The position numbers were made by a program, and so were the translations under genes. The notes under the pieces were generated by a model. The model saw only the letters and a list, made by a program, of their open reading frames with translations. It had not been told where the DNA came from and did no database searches. Of a DNA stretch of 64,000 bases, positions 1 to 64,000 are shown piece after piece. The stretch's first letter is position 1, and each line of letters opens with the position of its first letter. Location of the stretch: assembly GCA_040954595.2 (NCBI GenBank), contig CM082585.2, forward strand, positions 3,192,902 through 3,256,901, written 5' to 3'. This DNA is from Balanoglossus misakiensis. Taxonomy: Eukaryota; Animalia; Hemichordata.

Positions 1-51
1 CAATGTCAGAGCAATTGCAGTACAAGTTGCAAGATCAAGAATGCTTATTAC

Positions 52-1044
52 TATTAGGGTTTCGGAGACCAGAGGTTTCTCGAAACCCTCTTAAAATCGT
101 GTTTTTGTAATAATCTTCTCAGTAGCTCACAATTAAAAAAACTGCTATTCGAAGCCCGTTGCACCCAACGACTTGAAATTTGGCTCATAGGTAAAACTCA
201 AATTGTGTATTTTTTTATCACATCACTATGCCAACATGTCACATGACCTGGCGTTCATCTTGGATTTAAACTTTAAAATTGATCTCATTTGCGTAAAAAT
301 GATGTATCAAAATTCTGTTAACAAATTTTGTGGACCATATAGCCAGGTTCCTATAAGCCAAATTTCAGTGTACAAGTCCCTGCCAATTTAAAGGATTATT
401 TTTCATTGGACGCTTTGGATGCAGCCCATTGGCATATACTTTCCATAGTTAAGCTATGGCCACCTATGATTTTTGTTTCATGCCCAATATCTCAAAATCT
501 GCTGGGCCCATCACGTTCAAATTTGGTGTGCAGCTAGCCTACCTTATGACAATCATTTTCAGCCAAAAAATAATATGAAAAGTTGACCAATTTTTTTATA
601 TTAATTTTGTTTATGAAATATATATCTTATATCTCTATAGTTAAGCTATGACCCCATCTTATGGTGGAATTCTGGTAATGCAATGGTCCTATTGGCCAGT
701 GTGCAGCATGGAATAAACAGCCAAATTTTAGGGTCACCTGTCACACCTACTTAACTCATTAATTATCTGCATACCTAATTCCAGGCGAACCAATAGGGCT
801 AGAGGTCTGTTTTTTTGTTGGACATGGTCCAGTATGGGGTCCAAATTAGTAGTCGAAATTTTATGTCATCTCAGGTGACCTTTGACCCACTTTTACATAA
901 CTTGGCATCCACAGCAGATACAGCCTTGGCATTTGGAGTGATGGAACACATAATGGAGTCTTACACCTTGCCTCATTATTCCAGGCAAACCAATAGGGCT
1001 AGTAGTATCTCGAAACCTGCTTATTGCTGTTTACAGCTATAGTT
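52..1044 (+). mobile_element. Non-autonomous Helentron/DINE-like repeat
   Basis: 5' hairpin agggtttcggagacc..gtttctcgaaaccct, the same tctcgaaacc motif near the 3' end, then a short hairpin gctgtttacagc. Internal sequence is related (reverse complement) to the insertion at 34310-35565. Class is inferred from terminal architecture. Confidence 0.5.
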
Positions 1045-1149
1045 TGGACTTTTTCTAGTGTGTGTGTAAAATGCCATAATTTTCAATGATACCCTTGAAA
1101 AAATAAGCTAGATATATTTTCTTGACATCTACATGATGTGATGAGAAAC

Positions 1150-1700
1150 TGTTGTATTGTATTGTATTTATTGTCTTAATAAGGATAATCCTGTCACAGC
1201 TCAACAGTAAATTTTAAAAATTACAGAGTAAAACCACGCAGAAACACACAAAAAAAACAAATACATATCAGGGATTAAGTTATTTGCTGGTGCTGAACCT
1301 CAGCTTAGAACACTTGAGGCAATGATATCTACGACCCTAGGGTAACATTTCAAAGCAGGAATAAATTGTATGGTTTACATCAGCAGTGTTCGTACAAGTT
1401 TTTCTCAGTGGTGTATTATCCGCAAGCTCTGAGAGAACCTGTGTGGGTCTCCCAAAAATCTTAGATGCTGTGTGAGAGATTTTCAACAGCTTGTTGCAGT
1501 TAACGACGGGAAGCCATGAGAAATAAAACATGTTGCAGTTAGTCAAGTGTGGTTCAACAATACTGCAATATATGAAGAGTAGCAGATGTTGATTAATTAA
1601 AAGAACACAACCTCCTAAGCATGTGCAATCTCTGCCAACATAGCTGTTGTATGCTGACTAAAGGAGAGTTTACTGTCCAAAATAACACTTTTAAAAGACC
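1150..1700 (-). mobile_element. Degenerate LINE 3' fragment (CR1-group-like)
   Basis: Simple-repeat tail (tattg)n at about 1151-1173. The minus strand reads IYCSIVEPHLTNC near 1540-1575, resembling the post-RT Y.S.V.PHL.YC motif. Heavily decayed. Confidence 0.3.
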
Positions 1701-3099
1701 ACCTGCAGGCTGTTCAATACTAATTGGGACATTTGGTGTTGATACCTGACGAAAGACAATGCTTAGCTCTTTTGTCTTTGAAATATTAGAGGGACAAAGT
1801 CTCTCTCTCGCTGCTCATTTTTCAATTAATAATGTTTGATACAAGATACTGTTTTAGTTATTTTATATGTAGATATGTAGTGAACCAACGTTCAACCACA
1901 CACAACTTCCATCCCGTTTCACACACAAAAAAAATTGCATACTTGTAATTGAAACGCAAAAAGTTTTGATTTTTATATTGAAAAATTCTACATCAGTGCA
2001 CAACCATGCCCCTAACAGATGTTAAAACATACTGATATGCCTACAGAACCTATAAGACCACATTTAACTGAGAATTAGGGCAATGATGTTTTATGGTGTG
2101 AAGTTTTCAACATGAATTATTGTATATAACCTATGATCATATATTCAATGGACACAGTGATCTAGATTTGAGGATTTCTATGATTACTGGACATTCTGAT
2201 TGTGATTGTGATATTAATTGCCACACTTGGTTGGGTTGATCTGCAAGCATAGTAACGGGCTAGTTGTTCATGAATCAATTTCATGAATATTTCAAGTAAA
2301 AAGAATCGAGAATATTGGTTTTGACCGAGACAAGATTACTCCTGATGAACTGTTTTGGAAGTCCTGGGATTGTTTTCATTGGTGATGGAGAAGACACTTT
2401 GTGAATGTTACAGTTTAATTTGGTTTTAAGGAATTAATCTTCTAATGGCGAGCATGAGATTCGTTCAGTAGAATGTTGGTTTAGTGTGTGCAGTTCTCGG
2501 ATTTTTAACTACTTGCAAGGTATGGTAGATACTTGGGAATTGAATCAGAAAAATGCTGTTTCCTTGGAATTATCTGCAACTGGAGCAGATACCGTGAAGT
2601 TCTGTATAAGTATCCTGATTTTGAAATGCTACTTTTTATAGAAACATGTAGCATAACATTGTTTTCTTTTTTTTATTTCAGGTTTCAGTAGTAATGATTT
2701 GTCGCCATTACCAGGAAGTTATTGCCAAACAGTGTACCCATCATAGTTTTAAACCAAATTTACATATCTACAATGCCATTCAGACAATTGCTATCAGCCG
2801 TGATGGACACTGTGTCAACAGAACCTTTTCTGGAGGTGCATGTTAATAAACATTTATCATTTATTACAGGACAATAATTCACGATGATCCATAGATCAAA
2901 ATGTCCAGGACTCTTAATATGACTTAGATGGAGCATTGATACCAGACAAGATAGTGATGCCCAACAGGTACAGGTCATAAAAAAGCCTGTGAAACCATGT
3001 AAAGACCGTGGACTCCATGAATTGCTGACCAGAACCACCCTTACCTATATCCAACCAAGTCAAACTGAGGAGCTGTTCGTTAGCCTGGGCACCATACCC

Positions 3100-3420
3100 A
3101 GTGTGTTTTAGATAGATATGTAGTGAATCAACGTTCAACCACACACAGCTTTCATTCCGCTTTTAGACACGAGAGTGAAAAAAAACTTGCCAAAATGAAT
3201 AATTAGTGTTTACCATTTATTCATTTTGGATGAGTTTTACTCGCATATCATACAAGCGGAATGGGAGTTGTGTGTGGTTGAACGTTGATTCACCACACAT
3301 ACACCTGTACATTTACATAAACGGTGTCTTGTATCAAACATAATGAACGAAAAAAGGCAGCGAGTGAGAGACATGGCCCCTTTAACATACCTCTAGCATA
3401 CTGTTTTCGTCATAACGTTT
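3100..3420. repeat. Foldback/MITE-like inverted repeat, with a related arm at about 1740-1930
   Basis: gtgaatcaacgttcaaccacacac (about 3123) is inverted at about 3270-3293 and present directly at about 1880. Central palindrome ccaaaatgaataa..ttattcattttgg. Confidence 0.5.
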
Positions 3421-3510
3421 ATGTTGCTAATATGTCTTGTGACGGCGGATTAAATAGGTGATGCGGGTGGGCAGACACGACATGCATGTTACCCTCAGGC
3501 TTCTGGCAAC

Positions 3511-3511
<1 letters not shown>

Positions 3512-3569
<58 letters not shown>
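3512..3569. repeat. (CA)n microsatellite
   Basis: Direct reading of the sequence. Confidence 0.95.
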
Positions 3570-3572
<3 letters not shown>

Positions 3573-3949
3573 GACGTTACACACCGGTACCAAATCAAAA
3601 TATCCCTGTAAGAAATATTATTTCAGGTTGTAAATGACATTTTAAGACACCACTCTGACAGTTAACATAGTATTAATATGGCAGGTGAAGAAGAAGAATT
3701 TCTTATGTGGGGTCTGAGAAATTAAATATGGCTATACATTGCTTTTGTAAATTACCAAGGACACTCTTCCAACCGTAGTTAGGTCATAGAGAATGGAAAA
3801 TTCTATATTTCACACAATATTTGCTCTCTGATTCGACAGAACTTCAACAAAAAAGCACAGCAGTAATACGTCCGGTCGCATCTACAACTAAAGTAATCCA
3901 ACATGTACAGGTGATGTTCTTACTAAAAAAACCTGCCTGTGTTTATTGT

Positions 3950-4369
3950 GTTCTTTCATGGCAAATTTACACGCTGCTTGTTCCTCCAAGGACAGGGGTC
4001 TTGTTTTCAGATATCTTTCAACATCTTCAATCCATTCATCAACGTCGACATCACCATCGGTCCGGGGTCCACCACCACATTTTGGTATTTTCTTCGGTTC
4101 TTCAGCGACGTATACAGTACGGCCGGGTAAAACCTCAAACATCTCTCCCCGTTCTCTCTTGATTTCCTTGTCACTGCATTTACGCTCAAGATCCATCTTC
4201 TTTTGAGTCTCTTCGAGTTGCTCTTCAGCCCGTATGGCACGCTCCCTTTCAATACGGTACTGTTGGTCAATTTCCGCTGCTTGAGATATACTTGCTGTTG
4301 CTGGCGTAATTCCGCACGCAATCTATTGATTTCGTTCTGCAACTCCTCCATCTTCAGATAAATTTGCAC
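3950..4369 (-). mobile_element. Frameshifted Ty3/gypsy-type gag (PNMA-like) fragment
   Basis: Coiled coil MEELQNEINRLRAELRQQQ, then in another frame TVYVAEEPKKIPKCGG..DVDEWIEDVERYL, resembling the capsid N-terminal motif of gypsy gag. No pol or LTR is seen. Confidence 0.5.
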
Positions 4370-4389
4370 ATTTTTCTGTTATGCTGGGA

Positions 4390-5930
4390 ATTGCTCATCT
4401 TCAAGGACTTAAAAACATGAATGGCTAGAGAAAGTGCAAGAACCATATGGTGAGAAGTAAACAATGCTAAAACTGAGCTTCAAATTACCAGATTGGCAGA
4501 AGAACCAAACGATATCATCAGATAAATCACTATACATGAAATGGTGACATTTTGAAAAAGTGCGGTATGTACAAAACACCAATTCTACAAGACGGACGGC
4601 TAAGTTTCTTTTTTTAGGCCGACAATGATGAAAATTAAGATAACCATCAAGCTCGTAATTACCTTCCTGATTCCAAGTTTCCGCCAGAAAAATTACAACG
4701 TAGTTTCTTATGTATGATAAAAACTCGAGATTTCCTCATTTGGACTTCAGTCCGTTCACATTCCAGACAACAAAATATACATTTTCATATGAGTTGACAG
4801 AACTATGAATAACGCCTGCGGATCCTTTTTTTGGAAAAGGAACGAAGGCCTTGGCCATGATCCTATGGTTTCGAGAATTTGGCAATGTCATTTCTAATAT
4901 AATCATATACAGAAGTATCCTGTTCGATGACAAACGAAGTGAAGCAGTTTTACCGTTTGATCTAGCCACAGCTAGAAAATGGTGGACTCTTGGTGAAAGG
5001 TCTTCGGCAACTCTGTAGTCAGAGGAACGCAGTTTGTCCCGCGAAGCTTGTAAAACTTGTTGCCTGTCTTTATACTCGATAATTTCACTATTACAGTCTG
5101 AGGACGTGATTTAGTTTTGAGTCTGTGGGCTCGCTGTATATCAATGTCTTTCGGCAAATCAAGTTGGTCAGAATTTACTTAACCCTAACCCTCCTGTGTG
5201 ATACCGTGAAAATAAGATTGGTCCTACGAAGTTGGCCGTCTTGGCTATATATCCTGTTCCCCTTCCGTCTTTTGAAGTCTCCAACGAAGCTCATTGTTCT
5301 CTGCTTCTAGTTCAGCTATGCGTTGACCTGCTTCTTCCAGACGCTTTAATTTCACTGGAATCACTATCCTCTTTCCTTTCTAGCCTGGTAAAACTGTCCA
5401 CAATGGAAGCTTGCAATGTAGTCGGCTTCGAGGTGATGAAGGCTTTCAGTTCGTCTACGCCAGCGTTGCTTTTATGCGTGTCGTCAACAGGTGGCTCGGC
5501 TGATGAAGTGCCACGTATAATATTTGCATCTGACGTTGACACTATACGTAGAGTGTCAGTCAACTTCGTTTGTCTTGTCACACATCTTTCTCCTTCAGCT
5601 TGTACTTTGATTGATCCTTTAGGCCCAGGGTTTGACTCTACATCTCCACTAACTAGTAGATTCCCAAGTACTAAAATCCGTGGAGCAAGGCTTACATGTA
5701 TTATGCCATTACTTAATCAAACATGTCTTCCGAACCGTCTCCCATGCAGATCGCATAGGTTGGATGAAACAGACGACTTTTTGACGTCATTGATCAACTG
5801 AAACTCATATTGATGATGAAGGGACGCCTTGTAGGTTTAATTGTGATTTCGGTTGAGAATCAACCCTCAGAGTCAAGTTCTGACAAGAAAAATATGACAT
5901 TAACTGCACATCGAAAAGACGACGGTGCTC
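4390..5930 (-). mobile_element. Degenerate 5' part of a non-LTR retrotransposon related to the element at 10328-15170 (ORF1 with 2A motif plus start of the APE domain)
   Basis: ORF1 relic starts at ATG 5808. It contains GDVESNPGP at 5621-5647, DIDIQRAHRLKTKSRPQTVIVK, TAG at 4863-4865, then FVVWNVNGLKSK and DDIVWF..IVYFSP. Multiple stops and frameshifts. Confidence 0.85.
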
Positions 5931-6338
5931 ACTGTTTGCTAGAAAGGTAATTAATAAGGCAAAAATCTGGTAGACTGAAATGTCGTTGTAATTGTTTGAC
6001 TTAACATTGAGAAAGTTTTCATAACATTGAGCGTTGGTTCTTTCTTTCATATGAAGAGTTGTGTGTCCTTGCTAAATGTATATAGAGGGACTGAATCTAG
6101 TATTGATTCGGGAACTTTTACTGGGGTTTTCCAGGTGATATTGTCGCTTCATAAATTTAGCAAATGGTTTTATTCTGATAAATCCGGTTCGGATATATCA
6201 CGAGATGAAAAGGCACACACTTGTTTACATCAGATAACTACTGTCTTCTTTTATTGGCGTAATTTTCTAATATATTTCTATGAAATGCATTATAGTTTGA
6301 CTATTCCGTGAACTTTAAAGACAAATATATTCCATTAA

Positions 6339-7161
6339 TCAGGCAGCATAGAAATTACAGTATGATAACCCCTCACCAAAGCGAGGGATGGAATACAGAC
6401 AAGCGCGGTCGGGAATGGAAGAAGTAACTGGTTTGATTGGAACCCAGGAAAATGGACCAGAGAATGCGTCGTCACATTCCGATTCCTGAAAAGTAATATA
6501 CATGTAATATCATTAATTACGAAAAAGGGAAGATCAGGTTTAATCTCAACAACAGATGAATTGAATCGTGGCGTATTGATTTTCAATGACGCAAACTTTG
6601 CTATGTCGGCTCATGTCATCAGCGGTTCAGTTCAGATTGCGAGATCGCATCGGTAATATTTGAGAACACTGGCAGTAGCGAGAGATTTTCTATGTTCTGA
6701 CAACTTAATGTTGTTATTCTGACAAAATTTCAGAAGGATAATACAATGACGTGCCAGAATGTGGAAAAAAACCCACGTTTCGGCGATCATAACTCAGCTC
6801 TGTCGATGGCGTTCAATGTTTCCAAACGTAGTACAGTTCAATTGAGGGGGAAATGGGGGATCTTATAGATCCGGATGATCATTTGCATATGAGCATGCAA
6901 AATTACCAGAATTATTATTGCCCGGACCTCTTAGAATACAGTGCCAGGTACAAATGCCAAAATAATGGTTCACAGCAGACAAACCTTGCAATGATAAGCG
7001 GTGATTCCGTTGGCATACAGTATCACATTGCATTTTCCACAACTGCTAATCAACTTGCTTCCGTCACCAGGGCCCTGCATTTAATAGAATGGAAAATACT
7101 TTAGACAAGTACCTGATTTGTCAAATTTGTGGAACTGACTAATAATCTTGTAGGGTATTAT

Positions 7162-7209
<48 letters not shown>

Positions 7210-8376
7210 ATTTAACCATTTAAGACGTTCTGAAGCGTCTCAGATCAGATACCGTCTTAAAAAACACGTGTGGACGGTGTAAAGTGGTTTTGAAATGGCT
7301 TAGATTTGAGACGGCTTTGCCGGCCAGACCTGAGTGGGTGAAATGATTAACACCTCTCCGCAACCCATTGTCTATGGGATTGGGTCTCAGCGCCTATACA
7401 TAAACTTTGTGTGTGTGGACATCACGCGACTCAAATGATTGATGCTCTGTGTTTACCATAGGCAAATAGTGTCTCAATTTTTTTCCTGTCTGAACCCGGT
7501 ATAGGTCACCCAGTATTTCCAGTGTCAACAGGTGATTTACACATCTGCATATAGCGTTTGTCAGTTAGTCATAAGTCCGAGAAAAGATATGCGATGGCGT
7601 AATAAATATGAAAGGATGACCATGTGATATTTTACCCACCAGATCAATATCATCGGAAAGGCTCTTGTCTGATATAACAACGGCTGAATAATGACCCTCT
7701 TTCTTGAAATCCAATGCGTATGTAGTCGAACCTCGAATTCTTTCCTGGACACGACCGGCCCTGACGTCATTGACTTTAGCGGACAGTTCTGCGGTACTCT
7801 CCTCTGTTAATTCACAGCCTACGTAAAACACTCCGCCATCTGCGTTCGCATCGCTCTTGCATTTTTGACCGTGAAAGGCTTGACTATTCTCCCCATCCTC
7901 TCCCTTCACCACGGCTCCACTCGCATGAAATACATTGTCTGCATTAACCATGGATCCACTCGCATGAAACGATATCAACACAACTATTGTTGTGGCGGCA
8001 ATTCGGTGAAATGACTGAGGTGATAAAACAGGAATTACTGACTTATGAGATTTTTTCGTCTTATAATATTTAAATGGTTTAATTATCATTATTCACATTA
8101 CTCTGCTCGTTTCACAATTTTATATTAGGCTGTTTATTACCAGTATTTATATATATACCTCTGTCTTCGCATGCTGTCTCTCTCAGCATTTTTATAGTCA
8201 TGATTTGAAAGTGTTTTCCCTTTGGTCGCATTCGCTATGATGACCTCTTGCCATCTGTGTCAAAAAGTACTAAGAATGCAATTATCATGAAATCAAGCGG
8301 GATGCCCAGTTCTGACCCAGCTGAACAAAACACTTACCACTTAGTGCATTTTAGAAGTGCTATATGAACTTACCAT
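6339..8376 (-). CDS. Array gene A1: secreted Cys-rich protein of unknown family, 204 aa, 4 exons
   Basis: Exons 8376-8374 (ATG|gtaagt), 8014-7640, 7074-6985, 6485-6339 (TGA); all GT-AG, phase 0. Protein MSFHRIAATTIVVLISFHASG..DDIDL|GPGDGSKLISSCGKCNVILYANGITAYHCK|ESECDDAFSGPFSWVPIKPV..CLYSIPRFGEGLSYCNFYAA. AATAAA at 6255-6250. Confidence 0.82.
7164..7500. mobile_element. Short interspersed insertion with a (CA)n end in intron 2 of A1
   Basis: Absent from paralogous introns. A reverse-complement copy lies at about 22817-23116. Confidence 0.6.
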
Positions 8377-8457
8377 TGTGTTCGTATTGCAGACGAATGT
8401 AAACATCGACAGCAAGGTTCACCTCAGCTATGTTGAAACTTCTCGTGACTCCACACA

Positions 8458-8560
8458 TTATATATATGCAAATTGTATTTATAAGCACCGAGCTATTTTT
8501 GTCGTAAATTTGTTTTCCTATTTCTGTCTGTAAAACAATACATGTGGTGGCGCCATATTG
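8458..8560 (-). promoter_or_regulatory. Putative core promoter of the array genes (TATA, octamer, YY1/CCAAT-like motif)
   Basis: Minus-strand ATTTGCAT (8473-8466) abuts TATATATAA about 85 nt above the ATG, and CCAATATGGCGCC lies at about 8548-8560. The TATA/octamer arrangement recurs upstream of several copies (about 21220, 37430, 39425, 43840). Confidence 0.5.
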
Positions 8561-10471
8561 GAATATTTGCAAGTAGAACACATTCGTGGTCTTGTGTCTG
8601 TGATTGTACTGAGAACATGAAAACTGAAAGCACTAACGGCTACATGTGCATATATGGGGGCCCCAGACTCCAAAGTCGTTTGGACAATTAGGTAAATGTT
8701 GAGGAAAACTCTTTAATCTCGTTTTCCCATCCCTCTTGAACAAACCCTCAGTATTCCCTTTCAATTACCAACAATTCTTAAAAAACATTACGGAGTAAAC
8801 AATGCCAACACCAGGTAATAGTAGCATAGACATTGCTATTTTCAATTTCTGCAGGTTAATTTGCATAATTGTGCCCAGCATTAGTAGATACCTCATAATT
8901 ATTTTGTATTTAGATAAAATAAATTTATGCAAACAGTGTACACATAATGCTGGTACGTTCAGTACAGTTAAATATCGAAGTTTTTTTTAACTTTATGCCT
9001 TTGTTGTAATTATAGATTGAAATGAAGATACGACATACGAATATTTCTGCAATAGTTACACTTTTTCACCTAAAGAAACCTAAAATTGTTTCATAGTACT
9101 ACACATTTGTGGACTAAGTTACATTATCCAAAAGCCACTTCATGCAGCACATATATATTTCAGCAAATTGTAATACAATTGTAACTTTGACAACATTCGT
9201 TGTGGACAGGACGAATGTAGGCGGCATAAAGATACACCATCTGAATTTCTCAGTGTCGTTCACACCTGGTGGGCTACTGTTTGGTAATTTACCATCTCAG
9301 TTTAAGAGACCCGGCAAACAAATCAACACCAGTCAGTACCAATTTCAAAAAAACATAATAGGACTATAGAAACATCATGAACCCCACCCAGACGGTTCTA
9401 TAATATTGAACGTTGATTCTTACTTTGAAAATCGATCCGTCTAATTTTTTTGTGTCCTGGCTGACTGTTTCTACTAGAGTTTTCTAGTTGATGTTGTCGC
9501 TTCATAAATTTGGTAAAGGGTTAAATTCTGATTAGTCCTGTTCGAAAGACCACGTGATGACACGTACACACTTGTTTGCATCAGATTAATGCTGTCTTCT
9601 TTTATTGGCGTCATTTTCTAATACATTTCTATGAAATGCACTACTAGTCCATGAACTTTAAAGACAAATCTATTCCATCAATCAGGCAGCATAGAAATTA
9701 CAGTATGATAACTCCTCACCAAAGCGAGGGATGGCATACAGGCAGGCGCCGTTGCGGACGGAAGAAGTAACTGGTTTGATCGGATTCCATGAAAAGAGAC
9801 CAGAGAATGCGTCGTCACATTCCGATTCCTGAAAAGTAATATACATGTAATAGCATTAATTACGAAAAAATAAAGATAAGGTTTAATCTCAACAACAAAT
9901 GAATTACATCGAGGTGTATTGATTTTCAAAGACGCAAACTTTGTTATGCAAAGTAGGGCCATGTCGGCTCATGTCATCAGAGGTTTAGCTCAGATCGCGA
10001 GATCGCATCGTAATATTTTGAGAACACTGGCAATAGCGAGAGATTTTCTATGTTCTGAAAACTTAATGTTTTGTTATTCTGACAAAATTTCGGAAGGATA
10101 ATACACTGAAGTGCCAGAATGTTGAAAAATCACCACGTTTCGGCGATCATAACCCAGCCCTGGCGATGGTGTTCGATGTTTACAAACAGAATATAGTAAG
10201 GTTCGATTGAGGGGAAACTTGGGGATCTTATTATTCTGAGTGCTTATTTGCATATGAGCTTACAAAGATGCCAGAATTATTAATGCCCGGACCACTTAGA
10301 ATACAGTGGTACATATGCCATGATAATAATAATAATAGTTTATTCAGATACAATATAGGCCACCGGCCTCTGTGTATACAAACTAGTACGTCACCTGAAA
10401 TCTCCGGAGGACGCAAAAATGTAAAATAATTGTCGAATTACATCATGGCCATGAAAAAGGAAAGAAACGAA

Positions 10472-13400
10472 TCACACTTCAGATCGTTTTTTCGTGGCAA
10501 AAAATACAAATTTTGACAGATTACGCAAGATACTTGGGTTACATGATTGCATGAGGAGGTAAAATTTATCGTAGGTTGGCATAAAATAGTAATATCTAGG
10601 AATATACTTGACTCGTAAATCCGCATAGAATGGACACACAATACAAAAGTGAAATTCATCCTCTATCTCATTACCATTACAATAGATACATGTTCTATCT
10701 TCACGATTATTGCGTAATCGCCTGTCAGCTTCGATACGTAAAGCGTGCGCTGATATTCTAAATCTACAAAGTGCCTCTCGAAAGTGCGACTTTTCAATCA
10801 TGTTGAAATACAATTCTCGTCGAAAAATATGTTTGAACTTTCTGTAAGAGTCTAGTTTAGGAAACAAACGTAGACTAGTATGCCAGTTTTGAACATCTAG
10901 ATCGTGACAACGCTGTTTGAATAAGGAAATAAAATTGACATTGTTACCAACCCCCTGATTAACCCATGCCTCACCCATTCCATAGGAAAAAAGTAACATT
11001 TTCACATCGTGAGCCCAACATGTTTTGTTCTTTTCCGCTTCTCCATACTGGAATACATAACATTTGTATGGTAAACGATTAACTGGCATTGCCAGTAGAC
11101 GCAACCAGTAATTGATTATTCTTATAAGCCTATTAGATCGTAAGGGGTACCGCCCAAGTTCACCTTTCACAGCGAGAGTTGGTGCATTTTTGTACAACTT
11201 CAAAATAAAACGACAAAATTTGTTGTGAACAATTTCAATTTGGTCTCCTCTGTGGAATCCCCAAATTTCACTACCATACAAAAGAATTGGGAGGATTTTA
11301 CAATCGAAGATTTTAAAGGCCAAGTTCACATCAATATCCCCAAACCTTGCAAGAGATTGCTTAATACAAAACAATGCCATGGATGCTTTGCTGGCTAAAT
11401 GCCGTTGTGCATGATTCCATAACCCAAAATTAGCAAGAACAACCCCAAGATAGTTATAGTGGGGGACGACTTCGAGTTTTTTCCCATCTAGAAACCACTT
11501 TTCATATGAGCGTAGCCTTCCCCCATGTCTAAAAACGACAATCTTTGATTTAGAGGTATTAACCTTGAGTTTCCATTTTGTTGCATACATTGATAAATTA
11601 TTAAGGAGACGCTGCAAACCAATAGCAGTGGTGCTAAAGAGTGACAGGTCGTCTGCAAATAATAAATAGAACAGTTTGATATTTGCGATATGAACACCGG
11701 CAAAGTCATGATAAAGAGCTTCCCCTATATCATTTACAAATAGGGTGAACAAAAGAGGTGACAAAATACTTCCTTGCTGCACTCCAAGTTGACATCTAAA
11801 GAAATCAGTGATACCAACAGGTGTATGAATACAAGCTTTAACATTATCATACATTGAACGTAGGACGGTGAATAGTTTACCCTGCAACCCTATTTTTGCC
11901 AGTTTATAAAATAACATGTAATGGTTGATTCGGTCAAAGGCTTTCTCAAAGTCTATGAATGCACAGTAAAGTCTCCCACTTAGAGACATATAACGATTAA
12001 TGATGGTATTTAAAATAAAAATGTTATCAATAGTAGAATAGTGTCTTCTAAACCCAGCCTGTTCTTCAACAAGGGGATAGTAGAGTTCGACCCATTTGAG
12101 TAATCTACAATAAAGAATGTCACTATAAATCTTACAGATAGTCGGCAGTAAAGTTATACCTCTATAATTGTCAACACTATCTCTACAACCTTTTTTATAC
12201 AGTGGTACAATTAGACCTTCAACCCATTGGTCGGGAAACAAACCCGTAATTAAAATTTTGTTGTACAACTGTAGTAAAAATTGTCTGAAAATAAGCGGTG
12301 AATGTTTTATAATTTCAGGTGAAATGCCATCAATACCTGGAGCCTTGTCTACTTTCAAGCGAGAAATCGCACTATCAAGTTCGTCCATTGTAATTTCATG
12401 GTCAAGAATTTCTATACCAGGGTCAAGCTCTGGTGAAGTATCCAGGTTTTCCAAAAACAACTGTACTCCATCATAAAAGGAAGAATCCCCATGGGTGTTA
12501 CCCCGTGGTTCCGACTCTGAAAACAGTTTCGAAAAGAAAGCATACCATTCGTCTAACTTAATATTCGTAGACGGGAAGCTAGTTTTGGTTTTGAAAAGTG
12601 CCCAAAAACTTTTGGAATTAGGATATGTAGCAGCAATTGCAAGTTTATCCTTTTCATTCTCTACAAAATTACGTTTCTTATCTTTTAAAAGAGATTGATA
12701 AGACTTGCGTGAGGCAATATAATTATTAAGACTATCTTGATTCTTAGTGTTACGATAGTGTCTCAGTGCTTTAAGAACATGTCTTTTAGTATTGTTACAA
12801 TCCTTATCAAACCAAATCTTCTTTCTCTGACCAGTGTGATTAGAAAATTTGTTTTTCACTTGCATACAATCAGTGGAGTTTTCCAACATTTTAACAAGCA
12901 CGGCTGCAGCAGCCGAAATATTCTCTACATTAAGGTAAACATGAAATTCTTCTGAAAGTACGCCAAAGTTTTCACCGATCCAAAACTGATCAAAACTATG
13001 ACTAAAATCATTATTCCAAAAGCGTCTGGTGGGAGGTTCCATTACACCACTATTAATGTCACCACCATGCATAGATCTGCCTTTCAGAGTGAACCTGATT
13101 GGCAAATGATCGGACTCAGGTCTCTCAAGCACATTAAAGTCACTAAATACATCAAAATTGTGGAAAAAGGAGAGAACATAGTCGATAACGCTTGCACCAG
13201 AATGTTTGATACACGTAAAATGACCAATTCCTTCATCTCTAAAAAGTCTACCATTAACTATTCTGAGGCCGGTATTGACGCATAATTCTAAAAGTAGATG
13301 GCCATACGAATTTACTATACAATCATTGGAAAATCTTGGTGGTGGTGATGGTAATTGATCACATGACAAGTACGTATCATTTACGAAAACATCATCTCTA

Positions 13401-13831
13401 TTGTCGTCTTGAACAAAGTCTGGCTTTATTCCCGTTCTGGCGTTGAAGTCTCCACAGACAAAAAATTTACGGTCAGGATATTTGGCCATATTTTTAACCA
13501 ACTCATCCTCTAGAACGTGAAAACTGGACTCGTTGGAATACGTGCTTGAGTTTTGGGGCGAAAAGTAAACAATAGCGAAACAGAACTTCAGTTCGCCAGA
13601 TGTGAAAAGAAACCATACAATGTCGTCTGTTACATCACTGCATGACGTGGCGGTATTTTGACAACTGTGGGATCGATAAAATATGCTAATGCCTCCAGAT
13701 GGACGGCCCAGATGTTTACGCTTGGGACGGGTTTGGTGAAAATTCTCATAACCATCCAATTTAAATACACTATCAGGAGAATTCCAAGTTTCCGTCAGTA
13801 AAATAATGTCAAACGTTTTAATAAATGCCAT
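10472..13831 (-). CDS. LINE ORF2: APE endonuclease, reverse transcriptase and C-terminal Cys/His motif
   Basis: LTETW, GDFNAR, IDY, SDH (APE); KAPGIDG, NYRGITL, FIDFEKAFD, GVQQGSILSP, LFADD, YLG (RT); CIYC..EDEFHF...C. The frame stays open upstream to 13966 and includes WNVNG. Confidence 0.95.
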   Translation of the reverse strand: MAFIKTFDIILLTETWNSPDSVFKLDGYENFHQTRPKRKHLGRPSGGISIFYRSHSCQNTATSCSDVTDDIVWFLFTSGELKFCFAIVYFSPQNSSTYSNESSFHVLEDELVKNMAKYPDRKFFVCGDFNARTGIKPDFVQDDNRDDVFVNDTYLSCDQLPSPPPRFSNDCIVNSYGHLLLELCVNTGLRIVNGRLFRDEGIGHFTCIKHSGASVIDYVLSFFHNFDVFSDFNVLERPESDHLPIRFTLKGRSMHGGDINSGVMEPPTRRFWNNDFSHSFDQFWIGENFGVLSEEFHVYLNVENISAAAAVLVKMLENSTDCMQVKNKFSNHTGQRKKIWFDKDCNNTKRHVLKALRHYRNTKNQDSLNNYIASRKSYQSLLKDKKRNFVENEKDKLAIAATYPNSKSFWALFKTKTSFPSTNIKLDEWYAFFSKLFSESEPRGNTHGDSSFYDGVQLFLENLDTSPELDPGIEILDHEITMDELDSAISRLKVDKAPGIDGISPEIIKHSPLIFRQFLLQLYNKILITGLFPDQWVEGLIVPLYKKGCRDSVDNYRGITLLPTICKIYSDILYCRLLKWVELYYPLVEEQAGFRRHYSTIDNIFILNTIINRYMSLSGRLYCAFIDFEKAFDRINHYMLFYKLAKIGLQGKLFTVLRSMYDNVKACIHTPVGITDFFRCQLGVQQGSILSPLLFTLFVNDIGEALYHDFAGVHIANIKLFYLLFADDLSLFSTTAIGLQRLLNNLSMYATKWKLKVNTSKSKIVVFRHGGRLRSYEKWFLDGKKLEVVPHYNYLGVVLANFGLWNHAQRHLASKASMALFCIKQSLARFGDIDVNLAFKIFDCKILPILLYGSEIWGFHRGDQIEIVHNKFCRFILKLYKNAPTLAVKGELGRYPLRSNRLIRIINYWLRLLAMPVNRLPYKCYVFQYGEAEKNKTCWAHDVKMLLFSYGMGEAWVNQGVGNNVNFISLFKQRCHDLDVQNWHTSLRLFPKLDSYRKFKHIFRRELYFNMIEKSHFREALCRFRISAHALRIEADRRLRNNREDRTCIYCNGNEIEDEFHFCIVCPFYADLRVKYIPRYYYFMPTYDKFYLLMQSCNPSILRNLSKFVFFATKKRSEV

Positions 13832-13966
13832 GAAATCAGGATTTCCCCATTTGTTTTTTAACCCGTTTACGTTCCACAGAACAAATGATACATCCGTAGA
13901 AAGATTGACAGGACAACCAGATGTCGTTACCCTAGAATTACCAAATACAAGGCCTCGGCCTAAATC

Positions 13967-15019
13967 CTATCTTTTAGCAATTGACCTTATGTCTTTTTTA
14001 GCACTATCGTATACAAATACTTCGTTTTCTATGACAAGTTTGTTATACCGTAGTGTGGCTCTTTTACCCTCCTCCTTGGCTTTTGCGAGGTAGTGTCCCA
14101 ATTTTCTCCTGGTTTCGCGAACCAGAGGTGGAAAGTCTTCGGTTATCCTGTAGTTTGAACCCTGTAGTTTCTCGCGTGCAGCTTGAAGTGTTTGTTCCCT
14201 GTGCTTGTACTTCGTAAATTTAACTAGAACTGGTTGTGGTCGCGATCTTGTTCGTAGTCTATGCGCGCGATCAATTTCGATGTCGTTGTTGCTCAAGTCA
14301 AGTTCATCTGAAATAATTCCACGTACTTTGCGTTCACAGTCCGCCCAACTTTCTTCGTCGCTATCTTGGGAAATTCCATGAATCAGTAAATTGTTTCTGC
14401 GTAGTTGTCCTTCTTGCCTGTCTTGTTCTTGTTCCGTTCTCTGGAGTCTATTACGGAGTTCAATGTTTTCCGCTTCCAGGTCCGCTATTCGAGAATTTGC
14501 TTCTTGCAACTGCTTCTCAACATTATTCAACCCTTCTTTAATTTCCTTCGAGTCAGTATCCATTTTTGCTTCCATCTTACTGAATCTATCTTCAATGGAT
14601 AACTGAAGTGTGGTTATTTTGGAATCGATAAACGATTTCAGTTCATCAATCAAGCTGCCGTCGCCCTTGGCAGGAATGGTGTCACTGGCTTGTCCGGGTG
14701 CTTCGGCGGCGGCGATGGCGGAGCCGGCTGTAGAATTCGAAGGTGCCTTGTTTGCAGTTGTCTTATCATACATTGTTTCTGTCAATTTCGACTGCCTTGT
14801 ATTATATCCTGGTTCTTGTCGTTCTTTCGAGGACTTTGGGCCCGGATTAGTTTCGATATCGCCACACGTCAGCATGCATAATAATAAGGTGACACGTATA
14901 GCAAGACTCACGTGTAACTTGTCCGTTGGCAGGCCAGCTCGTTCTCCTAACCATTTGCCTTGTGTGGGTTGTAGAAAACAGCCAATTTTTTGACGCCACT
15001 GGTTCACAGACACGCCCAT
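13967..15019 (-). CDS. LINE ORF1: N-terminal 2A-like peptide, coiled coil and L1-ORF1p-like RNA-binding domain
   Basis: LLLCMLTCGDIETNPGP at aa 45-61; heptad region; RRNNLLIHGI, IDRAHRL, PQPVLVKF, RITEDFP. Confidence 0.9.
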   Translation of the reverse strand: MGVSVNQWRQKIGCFLQPTQGKWLGERAGLPTDKLHVSLAIRVTLLLCMLTCGDIETNPGPKSSKERQEPGYNTRQSKLTETMYDKTTANKAPSNSTAGSAIAAAEAPGQASDTIPAKGDGSLIDELKSFIDSKITTLQLSIEDRFSKMEAKMDTDSKEIKEGLNNVEKQLQEANSRIADLEAENIELRNRLQRTEQEQDRQEGQLRRNNLLIHGISQDSDEESWADCERKVRGIISDELDLSNNDIEIDRAHRLRTRSRPQPVLVKFTKYKHREQTLQAAREKLQGSNYRITEDFPPLVRETRRKLGHYLAKAKEEGKRATLRYNKLVIENEVFVYDSAKKDIRSIAKR

Positions 15020-16448
15020 AACGTATAGCCACGTCTTTAGGTAGACGTTTAGGTGCTATAAGGAAGGTTTTTGGCTACCAAAAACTGCAAGGGTCCAAGT
15101 TTATGGTGAAATTTTTACAGAGCGTTGTTGCGTGTGCTTCTCACCGAACGGCTTGAAGTGCGCCCTCCCCATGCCATGATAATTGTTAACAGCAGACAAA
15201 CCTTGCAATGATAAGCGGTAATTCCGTTGGCATATTGTGTCAAATCACATTTCCCACAACTGGTAATCAACTTGCTTCCGTCACCAGGGCCCTGTATTTA
15301 GTATAATGAAAAATACGCCTGACAAGTACCTGATTTGTCAAATTTGTGGAACTGTCTATATAATCGTGTGGTGTATAAAAATATTACTTGTCTTACAGAT
15401 TAGTTTCCTTTTAATACGAGACATATGTTGTGGTAGTGTTGAGATGTGAACCTATGGGGGTGTCATGGCATATCTCGCTTTTACATAAGTTATACAGAAA
15501 CATATAGACAGGCAAAAACTTAAGTCTTCATGCATGAATACCAGATTATCTGATAATCACCCAGTATTTCCAGAATCAACAGGTGATTTACACACCTGCA
15601 GATAGCTTTTGTTCGTTAGGCATAAGGCCGGGAAAAGAAATGCGATGCGAAATAATAACGAAAGGATGACTAGGTCTATCATTTTACGCACCATATCGAT
15701 ATCTTCGGAGAGGCGTCTGTCAAATATCCCAACACTTGAAAAACTGGTATCGGTCTTAAAGCACGCGGCGTACGTACTCGAATTTCGACCCCTTTCCTGC
15801 ACAAGACCAGCCCTGACGTTATTAACTTTGGCGAGCCGCTCTGAAGTATACTTCTCTGTTAATGCACATTCTGCGTAATAGATTCCGTCGTCGGCGTTCA
15901 CATCAACATTGCACTTTTCACCGTGAATAGCTGAACTTTTCTCCCCATCCTCTCCCTTCACCATGGCTCCACTCGCATGAAATCCATTGTCTGCATTAAC
16001 CATGGATCCACTCGCATGAAAAGATATCAACACAACAATTGTTGTGGCGGCAATTCGGTGAAATGACTGAGGTGATAAAACAGGAATTACTGACTTATGA
16101 GATTTTGTCGTCTTATAATATTTCAATGGTTTCATTATTATTAATCACATTATTCTGCTCGTTTCACATTTTTTTTTGTTAGACTTGCCATTGTTTATTA
16201 CCAGTATATATACCTCTTTGCTCACATCATGCCCATGATTAGTAAATACCTCATAATTATTTTGTGATTTGTCGCCTTATGAATTTACCAAAGGGTTTTA
16301 ATCTGATATCTCCGGGTCGAAAATACCACGTGATGAAAAAGTACACAATTGTTTACACAAGACAACTTCTTGTCTTATTTTTATTGACGTAACGTACTAA
16401 TGTATTCCCATGAAACTCAGTTTGAATTTAAAAGACAAATCAATTTCA

Positions 16449-18189
16449 TCAGTTAAGCAGGATTGCAGTAAAATTGCAGTAAAATAACCCCTCCCCAAAG
16501 TGAGGGAAGGCATACAAACAAGCGCCGTCGGGGATGGAGAAAGAAATTGGTTTGATCGGAACCCAGGAAAAAGGACCCGTGAATGCGTCGTGACATTCCG
16601 CTTGCTGAAAAGGAATATAATATCATTAGGAAAATGTTACATCAGGTTTAATCTCAAGAATAGATGAATTGATTGTGATTCTACACTATAGGAGATCCAC
16701 AACAGTTATGAAATAGTAAACCTCAATTATCAGCACATGTTTCCAGAACTCTAGAACTAGTAGACAAATTTAGTTCATATCGTCGAGCGGCCTGCAAAAC
16801 TGTTTAAGCAGGATATAGCATTGTGTAGCCCTGCGCACTGGTTTGTGTATGTAACGCCGGGAACACACAGACCTCTATGCAGGGCTAAACACTAATGTGA
16901 TGTCGCATATTTCAGCTATTTATATCACGACTGCATTCTATTTTTCCACTTCTGTTTGTTTAAACTACGACAACAGGGAAAAGCTAGAATTTCTATCCTA
17001 CCATTGTTATAAGGCAACACGCATTTTTGATTTTATATTGTTTTATTTTATATACATGTATTTATATCTTGTATTCATATCAAAGACAAAGCAGATTATA
17101 ATAATGGTTAACAGCAGACAAACCTTGCAATGATAAGCGGTAATTCCGTTGGCATACAGTATCACATCGCAGTGCGAACAACTGGAAATCAACTTGTTCC
17201 CGTCACCAGGACCCTGCATTTAATAGAATGGAAAATAAGTTAGACACGTACATTATATGTTTCAATTTTGTGAAACTTTTTATATAATCGTGTATTATTA
17301 AAAAAACATTACTTGATAATTCTGACAGATTAGATATCAATAATAGAAATTTATGCTATGTTGCGGTGTTGAGATATGAACCTTGGCGGGTTGTCGTGAT
17401 TAATCTCGCTTATACATAAGTCATACAGAAACAAAAAAAACGTAACCTAAGTCTGCAGTTATTAAGTCTACATAATTAGCTAATCACCTAGTACTTTCAG
17501 ACAGTCAATATGGGATTTACACATCTAAGGATAGCTTTTCATTAGTCGTAGGGACAAAAAATAAATTGATTTCGTAATCAAAATAAATGATGGATGGCTG
17601 TGGAAGAATTTACTCACCAGATCGATATCTCCGGAAAGGCGTCCGTCTAATAATATTCCAACAGCTGAAACACTAGTATCGTTCTTAATATCAACAGCGT
17701 ATACAAGAGAACTTCGACTTCTTTCCTGGACAAGACCAGCCCTGACGTCACTGACTTTGGCGAACAGCTCTAAGGGATATTCCTCTGTTAATTCACAGTC
17801 TGAGTAATTCAATCCGTCATCTGCGTTCACATCAATCTTGCATTTTTCGCCGTAGAAATATCGACTGGTCTCCCCATCCTCTCCCTTCATCACGGCTCCA
17901 CTCGCATGAAATCCATTGTCTGCATTAACCATGGATCCACTGGCATGAAACGATATCAACACTTGTTGCGGCGGAAAATCGTTGAAATGTCTCAGATGGT
18001 AAAAAACAGACAATGAGTAATATGCCGTGGTCACCTTATTAAAATGAGTGCATTTTCACAAAAACATGAACCTTGTAGCAAGACGACATATATCAGAATA
18101 TCAAACAGGGTGGTCTGTTCTGACCCAGCCTGCCCAAACTTAAAAAAAATGTGTGTACATGTAAGTGCAAATACCAGTCAACTTACCAT
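16449..18189 (-). pseudogene. Array gene A3, frameshifted in the signal-peptide region
   Basis: Exons 18189-18187, 17990-17618, 17213-17124, 16604-16449. A 5-nt deletion near 17962 shifts the frame, the exon 2 acceptor is GAG rather than CAG, and the C-terminus is altered (YCNFTAILLN). Confidence 0.72.
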
Positions 18190-19261
18190 TGTGTGCGTAT
18201 TACATTCGAATGAAAACATTGACAGCAAGGTTCACCTCAGCTATGTTGAAACTTCTTGATCCGTCACCTTATATAAACGCAAATAGTATTTATAAGGACC
18301 GAGCTATTTTTGTAGAAAATGTATTTATATTTATTTTCCTGTCTGTGGCGCCACAGTGGAGTATGCGCAAGTGCAAAACATTATTTCCATTGTGTCAGTG
18401 ACTGTAGTTCGGAAATGTAGTTCTGACCATGAGTCTGCGAACGCGCAAGTATCATTTCACCCAGCTTGCAATGTTAATAGTGTATCCACGCCCTCTTTAT
18501 TTACACCTCATCCCCCCCCCCCCCCACCTCCGTCAACACAGCCCGGATTTCCTATTCCCATTTCCAACATTTTTACCAGCCTTAAGCTGGCAAACACCAA
18601 CACTATAGGTGAAAGCAGCATAACCTTGTTATTTTCAGTTTTTGCAAGTGTACATTAAATTTGTCATCCCTATGACTGTATGTGGTTATACCCGGCATTG
18701 CTATGTACATCATAGATGTTTTGCATTCCCATAAAGGAATTGTATACAAAATAGTATTCACAAATTGCTGGTACGTATACTGAAATTAGATATACAATGG
18801 CTAGGTATTTTTGTTACACTTTGTTGCTTTTTATACCTTTGTAAAATGCATTCAAATGAAGATACGACACTCGGATATGCTGTAGCATAGACATTTCCTC
18901 AGCTTCAGAAACGTCAAATTGTTTCATTTTAATAGAAAAATAACTAGTACTATGCATCGTATTTGCAATATTATTAAATAGTTGTACAAAAACCACTCAA
19001 TGCTCTGGCGATTTTCCATTAAGGAAAATACAGTTATAACTGTGACAATATTTTCTAGGTGATCTTGTCGCTTCATGAATTTAGCAAAGGATTTTATTCT
19101 GATACCTCCGGTTCGAAAATAACACGTGGTGAAATATACACACTCGTTTACATCAGACAACTACTGTCTTCTTTTATTGGCGTAATTTTCAAATACATTT
19201 CTATGAAATGCACTACAGTTTGACTATTCCATGAACTTTAAAGACAATTCTATGACATAAA

Positions 19262-21137
19262 TCAGGCGGCATAGAAATCACAGTAAAATAACTCCTCACC
19301 GAAGCGAGGGATGGAATACAGACAAGCGCCGTCGGGGATGGAAAAAGAAACTGGTTTGATCGGAACCCAGGAAAAGGGACCCGAGAATGCGTCGTCACAT
19401 TCCGATTCCTGAAAAGGAATATGATATCGTTAATAGAGAAAAAGTTAGATCAGGTTTTATCTCAAGAACAGATGAATTGTTAGTGATTCTATAGGCGATC
19501 CACAACAGTTATAAAATATTAATCCTCACTTATCAGACCATGTTTCCAGGACTATAGAACTAGTAGACAAATTTAATTTATATCGTCCATTTAAGCAATA
19601 ACCCCCGCCGCAGACGGGTATACACGAGATTTTGGTACAATTCGAGACGTATAGCACGAGCCGTTAGGCGAGTGCTATATGGAGCGAATTGTACCCAAAT
19701 CGAGTGTATACCCGAATGAGGCGGGGGTTATTGCTATTATATTATTTTATATCAACAATTGATTTTGAGGCATATTGATATCATTTTCTTAACGAAATAG
19801 CGTCAGAAAAAAGAAGTTTACAAGTTACGAACGCGAATCAACATGGCGACGATGAATATAAACATGAGCGGCCGGGATCGAGCACTAAACATGAAGCAGA
19901 CGACAAAAAGTGACAAGACGGGCATCGCTCATGGCAAAAAGACAAATATTCCCACAGAGCAGTTCCAAAATAAAACGTCCGTTAATTCAACACTATTTTT
20001 ATTTTATTTATTTGGGTTAAACACGCGACTGTGGTTTAACCTCACATTTTTGCTGCCGCATGCTAGTTCAGGGGCCCGTAATAGCAGTGCTATATTGAGT
20101 ATTCTAGCATCGCTGGATTGAGCTCTCGTCCAATCAGAATGGAGGATGGTAGCATGATATAATATAATTTATATTGTACTGTTTTCAAAGACAAAGTGAA
20201 TAATAATAATGGTTCACAATACAAACCTTGCAATGATAAGCGGTGATTCCGTTGGCATACAGTATCACATCGCATTTCCCACAACTGGAAATCAACTTGC
20301 TTCCGTTACCAGGGCCCTGTATTTAATAGAATAAAAAAGTACATGATTTGTCAAATTTGTGGAACTTATAATATAACATTGTATTGATTTCAAACATCAC
20401 TTCTGCAATGATAAGCGGTAATTTCGTTGGCATACATAAGTCATACAGAAACGGAGACAAGCAAAAACCTAAGTCTGCATTAAGTTACGATTATCCGCTA
20501 ATCACCCAGTATTTCCAGAGTCATCAGGTGATTTACTCATCTGTCAGTTAGTCATAGAGCCGAGAAAAGAAATGTGATGAGTAATAAATATGTAAGTATA
20601 CGCACCAGATCAATATCATCGGAAAGGCTCTTGTCTGATATTGAAATAAGTGAATAACGGGTATCGTTTTTATAATCCATAGCGTATACAACAGAGCTTC
20701 GACCTCTTTCCTTGACGAGACCAGCCCTGACGTCGTTGATTTTGGTGAACAGCTCTGAAGGATACTCCTCTGTTAAATCACAGTCACAGTAATTCAATCC
20801 GTCATCTGTGTTCACATCAATCTTGCAGTTTAAACTGTTCTCCCCATCCTCTCCCTTCACCATGGATCCACTCGCATGAAACGATATCAACACAACTATT
20901 GTTGTGGCGGCAATTCGGTGAAATGACTGAGTTTGAAAAACAAATGTATTCAGTGACAATGAGATTATGCCGTTTAACCTTATAAAATGAGTGCATTTTC
21001 ACAAAATCATAAATCTTGTAGCAAGGCGACCTATATCAGAATATCAAACATGATGGCTTGTTCTGGCAAAGCCTGATTGAACACTAAGTACCATTTTAGG
21101 TACACATTATAAGTGCAATTTCTAGTAAACTTACCAT
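19262..21137 (-). CDS. Array gene A4, 186 aa
   Basis: Exons 21137-21135, 20926-20606, 20316-20227, 19408-19262; open frame, GT-AG. Confidence 0.8.
19591..20167. mobile_element. Non-autonomous insertion with a long terminal hairpin in intron 3 of A4
   Basis: Absent from the equivalent intron of A5 (cgtccattttatatt at about 22521). Imperfect palindrome of about 140 nt, gcaataacccccgcc..ggcgggggttattgc. No clear long TSD. Confidence 0.7.
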
Positions 21138-22197
21138 TGTCCGCATATTCCTCATGAATGCAAACATCGACAACAAGGTTCACCTCAGCTGTGTTGAAAC
21201 TTCTTGATCCGTCACCATATATAAATGCAAATTGTATTTATATAAATAAGTAAATGTATTTACATTTATTTCCCTGTCTGCATGTAAAACGTTAAACACG
21301 GTGGCGCCACAGTGGAATATGCGCAAGTGCAAAACATTATTTGCATTGTGTCAGTGACTGTAGTTCGTAAATGTTGTTCTGCCGATTAGTCTGCGCACGC
21401 GCAAGTAACATTTCACCCAGCTTGCAATGTTCATAGTGTATCCACACCACCTTTATTTACACCTCATTCCCCCCCCCCCCTCCCCGTCAACACAGCCCGG
21501 ATTTCCTATTCCCATTTCCAACATTTTTGCCAGCCTTAAGCTGGCAAACACCGACACTAGGTGAAAGCAGCATAACCTTTTTATTTTCAGTTTCTACAAG
21601 TGTACGTTAAATTTCTCATCCCTATGACTGTATGTGGTTATACCCGGCATTGCTATGTACATCATAGATGTTTTGCATTCCCATAAAGGAATTGTATACA
21701 AAATAGTATTCACAAATTGCTGGTACGTATACTGAAATTAGATATACAATGGCTAGGTATTTTTGTTACACTTTGTTGCTTTTTATACCTTTGTAAAATG
21801 CATTCAAATGAAGATACGATACTCGGATATGCTGTAGCATATACATTTCCTCACGTTCAGAAACGTCAAATTGTTTAATAGAAAGATAACTATGCATCGT
21901 ATTTGCAATATTATTATATAGTTGTACAAAAACCACTCAATGCTCTGGCGATTTTCCATGAAGGAAAATACAGTTATAACTGTGACAATGTTTTCTAGGT
22001 GATTTTGTCGCTTCATGAATTTAGCAAAGGGTTTTATTCTGATAAGGTTCGAAAATACCAAGTGATGAACTATACACACTCGTTAACATCAGACATCTAC
22101 TGTCTTCTTTTATTGGCGTAATTTTCAAATACATTTCTTTAAAGTGCACTACAGTTTGAGTATTCCATGACCTTTTAAGACAACTCTATGTCATAAA

Positions 22198-23850
22198 TCA
22201 GGCGGCATAGAAATCAATACAGTAAAAGAACTCCTCACCAAAGCGAGGGATGGAATACATACAAACGCCGTCGGGGATGGTAAAATAAACTGGTTTGATC
22301 GGAACCCAGGAAAAGGGACCCGAGAATACGTCGTGGCATTCCGATTCCTGAAAAGGAATATGATATCGTTAATAGAGAAAAAGTTAGATCAGGTTTAATC
22401 TCAAGAACAGATGAATTGTTAGTGATTCTATAGGCGATCCACAACAGTTATAAAATATTAATCCTCACTTATGACCATGTTTCCAGGAGTCTAGAACTAG
22501 TAGACAAATTTAATTTATATCGTCCATTTTATATTATACTGATTTCCAAGACAAAGTGGATTATAATAATGGTTCACAGTATACAAACCTTGCAATGATA
22601 AGCTGTAATTTCGTTGGCATACAGTGTCAAATCGCATTTCCCACAACTGGAAATCAACTTGCTTCCGTCACCAGGGCCCTGTATTTAATAAATTGAAAAG
22701 CACCCGATTTGTCAAATTTGTGGAACTTTCTATATAACATTGTATGAATTCAAAAACATTACTTCTGCAATGATAAGCGGTTATTCCGTTGACATACATA
22801 AGTCATACAGAAACAAATGCCAGTTACAGACAGGGAAAAAATTGCGAAAATATTTGCCTATGGTAAACACAGAGCATTAATCCTTCGAGTCGTAGTCCAC
22901 ACACACAATGTTTATGTAAAGGCGCTGATGCTCGGCCCCATAGTCAATGGGTTGCAGAGAGGTGTTAATCCTTACACCGGCTCAGGTCTGGCCGGCAAAG
23001 CCGTCTCAAATCTAAGACGTTTTATGACCACTTACACCGTCCACACTCGATTTTTAAGACGGTATCTGATCTGAGACGCTTCAGAACCGTCTTAATCGTG
23101 TATGTGTGTCTGTGTGACCCCCCCCCGTATAAGTCTGCACGGATTAACTTCAGATTATCCGCTAATCACCCAGTATTTCCAGAGTCAACAGGTAATTTAC
23201 ACATCTTCAGATAGCTTTTGTCAGTTAGTCTTAAGATCGGGAAAAGAAATGCGTTGGCGTAATAAATATGAAACGATACGCACCAGATCAATATCATCGG
23301 AAAGGCGCTTTTCTTGTATTGTAATAACTGAATAACGGGTATCGTTCTTGTAATCCTGAGCGTATACAATAGAGCTTCGACTTCTTTCCTGTACAAGACC
23401 AGCTCTGACGTCGTTGATTTTGGCGACCAGCTCTGCGGAACACTCTTCTGTTAAATCGCAGTCTCCGTAAGACAATCCGTCCTCTGTGTTTACATAAGCA
23501 TTGCATCTTTCGCTGTGACAATCTGGACTGTTCTCCTCATCCTCTCCCTTCACCACAGCTCCACTCGCATGAAATCCATTGTCTGCATTAACCATGGATC
23601 CACTCGCAATCAACACAACTATTGTTGCGGCGGAAAATCGTTGAAACATCTGAGATGGAAAACCAGATGTACTGACAATGAGTATATGCCGTCTTAACCT
23701 TATTAAAATGAGTGCATTTTCACAAAATCGTGAATCTTGTAGCAAGACGACATATATCAGGACATCAAACAGGGTGGTCAGTTCCGGCCCAGCATTCCCG
23801 AACTTCAATAATTTTTATATAAAGTGCAAATACTACAGCCAACTTACCAT
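22198..23850 (-). CDS. Array gene A5, 202 aa; promoter interrupted by a LINE
   Basis: Exons 23850-23848, 23649-23284, 22678-22589, 22347-22198; open frame. Confidence 0.75.
22817..23116. mobile_element. Second, inverted copy of the short element at 7164-7500, in intron 2 of A5
   Basis: Reverse-complement match, for example atttgcctatggtaaacacagagc and ctggccggcaaagccgtctcaaatctaag. Confidence 0.6.
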
Positions 23851-23947
23851 TGTGTGCGTATTACATACGAATCCTAACATCGACAGCAAGGTTCACCTCA
23901 GCTATGTTGACACTTCTTCACTCGCCACTTTATGTGCATTGTATATA

Positions 23948-25133
23948 CCACGAACCTGTAGAACCACGAACCTGTAGACGTTGTTAAACATCACAATTAT
24001 CTTGGTATTATTTTCTCTTCAAGGTTATCCTGGTCACCGGCCAAGGATAACTTGGTGACAAAAGCAAACAGAGCTCTATACCAAATACAAATTGTTATAA
24101 AGAAACTGGGTGGAATTCATCTAAATCAGGCTTTCAAGCTATTTGATACAACTGTAGTTCCAATACTTTGTTATGGAGCAGAAATTTGGGGATATGAGTA
24201 TTCACTTGTAATTGAAAGGGTACAATTTAAGTTCTGTAGATTTCTTTTGGGTGTTAACTCCAGTGTAAACCATGAAGTTCTGCTCGGGGAATGTGGAAGG
24301 TTGCCACTCTCCTGCACATACACGAAGCGTTGTATTTCATACTGGCTTAAACTACTAAAGATGGATAATTCTCGATACCCAAAAGCCTGCTACGAAATGT
24401 TAAGAAATTTAGACTCCGCTGGGAGAGTTACATGGGCAACAAAGGTACGAGAATTATTGTTCAAGTATGGATTTGGAGTTGTCTGGTTTGAGCAATAGGT
24501 GGGGGAGTCAAACATGTTTTTGAAAATGTTCCATGAACGGTTACGTGATTGTTGCAGACAGGAATGGGCAGCTTCAATTAATGATTCCCACAGATTGCGT
24601 CAGTATGCTCAATATAAATCCATGCTTGAACCTGAATTATACTTGTCATGTATTAAAATTACAAAATTTAAATTTGACCTGGCACGTCTTCGCTGCTCAA
24701 GTCATAAGTTAGCCGTTGAAAAGGGACGGCACTGTACGCCATCTATTCCCTTGTGTCAGAGAACATGTCCCTACTGTGAAAAGCAAGGTATAGCAATTGT
24801 TGAGGATGAGTGTCATTTTTTGCTATTTTGTCCATTGTATGAGGAGGAGAGGTCTAAGCTTATTCCTCTAAAATTCCGTATTAACCCTACACGGGAAAAA
24901 TGTTTTGCTCTGCTAACTTCTAAAACTCAGCAACTTCAATATACACTTGCAGTTTTTGTTCATAAGTCTTTTAAGAAGCGGGATTACTTTGTACAGCAGC
25001 AAATGCAGCGAAATTGATACGTTGGCTTATAGTTTGTGATTCCATGTATTTTTTTTTTCTCTCTGAGGGTGGAATGTCTTTGTGTGATGGGCTGAGGCCC
25101 TGACATTTGAAATAAACATTATTATTATTATTA
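23948..25133 (+). mobile_element. 5'-truncated non-LTR retrotransposon (same broad clade as 10328-15170)
   Basis: PILCYGAEIWG, LGECGRLPL, LARLRCSSHKLAVEKGRH, CPYC..EDECHFLLFCP; in-frame TAG at 24496-24498; AATAAA plus (ATT)n tail. Confidence 0.9.
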
Positions 25134-25932
25134 TATTTAAAACATATTTATAAGCACCGAGCTATATTTGTCTGTAAAATATTAAATGCGGTAGCGCCAT
25201 ATTGGAATATGTGCAAGTAGAACACATTCGCGGTCTTGTGGCAGTGACTGTACTGCGCATATGGAAACCGAAAGCACAGACGGCTGGATATGTAAATTTA
25301 GGGCCCTGGCCCTGGACTCAAAAGTCGTCTGAACAATTACTTATAGTATGGAAAATGTTACGTTCTCTCTGGCCCTTTCTTACACACATATCCGTCTAAA
25401 GCTTTGTGTATATTGGCCGGCTCACCATATAAAATGTATTGTTTACGAATGTCCAATCGGGATATTTTTTACATGAGTTTTACTGGAGGTATTGTCGCTC
25501 GTCTATTTTCGGCTATGTTCATATTCTCTTAGCTGACTCATACATTTATGTGGTAAAACCGTACGAAAACCAGGAAAATGCATCATTCTCTCATGTTTCT
25601 TGCATATAACCTGTAGTGGTGGGCAGGTAGCCACATGACATATACAAATGTACGGGGAAAATACTGCAACTTCGTTTTCTTTTACCATGCATGACACAGC
25701 GTGTCCACTAATATATGAGCGGGTGTTATAGGAAAAAGTGTTATTTTAATAGTTCTCCGGTTCAAAAATACACGTGATGGAATAAGAGTATATACTTGCT
25801 TACACGAGACAACAATAGGCTATGTACTTTTATTCTTTTATTGGCATAATTTTCCCGTGAAACTCAGTACAGTTTCGATTTCTCTACGAACTTTACTAAA
25901 AAAATCCATGTCATCCAGAAAATTAACCAAAA

Positions 25933-26050
25933 TTAGGGAATATAGAAATTGCAGTAGAAGATCACTTCACCAAAGTAAGAGATAGCATCATGCAGACAAA
26001 CGCCGCCAGGCAAGGAAGAAGTAACTAATTTGATGGGAGCCCAGGAAAAA
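25933..26050 (-). pseudogene. Orphan exon 4 remnant (A8-type) lacking its acceptor
   Basis: Reads FSWAPIKLVTSSLPGGVCLHDAISYFGEVIFYCNFYIP*. Similar remnants lie at 29528-29645, 52070-52188 and 54913-55030. Confidence 0.7.
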
Positions 26051-26416
26051 CAATAAAACATAATTATAACTGTGACAACATTTGTTGTGGACAGGACGAA
26101 TGTAGGCAGCATGAAGATACACCATCTGAATTTTGTCAGTGTCCTATACACCTGGCGGGCTATTGTATGGTAATTCACCATCTCACTTTGAGAGATCCGG
26201 CATATCTGACTATTGCGGGATCTACATCTGCTGTATGTCTGCCAGAGCGCCAATCAACACCAATCAGTACCAATTTCAAGAAAACGACACTACTTTACAA
26301 TTCCTTTATAGACATTATTTAATCCATTCCTCTAAAACGCAATACAGTTTGATTATAATTATTCCACGAACTTTACACGTCAGAAAAATCCATGTCCTCA
26401 AGATAATTCACCAATT

Positions 26417-27911
26417 TTAGAGGAGATAGAAATCGCAGTAAAAGAACTCCTCACCAAAGCGAGGGATGGAATACAGACAAGCGCCGTCAGGGACGGAAGA
26501 AGTAACTGGTTTGAATGGAACCCAGGAAAAGGGCCCCGAGAATACCTCGTCGCATTCCGTTTCCTGAAAAGGGATGGGAAAGGGTTGGTTGTTAATCTTT
26601 ACAGATGGGAAGGTCTACAGTGAGACAGGTGGATGACATTCGGTGGCGTTTTATTTTTTATAGAAAATGCTGAATTGATTGGTAGTCTATCTTCTATACA
26701 CAACGGAAATTTTCCATATTTACTCAGACATGTTTCCCAGACTCTAGTACGTTGAAATTTTCCACCGGCCAGTGCGTGCTTTTTTCAATTCTGTTTGTTT
26801 TGGCCTGCGAAAACAACACTGAAAAACTAGAATAATGCTTTCTATCCTGTCTTGATTTTTTCAGGCAACATGCATTTTGATATTGTATTATATATTTATA
26901 TACACACCTTGCAATGATAAGTGGCAATTCCGTTGGCATACAGTGTTGCGTCGCATTTCCCACATCTGGAAATCAACTTGCTTCCGTCACCAGGGCCCTG
27001 TATTTAATAGAATGGAAAATACGTTAGACAAGTACCTGATATATGTGAAACTTTCTACATATAATTGTTTATTATATAAAGCATCACTTGATAATACTGA
27101 CAGATTAGTTACTTTTAACAGAAATATTTGGTTGCGGTGTTGAGATATGAACCTTGGAGGGGATCTCATGATAGACTTCAATTCTACATAAACTAAATAA
27201 TTTCAGATAGTCAATATGGGATTTATAATACACGTCGGCAGAGAGCTTTTAAGTCCCCAAACGGCGACAGGAGAGTAAGAATTTACTCACCAGGTCGATA
27301 TAATCGGAAGGGTGCTTGTGGGTTATTATAACTGTTGAAAAATTAGTATCGGTCTTAAAACCCGTAGCGTATGTAGTTGAACCTCGACTTCGTTCCTGAA
27401 CAAGACCGGTCCTGACGTCATTGACCTTGGCAAACAGCTCTGACGGACACTCCTCGGTTAATTCACAGTCCAAGTAATTCAATCCGTTATCTGTGTTCAC
27501 ATCAACCTTGCATATTATACCAGGACAATCTCGATTTATCTCCCCGTTCTCTACATTCACCACGGCTCCACTCTCATGAAATCCATTGTCTGCATTAACC
27601 ATGGATCCACTCGCATGAAACGATATCAACACAAATATTGTTGTGGCGGCAAATTGTTGAAATGTCTGAGATAGAAAAAAAAAGATGAACTTAAATTAAA
27701 AGTTTAGAAAAGTTTACATCATCTTTTTTCTGTATTGGTAAAATGTATTGGTCGTATTCGCTCTATGCCTAGTGTTTTCTTGCCTAATGCCATCTGTGTC
27801 AAAACGTACCAAGATACGACAATGACCAGGAAACCAAACACGATGCCATGTTCTGGCCAAGCTTGACTGAACACTTACCATGATTCTATATGTGTTGTAT
27901 GAACGTACCAT
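26417..27911 (-). CDS. Array gene A6, 204 aa
   Basis: Exons 27911-27909, 27665-27291, 26997-26908, 26563-26417 (TAA); open frame. Confidence 0.8.
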
Positions 27912-30004
27912 TGTGTGCATGTTACGTACGAGTGCAAGCATCGACAGCAAGGTTTGAAAGTTTTTGACTTGTAGATGAACAGCGTGCAAATTTGTATCCG
28001 TAAGCACCAATTTATTTTTGTCATGGTTTTTATTTCTGTCTGTAAAATATTAAATGCGGTAGTGCCATATTGGAATATGTGCAAGTAAAACACATTTCGT
28101 ATCTTTTGTGTCTGCGATTGTCGTTCGAACACGTAAACTAACAAAACTGGACATATTGGGGTCCTAGATCCTTGGACAATTACGTGAGGCGCGGAGAGTT
28201 TATACAAACTTCGTTCGCATTTCTCCATTCTTATAACTCTATATGCTCATGCCCGGCATTAGTATGTACACCATGATTATTTTCTATAAAGGAATTTTTG
28301 ACCACATGCGGTTACGGGTACTAAAATTAAATATACAATGGTTGTGTATTTTTGTTAAAACTTTATTACTTCGTTTGCGTTTGTATTAATAGATTTATTG
28401 AAGATACAGCATTCGAATATTTCTGCAATGGATACACTTTCTCACGTTAAAGGGACACAGTTGCCCTCTATTCGCCAATTTTCTTTGTTTGGTACGAAAA
28501 TGGTCTGTGCCGATGGGACATTAGCTGTATGGTATGATATGCTGTATGCTGGGCATTTCTTCATACTTCAAATATTTGAACAAAAAACTGCAGTACATGT
28601 AGATACACAAAACAAAAATACTGAAATATTAGCGTAAAGTTACAGCTAATGGAGCTTTAAATACTAGCCAACTGTCAACAAATTCAACTTGCTTGTAGAC
28701 AGACAAGATTAAACAGTTACGATATCAACACAACTATTGTTGCGGCGGAAAATCGTTACATGTGTATGTAAAATATTAAATGCGGTAGTGCCATATTGGA
28801 ATATGTGCAAGTAGAACACATTAGCGGTCTTGTGGCAGTGACTGTACTGCGAACATGGGAACCGAAAGCACAGACGACTGGATATGTAAATTTAGGGCCC
28901 TACCCCTGGACTCAGAAGTCGTCTGAACAAGTATGTATAGTGAGGAAAATGTTACGATCACTCTTGCCCTTTCTTACACACAGATCTCTTTAAAACGTGT
29001 ATTATGACTGGCTCACCATATAAAATGTATTGTTTACGAATGTCCAATCGGGATATTTTTTTACATGAGTTTTACTGGAGTTCTTGTCGCTCGTCTCATT
29101 TGGGTTATGCTTATATTCTCTTAGCGGACTCATATGTGGTAAAAACGTAAGAAAACCAGATAATGCATCATTTTCTCATGTATCTGGCATATAACCTGTA
29201 GTGGTGGGCAGGTGGCCACATGACATATACAAATGTACATAAGAAATACTGCAACTTCGTTTGATTTTCCACGCATGACACAGCACGCAAAATTAAGGGA
29301 GCGTGTGCAAAAATACATGAGCGGGTGTTATTTAGGAAAATGTTTTATTCTCCGGTTCAATAATAACACGTGATGGAATTAGAGTATACACTTGTTTACA
29401 CGAGACAACAGTAGGCTATGTACTTTTCTTCTTTTATTGGCATAATTTTCCCGTGAAACTCAGTACAGTTTCGATTTCTCTACGAACTTTACTAAGAAAT
29501 CCATGTCATCCAGAAAATTAACCAAAATTAGGGAATATAGAAATTGCAGTAGAAGATCACTTCACCAAAGTGAGAGATAGCATCCTGCAGACAAACGCCG
29601 CCAGGCAAGGAAGAAGTAACTGGTTTGATCGGAACCCAGGAAAAACAATAAAACATAATTATAACTGTGACAACATTTGTTGTGGACAGGACGAATGTAG
29701 GCAGCATGAAGATACGCCATCTGAATTTGTCAGTGTCCTATACACCTGGCGGGCTATTGTATGGTAATTCACCATCTCAGTTTGAGAGATCCGGCATATG
29801 TGACTATTGCGGGATCTACATCTGCTGTATGTCTTCCAGAACGCCAATCAACACCAATCAGTACCAATTTCAAGAAAACGACACTACTATACAATTCCTT
29901 TATAGACATTATTTAATACATTCCTCTAAACTCAATACAGTTTGATTATAATTATTCCACGAACTTTACAGAAAAATCCATGTCCTCAAGATAATTCACC
30001 AATT

Positions 30005-32067
30005 TTAGGGAAGATAGAAATCGCAGTGAAAGAACTCCTCACCAAAGTGAGTTATGGCATACAGACAAGCGCCGTCAGGGACGGAAGAAGTAACTGGTTT
30101 GACAGGAACCCAGGAAAAGGCCCCCGAGAATACTTCGTCGCATTCCGTTTCCTGAAAAGGGATGGGAAAGGGTTGGTCGTTAATCTTTACAGATTGGAAA
30201 GTCTACAGTGAGACAGGTGGATGACATTCGGTGAAGTTTTATTTTTTTTAAAGTGCTGAATTGATTGGTAGTCTATTTTCTATACACAACGGAAATTTCC
30301 CATATCTACTCAGACATGTTTCCCAGACTCTAGAACTTAACCGTACGTTTAAAACTGTGCGTGATATTTTTCAATTCTGTTTGTTTTGGCCTCCGAAAAC
30401 AACACTGAAAAGCTAGAAAAATGATTTCTATCCTTCCAGATTTTCAGGCAACATGCATTATGATGTTGTATTACATATTGACATCAAAGACAAAGCGCAT
30501 TATAATAATGGTTCACAATACAAACCTTGCAATGATAAGCGGTGATTCCGTTGGCATACAGTGTCCCATCGCATATCCCACAACTGGAAATCAACTTTCT
30601 TCCGTCACCAGGGCCCTGTATTTAATAGAATGGAAAATACGTTAGACAAGTAACTGATATTTATCAAAGTTTTAAAACTTTCTATGTAATCGTTTATTAT
30701 ATAAGGCATCAATTGGCAATGCTGACAGATTGATTACTTTTAACATAAATATTTGGTGGCGGTGTTAAGATATGGGCATTAGAGAGGGGTTTCTGCTGGG
30801 TTCACATCTAGGCCCACAGCTAGGTAAAACTAATCCCGATGATTGTGACAAGATAAGCTAATCTTTTGTCCCCGTTCACATTGTGTTTGGCACAGTTCTC
30901 GACAACGTCGTCTCGCCAACCTTTGACCTTATAAAGCAGAACCATGTTGGTCCTCTTCTGGTTGTTTATGCGATTTTCACCATTGTCAAATGATAGACTA
31001 CACTGTTTATGTCAGTTGTAAAATGTGTCAACTAGGACCAGAGGCTGACAAAAAATGCGTCCACACACACCAGGCTGAGATCAGAGTCGACCACAAACCA
31101 CCCCATTCAACTGGGAATAATTGTCCGGACAAGGGTCGGCCAGACCCGTTCACACCTGTTGCCTAGCCTTTTTGAGTAATGTGAACGGCCTATTCATGAT
31201 AGACTTCATAACTACATAAACTAAATATTTTCAAACAATCAATATGAGATTTATAATACCCGTCGGCAGACAGGTTTTAGTCGCCAAGCGGAGACAGAAA
31301 GGATATAAGACTTAACTCACCAGGTCGATAGTATCGGAAGGGTGCTTGTCGGATATTAGAACACATGAAAAACTAGTATCGGTCGTAAAACCCGTAGCGT
31401 AAATATTCGAACTTCGACTTCGTTCCTGGACAAGACCGGTCCTGACGTCATTGACCTTGGCAAACAGCTCTGACGGATACTCCTCTGTTAATTCACAGTC
31501 CAAGTAATTAAATCCGTCATCTGCGTTCACATCAACATTGCATTTTAAACTTTTCTCCCCATCCTCTTCCTTCACCACGGCTCCACTCGCATGAAATCCA
31601 TTCTCTGCAATCACCATGGATCCACTCACATGAAACGATATCAACACAACCATTGTTGCGGCGGCAAATCGTGGAAATGTCTGAGATAGAACAAAAAAGA
31701 TTATGAACTGAAATTATGAGTTTATATCATGTTTTTCTTATTAAAATTGTTGCATCATTTCCACTATTCTGCTTTGACAATGTTCTGGTAAAATGTATAT
31801 GTTTAAATTAAACAGAGACCACAAAGGTACTTTACTGTGTTACTTTGAAAAAAAAACCTTTTTCACAATTCCTACTGAGTCACGATTAAAAATGGCTGTC
31901 CCTTTGGTCGTATTCGCTGTATGCCTAGTGGCTTCTTGCCTTATGCCAATTGTGTCAGAAAGTACCAAGATACGACAATGATCGGGAAATCAAACACGAT
32001 GCCATGTTCTGGCCAAGCTTGACTGAACACTTACCATGATTCTATAAGTATTGTATGAACTTACCAT
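30005..32067 (-). CDS. Array gene A7, 199 aa
   Basis: Exons 32067-32065, 31680-31321, 30615-30526, 30151-30005; open frame. Confidence 0.8.
30797..31191. mobile_element. MITE-like insertion in intron 2 of A7, shared with A14 (about 56187-56585)
   Basis: Ends gggttcacat..atgtgaacggcc (PIF/Harbinger-like TIR, inferred). Absent from intron 2 of A6, A12 and A13. Confidence 0.55.
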
Positions 32068-32865
32068 TGTGTGCATGTTACGTACGAATGCAAGAATCGA
32101 CAACAAGGGTTGAAAGTGTTTGACTCGTCACTTTATAGATAAACAGCGTGCAACTTGTATATCCGTAAGCACCAAGTTATTTTTGTCATGGTTTTTATTT
32201 CTGTGTGTATAAAATTAAATGTGGCGGCGCCATATTGGAATATGTGCTAGTAAAACACATTTCGTATCTTTTGTGTCAGCGATTGGCGTTCGAACAAGTA
32301 AACTAACAAAACTGGACATATTGGGGTCCTAGATCCTTGGACAATTACGCGTGGAGCAGAAAATTTATACAAACTTCGCTCACATTTCTCCATTCCTATA
32401 ACTCTCCGGCATAAGTATGTACATCATGATTGTTTTGCATTCTATAAAGGAATTTTAGACCAAATGCGGTTACGGGTACTAAAGTTAAATATACAATGGT
32501 TGGGTATTTTTGTTAAAACTTTATTACTACGTTTGCGTTTGTATTAATGGATTGAAATGAAGATACAGCATTCGAATATTTCTGTAATAGATACACTTTC
32601 TCACGTTAAAAGGGACAAAGTCGCCCTCTATTCGCCATTTTTTTTCGAACTAAAACTGTCTGTGCCGATGGGACATTAGCTGTATGGTATGATATGCTGT
32701 TTGTTGGGCATTTCTTCAAGCTTCAAGGATTTAAACAAAAAAACTGCAGTAGATACACAAAACAAAAATACTGAAATCATAGCGTAAATTTAAGGTAATG
32801 AAGCTTTAAATACTAGCCAACTGTCAACAAATTCAACTTGCTTGTAGACATACAAGATTAAACAG

Positions 32866-33114
32866 TTACGATATCAACACAACTATTTTTGCAGCGGAAA
32901 ATCGTTGAAATGTCTGAGATGGAAAACAGATGTAATGACAATGAGTATATACCGTCTTAACCTTATTTAAATGAGTGCATTTTTTCACAAAATCATGAAT
33001 CTTGTAGCAAGACAACATATATAAGGACATCAAATAGGTTGGTCCGTTCCGGCCCAGCATGCCCGAACATTAACAATTTTCGCATAAGTGCAAATACAAT
33101 AGTCGACTTACCAT
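32866..33114 (-). pseudogene. Truncated array copy: exon 1 plus the first 15 codons of exon 2
   Basis: ATG|gtaagt at 33114-33112, acceptor before 32913, TFQRFSAAKIVVLIS then TAA. A shorter relic of the same junction lies at about 28727-28757. Confidence 0.7.
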
Positions 33115-33935
33115 TGTGTGCGTATTACATTCGAATGCAAACATCGACATCAAGGTTCACCTCAGCCATGTTGAACCTTAACTCGCCACTTTATATACAT
33201 TGTATATAAAAAAGTATTAATAAGCACCGAACTATATTTGTCTGTAAAATATTAAATGCGGTAGTGCCATATTGGAATATGTGCAAGTAGAACACATTCG
33301 CGGTCTTGTGTCAGGGACTGTACTGCGAACATGGGAACCGAAAGCACAGACGGCTGGATATGTAACTTTAGGGCCATGCCCCTGGACTCAAAAGTCGTCT
33401 AAACAATTACTTATAGTACGGAAAATGTTACGTTCTCTCTGACCCTTTCTTACACACATATCCGTCTAAAGCTTTGTGTAAATTGGCTGGCTCGCCATAT
33501 AAAATGTTTTGTTTACGAATGTCCAGTTGGGAGTTTTACTGGAGGTCTTGTCGCTCGTCTATTTTGGGATATGCTTATATTCTCTTAGCAGTCTCATATG
33601 TGGTAAAAACGTAAGAAAACCAGGAAAAATTTTCTAATGTTTCTGGCGTATAACCTGTAGTGGCAGGTAGCCACATGACATATACAAATGTACATAATAA
33701 TTACTGCAATTTCGTTCGCTTTTACCATCCATGACACATGTGTTATTTTAATAGTTCTCCGGTTCGAAAATAACACGTGATGGAATTAGAGTATTCACTT
33801 GTTTACACGAGACAACTATAGGCTATATACTTTTCTTCTTTTATTGGCATAATTTTCCTCGTGAAACAGAGTACAGTTTCGATTACTCTAAGAACATTAC
33901 AGAAAAATCCATGTCATCCAGAAAATTGTCCATAA

Positions 33936-36304
33936 TTAGGGAATATAGAAATTGCAGTAGAAGATCACTTCACCAAAGTGAGAGATAGCATCCTGCAGAC
34001 AAACGCCTCCAGACAAGGAAGAAGTAAGTGGTTTGATGGGTACCCAGGAAAAAGGACCCGAGAATGCGTCGTGACATTCCGTTTCCTGAAAAGAGATGTG
34101 TATACTGTAGTTAGGAAAAGCTTAGACAGACATACATCGGAATGGCATAAGATCACATTTTTTGATGTTGTATTATTATAATGGTTCACAGTATACAAAC
34201 CTTGCAATGATAAGCGCCAACTCTGTTGTCATACAGTGTCACATCACAGTGCCCACAACTTGAAATCAACTCGCTGCCGTTACCAGGGCCCTGTATTCAA
34301 TAATAATAGAATTGATTAAAGCTGCAAGCAGCATTGAAGGGACCCAAGCAAATAGAGATAGTCATGACTAATCCATTGCATCAAATGCCAATGCTGTAAC
34401 TGCTGTGGATGCTGAGATATGGGAAAGTTTGTCAAAGGTCACCTGAGGCCACCCAAAATTTGGAATAAAAATTGTGACTCCATATTGGTCCATGTGCAAC
34501 AGAAACCAAACTTCTAGCCCATTTGGTTAGCCTGGATTTAGGTATGCACATAATTAATTAGCTAAGCAGGTGTCACAGGTGATCCCCGAATTTGGCATTA
34601 CATTATGGTCCCATCCCTCTAAACGCCAAGTATGAACCTGCTCTGGATGCTGAGATATGGGGAAAGTTTGTCAAAGGTCACCTGAGGTCACCCAAAATTT
34701 GGAATAAAAATTGTGACTCCATATTGGTCTATGTGCAACAGAAACCAAACTTCTAGCCCATTTGGTTAGCCTGGATTTAGGTATGCACATAATTAATGAG
34801 CTTAGCAGGTGTCACAGGTGATCCCGGAATTTGGCATTGCATTATGGCCCATCCCTCCAAAGGCCAAGGCTGTACCTGCTCTGGATGCCGAGATATGGGA
34901 AAGTAGGTCAAAGTTCTCCTGAGGTAACCCAAAATTTTTGGGGGAAATGTTGACTCCATAATGGTCCATGTGCAACAAAAACCAGACTTCTAGCCCTTTT
35001 GGTTAGCCTGGAATTAGGTATGCACATAATTAATGAATTAAGCAGGTGTGACACACAGGTGACCCCCGAATTTGGCTTTTTATTTTGGTTCCATACTGCT
35101 CACTGGCCCATAGACAGTCACTGTCCAGGACCATTGCACATTCCAGACTTCCACAATAAGATGCGAACATAGGCCAACTGGTTGGTCCAAAGGCCATAAA
35201 AAATATGGAAAAAATATTATAAAAATTATCTTCTTAAAATTGACATGGCCTAGGCTCTTGACATTTAGCATACAGGATCTTGGTGATATGGTCTTCAAAG
35301 TTTAAGAAAAGAATTTTAATGCTGCCATTCATATGCAAATTAGGCCAATTTGAAAATTTTGATCGGATATAGCAACCAGGTCACGTGACTAATTACAAAT
35401 TAAAAGGTCAGGTGCACGAGTACTCATTGACCCCTGACCACCATGCTAAGTTTCAGAAGCACAGCTGCAGCGGTTTTTGAGATTTACATGGGCAAAAAAA
35501 ACGACTCAAGAAGAAATAAGAAAAACTCCAGCAATTACAATAAGGACCCAAGCGCCTGAGGGCACCTGTTTAACATTAGTCAAACTTCTATATAAAATAA
35601 TAAGAAACGGCGACAAGAATGACATGTCTACATGGATTGAATCCGTATTATCCGCTAATCACTCAGTATTTTCAGACAGTCACCAAGGGATATACACTGG
35701 GGCCGACAAACAAAATTTGTTTCATAATCAATATGAAAGAATTACTAAGTTAGCCAAGATTTTACTCACAAGATCGATATCATCGGAAAGGCGCCCGTCT
35801 ACTATTGCAACAACTGAAAAACTAGTATCGGTCTTAAAGTCCACAGCGTACGTATTCGAACTTCGACTTATTTCCTGGACAAGACCAGCCCTGACGTCAT
35901 TGGCTTTGGCGGACAGTTCTGCATGACACTCCTCTGTTATTTCACAGTCTGAGTAATGCATTCCGTCATCTGTGTTTACATCCACTTTGCATATCATACC
36001 GGGACAATCTGGACTGTTCTCCCCATCCTCTCTCTTCATCACGGCCCCACTCGCATGAAGTGATATCAACACAAATATTGTTGTGGCAGCAATTCGGTCA
36101 AATATCTGAGATGGAAAAACAGACAATGAGTATATGCCGTGCTAACCTTATTTAATTGAGTGCATTTTCGAAAAAATCATGAATCTTGTACCAAGACGTC
36201 ATGTATCGGGACATCAAACAGTATGGTCAGTTCCGGCCCAGCATGCCCGAATTTTAAAAAAATTTCGCATACGGTAAGTGCAAATACTTTAGTCAACTTA
36301 CCAT
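33936..36304 (-). CDS. Array gene A8, 192 aa (variant exons 3 and 4)
   Basis: Exons 36304-36302, 36105-35770, 34290-34201 (GPGNGSELISSCGHCDVTLYDNRVGAYHCK), 34085-33936; open frame. Confidence 0.8.
34310..35565 (-). mobile_element. Helentron/DINE-like insertion with about three internal 238-bp tandem repeats, in intron 2 of A8
   Basis: ggatgc.gagatatggg recurs at about 34407, 34645 and 34883. ggacccaagc occurs at both ends and there is a terminal hairpin aagctgcaagcagc. Related to 52-1044. Confidence 0.6.
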
Positions 36305-36999
36305 TGTGTGCGTATTACATTCGAATGCAAACATCGACAGCAAGCTTTACCTCAGCTATGTTGAAACTTCTTTATCCGTCAACATATATAAATGCAAAGT
36401 GTATTTATATAAATAAGTAAATTTATTTACATTTATTTCCCTGTCTGCATGTAAAACGTTAAACACGGTGGCGCCACAGTGGAATATGCGCAAGTGCAAA
36501 ACATTATTTCCTTTGTGTCAGTGATTGTAGTTCGGAAATGTAGTTCTGCCCATTAGTCTGCGCACGCGCAAGTATCACTTCACCCAGCTTGCAATGTTCA
36601 TAGTGTATCCACACCCCCTGTATTTACACCTCACCCCCCCCCCCCCGTCATTACAGCCCGGATTTCCTATTCCCATTTCCAACATTTCACCAGCCTTAAG
36701 CTGGCAAACACCGACACTAGGTGAAAGCAGCATTACCTTGTTATTTTCAGTTTCTACAAGTGTACATTAAATTTCTCATCCCTATGACTGTATGTGGTTA
36801 TGCCCGGCATTGCTATGTACATCATGAATGTTTTGCATTCCCATAAAGGAATTGAATACAAAATGGTATTCACAAATTGCTGGTACGTATACTGAAATTA
36901 GATATACAATGGCTAGGTATTTTTGTTACACTTTTTTGCCTTTTATACCTTTGTAAAATGCATTCAAATGAAGATACGACACTCCAATATGTTTTAGGT

Positions 37000-37450
37000 G
37001 AACAAACAGGAATTACTGACTTAAGAGATTGTGTCGTTTTATAATATTTCAATGGTTTCATTATCATTATTCACATTATTCTGCTCGTTTCACAATTTTA
37101 TGTTAGACTGGCCTTTGTTTATTACCAGTATATATACCTCTATGTTTACATCATGACTCTTTCAGCATTTTTATAGTCATGATTTGAAAGTGTTTTCCCT
37201 TTGGTCGCATTCGCTATATGATGACCTCTTGCCATCTGTGTCAAAAAGTACTAAGAATGCAATTTTCAGGAAATCAAGCATGATGCCCTGTTCTGACACA
37301 GCTGGACTGAACACTTACCATTTATAACAGTGCTATATGAGCTTACCATTGTGTTTGTATTACAGACGAATGCAAACATCGAAAGCAAGGTTCACCCCAG
37401 CTATGTTGAAACTTCTCGTGACTCCTCACTTTATATATATGCAAATTGTA
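37000..37450 (-). pseudogene. Orphan promoter, exon 1 and intron 1 with no exon 2
   Basis: ATG|gtaagc at 37349-37347 with TATA/octamer at about 37430-37446. Intron 1 ends at a destroyed acceptor near 36995. Confidence 0.65.
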
Positions 37451-37921
37451 TTTATAAGCACCGAGCTATTTTTGTCGTAAATTTGTTTTCCTGTCTGTAA
37501 AACATTACGTGTGGTGGCGCCATATTGGAATATTTGCAAGTAGAACACATTCGTGGTCTTGTGTCTGTGATTGTACTGAGAACATGAAAACTGAAAGCAC
37601 TAACGGCTACATGTGCATATACGGGGGCCCTTAACTCCAAAGTCGTTTGGACAATTAGGTATATGTGGAGGAAAAGTCTGGTCGTGCCCAGCATTAGTAG
37701 ATACCTCATAATTATTTTGTGTGTGTCTTGTCGCTGCATAAATTTAGCAAAGGGTTTTATTCTGATATCTCCGGGTCGAAAATACCACGTGATCAAAAAA
37801 GTACGCAATTGTTTACACGAGACAACTTCTTGTATTATTTTTATTGACGTAACGTTCTAATGCATTCCCATGAAACTCAGTTTGAATTTAAATGACAAAT
37901 CAATTTCATCAGTTAAGCAGG

Positions 37922-39341
37922 CTAGTAATCGCAGTAAAATAACACCTCACCAAAGCGAGGGATGGCATACAGACAAGCGCCGTCGGGGATGGAAAAAGAA
38001 ACTGGTTTGATCGGAACCCAGGAAAAGGGACCCGAGAATGCGTCGTCACATTCCATTTCCTGAAAAAAAGAATATAATATCAACCGTGAAAATCATTTTT
38101 GTTTTTATATTTTTATTTTATTTTATATATTTATACATTGTGTTGGCATCAAAGACAAAGCGGATTATAATAATGGTTCACAATATACAAACCTTGCAAT
38201 GATAAGCGGTGATTTCATTGGCATACAGTGTCAAATCGCAGTGCACACAACTGGTAATCAACTTGTTCCCGTCACCAGGACCCTGCATTTAATAGAATGG
38301 AAAATAAATTAGACACGTACATTATATGTTTCAATTTTGTGAAACTTTCTATTAATCGTGTATTATAAAAAACATTAGTTGATAATTTTGACAGATTAGT
38401 TACCTTTAATAGACATTTTATGTTGCGGTGTGGAGATATGAACCTTGGAGGGGTTGTCATGATCAATCTCGCTTCTACTTAAGTCATACAAATGCATTAG
38501 CAAGCAAAATCTAAGTCTTCATGGATTAAATGCATATAATCTGCTAATCGCCAAGTATTTTCAGACAAGCAATAGGGGATTTACACATCTGCAGATAGCT
38601 TTTGTTAGTTAGTTATAGGGCCGAAAAAAAAGAAATTTGATTTTTTATCAAAATGAATGGATGACTATGGAATTTTTGACTCACCAGATCGATGTCTTTG
38701 GAAAGGCGTGTGTCCAATATTCCAACAGCTGAACCATGAGTATCGTTCATGTCAATAGCGTATACAATGGAACTTCGACTTTTTTCCTCTACAAGACCAG
38801 CCCTGACGTCATTGACCTGGGCGAACAGCTCTAAAGAGTACTCCTCTGTTAATTCACAGTCTGCGTAATACATTCCATCATCTGTGTTCACATCAATCTT
38901 GCAGTTTTCACCGTGAAAATCTGGACTTCTCTCTCCATTCTCTGCATTCACCATGGATCCGTTAGCATGAAACGATATCAACACAACAATTGTTGTGGCG
39001 GCAAATCGTTGAAATGTCTGAGGTTATAAAACAAGAATTACTGTCTTACGAGTTTTTGTCGTCTTATGATATTTATGGTTTCATTATCCACATTATTCTG
39101 CTCGTTTCACAATTTTTTTTAGGCTGTGTTCACATCATGACGCTTTCAGCATTTTTATAGTAATGATTAGAAACTGCTTTCCCTTCAGTCGCATTCGCTC
39201 TGATGGCCACTTGCCATATGTGCCAAAAAGTACTAAGAATATGCAATTCTCAGGAAATCATGCATGATGCCCTGTTGTGACCCAGCTTGACTGAACACTT
39301 GCCATTTATTACATTTTATAAGAGCCATATGAACTTACCAT
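37922..39341 (-). CDS. Array gene A9, 187 aa
   Basis: Exons 39341-39339, 39017-38685, 38282-38193, 38059-37922 (TAG three codons early, after the last Cys). Confidence 0.78.
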
Positions 39342-40125
39342 TGTGTGCGTATTACATGCGAATGCAAACATCGACAGCAAGGTTCATCTCAGCTATGTTG
39401 AAACTTCTCGTGACTCCTCACTTTATATATATGCAAATTGTATTTATAAGCACCGAGCTATTTTTGTCGTAAATTTGTTTTCCTGTCTGTAAAACATTAC
39501 GTGTGGTGGCGCCATATTGAATATCTTAGCGTGCCCAGCGTTAGTAAATACCTCATAATTATTTTGTATTTCGATAAAAGTGATGTATGCAAAACAGTGT
39601 AATATAATGCTGGTACGTTTAGTACAGTTAAATATCGATGGCTGGGTATTTTTATTTTTGTTAAAGTTTTTTTTTACTTTTTGCCTTAGTTGTAGTTATA
39701 GATCGAAATGAAGATACGACGTACGAATATTTCTGCAATAGATAATACACTTTCTCACCTTTAAGAAAACTAAAAAATTTCATAGTACTACACATGTGTG
39801 GACTAAGTCACATAATCCAAAATCCACTTCATGCAGCACATACCCTTTCTTTATAGTTTTTATTATGTTCTATAAATGAAGACCAAAATGGGGATACAGC
39901 ATTCAGATGTTTCAGATGAGTACATTAGATTTTGGAGAAAAACAGTTATTCTTAGTATATTGACGTTTTAAATCAGGGTTATTGCAGAAAACAAGACGCA
40001 AGCGTTGACAAGAGACAGCAACTTATCTTCCTTTACTGACGTAATTTTCTAGACTAATACATTCCTATGAAACTCAGTACAATTTGATTATTCCATGAAC
40101 TTCAAAGACAAACCTATTTCATCAA

Positions 40126-41425
40126 TCAGGCAGCATAAAAATCGCAGTAAAAGATCTCCTCACCAAAGCGAGGGATGGAATACAGACAAGACCCACCAGA
40201 GAAGGAAGAAGTCACTGGTTTGATCGGAACCCAGGAAAAGAGACCCGAGAATGCGTCGTCACATTCAGTTTCCTGAAAAAATAGATATTTTAATTAAATA
40301 GGAAAATGGTAGCTCAGGTTTCGTCTCAACAACAGGTGAATTGATTGGTAGTCTAATATTGTATGCGCGTGCGATCCACAACAATTAAGAATAGTAATCC
40401 ACCATTTTCGGGAGATATTGTCCACCGGCCAATTGTGCAGATAGTGTGATGTCGCATATTTATATCGCGACTGCGTGCTATTTTTTTCTATTCTGCTTTT
40501 TTGTCGTAAAACAACAGTGAAAAGCTAGAATTCCCAACCCATCATTGTATTCAGGCAACATGCATTTTTGGTTTTAGATTATATTGATGTCAGAGACAAA
40601 GCCCATTATAATAATGGTTCACAGTGTACCAACCTTGCAATTATAAGCGGTAATTCCGTTGGCATACAGTGTCTGATTGCATTTCCCACAACTGGAAATC
40701 AACTTGCTGCCGTCACCAGGGCCCTGTATTTAATAGAATGGAAAATACGTTAGACAAGTACCTGATATTTATCAAAGTTTTGAAACTTTCTATATAATCT
40801 TTTTTATTATGCAAATTTGAGTAGTAATCGGTATGACAGAATAGCTAAGATTGCTAATTGAAGATTTTACTCACCAGATCCATATTATCGGAAAGGCGCC
40901 AGTCAAATATTCCAACAACTAAATAACGAGTATCGCTCATATCCGCAGCGTACGAAGTCGAATTTCGACCTCTTTCCTGCACAAGACCAGCCCTGACGTC
41001 ATTGACTTTGGCGAGCACCTCTGACGGATACTCCTCTGTTAATTCACAGTCCAAGTAATGCAATCCGTCATCTCTGTTCACATCAACATTGCATTTTTGA
41101 CCGTGAAAATCTCGAATTTTCTCCCCATCCCCTTCCTTTACCACGGCTCCACTCGCATGAAATCCATTCTCTGCATTCACCAACGATATCAACACAAATA
41201 TCGTTGCGGCAGCAAATCGTTGAAATGTCTGAGATGGAAAAACAGATTACAGAAATTATGAGTTTAGCCTATAGCGTCTTTCCCTTTTTCAAAATAGTTG
41301 CATTATTCACATTATTCTGTTCGTTTTATATACATCATGACTCTCGTAGCAAGGCGACAATTATCATAATATCAAGCAAAATGGTCTGTTCTGGCAACTA
41401 CTGGTCAGCTTACCAATGTGCGCAT
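40126..41425 (-). CDS. Array gene A10, 200 aa
   Basis: Exon 1 41425-41414 (ATG CGC ACA TTG|gtaagc), then 41228-40875, 40723-40634, 40272-40126; open frame. Confidence 0.75.
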
Positions 41426-41749
41426 GTCAGGTACTAATGTAAGCATTGACAGCAAGGTTCGCGACAGCTATGCTGAAACGTTTTAAATCGTGACTTAATA
41501 AAAACAAGATTATATTCATAAGGACCGAGATAATTTATTCAAGAATTCGTTTTTCCATAAATGTTTGTTATCCCTGCTTAGTATGTACATCATGATTGTT
41601 TTGCATTCCCATAAAGGAATTGTATACACAAAGTCCATGTATTCACAATTTGCTGGTATGTATACTGAAATTAAATATACATGTACATTGGCTGGGTATT
41701 TTTGTTACACCTTTGTGAAACGATGGTTCTAACGGGCATTTTAAGACTT

Positions 41750-41875
41750 TACTCACCAGGTCGATATTATCGGAAGGGTGCTTGTCGGATATTACAACAC
41801 TTGAGAAACTAGTATCGGCCTTAAAACGCGTAGCGTAAATATCCGATCTTCGATTTAGTTCCTGGACAAGCCCTG
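41750..41875 (-). pseudogene. Orphan 3' third of exon 2
   Basis: Reads GLVQELNRRSDIYATRFKADTSFSSVVISDKHPSDNIDL|gtgagt, with no phase-compatible acceptor. Confidence 0.7.
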
Positions 41876-42256
41876 AAATAAACTTTACTGGCATCTCGAA
41901 TTAACTGGTCTCCATAGGAAATGCCCGAGTGTATGCTGTTGCATGAGGTTTAGACCACATGTTGGCTATTGCAATGAGATGACTATTGTGGACATAAAAG
42001 TTCGCTACGCATAATTTTTTAGTTCTGTACGATAGTCAGAAAGCCACCATGTGCGCAAAGACGATTATAACTGTGGTAACATATATCTTGGCCGGCACGA
42101 ATGTAGACGGCGCAAAGAATTAAAGATACACCACTGTTAACACAAGACATATACTTTTCGTATTCATCTTTTATTGGCATAAACTTGTAAAGCTTTCCCA
42201 TGGCACCATGCAGTTTAAAGACAAATCCATCTCATCAAGATAATAATTCACCAAAA

Positions 42257-43758
42257 TCAGGACACATAGAAATTGCAATAAAATAACACTTCTCTGAAAT
42301 GAGGGTTGACCTCTTCGCAAAAGCCGTCGGAGAAGGAAGAAGTGACAGGTTTGAACGGCACCCAGGAAAAGGGACCCAGGTATGCTCTGTGACATTCTGA
42401 TACCTGAAAAGTAATGTATGTATAATTGTCGTTAGGAAAAGTTTAAATCAGGAAGAAAGGATTAATTGATTGTGAGTCTATATTGTAGGAGATCCCAACA
42501 GTGAATAAAAGGGAATTTTAATTAACGCCCCATGTTTCCAGGACTCTAGAACTAAAACGTCAGTTTAAATTGTTGTCCACCAACCTGTTTGCTAGTTTTT
42601 TTCATTTCTTCATGTTAAGCCCATGACATCATGAAAAGGCTAGAACTTCTATTCACGCCTAGCTTCAGGCAACAAATTTTTTACGTGTGTGCATTAGGCC
42701 CCTATTGATATCAAAAATAAGTTGTCATGGTTCACAATATACAAACCTTGCAATGAAAGAAGGTAACTCCGTTTTCATACAGCGTCCCATTACAATACCC
42801 GCAATCAGAAAGCGACTCAATCCCGTCACCTTGGCCCTGTAATTGATAGAACGGGAAATACATTACAGACAATTACCTGAAATTAAAAACACGATGAGAG
42901 TACGTTTGATAATTCAGACAGATTAGTTATTTGTGTTGTTGTGTTCAATGTTCATGCGGATCAAGTTCAGATTGTCCGCTAATCCCACACTATTTTCAAA
43001 TACTGTCAACAGGGGATATGCACTTGTACACAGATGAAAGAATGATTAAATAATATTTTACGCACCAGATCAATATCATCGGAAAGGCGCTTGTCTGATA
43101 TTATAAAAAAATTATAATGCGTATCGTTCTTGTAATCCATAGCCCATACAATGGAGCTTCGACTTCTTTCCTGTACAAGACCAGCTTTGACGTCATCGAT
43201 TTTGGCGACAAGCTCTGAAGGACACTGTTGTTTCAATTCGCAGTATCCGTAAGCGAATCCGTCATCTACGATCACGTCAACATCGCATCTTTCACCGTGA
43301 CAATCTCGAGTTATCTCCCCATTCTCTGCATTCACCACGGCCCCACTCGCGTGAAATCCATTGTCTGCATTAACCATGGATCCACTCGCATGAAACGATA
43401 TCAACACAACTATTGTTGTGGCGGCAAATCGTTGAAATGACTGAGGTGATAAAACAAGAATTACTGTCTTACGAGTTTTTGTCGTCTTGAAAATTTAAAT
43501 GGTTTCATCATTCTGCTCGTTTCACATTTTTTTGTTAGGCTGTGTTCACATCATGACGCTTTCAGCATTTTTATAGTCATGATTAGAAACTGCTTTTCCC
43601 TTCAGTCGCATTCGCTCTGATGGCCACTTGCCATATGTGCCAAAATATACTAAGAATATGCAATTCTCAGGAAATCAAGCGTGATACCCTGTTCTGACCG
43701 AACTTGACTGAACACTTACCATTTAGTACATTTTGTAAGTGCCATATAAACTTACCAT
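42257..43758 (-). CDS. Array gene A11, 204 aa (most divergent exons 3 and 4)
   Basis: Exons 43758-43756, 43440-43066, 42836-42747 (GQGDGIESLSDCGYCNGTLYENGVTFFHCK), 42403-42257 (VSECHRAYLGPFSWVPFKPV..FCEEVNPHFREVLFYCNFYVS*). Confidence 0.8.
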
Positions 43759-44309
43759 TATGTGCGTATTACAGACGAATGCAATCATCGGCAGCAAGGT
43801 TCACGTCCGTTATGTTGTAACTTCCTAACTCGTTACGTTATATATATGCAAATTGTATTTATAAGCATAGAGCTATTTTTGTCGTAAATTTGTTTTCCTA
43901 TCTGTAAAACATTATTTGTGGTGGCGCCATATTGGAATATGTGCAAGTAGAACAAATTCGTGTGTCTGTGATTGTACATGAAAACTGAAAGCACTAACGG
44001 CTACATGGGGACCCTTGACTCCAAAGTCGTTTGGACAATTAGGTATATGTTGAGGAAAATTCATTAATCTCGTTTTCGCATCCCTCTTGAACAAACCCTC
44101 ACTATTCTCTCCCAATTACCCACAATTCTTAAAAAAACATTGAGGTGTAAACAACGCCAACACCAGGTAATAGTAGCATAGCCATTGCTATTTTCAATTT
44201 TTGCAGGTTAATTTGCATATAATTATAATTGCTTGTGGTCATGCCCAAGATTAGTAGATACCTCATAATTATTTTGTGATCTTGTAGCCTTATAAATTTA
44301 CCATGAATC

Positions 44310-44345
44310 TTTGAATGAATGAATGAATCTTTATTCAACCAGATA

Positions 44346-44384
<39 letters not shown>

Positions 44385-44409
44385 ACAAATAAATAAATAA
44401 ATAAACAAA

Positions 44410-44452
<43 letters not shown>

Positions 44453-45952
44453 GCAAACACAGTTGAACATAAGCTTAGTGTTACACAATTACAATTCGTC
44501 ACAAAAGTAAGACAAATGAGTCTATATCTGGTTAGGACCATGGAAATAGTCCCAATGGACTAATCGAGTTCACGGCCCAGGAATTACAGTAATAAAAATA
44601 CAAAATAATCACACAGTGTTGTTGAAAAAGAAAACCTATAAGACATAACAGAAAGGTTTTCACAAATTTAATAAATATAATTTTAAAGCTCCTTGAAAGT
44701 TACATCTCGATTTTATTTGTTTGAGATGATACGGTAGTGAATTCCAGTGTTTGACTGCAGAAAAGACAATGTTATGTTGAGTAATACTAAGTCTAGCATT
44801 CGGTATTCGAAGATTGCCACAACCAGACGATCGGGTAGGATAGGTATGGGTAAAGATTTCAAAATAATTGGAAATGTTTGTTGGGAAAATATTATTTCGT
44901 GAATCAAAGATAAATAAACAGGAAGAGTATTTACAGAGTTTCGGAAGAGGTAATATATTTAGTTGACGGAATAAACGCTCGGAGTTTGCAGTGAGATAAG
45001 ACGAACAGCTTTTTTCTGTAGGCGGAGAATGGGATTTAATAAGGTAGTGTAAGTATTACCCCATATTTCTAGACAATATGTTAGACGCTGTAAGATGAAG
45101 GTTTTATAGATCATGATAAGAATTGACCTTGGTACAAAATGTCTGATGCGAGAAAGGACACAAATTTTGGGGCTGATTTTCAAAATAACATTTTTCACGT
45201 GTGAATTCCAAGTAAGTGATGGGTCAATGGAAATACCAAGATAACTTGCCGATGTAACTTAGTCGATCATATGATGAGAAAGAAATATATTGCCGTGTAA
45301 GTCAATTTTCTTTTGAGGTGTTTTTATAACCATGAAATTAGTTTTGTTGACGTTAATAGTAAGTTTGTTAGCATTACACCAAATATTTATTTTATTAAAT
45401 TCACTGTTTACATTATCGAGGTTGATGGTGTTGGAGTTGAACAATTTAAATACATTAGTGTCATCAGCGAATAATCGAAAGTTAAAATAGTTAGTTGAAT
45501 TAGCGATGTCATTAATATAAATGAGAAATAGAGTGGGGCCAAGAATTGAGCCTTGTGGCACTCCACATTTAATTTGTTGTGGCTCGAAAATTTTACCATC
45601 AATAGCAACAGCTTGTTTACGATACTGAAAATAGCTATGAAACCATTGTAATGATTGACCTCTAATTCCATAAAAATTGAGCTTCTGCAGAAGAATAGTG
45701 TGATCTATTATGTCAAATGCCTTTTTTAGGTCAACAAAAATTCCAAAAGTTGTCTGACGCTTTTCTATTTGATCCATTAGGTCAGAAATAATGTCCGCCA
45801 AAGCAAGCTTCGTACTATATTTTTTCTAAAACCGTATTGTGTCTGTAAAAGTATGTCATGTTTATCTAAAAAAGGAAATCAACTGCTTATTGACTATGGT
45901 TTCAAAAACCTTACTAAAAACAGGTAATACTGAAATAGGACGATAATTTCCT
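44310..45952 (-). mobile_element. 5'-truncated CR1-group (Crack/Daphne-like) LINE, RT region; continues at 48818-48882
   Basis: NYRPISVLP, FVDLKKAFD, GVPQGSILGPTLFLIYIND, LFADD, LTYCLEIWG; interrupted by stops and frameshifts. Confidence 0.88.
44345..44452. repeat. (AAAT)n microsatellite
   Basis: Direct reading of the sequence. Confidence 0.95.
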
Positions 45953-48785
45953 TCAAGGCACTTGAAGTGAGTGAGTATGTCATTGATCGTTATATTGATT
46001 TGCTGGCACTGACAAAAACTTGGTTAACAGAAAATCCTAATCAAACCGTCGTCAATGAATGTACCCCAAATGGTTACTCGTTTCACCAAACACCGCGTAT
46101 TACATCTACCGGCGGCGGCATAGCACTGTTACACAAATATTCGATGAAAATTACTGCCTGGAAACCATTGAAAAACGTTGATTCGTTTGAAGCAACAGAA
46201 GCTACTGTACAGCACAAAGGTATCTCTCTGAAACTGCTCATCGTTTATCGCCCACCCCCGAATAACAAAAACAAATTTACAGCATCGCAATTCCTAAAGG
46301 AGTTTGGAAATACACTTGAAAAGCATGTTCCAAATACAGGCAACCTGTTCGTTGTTGGTGACTTCAACTTGCATCTGGATGATCCGCTCAATGCTACAGC
46401 TGTGAAGTTCAAAGATCTCATCGACTCATTCGGTTTAAAGCAATGGATAAGCGACTCAACACATGTAAAAGGCCACACCCTTGACCTGATAATTACTAAT
46501 TCTGAAAAAGTCATCAAAGCAATATCCATCGATTGCCACAGTCTTTCAGATCACTTTCCAATTCATGCAAGGTTGGTATTTCAGAAACCACCGCTTGAAA
46601 GACGTCAAGTCACACATCGATGCATATCTTCTATCCCAATGAGTGATTTCATCAATGATGTTGGGTCCATTCCCGACTTTCATCACCTGCCATCAAATAT
46701 TCATAAAGCCATATCGACCTATGATTCAAAACTGTCTGCTCTTCTTGATATACATGCACCAGTTAAGAAACACACTGCCACTGTTCGTCCAGACACCAGA
46801 TGGTATAATGCTACTGTTAAACAAGCAAAGACGGATAGAAGATCTGCCGAGCGTAAATGGCGAAACACCAAGCTGGAAATCCACCGTCAAATCTACAAGA
46901 ACAGTGTCTTCACGTGACCAAATTAAGACGCCAGGCCAAACGTGACTACTATACCGACCTCATATCTGAGAATGCCAATAACCAGAGATGACTGTTCAAA
47001 CTAGTTTCTACACTTTGTACCAAGCATTCAAAATCTCTTCCTGACCATACTACACTGGGTGAACTTACAGAACGTTTCAGTGACTATTTTATAAGCAAGA
47101 TCAAGATTATTCGTGACAACCTGAACTCCATCAATTACATCCCACAGATCATCAATACAGAAACCAATACAACGACCATATTTTCATCATTCAACCAGGC
47201 AAAATCAGAAGAAATAAAAACTCTCATCATGCAGTCACCTACCAAATCCTGTTGCCTTGATCCACTTCCAACTTCGATACTAAAGAAATGCCTAGATACA
47301 CTACTTCAGTACATAACTGCGACAATAAACCTCTCTCTTCAATTGGGACAAGTACCTACAGCATTCAAGTCTGCCGTTGTCACCCCGTTACTCAACAAGG
47401 CTTCTCTGGACATTAACATCCTTAAGAACTACCGTCCAGTTTCAAACCTACCATTCCTCGCTAAAGTCCTGGAAAAAGTTATAGGCACTCAACTCACAAC
47501 TTATCTCACCGCTAACTCACTATTGGAACCACTACAATCTGCATATAGACAATACCATAGTACTGAAACTGCTCTTGTGAAAGATCATGACGACATTTGC
47601 ATTTCTCTCGACTCCGGAAAGTGTGTCATACTTGTCCTTTTGGATCTTTCAGCTGCATTTGACACCATTGACCACAGTTTACTGTTAAACCGGCTCTCGG
47701 ACCTTGGCATTACAGATGTCGCCCTCAAATGGTTCGAATCGTATCTCATGGACAGACATCAGTCAGTAATTATTGGAAATGTCACCAGTAAACCCTGTCT
47801 TCTTCAGTCCTCGGACCACTTTTGTTCACCATATACATCTCTCCACTAGGGAAACTTATTCGTCAACACGACCTGGAATTTCACCAATATGCAGATGACA
47901 ACCAATTATACCTGTCCTTCTCCCAAAATTATTCATCAACCGCTGTCAGTTCCATTGAGGCCGGTATCTGTGACATCAGGCACTGGATGACGGAAAACAT
48001 GTTGCAACTCAACGACTCCAAAACAGAAGTTATTCTCATCCGTTCAAAGTTTAACCATTCTCCAGTTCCTTTCGACAGTATCACCATTGGCTCTAGTACA
48101 ATACAACCAGTTAAATCTGCCCGCAACAGTGGAGTTACATTCGACAATATTCACATGTTTCACAATCATATTCAATTAACCTGTCAGACGATATATGCCA
48201 ACGTCGAATTGGATCCATCAGAAGATATCTCAGTAAGGAAACTTGTCTCACAGTAATACATGCCGTTTTGTCAAAACTGGATTACTGCAATGCATTGCTA
48301 TACGGACTTCCCGAATCCAGTATCAATCTACTTCAAAAAGCACAAAATACAGCAGCCAGAATTATTACCCGCACGAGGAAATCTAACCATATTTCACCAG
48401 TTCTTCATAGTCTCCATTGGTTGCCAGTTCTTTACAGACTTGACTACAAAATTCTATTACTAACGTACAACCGTCTTGCCCCGGTCTACATTCAGGATCA
48501 GATCAAGCCATATAAGCCTAGTCGTGCTCTGCGCTCCAGCTCAAGGAACCAGTTGTGTGTACCAAACTACAGACTCAAAACATGTGGTGGACTTGCCTTT
48601 TCCGTTGTCGCGCCACAACTTTGGAATTCTCTGACATCTGACATTCAACAGGCTTCTAGTCTAAACATTTGCAAACAAAAACTCAAGACATTTTTATTTG
48701 TCAAAGCCTATACGAACCCTGATAATATACTTTCAGCGCCTTTGGAAATAACATTGTTATTGATTCTGGCGCTTTATAAATGTTT

Positions 48786-48817
<32 letters not shown>
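45953..48817 (+). mobile_element. L2-clade LINE ORF2 (APE plus RT), frameshifted, nested in the CR1-like element
   Basis: YRPP, GDFNLH, GHTLDL, SDH; [60 protein letters not shown]; (TGAT)n tail at about 48789-48817. Confidence 0.92.
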
Positions 48818-48818
<1 letters not shown>

Positions 48819-49798
48819 CCTACATCAAGGGGACAACCCTTTTTTGGACAATGACGTAACTTTGGCAAGTTTTAATGGGTTTAAGGGTTTTATTCTGATA
48901 ACTCCGTGTCGAAAATACCACGTGATGAAAAAGTACACAATTGTTTACACGAGACAACTTCTTGTCTTATTTTTATTGACAGATTACAGAAATTATGAGT
49001 TTTTAGCGTCTTTCCCTTTTCAAAATAGTTGTTCACATTATTCTGCTCGTTTTACATACATCAGTGTTAACGTCATTACTCTCGTAGCAAGGCGACAATT
49101 ATCATAATCTCAAACAATATGGCCTGTTGTGGCAAAACCTGATTGAACATTAACATTTTTGTACATTGATATAAGTGCAAATACTGACCAGCTTACCAAT
49201 GTGCGCATGTCAGGCACTGATGTAAACATTGACAGCAAGGTTCGCGACAGCTATGTGGAAACGTATTGAATCGTGACTTAATAAAAACAAGATTATATTT
49301 ATAAGGACCGAGATAATTTATTCAAGAATTCATTTTTCCATAAGTGTTTGTTATCCCTGGTTAGTATGTACATCATGATTGTTTTGCATTCCCATAAAGG
49401 AATTGTATACAAAAAAGTCCATGTATTCACAAATTGCTGGTACGTATACTGAAATTAAATATACATTGGCTGGGTATTTTGGTTAAACGGTGGTTCTAAC
49501 AGACATGTCTTGGCCCTTAGAAGCATGGTGCTTCTTACGGTCAATTTTGGATCTTAGAAGCACGGGTTATAGCCCATGAAAATTATAAAATTTTACAAAT
49601 TCCCGACTTTCTGAATTTTGGTGATTTTGTCATTTTTGGACATTTTGCATGGGTTATATAGCTCATGAAAATTGTCAAAAATTGACAAATTCCCGAATTT
49701 CTGAAGTTGCACCAATCAACACCAGTCAGTACCAATTTCAAGAAAGCGACAAAACTACAATTCCTTTTTAGACATTATTTAATCCATTCCTCTAAAAG

Positions 49799-51372
49799 TC
49801 AATACAGTTCGATAATAATTATTTCCGAGAATACCTCGTCACATTCCGTTTCCTGAAAAGGGATGGGAAAGGGTTGATCGTTAATTATTTACAGATGGGA
49901 AAGTCTACAGTGAGACAGGTGGATGACATTCGGTGGCGTTTTTTTAAGGGCTGAATTGATTGGTAGTCTATCTTCTATACACAACGGAAATTTCCCATAT
50001 CTACTCAGACATGTTTCCCAGACTCTAGTATGTTGAAATATTCCACCGGCCTGTGCGTGCTATTTTTCAATTCTGGTTTTTTTTTTTTTTTTTTTTTGGC
50101 CTGCGAAAACAACACAGAAAAAACTAGAAATATGGTTTCTATCCTGTCCAGATTTTCAAGCAACATGCATTTTGATATTGTATTATATATTTATATCAAA
50201 GACAAAGCGCGTTATAATAATGGTTCACAATACAAACCTTGCAATGATATGCGGTAATTCCGTTGGCAACCAGTGTCTCATTGCATTTCCCACAACTGGT
50301 AATCAACTTGCTTCCGTCACCAGGGCCCTGTATTTAATAGAATGGGAAAGTTCCTGATATTTATCAAAGTTTTGAAACTTTCTATGTAATCGTTTATTAA
50401 AAACTAGTAAGAGCATTACTTGATAATACTGACAGATTAGTTACTTTTAACAAAAATATTTGGTTGCGGTGTTGAGATATGAACCTTTGAGGGGATCTCA
50501 TGATAGACTTCAATTCTACATAAACTAAATAATTTCAGACAGTCAATATAGGATTTATAATACACGTCGGCAGACAGCTTTTTAGTCCCCAAACGGCGAA
50601 AGGATGGTAAGACTTTACTCACCAGGACGATATTATCGGAAAGGTGCTTGTCGGATATTAGAACACTTGAAAAACTAGTATCGGTCGTAAAACCCGTAGC
50701 GTGTGTAATTGAACCTCGACTTCGTTCCTGCACAAGACCAGCCCTGACGTCACTGACTTTGGTGAACAGCTCTGAAGGATACTCCTCTGTTAATTCACAG
50801 TCAAAGTAATTCAATCCGTCATCTGCGCTCACATCAACCTTGCATTTTAAACTGTTCTCCCCATCCTCTCCCTTCATCACAGCTCCACTCGCATGAAATC
50901 CATTCTCTGCATTAACCATGGATCCACCCACATGAAACGATATCAATACAACTATTGTTGCGGCGAAAAATCGTTGAAATGTCTGAGAAAGAAAAAAAAC
51001 CAGATGAACCTGAAATTATAACTTTATGTCGTTTTTTTCTTATTAAACTTGTTGCCTTATTTGCACTATTCTGTTATTACAATGAACTAGTAAAATGCAT
51101 ATTGTTTAAATTAAACAGAGCAGACCACAAATTACGGTACTTCACTGTGTAATGGAAGACACCTTTTCACAATTTCCTACTCAGTCACGATTAGAAATGG
51201 TTGTCACTTTGGTCGAATTCGCTGTTTCCCTAGTGGCTTCTTGCCTACTGCAGTCTTTGTCAAAAAGTACCAATACGACAATGATCAGGAAATCAAACAC
51301 GATGCCCTGTTCTGGCCAAGCTTGACTGGACACTTATTCCATGATTCTATAAGTGTTGTATGAACTTACCAT
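49799..51372 (-). pseudogene. Array gene A12, exon 4 truncated by a deletion
   Basis: Exons 51372-51370, 50982-50623 and 50327-50238 match A13. Exon 4 (49852-49799) reads ETECDEVFSEIIIIELY* and loses the last two Cys. Confidence 0.72.
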
Positions 51373-54300
51373 TGTGTGCATGTTACGTACGAATACAAGC
51401 ATCGACAGCAATGTTTGAACGTTTTTGACTCGTCACCTTATAGATAAACAGTGTGCAAATTGTATCCGTAAGCACCAAGATATTTTGGTCATGATTTTTA
51501 TTTCTGTCTGTAAAAAAAATGTGGCGGCGCCATATTGGAATATGTGCAAGTAAAACACATTTCGTATCTTTTGTGTCAGCGATTGTCGTTCGTACACGTA
51601 AACTGGACATATTGGGGCCCTAAATCCTTGGGAAATTACGTGAGGCGCGGAAAGTTTATACAAACTTCGGTCACATTTCTCCATTCATATAACTCTATAT
51701 GCTCATGCCCGGCATTAGTATGTGCATCATGATTGCATTTGCATTCTATAAAGGAATTGTATACAAAATGCTGTTACGGGTACTAAAATTAAATATGCAA
51801 TGGTTTGGTATTTTTGTTAAAACTTTATTACTTCTTTTGCGTTTGTATTAATAGATTGTAGTGAAGATACCGCATTGAATTTCGAATATTTCTGCAATAG
51901 AAAATAACACGTGATGGAATTAGAGTATACACTTGTTTACACGAGACAACAATAGGCTATGTACCTTTCTTCTTTTATTGGCATAATTTTCCCCGTGAAC
52001 CTCAGTATAGTTTCGATTACTATACGAACTTTACAGAAAAATCCATGTCATCCAGAAAACCAACCAAAATTAGGGAATATAGAATTTGCAGTAGAAGATC
52101 ACTTCACCAAAGTGAGAGATAGCATCCTGCAGACAAACGCCGCCAGGCAAGGAAGAAGTAACTGGTTTGATCGGAACCCAGGAAAAACAATAAAACATAA
52201 TTATAACTGTGACAACATTTGTTGTGGACAGGACGAATGTAGGCAGCATGAAGATACACCATCTGAATTTGTCAGTGTCCTATACACCTGGCGGGCTATT
52301 GTATGGTAATTCACCATTTCAGTTTGAGAGATTCGGCAGATCTGACTATTGCGGGTTCTACATCTGCTGTATGTCTGCCAGAACGCCAATCAACACCAAT
52401 CAGTACCAATTTCAAGAAAACGACACTACTATACAATTCCTTTATAGACATTATTTAATCCATTCCTCTAAAACGCAATACAGTTTGATTATAATTATTC
52501 CACGAACTTTACAGAAAAATCCATGTCCTCAAGATAATTCACCAATTTTAGGGAAGATAGAAATCGCAGTAAAAGAACTCCTCACCAAAGCGAGGGATGG
52601 AATACAGACAAGCGCCGTCAGGGACGGAAGAAGTAACTTGTTTGAATGGAACCCATGAAAAGGGCCCCGAGAATACCTCGTCACATTCCGTTTCCTGAAA
52701 AGGGATGGGAAAGGGTTGATCGTTAATTATTTACAGATGGGAAAGTCTACAGTGAGACAGGTGGATGACATTCGGTGGCGTTTTTTTAAGGGCTGAATTG
52801 ATTGGTAGTCTATCTTCTATACACAACGGAAATTTCCCATATCTACTCAGACATGTTTCCCAGACTCTAGTATGTTGAAATATTCCACCGGCCTGTGCGT
52901 GCTATTTTTCAATTCTGGTTTTTGTTTTTTGTTTTTTTTTGGCCTGCGAAAACAACACAGAAAAAACTAGAAATATGGTTTCTATCCTGTCCAGATTTTC
53001 AAGCAACATGCATTTTGATATTGTATTATATATTTATATCAAAGACAAAGCGCGTTATAATAATGGTTCACAATACAAACCTTGCAATGATATGCGGTAA
53101 TTCCGTTGGCAACCAGTGTCTCATTGCATTTCCCACAACTGGTAATCAACTTGCTTCCGTCACCAGGGCCCTGTATTTAATAGAATGGGAAAGTTCCTGA
53201 TATTTATCAAAGTTTTGAAACTTTCTATGTAATCGTTTATTAAAAACTAGTAAGAGCATTACTTGATAATACTGACAGATTAGTTACTTTTAACAAAAAT
53301 ATTTGGTTGCGGTGTTGAGATATGAACCTTTGAGGGGATCTCATGATAGACTTCAATTCTACATAAACTAAATAATTTCAGACAGTCAATATAGGATTTA
53401 TAATACACGTCGGCAGACAGCTTTTTAGTCCCCAAACGGCGAAAGGATGGTAAGACTTTACTCACCAGGACGATATTATCGGAAAGGTGCTTGTCGGATA
53501 TTAGAACACTTGAAAAACTAGTATCGGTCGTAAAACCCGTAGCGTGTGTAATTGAACCTCGACTTCGTTCCTGCACAAGACCAGCCCTGACGTCACTGAC
53601 TTTGGTGAACAGCTCTGAAGGATACTCCTCTGTTAATTCACAGTCAAAGTAATTCAATCCGTCATCTGCGCTCACATCAACCTTGCATTTTAAACTGTTC
53701 TCCCCATCCTCTCCCTTCATCACAGCTCCACTCGCATGAAATCCATTCTCTGCATTAACCATGGATCCACCCACATGAAACGATATCAATACAACTATTG
53801 TTGCGGCGAAAAATCGTTGAAATGTCTGAGAAAGAAAAAAAACCAGATGAACCTGAAATTATAACTTTATGTCGTTTTTTTCTTATTAAACTTGTTGCCT
53901 TATTTGCACTATTCTGTTATTACAATGAACTAGTAAAATGCATATTGTTTAAATTAAACAGAGCAGACCACAAATTACGGTACTTCACTGTGTAATGGAA
54001 GACACCTTTTCACAATTTCCTACTCAGTCACGATTAGAAATGGTTGTCACTTTGGTCGAATTCGCTGTTTCCCTAGTGGCTTCTTGCCTACTGCAGTCTT
54101 TGTCAAAAAGTACCAATACGACAATGATCAGGAAATCAAACACGATGCCCTGTTCTGGCCAAGCTTGACTGGACACTTATTCCATGATTCTATAAGTGTT
54201 GTATGAACTTACCATTGTGTGCATGTTACGTACGAATACAAGCATCGACAGCAATGTTTGAACGTTTTTGACTCGTCACCTTATAGATAAACAGTGTGCA

Positions 54301-55510
54301 AATTGTATCCGTAAGCACCAAGATATTTTGGTCATGATTTTTATTTCTGTCTGTAAAAAAAATGTGGCGGCGCCATATTGGAATATGTGCAAGTAAAACA
54401 CATTTCGTATCTTTTGTGTCAGCGATTGTCGTTCGTACACGTAAACTGGACATATTGGGGCCCTAAATCCTTGGGAAATTACGTGAGGCGCGGAAAGTTT
54501 ATACAAACTTCGGTCACATTTCTCCATTCATATAACTCTATATGCTCATGCCCGGCATTAGTATGTGCATCATGATTGCATTTGCATTCTATAAAGGAAT
54601 TGTATACAAAATGCTGTTACGGGTACTAAAATTAAATATGCAATGGTTTGGTATTTTTGTTAAAACTTTATTACTTCTTTTGCGTTTGTATTAATAGATT
54701 GTAGTGAAGATACCGCATTGAATTTCGAATATTTCTGCAATAGAAAATAACACGTGATGGAATTAGAGTATACACTTGTTTACACGAGACAACAATAGGC
54801 TATGTACCTTTCTTCTTTTATTGGCATAATTTTCCCCGTGAACCTCAGTATAGTTTCGATTACTATACGAACTTTACAGAAAAATCCATGTCATCCAGAA
54901 AACCAACCAAAATTAGGGAATATAGAATTTGCAGTAGAAGATCACTTCACCAAAGTGAGAGATAGCATCCTGCAGACAAACGCCGCCAGGCAAGGAAGAA
55001 GTAACTGGTTTGATCGGAACCCAGGAAAAACAATAAAACATAATTATAACTGTGACAACATTTGTTGTGGACAGGACGAATGTAGGCAGCATGAAGATAC
55101 ACCATCTGAATTTGTCAGTGTCCTATACACCTGGCGGGCTATTGTATGGTAATTCACCATTTCAGTTTGAGAGATTCGGCAGATCTGACTATTGCGGGTT
55201 CTACATCTGCTGTATGTCTGCCAGAACGCCAATCAACACCAATCAGTACCAATTTCAAGAAAACGACACTACTATACAATTCCTTTATAGACATTATTTA
55301 ATCCATTCCTCTAAAACGCAATACAGTTTGATTATAATTATTCCACGAACTTTACAGAAAAATCCATGTCCTCAAGATAATTCACCAATTTTAGGGAAGA
55401 TAGAAATCGCAGTAAAAGAACTCCTCACCAAAGCGAGGGATGGAATACAGACAAGCGCCGTCAGGGACGGAAGAAGTAACTGGTTTGAATGGAACCCAGG
55501 AAAAGGGCCC
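49825..55510. repeat. Near-identical tandem duplication with a 2843-bp period
   Basis: Identical ORF translations offset by 2843 (50437/53280, 51383/54226, 51959/54802); a few differences in a T-run and in exon 4. Confidence 0.9.
52548..54215 (-). CDS. Array gene A13, 199 aa
   Basis: Exons 54215-54213, 53825-53466, 53170-53081, 52694-52548; open frame. Confidence 0.8.
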
Positions 55511-57455
55511 GGAGAATACATCGTCACATTCAGTTTCCTGAAAAGGGATGGGAAAGGGTTGATCGTTAATTATTTACAGATGGGAAAGTCTACAGTGAGA
55601 CAGGTGTATGACATTCGGTGGCGTTTTAATTTTTTTAAAGAGCTGAATTGATTGGTAGTATATCTTCTATACACAACGAAAATTTTCCATATCTACTCAG
55701 ACATGTTTCCCCAGACTCTAGAACTTAACCGTACGTATAAAACTGTGCGTGCTTTTTTCAATTCTGTTTGTTTTGGCCTCCGAAAACAACACTGAAAAGC
55801 TAGAATAATGATTTCTATCCTGTCCTGATTTTTAGGCAACATGCATTATGATGTTGTATTACATATTGACATCAAAGACAAAGCGCATTATAATGATGGT
55901 TCACAATACACACCTTGCAATGATAAGCGGTGATTCCGTTGGCATACAGTGTCCCATCGCATATCCCACAACTGGAAATCAACTTGCTTCCGTCACCAGG
56001 GCCCTGTATTTAATAGAATGGAAAATACGTTAGACAAGTAACTGATATTTATCAAAGTTTTAAAACTTTCTATGTAATCGTTTATTATATAATGCATCAA
56101 TTGGTAATGCTGACAGATTGATTACTTTTAACAGAAATATTTGGTGGTGGTGTTAAGATATGGGCATTAGAGAGGGGTTTCTGCTGGGTTCACATCTAGG
56201 CCCACAGCTAGGTAAAACTAATCCCGATGATTGTGACAAGATAAGCTAATCATTTGTCCTCGTTCACATTGTGTTTGGCACATTCCTGGCCGACGTCGTC
56301 TCGCCAACCTTTGACCTCATAAAGCAGAACCATGTTGGTCCTCTTATGGTTGTTTATAGATGTTCACCATTGTCAAACGATAGACTACACTGTTATGTCA
56401 ATTGTAAAAATGTGTCAACTGGAACCAGACAAAACGTGTCCACACACACCAGGCTGGGACCAGAGTCGGACCAGAGTCGACCACAAAGCACCCCATTCAA
56501 TTCAACTGGGACCAAAATTGTCCGGACAAGGGTCGGCCAGACCCGTTCACACCTGTTGCCTAGCCTTTTTTGAGTGAACGGCCTATTCATGATAAACTTT
56601 ATATCTACATAAACTAAATATTTTCAGACAATCAATATTAGATTTATAATACCCGTCGGCAGACAGGTTTTAGTCCCCAAGCGGAGACAGAAAGGATATA
56701 AGACTTAACTCACCAGGTCGATAGTATCGGAAGGGTGCTTGTCGGATATTAGAACACTTGAAAAACTAGTATCGGTCGTAAAACCCGTAGCGTAAATATT
56801 CGAACTTCGACTTCGTTCCTGGACAAGACCGGTCTTGACGTCGTTTACCTTGCCGAACAGCTCTGACGGATACTCCTCTGTTAATTCGCAGTCCACGTAA
56901 TTAAATCCGTCATCTGCGTTCACATGAACATCGCATTTTGAACTTTTCTCCCCATCCTCTCCCTTCATCACGGCTCCACTCGCATGAAATCCATTCTCTG
57001 CATCAACCATGGATCCACTCACATGAAACGATATCAACACAACTATTGTTGCGGCGGCAAATCGTGGAAATGTCTGAGATAGAACATAAAAGATTATGAA
57101 CTGAAATTATGAGTTTATATCATGTTTATCTTATTAAAATTGTTGCATCATTTCCACTATTCTGCTTTGACAATGTTCTGGTAAAATGTGTATGTTTAAA
57201 TTAAACAGAGACCACAAAGGTACTTTACTGGGTAATGGAAAAAAAACTTTTTTCACAATTCCTACTCAGTCACGATTAGAAATGGTTGTCCCTTTGGTCG
57301 TATTCACTGTATGCCTAGTGGCTTCCTGCCTTATGCCAATTGTGTCAAAAAGTACCAATACGACAATGATCAAAAAATCAAACACGATGCCATGTTCTGG
57401 CCAAGCTTGACTGAACACTTACCATGATTCTATAAGTGCTGTATGAACTTACCAT
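55391..57455 (-). CDS. Array gene A14, 199 aa (close to A7)
   Basis: Exons 57455-57453, 57073-56714, 56003-55914, 55537-55391; open frame. Confidence 0.8.
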
Positions 57456-58149
57456 TCTGTGCATATTACGTACGAAGGCAAGCATCGACAGCAAGGTTTG
57501 AACGTTTTCGACTTGTAGATAATCATCGTGCAAATGTGTATCCGTAAGCACCAATTTATTTTTGTCATGGTTTTTATTTCTGTCTGTAAAAAATTAAATG
57601 TGGCGGCGCCATATTGGAATATGTGCAAGTAGAACACATTTCGTATCTTTTGTGTCAGCGATTGTCGTTCGAACACGTAAACTAACAAAACTGGACAGAT
57701 TGGGGCCCTAGATCCATGGACAATTACGCGTGGAGCAGAAAATTTATACAAACTTCGCTCACATTTCTCCATTCCTGTAACTCTATATGCTCGTGCCCGG
57801 CATTAGTATGTACATCATGATTGCATTTGCATTCTATAAAGGAATTGTATACAAAATGCTGTTACGGGTACTAAAATTAAATATGCAATGGCTGGGTATT
57901 TTTGTTAAAACTTTATTACTACGTTTGCGTTTGTATTAATAGATTGAAATGAAGATCTGCAATAGATACACTTTCTCAGTTAAAGGGGCAAAGTCGCCCT
58001 CTATTCGCCAATTTTCTTTGTTTGGTAGGAAAATGGTCTGTGTCGAATGACTAATTTAAAATGGGACATTAGCTGTATGGTATGATATGCTGTATGCTGG
58101 GCATTTCTTCATACTTAAAGGATTTGAACAAAAAACTGCAGTAGATACA

Positions 58150-58308
58150 CAGTGAAACCTGTCATTACGGACACCTCTCTTATCAAGAAACCTCTCTATT
58201 CAGGACAACGTTTTCAAGACAAAAGTCACAGTTTGTATAAAATATTACCTGTCTATTAAGGACACATTTTCCAGTCCCAGAGGTGGCCTTAATAGGCAAG
58301 TTTCACTG
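58150..58308. mobile_element. Tc1/mariner-pogo-type MITE
   Basis: TIRs cagtgaaacctgtc / ggcaagtttcactg followed by TA. The empty site gtagatacacaaaac is seen at about 32749. Confidence 0.7.
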
Positions 58309-58788
58309 TACACAAAACAGTGACTGTACTGCGAACATGGGAACCGAAAGCACAGACGGCTGGATATGTAAATTTAGGGCCTTGCCCATGGACTCAGAAG
58401 TCGTCTGAACAATTACTTATAGTATGGAAAATGTTACGTTCTCTCTGGTTCACCATATAAAATGTTGTTTACGAATGTCTAGTTGGGATATTTTTCACTG
58501 GAGTGTTTGTCGCCCGCTTTTTACATTTAACACACACTCGTCTATTTTGAGCTATGCTCATTTTCTCTTAGCTGACTCATACGTGGTAAAAACGAAAAAA
58601 AACGTAAAAACCAGGTAAATGCATTATTCTCTCATGTTTTTGGCATATAAGCTGTAGTGATGTACAGGTAGCCACATGACAAATACATAAGAAATGCTGC
58701 AATTTCCGCCGTTTGAATCTCAGTATAGTTTGATTACTCCACGAACTGTACAGAAAAAAATCCCTGTCATCCAGAAAATTGACCACAA

Positions 58789-58902
58789 TTAGGGAATTCA
58801 GAAATTGCAGTTAAAGATCACTTTACCAAAGTGATAGATAGCATCCTGCAGACCTGGGAACCTAGAAAAGGGACACGAGAAAGCGTCGTGACATTCCGTG
58901 TC
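58789..58902 (-). pseudogene. Decayed orphan exon 4 marking the end of the array
   Basis: Acceptor cttttcag retained; internal deletion and stops relative to exon 4 of A8. Confidence 0.65.
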
Positions 58903-60324
58903 CTGAAAAGAGATGTGTATACTGTAGATAGGAAAAGCTTAGATCAGGTTTTAATTTGATGATCCAATGCCATATTGCCTGTTGTTTAGGACAGCACAGT
59001 GCCTTACGGCATTGACTGTGTACAGTTTTTATAACCAGAGTCTTTGGTTTGGCAAATGCGCACTATAATAGGAGAATATCACGAACAAATCATTGACATG
59101 TGCACATGTGCATGGCGGTCTCATCACACTGACACCCTGATATGTTCTCAAATGCATTAATTTGGGATTGGACCCAAATTCATTTTTATGAAACTGCTCA
59201 TTTTATCGCGAGGTGGCCCTTGTTTAATTCGAGTTCGAATGTAATCGACGTCGACTACTTGTAGCTATATATATAAAGAAAAAGAGCATGCAATATAGCG
59301 CGGTACTGCGTTCTTGCACATGTAAAGTGTCCGACAGAGGACATACATGTACAGTTGTTATCATCCACGCTCTCCACTCGCGGCACAAAAATTACTCCAC
59401 TGTGTGGTGACGGCCTGTTTAACAAGAACGCCATTTCCCGACATTTACTTCACCCACCTGACTGGACTGCCCAACTTCCCCACGACGGAAATAAGTACAT
59501 GAACCTATCCTGCCAGACCTGTAACAGACACGACAGCAGACTGCCATGTGTCTGATGCGGCATATCAGGCCTGTTCAGAAGAAACTTGCCGGTGTTCTGC
59601 CATCTGTATACTTATTGCTCATTTGCATATATGCATATGCATGTTTGGGCCATGATGGTTTAATCAAACTGATTTTTTCCGGTGAATTCACCTCCTCCGG
59701 CCTTCGTCATTACAATGTATGTGTTACAAACTTGAAACTCTTATTAGCGGTTTCAAACTGCAATAAAGACTCTTGTCAAAATGATTTGACTTTACTAGTA
59801 TTTCCCAGAAGAACGAACTGTTTAGCTGATGCATCCCTAGTTTATCACTTGCAGTCTGTGTGAAGGTAAGCTTGCAGAGTAAATTCATGAAATCCAGACG
59901 TGGCCTCCTGGGATGTTTTAGCCAAAATATCAATACCCACCATATCCAGATCTGTGTTTGGGAAAGCTGTCGATGTCATGTATATACCAAACCAGTCAAA
60001 AATGTTTACTTTGACACAGGAAATTTCCAAAGACGTTTATTGAAGAAACATAAAAGTACACATCGGTAAGTGAACTGTTTTACTCCAAAGGGTACATCAA
60101 AAACGAAATATTGACAGTAGGACGCAAACGCCATTCTTGTTTATAGCCAGTGAAAGTGTCTCTGATACAAAATGCAGTACTTTTTCTTGGTTATATTGTT
60201 GCAAGGAGTGAGTGTATGAGGTCCTTAAAATGATATTCTCAAAACCCAATTCATTTGAAGTTGACTCTTGCCACCCCCACCTACAGCACGCCCGATAACT
60301 GATATGATATTACTTGTGGAACAC

Positions 60325-62035
60325 CTATTTCACACCCAGTTCTACGTTACTTTCTAACTTCATTAATCCAACTCTGTTTTTCTTCTTATTTTTCCTGTAA
60401 TAGTAAACCAACACATATGTTGGCGAAGACAAGCGTTAGATATAAATAGGTACGTACATAAATAAATACATACATACATACATACATACACACATACATA
60501 CATACATACATACATACATACATACATACATACATACATACATACATACATACATACATACATACATTCATACATACATACATACATACATACATACATA
60601 CATACATACATACATACATACATACATACATACATACATACATACATACATACATACTTTATTATTATTATTTTATTATTTATTATTTATCTTTATTTCG
60701 AGGGCAAGCTCATAAAAAACACAACAAAGAAAAAAATAGTTAAAAGCACACAAAACAACAACAAAAAGAAAACACAGACACAGCCACAAATGAACAACAG
60801 CGCCACGAAAAAGAAAATCAACAAGTCTAAAAACAGTCAGCAAACGTCTTGCGCCAAAAGACGCTGCGCCGAACCACATCCAAGGACAAAGCCACACCAA
60901 CCAAGTTATTTTTACTTTCTTTCAATCTGAGATAAAATCTGGAACGAGCAGTCCGTTGCTTACAGTGGAAAGTCATAATGGAATTGCCAACAAAAGTCTC
61001 AGAAATACTCAATCGATGTTTGATACCCAGCATGATTCTGAATGCGTTATTATATGAAACTCGTACATCATTAATACATTTCTGAGTATATGAGCTCCAT
61101 AGATGAGAGCAGTACATCCCAGAACAATATGCATTAAAAAGACATATCTTGACAGATGTGGTACAATTGTAAAAGTTACGAAGCAAAGCGTTGGCCCTTG
61201 CATAGAAACTCCTCATTTGACGTTTTATATCATCAACGTCATTACCTACATTATTTAGCACAACTCCAAGGTACGAATGTTTCGTAACAAATGTTAGCAC
61301 TGAATTATTGAGATACACATGAGGAATGCGGGTAAGACGACAATGTTTAGGTAAAACAAAAAGACACTTTGACTTAACTTCATTGAAAACGATATCATGA
61401 GAAAGTGCATACTCACTACACGTTCTTAAAACCCTATTCAAACTTTTAACTGAAGGACAAATTAACACTACATCATCAGCGTACAGCAAATGGTTTAAAC
61501 ATCTCCCTGCAATATGGCAACCAATTTTTGTTTCACAAAGCAAGTTGCTCAGATCATCCATGTAAATATTAAATAAACGAGGGGATAGTATTCCACCTTG
61601 TTTAACACCATTTTAGACAGAAAAGCTATCAGAGATTACTGAGCCCCATCTGACTCGAAATGCTTGATTTCGGTACCAATAAATTAATATTCGAAGTATA
61701 TATAATGGAACATGTCTGTCAAGTAATTTACGAAACAGGGTCCAATGGTTAACTCTGTCAAACGCCTTTGTTGCATCTAAGAAGCACAGGAAAACCGGAC
61801 TACCGTGATTCTTATAAAAATCAATAATTTCTTTCAAAAGAAAAATACACATGTCAGTCGAATGGCCAGTTTTAAAGCCAAATCGGTGGTCACCCGTACC
61901 AAGATATTCTTCACATCTGTGAAGCAGCAAAATTTCATAAAGTTTCGAGAAAGCTGTAGCTATAGCAAAAGGGCGATCATTCCCAACAATAGTTACATCA
62001 TCGGATTTATCTTTAACAACGGGTACCAAGATTAT

Positions 62036-62066
<31 letters not shown>

Positions 62067-64000
62067 TACATACATACATACATACATACATACATACATA
62101 CATACATACATACATACATACATACATACATACATACATACATACATACATACATACATACATACATACATACATACATACATACATACATACATACATA
62201 CATACATACATACATACATACATACATACATACATACATACATACATACATACATACATACATACATACATACATACATACATACATACATACATACAAG
62301 CTCAACAAAAAATGTATACGTACATCTTGATGAATAGGATGGCCACTACTGTAATGACTAGCCCCATTGCAGCAAGACAACCCAGTACAGCACATATAAT
62401 TACCCAAGTTTTGGAACCTAAGTAAATAACAATCGCATTAGCATGTTAAAAACTGTTGTTTTATTCCTTACTGGAGAAAAGGATTTTACCCACTCCCACA
62501 AACAAAATAAAATGGTCAGTTATAAAAGAAGAATAATCAGTATACATTTCATTGATTTGATATACGTTTGACTTTTAGTCGACTCTTTCGCTTTAAACCC
62601 GTTACCCGGTGAGTGTCATTTGTTCATTTGTTTCAACTTCGATGTGTTTTTTCTGGCAATATAAATGAACACACACATTACCTTCCAGACAATGAGGGCT
62701 GCTTAAGGCATAACATTCGCCCTCCACGACACAAATATCAGTCTATATTTACAAAAGAAAATAGAACCGGTAGATATTAACTTATTGCAGCCAGTAGCCA
62801 TTCAACATCATCACGAGACAAATTTAACAGAAATAGATCCAAAATTGCCGCTAGGACACATTTATCAATACATTTTATCGTATTTTAGCACAAGATCATT
62901 GACGAGATAAAAAGATTCATTGACCCACCTTCCGAAAACAAAATCCAGTTGTTCCATTGCATACATCACAATTTGAATTATAGATGATAACGAGAATGTT
63001 CCCACTCTCCATGGTGCCGTCGTTACTAATGGAAACCAATGCACCAACTGGTTGTTGGGTGTTACCAAAATCATTGTACCCTTGACTTCTGTTATAAATA
63101 GGGCATTGAACTTCTTCGAATGTCCAATAAACAGGGGAAAAGTATTCTGTGACATCGCCAATAGTGAAGTTTAATTTTGATATCTACAGGAAAGGTCATA
63201 CAGTATAGGTCATAGCTGTTAATAATATTATATTCAGGACCGAATGTTCTTCTGTGATATACACCAGCTTTGGTGGATTCTTGTTGGTTTGAATAGACAT
63301 AGACTTTTATTTCCCTCGGAAGATACCATACATGCCAATTTTCCAGGTCTGAAACAATGGAAAATAATAGCACTATCATAGATTAAATAAAAATTATACC
63401 CTCACCTGCACTGGTGTCACGTGACATGTCAGGTCTGCGGATTTGACAAAGTCGTCACCATAAATTGACACGTAGGAACAATTCTCCTTGCTTGAATCAC
63501 ACAGGCCCCGTATTCCTGAACGATAAACCTGGGGAGGTTGACTCAAATCTGTCGAGCAGTCCGTACCGCCATACCCGTTGTAACAAGAACAGACACCACT
63601 GATGCACTCCCCTGTACCACTGCAGTCAGAGGGGCACAATTTTCCAAGTTTTGAAATGGGCGGTCCAAAAGTTTCGTTGGAAGCACCACTTGGCTCCCAG
63701 AATGATGTGTTCTTCGATAGTACCTCTTCGCACTGTTCTGCCAGTATTTCTTTCGAAGCCTTTGCCTGAGATAAGTCATCAAACACCTGTGAAAACAATT
63801 TTCAGTTGGTTGGTTAAATTAGTTGGGTATGTATGTATGTATGTATGTATGTATGTATGTATGTATGTATGTATTATGTATGTTTACAAGCATGTTTGTC
63901 TTGAAGTTCTTTTCTTACCTGGATATCAAATTTACAATCTTCGATAAATTCGTCCACCTCATCATCATCTATTGCTTTTGAACAGATTTCCCTTATTGTT
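60325..64000 (-). CDS. 3' exons of a von Willebrand factor D and EGF domain-containing (VWDE-like) single-pass membrane protein
   Basis: Phase-consistent GT-AG exons: 64000-63919 (..FIEDCKFDIQ), 63786-63406 (EGF-like CPSDCSGTGECISGVCSCYNGYGGTDC), 63183-62929 (EVQCP..SISNDG..YNSNCDVC), 62742-62682 (DICVVEGECY), 62417-62324 (TM WVIICAVLGCLAAMGLVITVVAILFI), 60394-60325 (KNKKKNR..VK*). The VWD domain itself would lie outside the window. Confidence 0.8.
60466..60657. repeat. (TACA)n microsatellite
   Basis: Direct reading of the sequence. Confidence 0.95.
60658..62035 (-). mobile_element. 5'-truncated non-LTR retrotransposon RT fragment in the last intron of the VWDE-like gene
   Basis: FLDATKAFDRVNH, GVKQGGILSP, LLYADD, YLG; A/T-rich tail at about 60658-60698; flanked on both sides by (TACA)n. 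Confidence 0.9.
62036..62297. repeat. (CAGA)n(TACA)n microsatellite
   Basis: Direct reading of the sequence. Confidence 0.95.

Follow-up and report, generated by a model that had tools for sequence, protein, structure and literature searches.

Described systems closest to the array

Orphan arrays of secreted Cys-rich proteins are a well-known feature of marine invertebrates' genomes, which makes the type of system reported here a familiar one, whereas the protein family itself appears to be new. In the purple sea urchin, the SpTransformer genes (SpTrf, Sp185/333) are small and very diverse and lie close together in a region that is unstable; they consist of two exons, carry mosaic elements and encode intrinsically disordered products with Gly-rich, RGD and His-rich regions (PMC5491942). 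All ependymin-related proteins (EPDRs) have Cys at the three alignment positions 23, 94 and 186, and the paper's table lists only four EPDRs in Saccoglossus (PMC6280359). Acorn worms also carry tandem clusters of VWD/cysteine-rich mucus glycoprotein genes (PMC4729200).

The 64-kb stretch of acorn worm DNA analysed here (the window) supports a set of tandem genes that evolve by birth and death and encode predicted secreted, Cys-rich proteins of no recognised family. By description, SpTransformer would be the closest model for a variable anti-microbial binder, both sets of genes being ambulacrarian, small, clustered and diverse. However, four exons, collinear paralogs, eight invariant Cys, a predicted folded alpha/beta body and diversification by point substitution set the family apart from the two-exon, mosaic and disordered SpTrf; membership was rejected, and the likeness implies no homology. 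With EPDRs (PF00811) the family shares a signal peptide, a length of about 200-213 aa, few conserved Cys, a beta-rich character and lineage-specific tandem expansion in marine invertebrates, but it has eight Cys against the four to six of EPDRs, in another spacing, the comparison being one of spacing only (PMC6280359). The hemichordate VWD clusters are likewise tandem sets of secreted Cys-containing proteins, and the gene adjoining the array is VWDE-like; yet, compared with those clusters, the proteins here are much smaller and have no VWD domain, EGF domain or mucin tract (PMC4729200). Membership of the VWD/EGF (VWDE-like, mucin-type) proteins was rejected, as no exon has such a Pfam match and the family profile misses seven VWDE/tenascin proteins.

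Gene models and turnover

The four-exon gene occurs in 14 side-by-side copies on the minus strand, 11 open and three broken, with phase-0 GT-AG introns, copies being counted within the window. Exons 2, 3 and 4 were found 14 times each between 6339 and 57073, exon 3 always at 90 nt, which agrees with the recurrence reported in the preliminary description; exon 1 precedes 13 of the 14 copies, and only c13 departs from the four exons claimed for each. Donors of exons 2 and 3 are GT in 28/28 cases and acceptors of exons 3 and 4 CAG in 28/28. The exon-2 acceptor is CAG in 13/14 copies and GAG in c12, the one exception to the canonical sites claimed throughout. AATAAA or ATTAAA lies 63-93 nt past the stop codon in 12/14 copies, and a TATA-type hexamer (our own pattern) at most 200 nt away in 9/13 exon-1 copies, as had been noted for several of them. 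Since an in-frame ATG stands 10 codons upstream of the last exon-1 codon in 12 of the 13 exon-1 copies, the proteins are likely 196-214 aa long; the count of 11 open copies stands, and the lengths first given (186-204 aa) need extending. Protein identity among these 11 is 57-90%.

The open copies, all on the minus strand, are c01 (55391..57485, 209 aa; exon 1 coding 57485-57453, exon 2 57073-56714, exon 3 56003-55914, exon 4 55537-55391), c02 (52548..54245, 209 aa; exons 54245-54213, 53825-53466, 53170-53081, 52694-52548) and c04 (42257..43788, 214 aa; exons 43788-43756, 43440-43066, 42836-42747, 42403-42257), the most divergent copy, with 57-58% identity to its furthest paralogs. They continue with c05 (40126..41446, 207 aa; exons 41446-41414, 41228-40875, 40723-40634, 40272-40126), whose last exon-1 codon is TTG and which is open only from the upstream ATG, c06 (37922..39371, 197 aa; exons 39371-39339, 39017-38685, 38282-38193, 38059-37922) and c07 (33936..36334, 202 aa; exons 36334-36302, 36105-35770, 34290-34201, 34085-33936), whose intron 2 holds three copies of a 239-nt tandem repeat. 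In c08 (30005..32097; exon 2 31680-31321, exon 3 30615-30526, exon 4 30151-30005) the upstream start codon is ATT, leaving in-frame ATGs at 32076 and 32067. There follow c09 (26417..27941, 214 aa; exons 27941-27909, 27665-27291, 26997-26908, 26563-26417), c10 (22198..23880, 212 aa; exons 23880-23848, 23649-23284, 22678-22589, 22347-22198), c11 (19262..21167, 196 aa; exons 21167-21135, 20926-20606, 20316-20227, 19408-19262) and c14 (6339..8406, 214 aa; exons 8406-8374, 8014-7640, 7074-6985, 6485-6339), the reference for residue numbers.

Among the broken copies on the same strand, c03 (49827..51402) is a very recent duplicate of c02, with one mismatch in 1930 nt, in which the exon-4 match ends after about nine codons (49852-49827). 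In c12 (16449..18219) exon 2 (17990-17618) follows the non-canonical acceptor and is out of frame, while exons 3 (17213-17124) and 4 (16604-16449) are open; c13 (9682..16066) is probably broken, having open exons 2-4 (16066-15692, 15291-15202, 9828-9682), no exon 1 and a same-strand LINE in intron 3. Paralogs at 57-90% identity, three broken copies, at least 13 single-exon remnants and the near-identical duplicate together bear out the birth-and-death expansion first proposed.

Coding constraint and positive selection

Coding is under selection in the array, as the preliminary description had suggested: in 2000 neutral simulations none kept 11 frames open (maximum seven) and none kept all eight Cys columns (maximum four), and p-distances are 0.15-0.19 in exons versus 0.26-0.51 in flanks. 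Gaps are multiples of three in 9/9 cases in the exons of the 11 open copies versus 11/57 in flanking non-coding pieces, a test weaker than it appears because two of the nine gaps (39 nt) arose where a 39-nt tandem repeat collapsed, a third stems from c06 ending earlier, and openness was itself the criterion by which copies had been picked. The earlier statement that exon-2 length differences are all multiples of three thus holds for these gaps and for 13/14 exon-2 lengths (divisible by three), but not for c12 (373 nt).

Within an overall weak constraint, a few positions change faster than neutral evolution permits. Among the 11 open copies, M2a against M1a gave 2dlnL of 35.6, with about 11% of codons at omega of about 3.3; the value was 34.5 with five segment-specific trees and 33.5 for M8 against M8a, and the statistic on the 164 columns away from gaps was 27.1, all from site models on 11 sequences, which multi-base changes and short conversion tracts beyond the five-segment controls can inflate. 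In the fastest codons, differences indeed affect several bases. The highest value in 34 null simulations run on mosaic trees was 12.6, and the signal survives the gene-conversion controls. Mosaic exchange between copies accompanies this site-level selection (PHI p=0.001), the whole-gene tree being rejected by two of five segments (AU p=0.003); the diversification was measured among paralogs of one genome.

The fastest sites include 122, 124 and 126, alternate residues of one predicted beta-strand, with seven, seven and six different residues in the 11 copies, whereas column 125 is invariant and column 123 is V, I or F. Much of the divergence may be drift among redundant copies, given that omega averages 0.83, a value not significantly lower than 1 (p=0.057), and that the signal peptide (1.17) and the linker (1.29) look unconstrained.

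Protein features and predicted fold

The 11 open copies share eight invariant Cys (63, 78, 148, 151, 165, 170, 195 and 209) and one hydrophobic stretch at the N-terminus, as first described: over 11 residues the Kyte-Doolittle maximum is 2.2-2.7 there and no more than 1.5 past residue 40. The signal peptide was judged from this hydropathy, which shows no membrane anchor beyond the N-terminus. The mature proteins are acidic (pI 4.2-4.9). No low-complexity, Ser/Thr-rich or repetitive tract was found in the open proteins and no conserved dibasic processing site in the family, and 3/11 open copies have no N-glycosylation sequon.

Two AlphaFold2 models of exon 2 only (mean pLDDT 40 and 52) both place the 122-126 stretch in a strand. 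The predicted layout begins with a signal peptide and a loosely constrained linker, followed in exon 2 by a Cys63-Cys78 beta-hairpin, a helix and two further strands. Judging from Cys spacing, Cys151-Cys165 and Cys195-Cys209 would close hairpins, Cys148 and Cys170 would be linked, and Cys58-Cys84 may form an optional bond. The latter two are both present in 4/14 copies and both absent in 10/14, on both sides of the main tree split; the coupling (Fisher p=0.001) is to be read with copies that are not independent and that a single converted tract could supply with both. This coupled pair, the variable strand face and the weak overall constraint with about 11% fast codons are additions to the preliminary description.

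Searches for homologues

All database searches took the exons one by one, two large protein collections being queried with exons 2 and 4 only. The word search retained none of 5669 candidates (lengths 58-219) for the exon-2 alignment at E 0.01 and none of 1130 (lengths 87-2000) for the exon-4 alignment at E 1; HMMER with the exon-2 alignment found nothing at E 0.001 among 1.84 billion representatives. The ESM Atlas gave no usable match for exon 2 and a best value of 0.80 for exon 4, Pfam returned only sub-threshold zinc-ribbon and similar rows for single exons, and the best E for single exons among PDB sequences was 0.13. Pattern matches were confirmed in 0/12 and 0/33 cases for viral contigs, and the counts were 0/118 for metagenome contigs, 0/69 for prokaryote genomes and zero for Rfam. 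Sixty-four metagenome loci sharing a 17-nt exon-3 word were dismissed as chance (best tblastn E 0.066, best profile E 1). A literature term search, which cannot catch an unnamed family, turned up no description of such a family.

These results uphold the earlier view that no known family is recognisable. "Lineage-specific", as then proposed, fits in that no exon has a detected relative, but it only describes what the searches could detect, exons having been queried one at a time and the family evolving near omega 1. The proteins may be a divergent version of a known fold, given the single-exon searches and low-confidence models. Small-exon genes such as these, in which only exon 2 is a long ORF, slip past ORF-level scans and database searches.

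Proposed function and alternative explanations

We tentatively propose, with a probability of roughly 0.45, that the proteins of this birth-and-death family, which are predicted to be secreted, acidic and disulfide-stapled, measure about 19-20 kDa and diversify among paralogs at few sites, would bind microbes or other foreign ligands in mucus or body fluid as soluble proteins of variable specificity; the putative ligand, tissue and defence role are drawn from analogy. Residues 122, 124 and 126 would form one exposed strand face, with V123 and I125 in a conserved core on the opposite face, and together with 61, 76, 112, 150 and 153 they would vary a binding surface for a changing partner, for instance microbes. 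Unequal crossing-over and gene conversion could renew the repertoire. The acidic pI, the lack of low-complexity tracts and the site-level positive selection speak more for a variable binder than for either a cationic antimicrobial or a structural protein (mucus or adhesive), which narrows the functions first listed (immune, toxin, mucus/adhesive, gamete) without settling them. Across 16 exon-1 copies, the 420 nt of upstream sequence contain no kB-type, ISRE-type or STAT-type match (2.6, 1.8 and 0.4 expected at the window rate), and classical immune induction is thus not supported.

A more specific form of this proposal, which we consider unlikely, is a diversified, soluble recognition system specific to acorn worms. 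Its disulfide-stapled hairpin fold would be undescribed and would combine a hypervariable face of the beta-sheet with a fifth, optional disulfide; as the hemichordate counterpart of sea-urchin SpTransformer and of amphioxus VCBP, it would have evolved on an unrelated scaffold. If the defence reading is true, hemichordates, the sister group of echinoderms, would have a diversified family of candidate recognition or effector proteins on a scaffold of their own, and the fast sites name residues for testing.

Pheromone carriers, toxins and inhibitors are equally compatible with positive selection acting on secreted paralogs. The proteins might carry small ligands or act as water-borne pheromone-like signals in the manner of crown-of-thorns starfish EPDRs, possibly as a divergent, C-terminally shortened offshoot with the variable strand face lining a pocket; we find this doubtful. 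Small and hydrophobic residues exchange at the variable positions, as in pocket linings, and exons 3-4 may resemble the middle of EPDRs, to the eye only. EPDRs are of the same size class (median 213 aa, against 196-214 aa and a hydropathy-based N-terminal stretch here), have a signal peptide, form expanded tandem clusters and, in starfish, pass into the surrounding sea water (PMC6280359). Yet no register of the eight invariant Cys yields the final, second interval of about 92 columns (Cys148 and Cys170 lie 61 and 39 residues from the last Cys), a comparison of spacing only; Pfam Ependymin PF00811 matched none of 12 exon-2, 13 exon-3 and 13 exon-4 sequences scanned singly at E up to 5, and single-exon PDB searches returned no solved EPDR.

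Improbable to our mind is a role in the mucus coat as secreted toxins or deterrents for defence, or as inhibitors that block foreign enzymes, for instance proteases. Toxin and inhibitor families usually show this genomic picture of small, disulfide-rich, secreted and tandemly expanded proteins under positive selection, and the acidic linker behind the signal peptide could be a propeptide; against this speak the pI of 4.2-4.9, the missing dibasic site, the absence of any toxin or inhibitor family among single-exon Pfam and PDB matches, and the location of the fast sites on predicted strands instead of a single protruding loop.

Still less probable is that an abundant protein, structural or secreted with mucus, was amplified for dosage and drifts under relaxed selection, the positive-selection signal being a model artefact. 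Overall omega (0.83), TATA-type promoters in 9/13 copies and the VWD-domain neighbour, in hemichordates that have tandem VWD/Cys-rich mucus glycoprotein clusters (PMC4729200), would suit it, but the selection signal persists with partitioned trees, with gap-near columns removed and against the 34 mosaic null simulations, Ser/Thr-rich or repetitive tracts are absent, three of 11 open copies have no sequon, and a full-length profile found no match among the seven VWDE/tenascin proteins (best E 0.24). Least probable of all are gamete or self/non-self recognition proteins (egg-jelly, sperm, seminal), with which positive selection and the lack of detectable homologues in a related annotated proteome agree, but the diversification lies among paralogs in one genome, not species or alleles, and the proteins have no membrane anchor.

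Remnants, neighbouring gene and retrotransposon

The remnants beside the 14 copies are likewise on the minus strand. The array had been drawn to 58902, where there is no fifteenth gene but a lone exon-4 remnant (58798..58902) with acceptor kept and an internal deletion, and no exons 2 and 3 were found upstream of it. Four 5'-truncated exon-4 remnants without acceptor start at 55029, 52186, 29644 and 26049 (25931..55029), and three additional exon-1/promoter copies have their last codon at 49199, 37349 and 33114 (33112..49229), the latter two of which could be alternative first exons of c07 and c08. Partial pieces of exon 2 (41876-41757, 32913-32869, 28755-28719) and exon 3 (22798-22766, 20436-20404) complete the set (20404..41876).

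The upstream neighbour, outside the family, is a VWDE-like gene seen as one exon (63406..63786, minus strand), with best matches to four Ptychodera flava proteins (E 6e-50 to 2e-47, 63-65%) and then to a shark tenascin (E 4e-12). By this exon the host is placed as a likely acorn worm. The element in c13 intron 3 is a non-LTR retrotransposon (10315..15183, minus strand) flanked by a 13-bp target-site duplication (15183-15171 and 10327-10315), with a 2A-like motif in ORF1 at 14860 and an open ORF2 (endonuclease/RT; 13966-10472, 1164 aa stop to stop).

Gene models and copy number

We number the copies of the array c01 (57 kb) to c14 (6 kb). With the exons of c14, the last one, as queries, translated and nucleotide comparisons over the window recovered exon 2, exon 3 and exon 4 fourteen times each, all on the minus strand, with an exon 1 ahead of 13 of these. 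The 14 four-exon repeats of the preliminary description thus stand for exons 2 to 4, while exon 1 is absent from c13. All introns are in phase 0. The donors of exons 2 and 3 are GT in 28/28 cases and the acceptors of exons 3 and 4 are CAG in 28/28, so that the canonical splice sites described earlier hold, except at one exon-2 acceptor, that of c12, which is GAG where the other 13 are CAG. Exon 3 is indeed 90 nt in all 14 copies, and the count of eleven open copies was confirmed. Of the remaining three, c03 has lost exon 4 beyond about nine codons, c12 has an exon 2 of 373 nt, and c13, without exon 1, carries a 4.8-kb LINE inside intron 3. Scattered among the genes are at least 13 remnants, of which five derive from exon 4, three each from exons 1 and 2, and two from exon 3. 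AATAAA or ATTAAA occurs 63-93 nt past the stop in 12 of 14 copies, which extends the earlier report of such signals at several of them.

The protein lengths first given (186-204 aa) need revision. An in-frame ATG lies ten codons upstream in 12 of the 13 exon-1 copies, with all eleven exon-1 codons open in every one; moreover, c05 is open from the upstream ATG only, and c08 from the downstream ATGs only. Because the upstream ATG is so common, and given the start usage of c05 and c08, the products are likely to be 196-214 aa long.

In most exon-1 copies a conserved promoter block precedes the first ATG by about 100-130 nt (for example at 8580-8545, minus strand). It contains a YY1-like word, with two TATA-like boxes after it. 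Over 1930 nt, the units of c02 and c03 (49827-55510) differ at a single position, reflecting either very recent duplication or an artefact of assembly or haplotype. Intron 2 of c07 contains three tandem copies of a 239-nt unit (34382-35172), with an inverted relative at 646-955, near the start of the window.

Selection and turnover

The array consists of genes that turn over and that have evolved under positive selection at some sites. Neutral evolution was simulated 2000 times along the nucleotide tree joining the 11 open copies; no run left every frame without a stop (maximum 7 of 11 frames), and no run preserved the full set of eight Cys columns (maximum 4). The eight conserved Cys noted earlier are all retained in the open copies, and this result is free of the bias introduced by choosing copies that are open. 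Exons diverge by 0.15-0.19 per site versus 0.26-0.51 in adjoining non-coding pieces, some of which are perhaps not homologous throughout. Gap lengths among the 11 open copies are multiples of three in 9/9 cases in exons and in 11/57 in flanks, a test that is weak alone, as the copies were picked for being open and two of the exon gaps arose by collapse of a 39-nt tandem repeat.

Mean omega is 0.83, not significantly under 1 (p=0.057), and by region it is 1.17 in the signal, 1.29 in the linker, 0.83 in the exon-2 core, 0.80 in exon 3 and 0.59 in exon 4. Model M2a places 39% of sites at omega 0.22, 50% as neutral and 11% at 3.3 (2dlnL 35.6 versus M1a). Mosaicism among the copies is evident (PHI p=0.001), and two of five segments reject the whole-gene tree; we therefore repeated the selection test on segment trees, on columns distant from gaps and against mosaic null simulations. 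The five segment trees give 2dlnL 34.5 (33.5 for M8 versus M8a) and the 164 columns distant from gaps give 27.1, while 34 null simulations on mosaic trees reach a maximum of 12.6; codon changes at several bases, or conversion over short tracts, may nevertheless inflate the statistic.

In the single-tree fit, sites 61, 76, 122, 124, 126 and 153 (numbered on the c14 protein from the upstream ATG) have a posterior of at least 0.95, dropping on segment trees to 0.88 for 122 and 0.93 for 153. Among 11 copies, positions 122, 124 and 126 show seven, seven and six residue types, 123 is Val, Ile or Phe, and 125 is an invariant Ile, a pattern predicted to reflect a strand that turns one face to the core and varies on the other.

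Predicted protein architecture

The proteins are predicted to be secreted: as first described, they have a hydrophobic N-terminal stretch, and no other follows it. The mature parts have a mass of 18-21 kDa and an acidic pI (4.2-4.9). The 39-nt tandem duplication in exon 2 (for example at 7972-7895, minus strand) spans the predicted signal-peptide cleavage region; it has collapsed separately in c06, c07 and c11, each of which retains the hydrophobic core and a small-residue site.

Two AlphaFold2 runs on exon 2 gave low-confidence models (pLDDT 40 and 52) with the same order of elements, a Cys63-Cys78 hairpin, a helix and two more strands, and fold searches returned nothing meaningful. Between Cys151 and Cys165, and likewise between Cys195 and Cys209, lie 13 residues, in most cases with Gly at the centre, a spacing that suggests further disulfide-closed hairpins; profile comparison did not support homology between the two. 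Extra Cys58 and Cys84 lie symmetrically about the first hairpin. Four of the 14 copies have both and 10 have neither, on both sides of the tree's best-supported split. This joint presence or absence in 14/14 copies, which are not independent, speaks for a genuine optional disulfide and for an oxidising compartment.

Relatives and known systems

Public databases were searched one exon at a time, the two large protein collections with exons 2 and 4. An exon-2 profile found no match at E 0.001 among 1.84 billion representative proteins, word searches retained 0/5669 candidates for exon 2 and 0/1130 for exon 4, and single exons had no relative in Pfam, PDB sequences, the ESM Atlas, or viral, metagenome and prokaryote contigs, in keeping with the initial failure to recognise a family. 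As the word-search collection contains proteins of Ptychodera flava, a close annotated homologue there is unlikely; a diverged or unannotated one may exist, the queries being single exons of a fast-evolving family. Term searches of the literature, blind to an unnamed family, returned no description, and passages of PMC10210618 hold nothing bearing on it. Judging from sequence, the array represents a real protein family, apparently one not described before, in a system of a familiar type.

Possible roles

We favour, with a probability of roughly 0.45, soluble proteins of variable specificity that would bind microbes, or foreign ligands of another kind, in body fluid or mucus. Conversion and unequal crossing-over would renew their repertoire; both the ligand and the role in defence are inferred here. 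The array may work like the SpTransformer (Sp185/333) family of sea urchin, although it lacks the structural features of that family as given in PMC5491942. That hemichordates evolved an independent variable-recognition system on a new fold is doubtful. In 16 upstream regions, motifs of kB, ISRE or STAT type are absent (their expected counts are low), which counts against classical immune induction.

Small-ligand carriers or water-borne signals, resembling the ependymin-related proteins (EPDRs) of starfish, are an unlikely alternative to such variable binders. Parts of exons 3-4 resemble EPDRs by eye. Size and signal peptide are also similar, but the Cys spacing given in PMC6280359 is not matched, a comparison by spacing only. 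The Pfam test, with single-exon queries, gave no EPDR match, and the fold test used the low-confidence exon-2 models; the family is left unassigned to EPDRs. That the Cys-rich products are toxins or enzyme inhibitors seems improbable. Relaxed amplification of a mucus protein is about as improbable. Hemichordates carry tandem VWD/Cys-rich mucus gene clusters (PMC4729200), and the array adjoins a VWDE-like gene, yet has no domain in common with it. Gamete recognition by these secreted proteins is very unlikely.

Neighbouring gene and mobile elements

The upstream neighbour is the 3' part of the VWDE-like gene (62290-64000, minus strand), to which the exon at 63406-63786 belongs. Seven of 143 candidates passed in a protein search with this exon: four proteins of P. 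flava, 63-65% identical (E 6e-50 to 2e-47), and three tenascins from sharks, 44% identical over one third of the query. Judged by this one gene, the DNA likely comes from an enteropneust hemichordate, though not from P. flava itself. The P. flava homologues represent at least four paralogues. In the exons that come after it, inspection by eye suggests a Cys-rich piece and then, at about 62417-62300, a transmembrane segment.

Two short overlapping frames at 3888-4378 (minus strand) resemble a gag fragment from an LTR element; 3891-4322 had no match in Pfam. The LINE in intron 3 of c13 is an apparently intact non-LTR retrotransposon (10315-15183, minus strand) with a 13-bp target-site duplication, an open endonuclease/RT frame of 1164 aa and an ORF1 with a 2A-like motif at 14860. 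Elements of this type bearing 2A have been described (PMC3708506). The intron-3 element has a second, degraded relative at about 4400-5720 (minus strand), which has its own 2A-like motif at 5644 and is 66% identical to 13557-13893. Other LINE-type fragments, identified by eye from translations on both strands (44660-48792, 23962-25017 and 60827-62437), lie between or beside array genes, the largest coming after an orphan exon 1 at 49199.

Follow-up and report, generated by a model that had tools for sequence, protein, structure and literature searches.

How is the polymerase of a LINE produced when its reading frame continues that of ORF1, is split from it by a single stop codon and offers no ATG ahead of the first endonuclease motif? 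The question arises from an element on the minus strand of the window, by which we mean the whole stretch of 64,000 nucleotides analysed. ORF2 translation in LINEs is called unclear in the accessible part of PMC3708506, and the worked cases use reinitiation. For the present locus an initial annotation had proposed either readthrough of the TAG or reinitiation at a non-AUG codon, and had pointed to a palindrome 3′ of the stop and to a diverged copy with a similar context.

Architecture of the element

The locus is an APE-type LINE (Table 1), as it combines APE and RT domains with a target-site duplication, a 3′ tail and 5′-truncated copies and carries no LTRs. The Pfam match of ORF2 to PF03372 (E=5e-15) begins at residue 31, corresponding to profile position 3, and is accompanied by a match to PF00078 (E=1.4e-32). 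A PDB profile search with the endonuclease yielded weak exonuclease III matches only, whose coverage leaves out the first strand. ORF1 comprises 362 codons from stop to stop, its database relatives align from the methionine at 15019, and its similarity to PF02994 (E=0.006) falls short of the cut-off; past the TAG, 1,164 further codons of the same frame are open, as far as 10472. The depth of matching contigs climbs from 5′ to 3′, in one run from 30 to 311 and in a second from 94 to 1,262, and a family with 5′-truncated copies should show this pattern; three contigs that run from the 3′ flank directly into the duplication suggest empty sites.

Table 1. Coordinates of the LINE, its predicted recoding signals and its decayed relative (positions of the window).
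Feature	Position	Strand	Remarks
Full-length APE-RT type LINE	10328..15170	-	4,843 bp; bordered by a 13-bp duplication; two unbroken ORFs
5′ copy of the target-site duplication	15171..15183	-	13 bp
ORF1	13967..15019	-	350 aa from the first ATG (15019); coiled coil and L1-like RNA-binding domain
Candidate 2A-like StopGo motif GDIETNPGP	14837..14863	-	close to the N-terminus of ORF1
UAG stop, predicted readthrough site	13967..13969	-	context UAG-GAU
Post-stop element with GGCC-GA-GGCC	13945..13962	-	predicted 5′ arm of the long-range duplex
45 ATG-free codons	13832..13966	-	include the first endonuclease motif FVLWNVNG (13885-13862)
ORF2	10472..13966	-	APE endonuclease, reverse transcriptase, Cys/His-rich C-terminus
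Predicted 3′-terminal stem-loop	10342..10383	-	GGCC-GGT-GGCC at the tip
Predicted 3′ arm of the long-range duplex	10377-10356	-	inside the 3′-terminal stem-loop
AATAAA and short (ATT)n tail	10328..10344	-	3′ end of the element
3′ copy of the target-site duplication	10315..10327	-	initial bases also readable as tail
Decayed relative	4394..5795	-	2A-like motif, ORF1 stop TAG (4865-4863), endonuclease start

On the basis of general features of these groups we presume that the element belongs to the L2/Crack/Daphne group of the Jockey superfamily; the trees described below contain unnamed loci only. A Tnp22-type ORF1 is reported for L2 and CR1 subgroups in the accessible text of PMC4120745. The 2A-like motif fits the pattern D(V/I)ExNPGP after a hydrophobic helix, as judged from sequence alone, and a 2A motif is by itself insufficient for skipping activity according to the available part of PMC3708506. 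The shorter pattern D[VI]ExNPG recurs in 74 of the 150 best ORF1 relatives, and a 2A-like motif is found at 7 of the 23 loci of the clade defined below (window, L007, L050, L058, L063, L091 and L094). Such peptides in LINE ORF1 are already described, as is evident from the accessible sections of PMC3708506 and PMC13405545; their presence in ORF1 of loci with a readthrough-type junction implies that two recoding signals may share one RNA.

The remainder of the window holds four further decayed or truncated LINE fragments, 23974-25140 (+), 45058-45948 (-), 45934-48043 (+) and 61244-62032 (-), the first of which has at its 3′ end a comparable GC-rich hairpin, AATAAA and an (ATT)n tail. Large direct duplications of up to 3.5 kb with 87-97% identity occupy 25100-34000 and 49800-58200; at 49825-56175 their period is about 2.84 kb. 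The one ORF tested in the duplicated regions had no Pfam match.

The junction between ORF1 and ORF2

Recomputed coordinates bear out the initial description of the junction: 45 in-frame codons without ATG follow the ORF1 stop, and FVLWNVNG occupies codons 28-35 among them. The conserved Asn of this motif is presumably catalytic and the counterpart of Asn14 of the L1 endonuclease. The first in-frame ATG is codon 46 (13831), 14 codons beyond the motif, and since the PF03372 match starts at residue 31, initiation there would indeed cut the endonuclease, as had been claimed. The sequence at the stop reads TAG GAT TTA GGC CGA GGC CTT. Near-cognate codons are available in frame after the stop, with ACG at +14 and +24 and CTG at +30; a stop-start coupling of the SART1 type is absent, no AUG of the ORF2 frame overlapping or neighbouring the ORF1 stop. 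The TAG is unchanged in the contigs that cross it, which come from two runs of a single sample that may be the very source of the window; one of these contigs differs at 13850 and 13949, the latter change being synonymous in the through-frame. Other copies of the element are viewed via the contigs of a single sample, and contigs drop rare variants.

The diverged copy that had been taken as a mirror of the junction shares the motif (TAG GAT CAT GGC CAA GGC CTT, at 4865) but not the frame. Its motif Trp lies 97 nt past the TAG, compared with 90 nt in the intact copy, so that the junction is off by 1 nt, and its endonuclease motif shares a frame with an ATG at 4858. As its ORF1 alignment is broken by frame shifts into four pieces and a stop interrupts its endonuclease, a 1-nt indel arising from decay is plausible, and the relic is therefore usable neither for nor against frame conservation. 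Judged by sequence comparison, the evidence beyond chance is that of related families, not of the relic. At about 4390-4050 (-) the relic endonuclease breaks off into a different open frame, which to our eyes resembles a gag-like protein; the break-off suggests a nested insertion.

Conservation of the junction among related families

Two sets of relatives were compared. The first was collected with an endonuclease alignment, the 80 best of whose 333 metagenome matches were taken along with 10 contigs of prokaryote assemblies; seven loci with a partial endonuclease or without upstream DNA were left out, and the motif position was set by hand in two. The resulting 83 loci form, together with the window, 62 families at 60% identity, 42 of which (window excluded) were compared, namely those with 150 or more codons in an upstream ORF. 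The ORF1 stop stands directly in the ORF2 frame in all 25 families without an ATG ahead of the motif, as against 1 of 17 with such an ATG, where the stops are distributed 6/6/5 over the three frames. The sole exception among the loci is L018, which is ATG-less with ORF1 out of frame; a mate with an ATG stands for its family in the count. The junction stops of the 25 families are TAG-G (21), TAG-A, TAG-C, TGA-C and TGA-A (one each), and TAG-G occurs at 1 of 40 control stops. The terminal stops of ORF2 in the same elements are TGA (6), TAA (4) and TAG (1), with TAG-G at none of the 11. Eight more ATG-less families have no long upstream ORF in the available DNA, and five of these also show TAG-G. 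Of the 25 readthrough-type upstream ORFs, 24 are recognised by a home-made profile built on ORF1 relatives.

The second set, which comes mostly from one assembly, was drawn from the three assemblies behind the loci of the first (150 listed out of 291 LINE matches) and consists of 30 loci and 40 stretches near the top of the list from one assembly, picked by ORF2 similarity only. From 69 loci, 17 without an endonuclease start, two without upstream DNA, two duplicates and five mates of families in the first set were excluded. A single in-frame stop separates the ORFs at 39 of the remaining 43 loci (25 of 28 families); this stop is TAG at all 39 and TAG-G at 34 of them, and the terminal stop of ORF2 is TAG-G in 1 of 28. 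Over both sets the junction is TAG-G in 43 of 50 families, many of which continue with GAA or GAC. As the families are related and fall into few clades, their independence is overstated by nominal p values of 1e-10 to 1e-12; the paired comparison with ORF2's own stop is independent of origin counting. According to quick LG+G4 trees with midpoint roots, which cannot count origins, the window lies inside a clade of 22 rows (SH-aLRT 97), and the layout is present in several deep groups; the ORF2 of the families is only about 35-39% identical to that of the window.

Some loci deviate from this pattern. No single stop is found at L121, L139, L157 and L148. In the last of these (G002:C632) the homologous codon is TTC and one frame of about 1,490 codons is open, so that a natural ORF1-ORF2 fused ORF exists, and three mates of its family have TAG. 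The decayed L080 has TAT at the stop position. An in-frame TAG is combined with an ATG before the conserved Asn at L071, L119, L132, L134, L143 and L151, and at eight loci only 6-8 codons, none of them ATG, lie between the TAG and this Asn.

Several further observations concern individual loci. Three loci of one family, L131, L158 and L134, keep TAG-G with spacers of 75, 193 and 309 open codons to the endonuclease, the longest being Cys/His-rich. L071 reads TAG GGG GCC ACC ATG, so that a strong-context AUG comes after the in-frame stop, and L084 has a double TAG TAG after an ORF1 of 957 codons; both might possibly represent switches from readthrough to reinitiation. The prokaryote assemblies G001 and G002 contain 70 and 160 LINE ORF2 matches, many of full length; these LINE contigs are eukaryotic contamination.

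On the basis of these comparisons, ORF1 and ORF2 are very probably joined by programmed type III readthrough at UAG-G. The polymerase is likely to be reached in this manner because a single UAG splits one frame, usually without a start codon for ORF2. The type III contexts comprise UAG followed by GGV, GUA or GAU, and UAGGAU, the context in the window, is listed in the accessible part of PMC13517186.

The post-stop motif and its potential partner at the 3′ end

The palindrome noticed 3′ of the stop is present, but as a structure it amounts at best to a hairpin of 3-4 bp. Nested folding of the 90 nt after the stop gave no excess over shuffles (z +0.56 for the window; clade mean +0.31), so that the palindrome is not a strong local hairpin, and the strong local 3′ structure that the initial annotation had suggested looking for within 80 nt does not appear in these 90 nt. 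A local stimulatory structure of the nested kind was rejected on these grounds. Selection on the RNA is indicated by codon +3, which is GGC or GGT at 23 of 23 clade loci, while GGC otherwise makes up only 95 of the 591 Gly codons counted in the ORF2 of 14 members of the clade.

The motif GGCC-n2-3-GGCC occurs four times in 64 kb and only twice within the element, at 13960 and 10368. The second copy forms the tip of the 3′-terminal hairpin, 3.6 kb from the post-stop motif. Cofolding of the post-stop element with this hairpin gives -27.6 kcal/mol, compared with -17.3 kcal/mol for the two local folds; the hairpin is the best pairing site against 1,812 other windows of the downstream RNA, and the duplex in the window reaches z -3.5 relative to dinucleotide shuffles. 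The same hairpin precedes AATAAA in all six clade members with an available end and provides the best pairing site in four of them. Outside the clade, unrelated sequences are predicted to pair with their own 3′ regions, over 12 bp in L012, 9 bp in L025, 10-13 bp in L039 and L045 and 9-10 bp in L133-L135. At the 15 discovery loci it is at the post-stop position that the pairing signal is strongest (14 of 15 families; mean z -1.55). Pairing is also found in 3 of 12 controls of the ATG-bearing class.

Held-out support for the modelled pairing is modest and mixed. An ungapped-helix test was negative among the 27 held-out loci (p=0.41; cognate best in 4 of 27, 1.04 expected), and a location test scored 8 of 27 versus 2.06 expected, with one control offset giving 9 of 27. 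The shuffle-controlled test yielded a mean z of -0.80 (13 of 19 families, one-sided p=0.036), and 6 of 27 loci beat all 19 shuffles (1.35 expected); yet another test, whose null takes no account of base composition, has its peaks at offsets -12 and 0. Many of the held-out contigs have no visible 3′ end inside the tested window, and in L050 and L162 the terminal hairpin was noticed post hoc 598 and 1,132 nt past the ORF2 stop, beyond the tested windows.

In these models a distant partner, at the 3′ end, gives a better fit than a local structure, and it may well be that readthrough is stimulated by pairing of the post-stop element with the 3′-terminal hairpin of the same RNA, a proposal to which we give nearly an even chance. 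A substantial possibility, if somewhat below even, is that readthrough is real and the post-stop motif acts without pairing, serving either as a linear signal or as a look-alike of the 3′ hairpin that works as a decoy site. The motif indeed resembles the viral type III context UAG GGR NGU CAG (accessible part of PMC13517186), and a decoy would suit L2-clade LINEs, whose ORF2p binds the 3′ stem-loop (available text of PMC4176376). Moreover, the complementarity of the two palindromes follows from their being alike, and there is no cognate preference within the clade, cognate pairs being no better than non-cognate ones. Against these readings stand the 2-nt loop of the post-stop motif, which is unable to form the same hairpin, and the pairing of unrelated sequences outside the clade with their own 3′ regions.

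The sister lineage of L013, L018 and L022 differs in having ORF2 in the +1 frame. Its ORF1 ends with NTT-TAA or NTT-TGA, the ORF2 frame is already open 23-38 nt ahead of this stop, and a helix of 12-13 bp is predicted between the post-stop sequence and the ORF2 end or 3′ UTR. The three loci are candidates for a stop-stimulated +1 frameshift that might use the same long-range pairing.

Other explanations of the stop

It appears unlikely that ORF2 is produced by reinitiation after termination, or by internal initiation, at a non-AUG codon downstream of the ORF1 stop. Reinitiation is known for LINEs, being proposed for mammalian L1 and occurring with an AUG in SART1, which also requires a downstream structure (PMC5972666, PMC3708506, accessible parts), and the ACG and CTG codons mentioned above would be at hand in the window. 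It predicts neither the single frame, as the evenly spread stops of the ATG-bearing class illustrate, nor a fixed TAG-G, and it is difficult to reconcile with 6-codon spacers that share no common start codon and with the fused ORF of L148. Readthrough, by comparison, predicts a fixed frame, a fixed TAG and a fixed +4 G with no room for a start codon. Of the two solutions originally offered, readthrough is thus favoured by the retention of frame, stop and +4 G across 50 families, and non-AUG reinitiation is disfavoured.

A-to-I editing could convert UAG to UGG (Trp) in part of the RNA, with the long-range duplex as substrate, and the preferences of ADAR for UAG followed by G and for nearby duplexes would fit. 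We regard it as very improbable, since edited RNA would be copied back as TGG and the sense codons found are TTC and TAT. The contigs, which drop rare variants, show no variant at the stop, and the TGA members L015 and L063 retain the same downstream motif. Still less probable is that TAG/G is a splice acceptor, whose consensus it fits, with the AUG of ORF2 supplied by an upstream exon: a pyrimidine tract is lacking (0.417 at -25..-1 versus 0.436 background; 0.32 in the window), the TGA members have no AG, and splicing would leave ORF1 free to end elsewhere. The acceptor was rejected because of the missing tract and the TGA members.

A single-ORF element interrupted by a private nonsense mutation, for which the fused relative L148 could be quoted, and a host that reads TAG as sense are explanations of negligible probability: the private mutation, which the initial annotation had named as a case that would speak against it, is refuted by the recurrence of the stop in 50 families, and a variant code was rejected since the 1,526 codons of the through-frame contain exactly one in-frame TAG alongside 48 Gln codons. 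A search for fused or longer ORF1 relatives turned up nothing, which counts as weak evidence, and among the 150 best ORF1 matches in the protein library none is above 564 aa; a near-length word search gave two distant matches.

Proposed mechanism and its consequences

Consistent with readthrough of UAG-G, we propose the following scenario. Most ribosomes would terminate at the UAG and release ORF1p, and a few would insert an amino acid and go on to produce an ORF1-ORF2 fusion, the outcome being much ORF1p and little polymerase, as in gag-pol. If the post-stop element pairs with the 3′-terminal hairpin, a contact over 3.6 kb would favour full-length RNAs. The duplex between the stop and the 3′ end would compete with the hairpin fold that ORF2p is expected to bind, because ORF2p of the L2 clade binds the 3′ stem-loop (PMC4176376, accessible part).

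Taken further, it is conceivable, although we hold it rather more doubtful than not, that a large LINE lineage makes its polymerase only as a readthrough fusion gated by pairing with its own 3′ hairpin, and that the sister lineage may use the pairing for its +1 frameshift. Such a tombusvirus-like switch would license only full-length RNA and thereby explain cis preference. A widespread readthrough lineage would also mean that the active enzyme carries ORF1p at its N-terminus. Automatic gene calls would, if readthrough applies, clip the endonuclease; several database relatives start with a Met that replaces the Val of the endonuclease motif. Being both intact and compact, the element lends itself to direct tests of the stop and of the proposed switch in reporter and retrotransposition assays.

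Relation to known recoding systems

Among the openly accessible papers searched, none was found that deals with a UAG-G LINE lineage or with pairing between the stop and the 3′ end, and one review (PMC5009743) confines its coverage, in the part available, to HeT-A and TART. Mammalian L1 and SART1 share with the present element the bicistronic RNA, an L1-like ORF1 and a low ORF2 output, but their ORF2p is a separate product of termination-reinitiation at an AUG or close to one (PMC5972666, accessible part). LINEs of the L2, Crack and CR1 groups with 2A likewise carry a 2A-like peptide before the ORF1 coiled coil, and the accessible sections on them make no mention of readthrough of a stop between the ORFs (PMC3708506, PMC13405545). 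The only direct precedent found for readthrough in LINEs is the Paramecium non-LTR Group 3, in which ORF1 and ORF2 occupy one frame and read-through is suggested; it belongs to a separate ciliate clade, and in the available text the suggestion takes one sentence and no signal is described (PMC5405496).

Outside the LINEs, the gammaretroviral gag-pol junction corresponds in UAG-G, in a purine-rich stretch after the stop and in the fusion of structural and polymerase genes (PMC13517186, PMC3159437, accessible parts). It differs in that here a non-LTR element is concerned, nested folding detects no compact local structure, and the motif begins 6 nt after the stop instead of 8 nt, the distance at which the compact H-type pseudoknot of the gammaretroviral junction lies. 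The readthrough of tombusviruses requires pairing over about 3.5 kb with a 3′-terminal replication structure (PMC3234231, available text), and the CIRV polymerase offers the likeness of UAG-G together with a pairing of ~3.5 kb to a 3′ replication hairpin that involves mutually exclusive folds. In CIRV, as far as the accessible account extends, a large proximal stem-loop engages in a proven interaction, whereas the present element has a short motif near the stop and a predicted one. The feature described here is real and conserved, and is probably a known recoding mechanism in a new setting.
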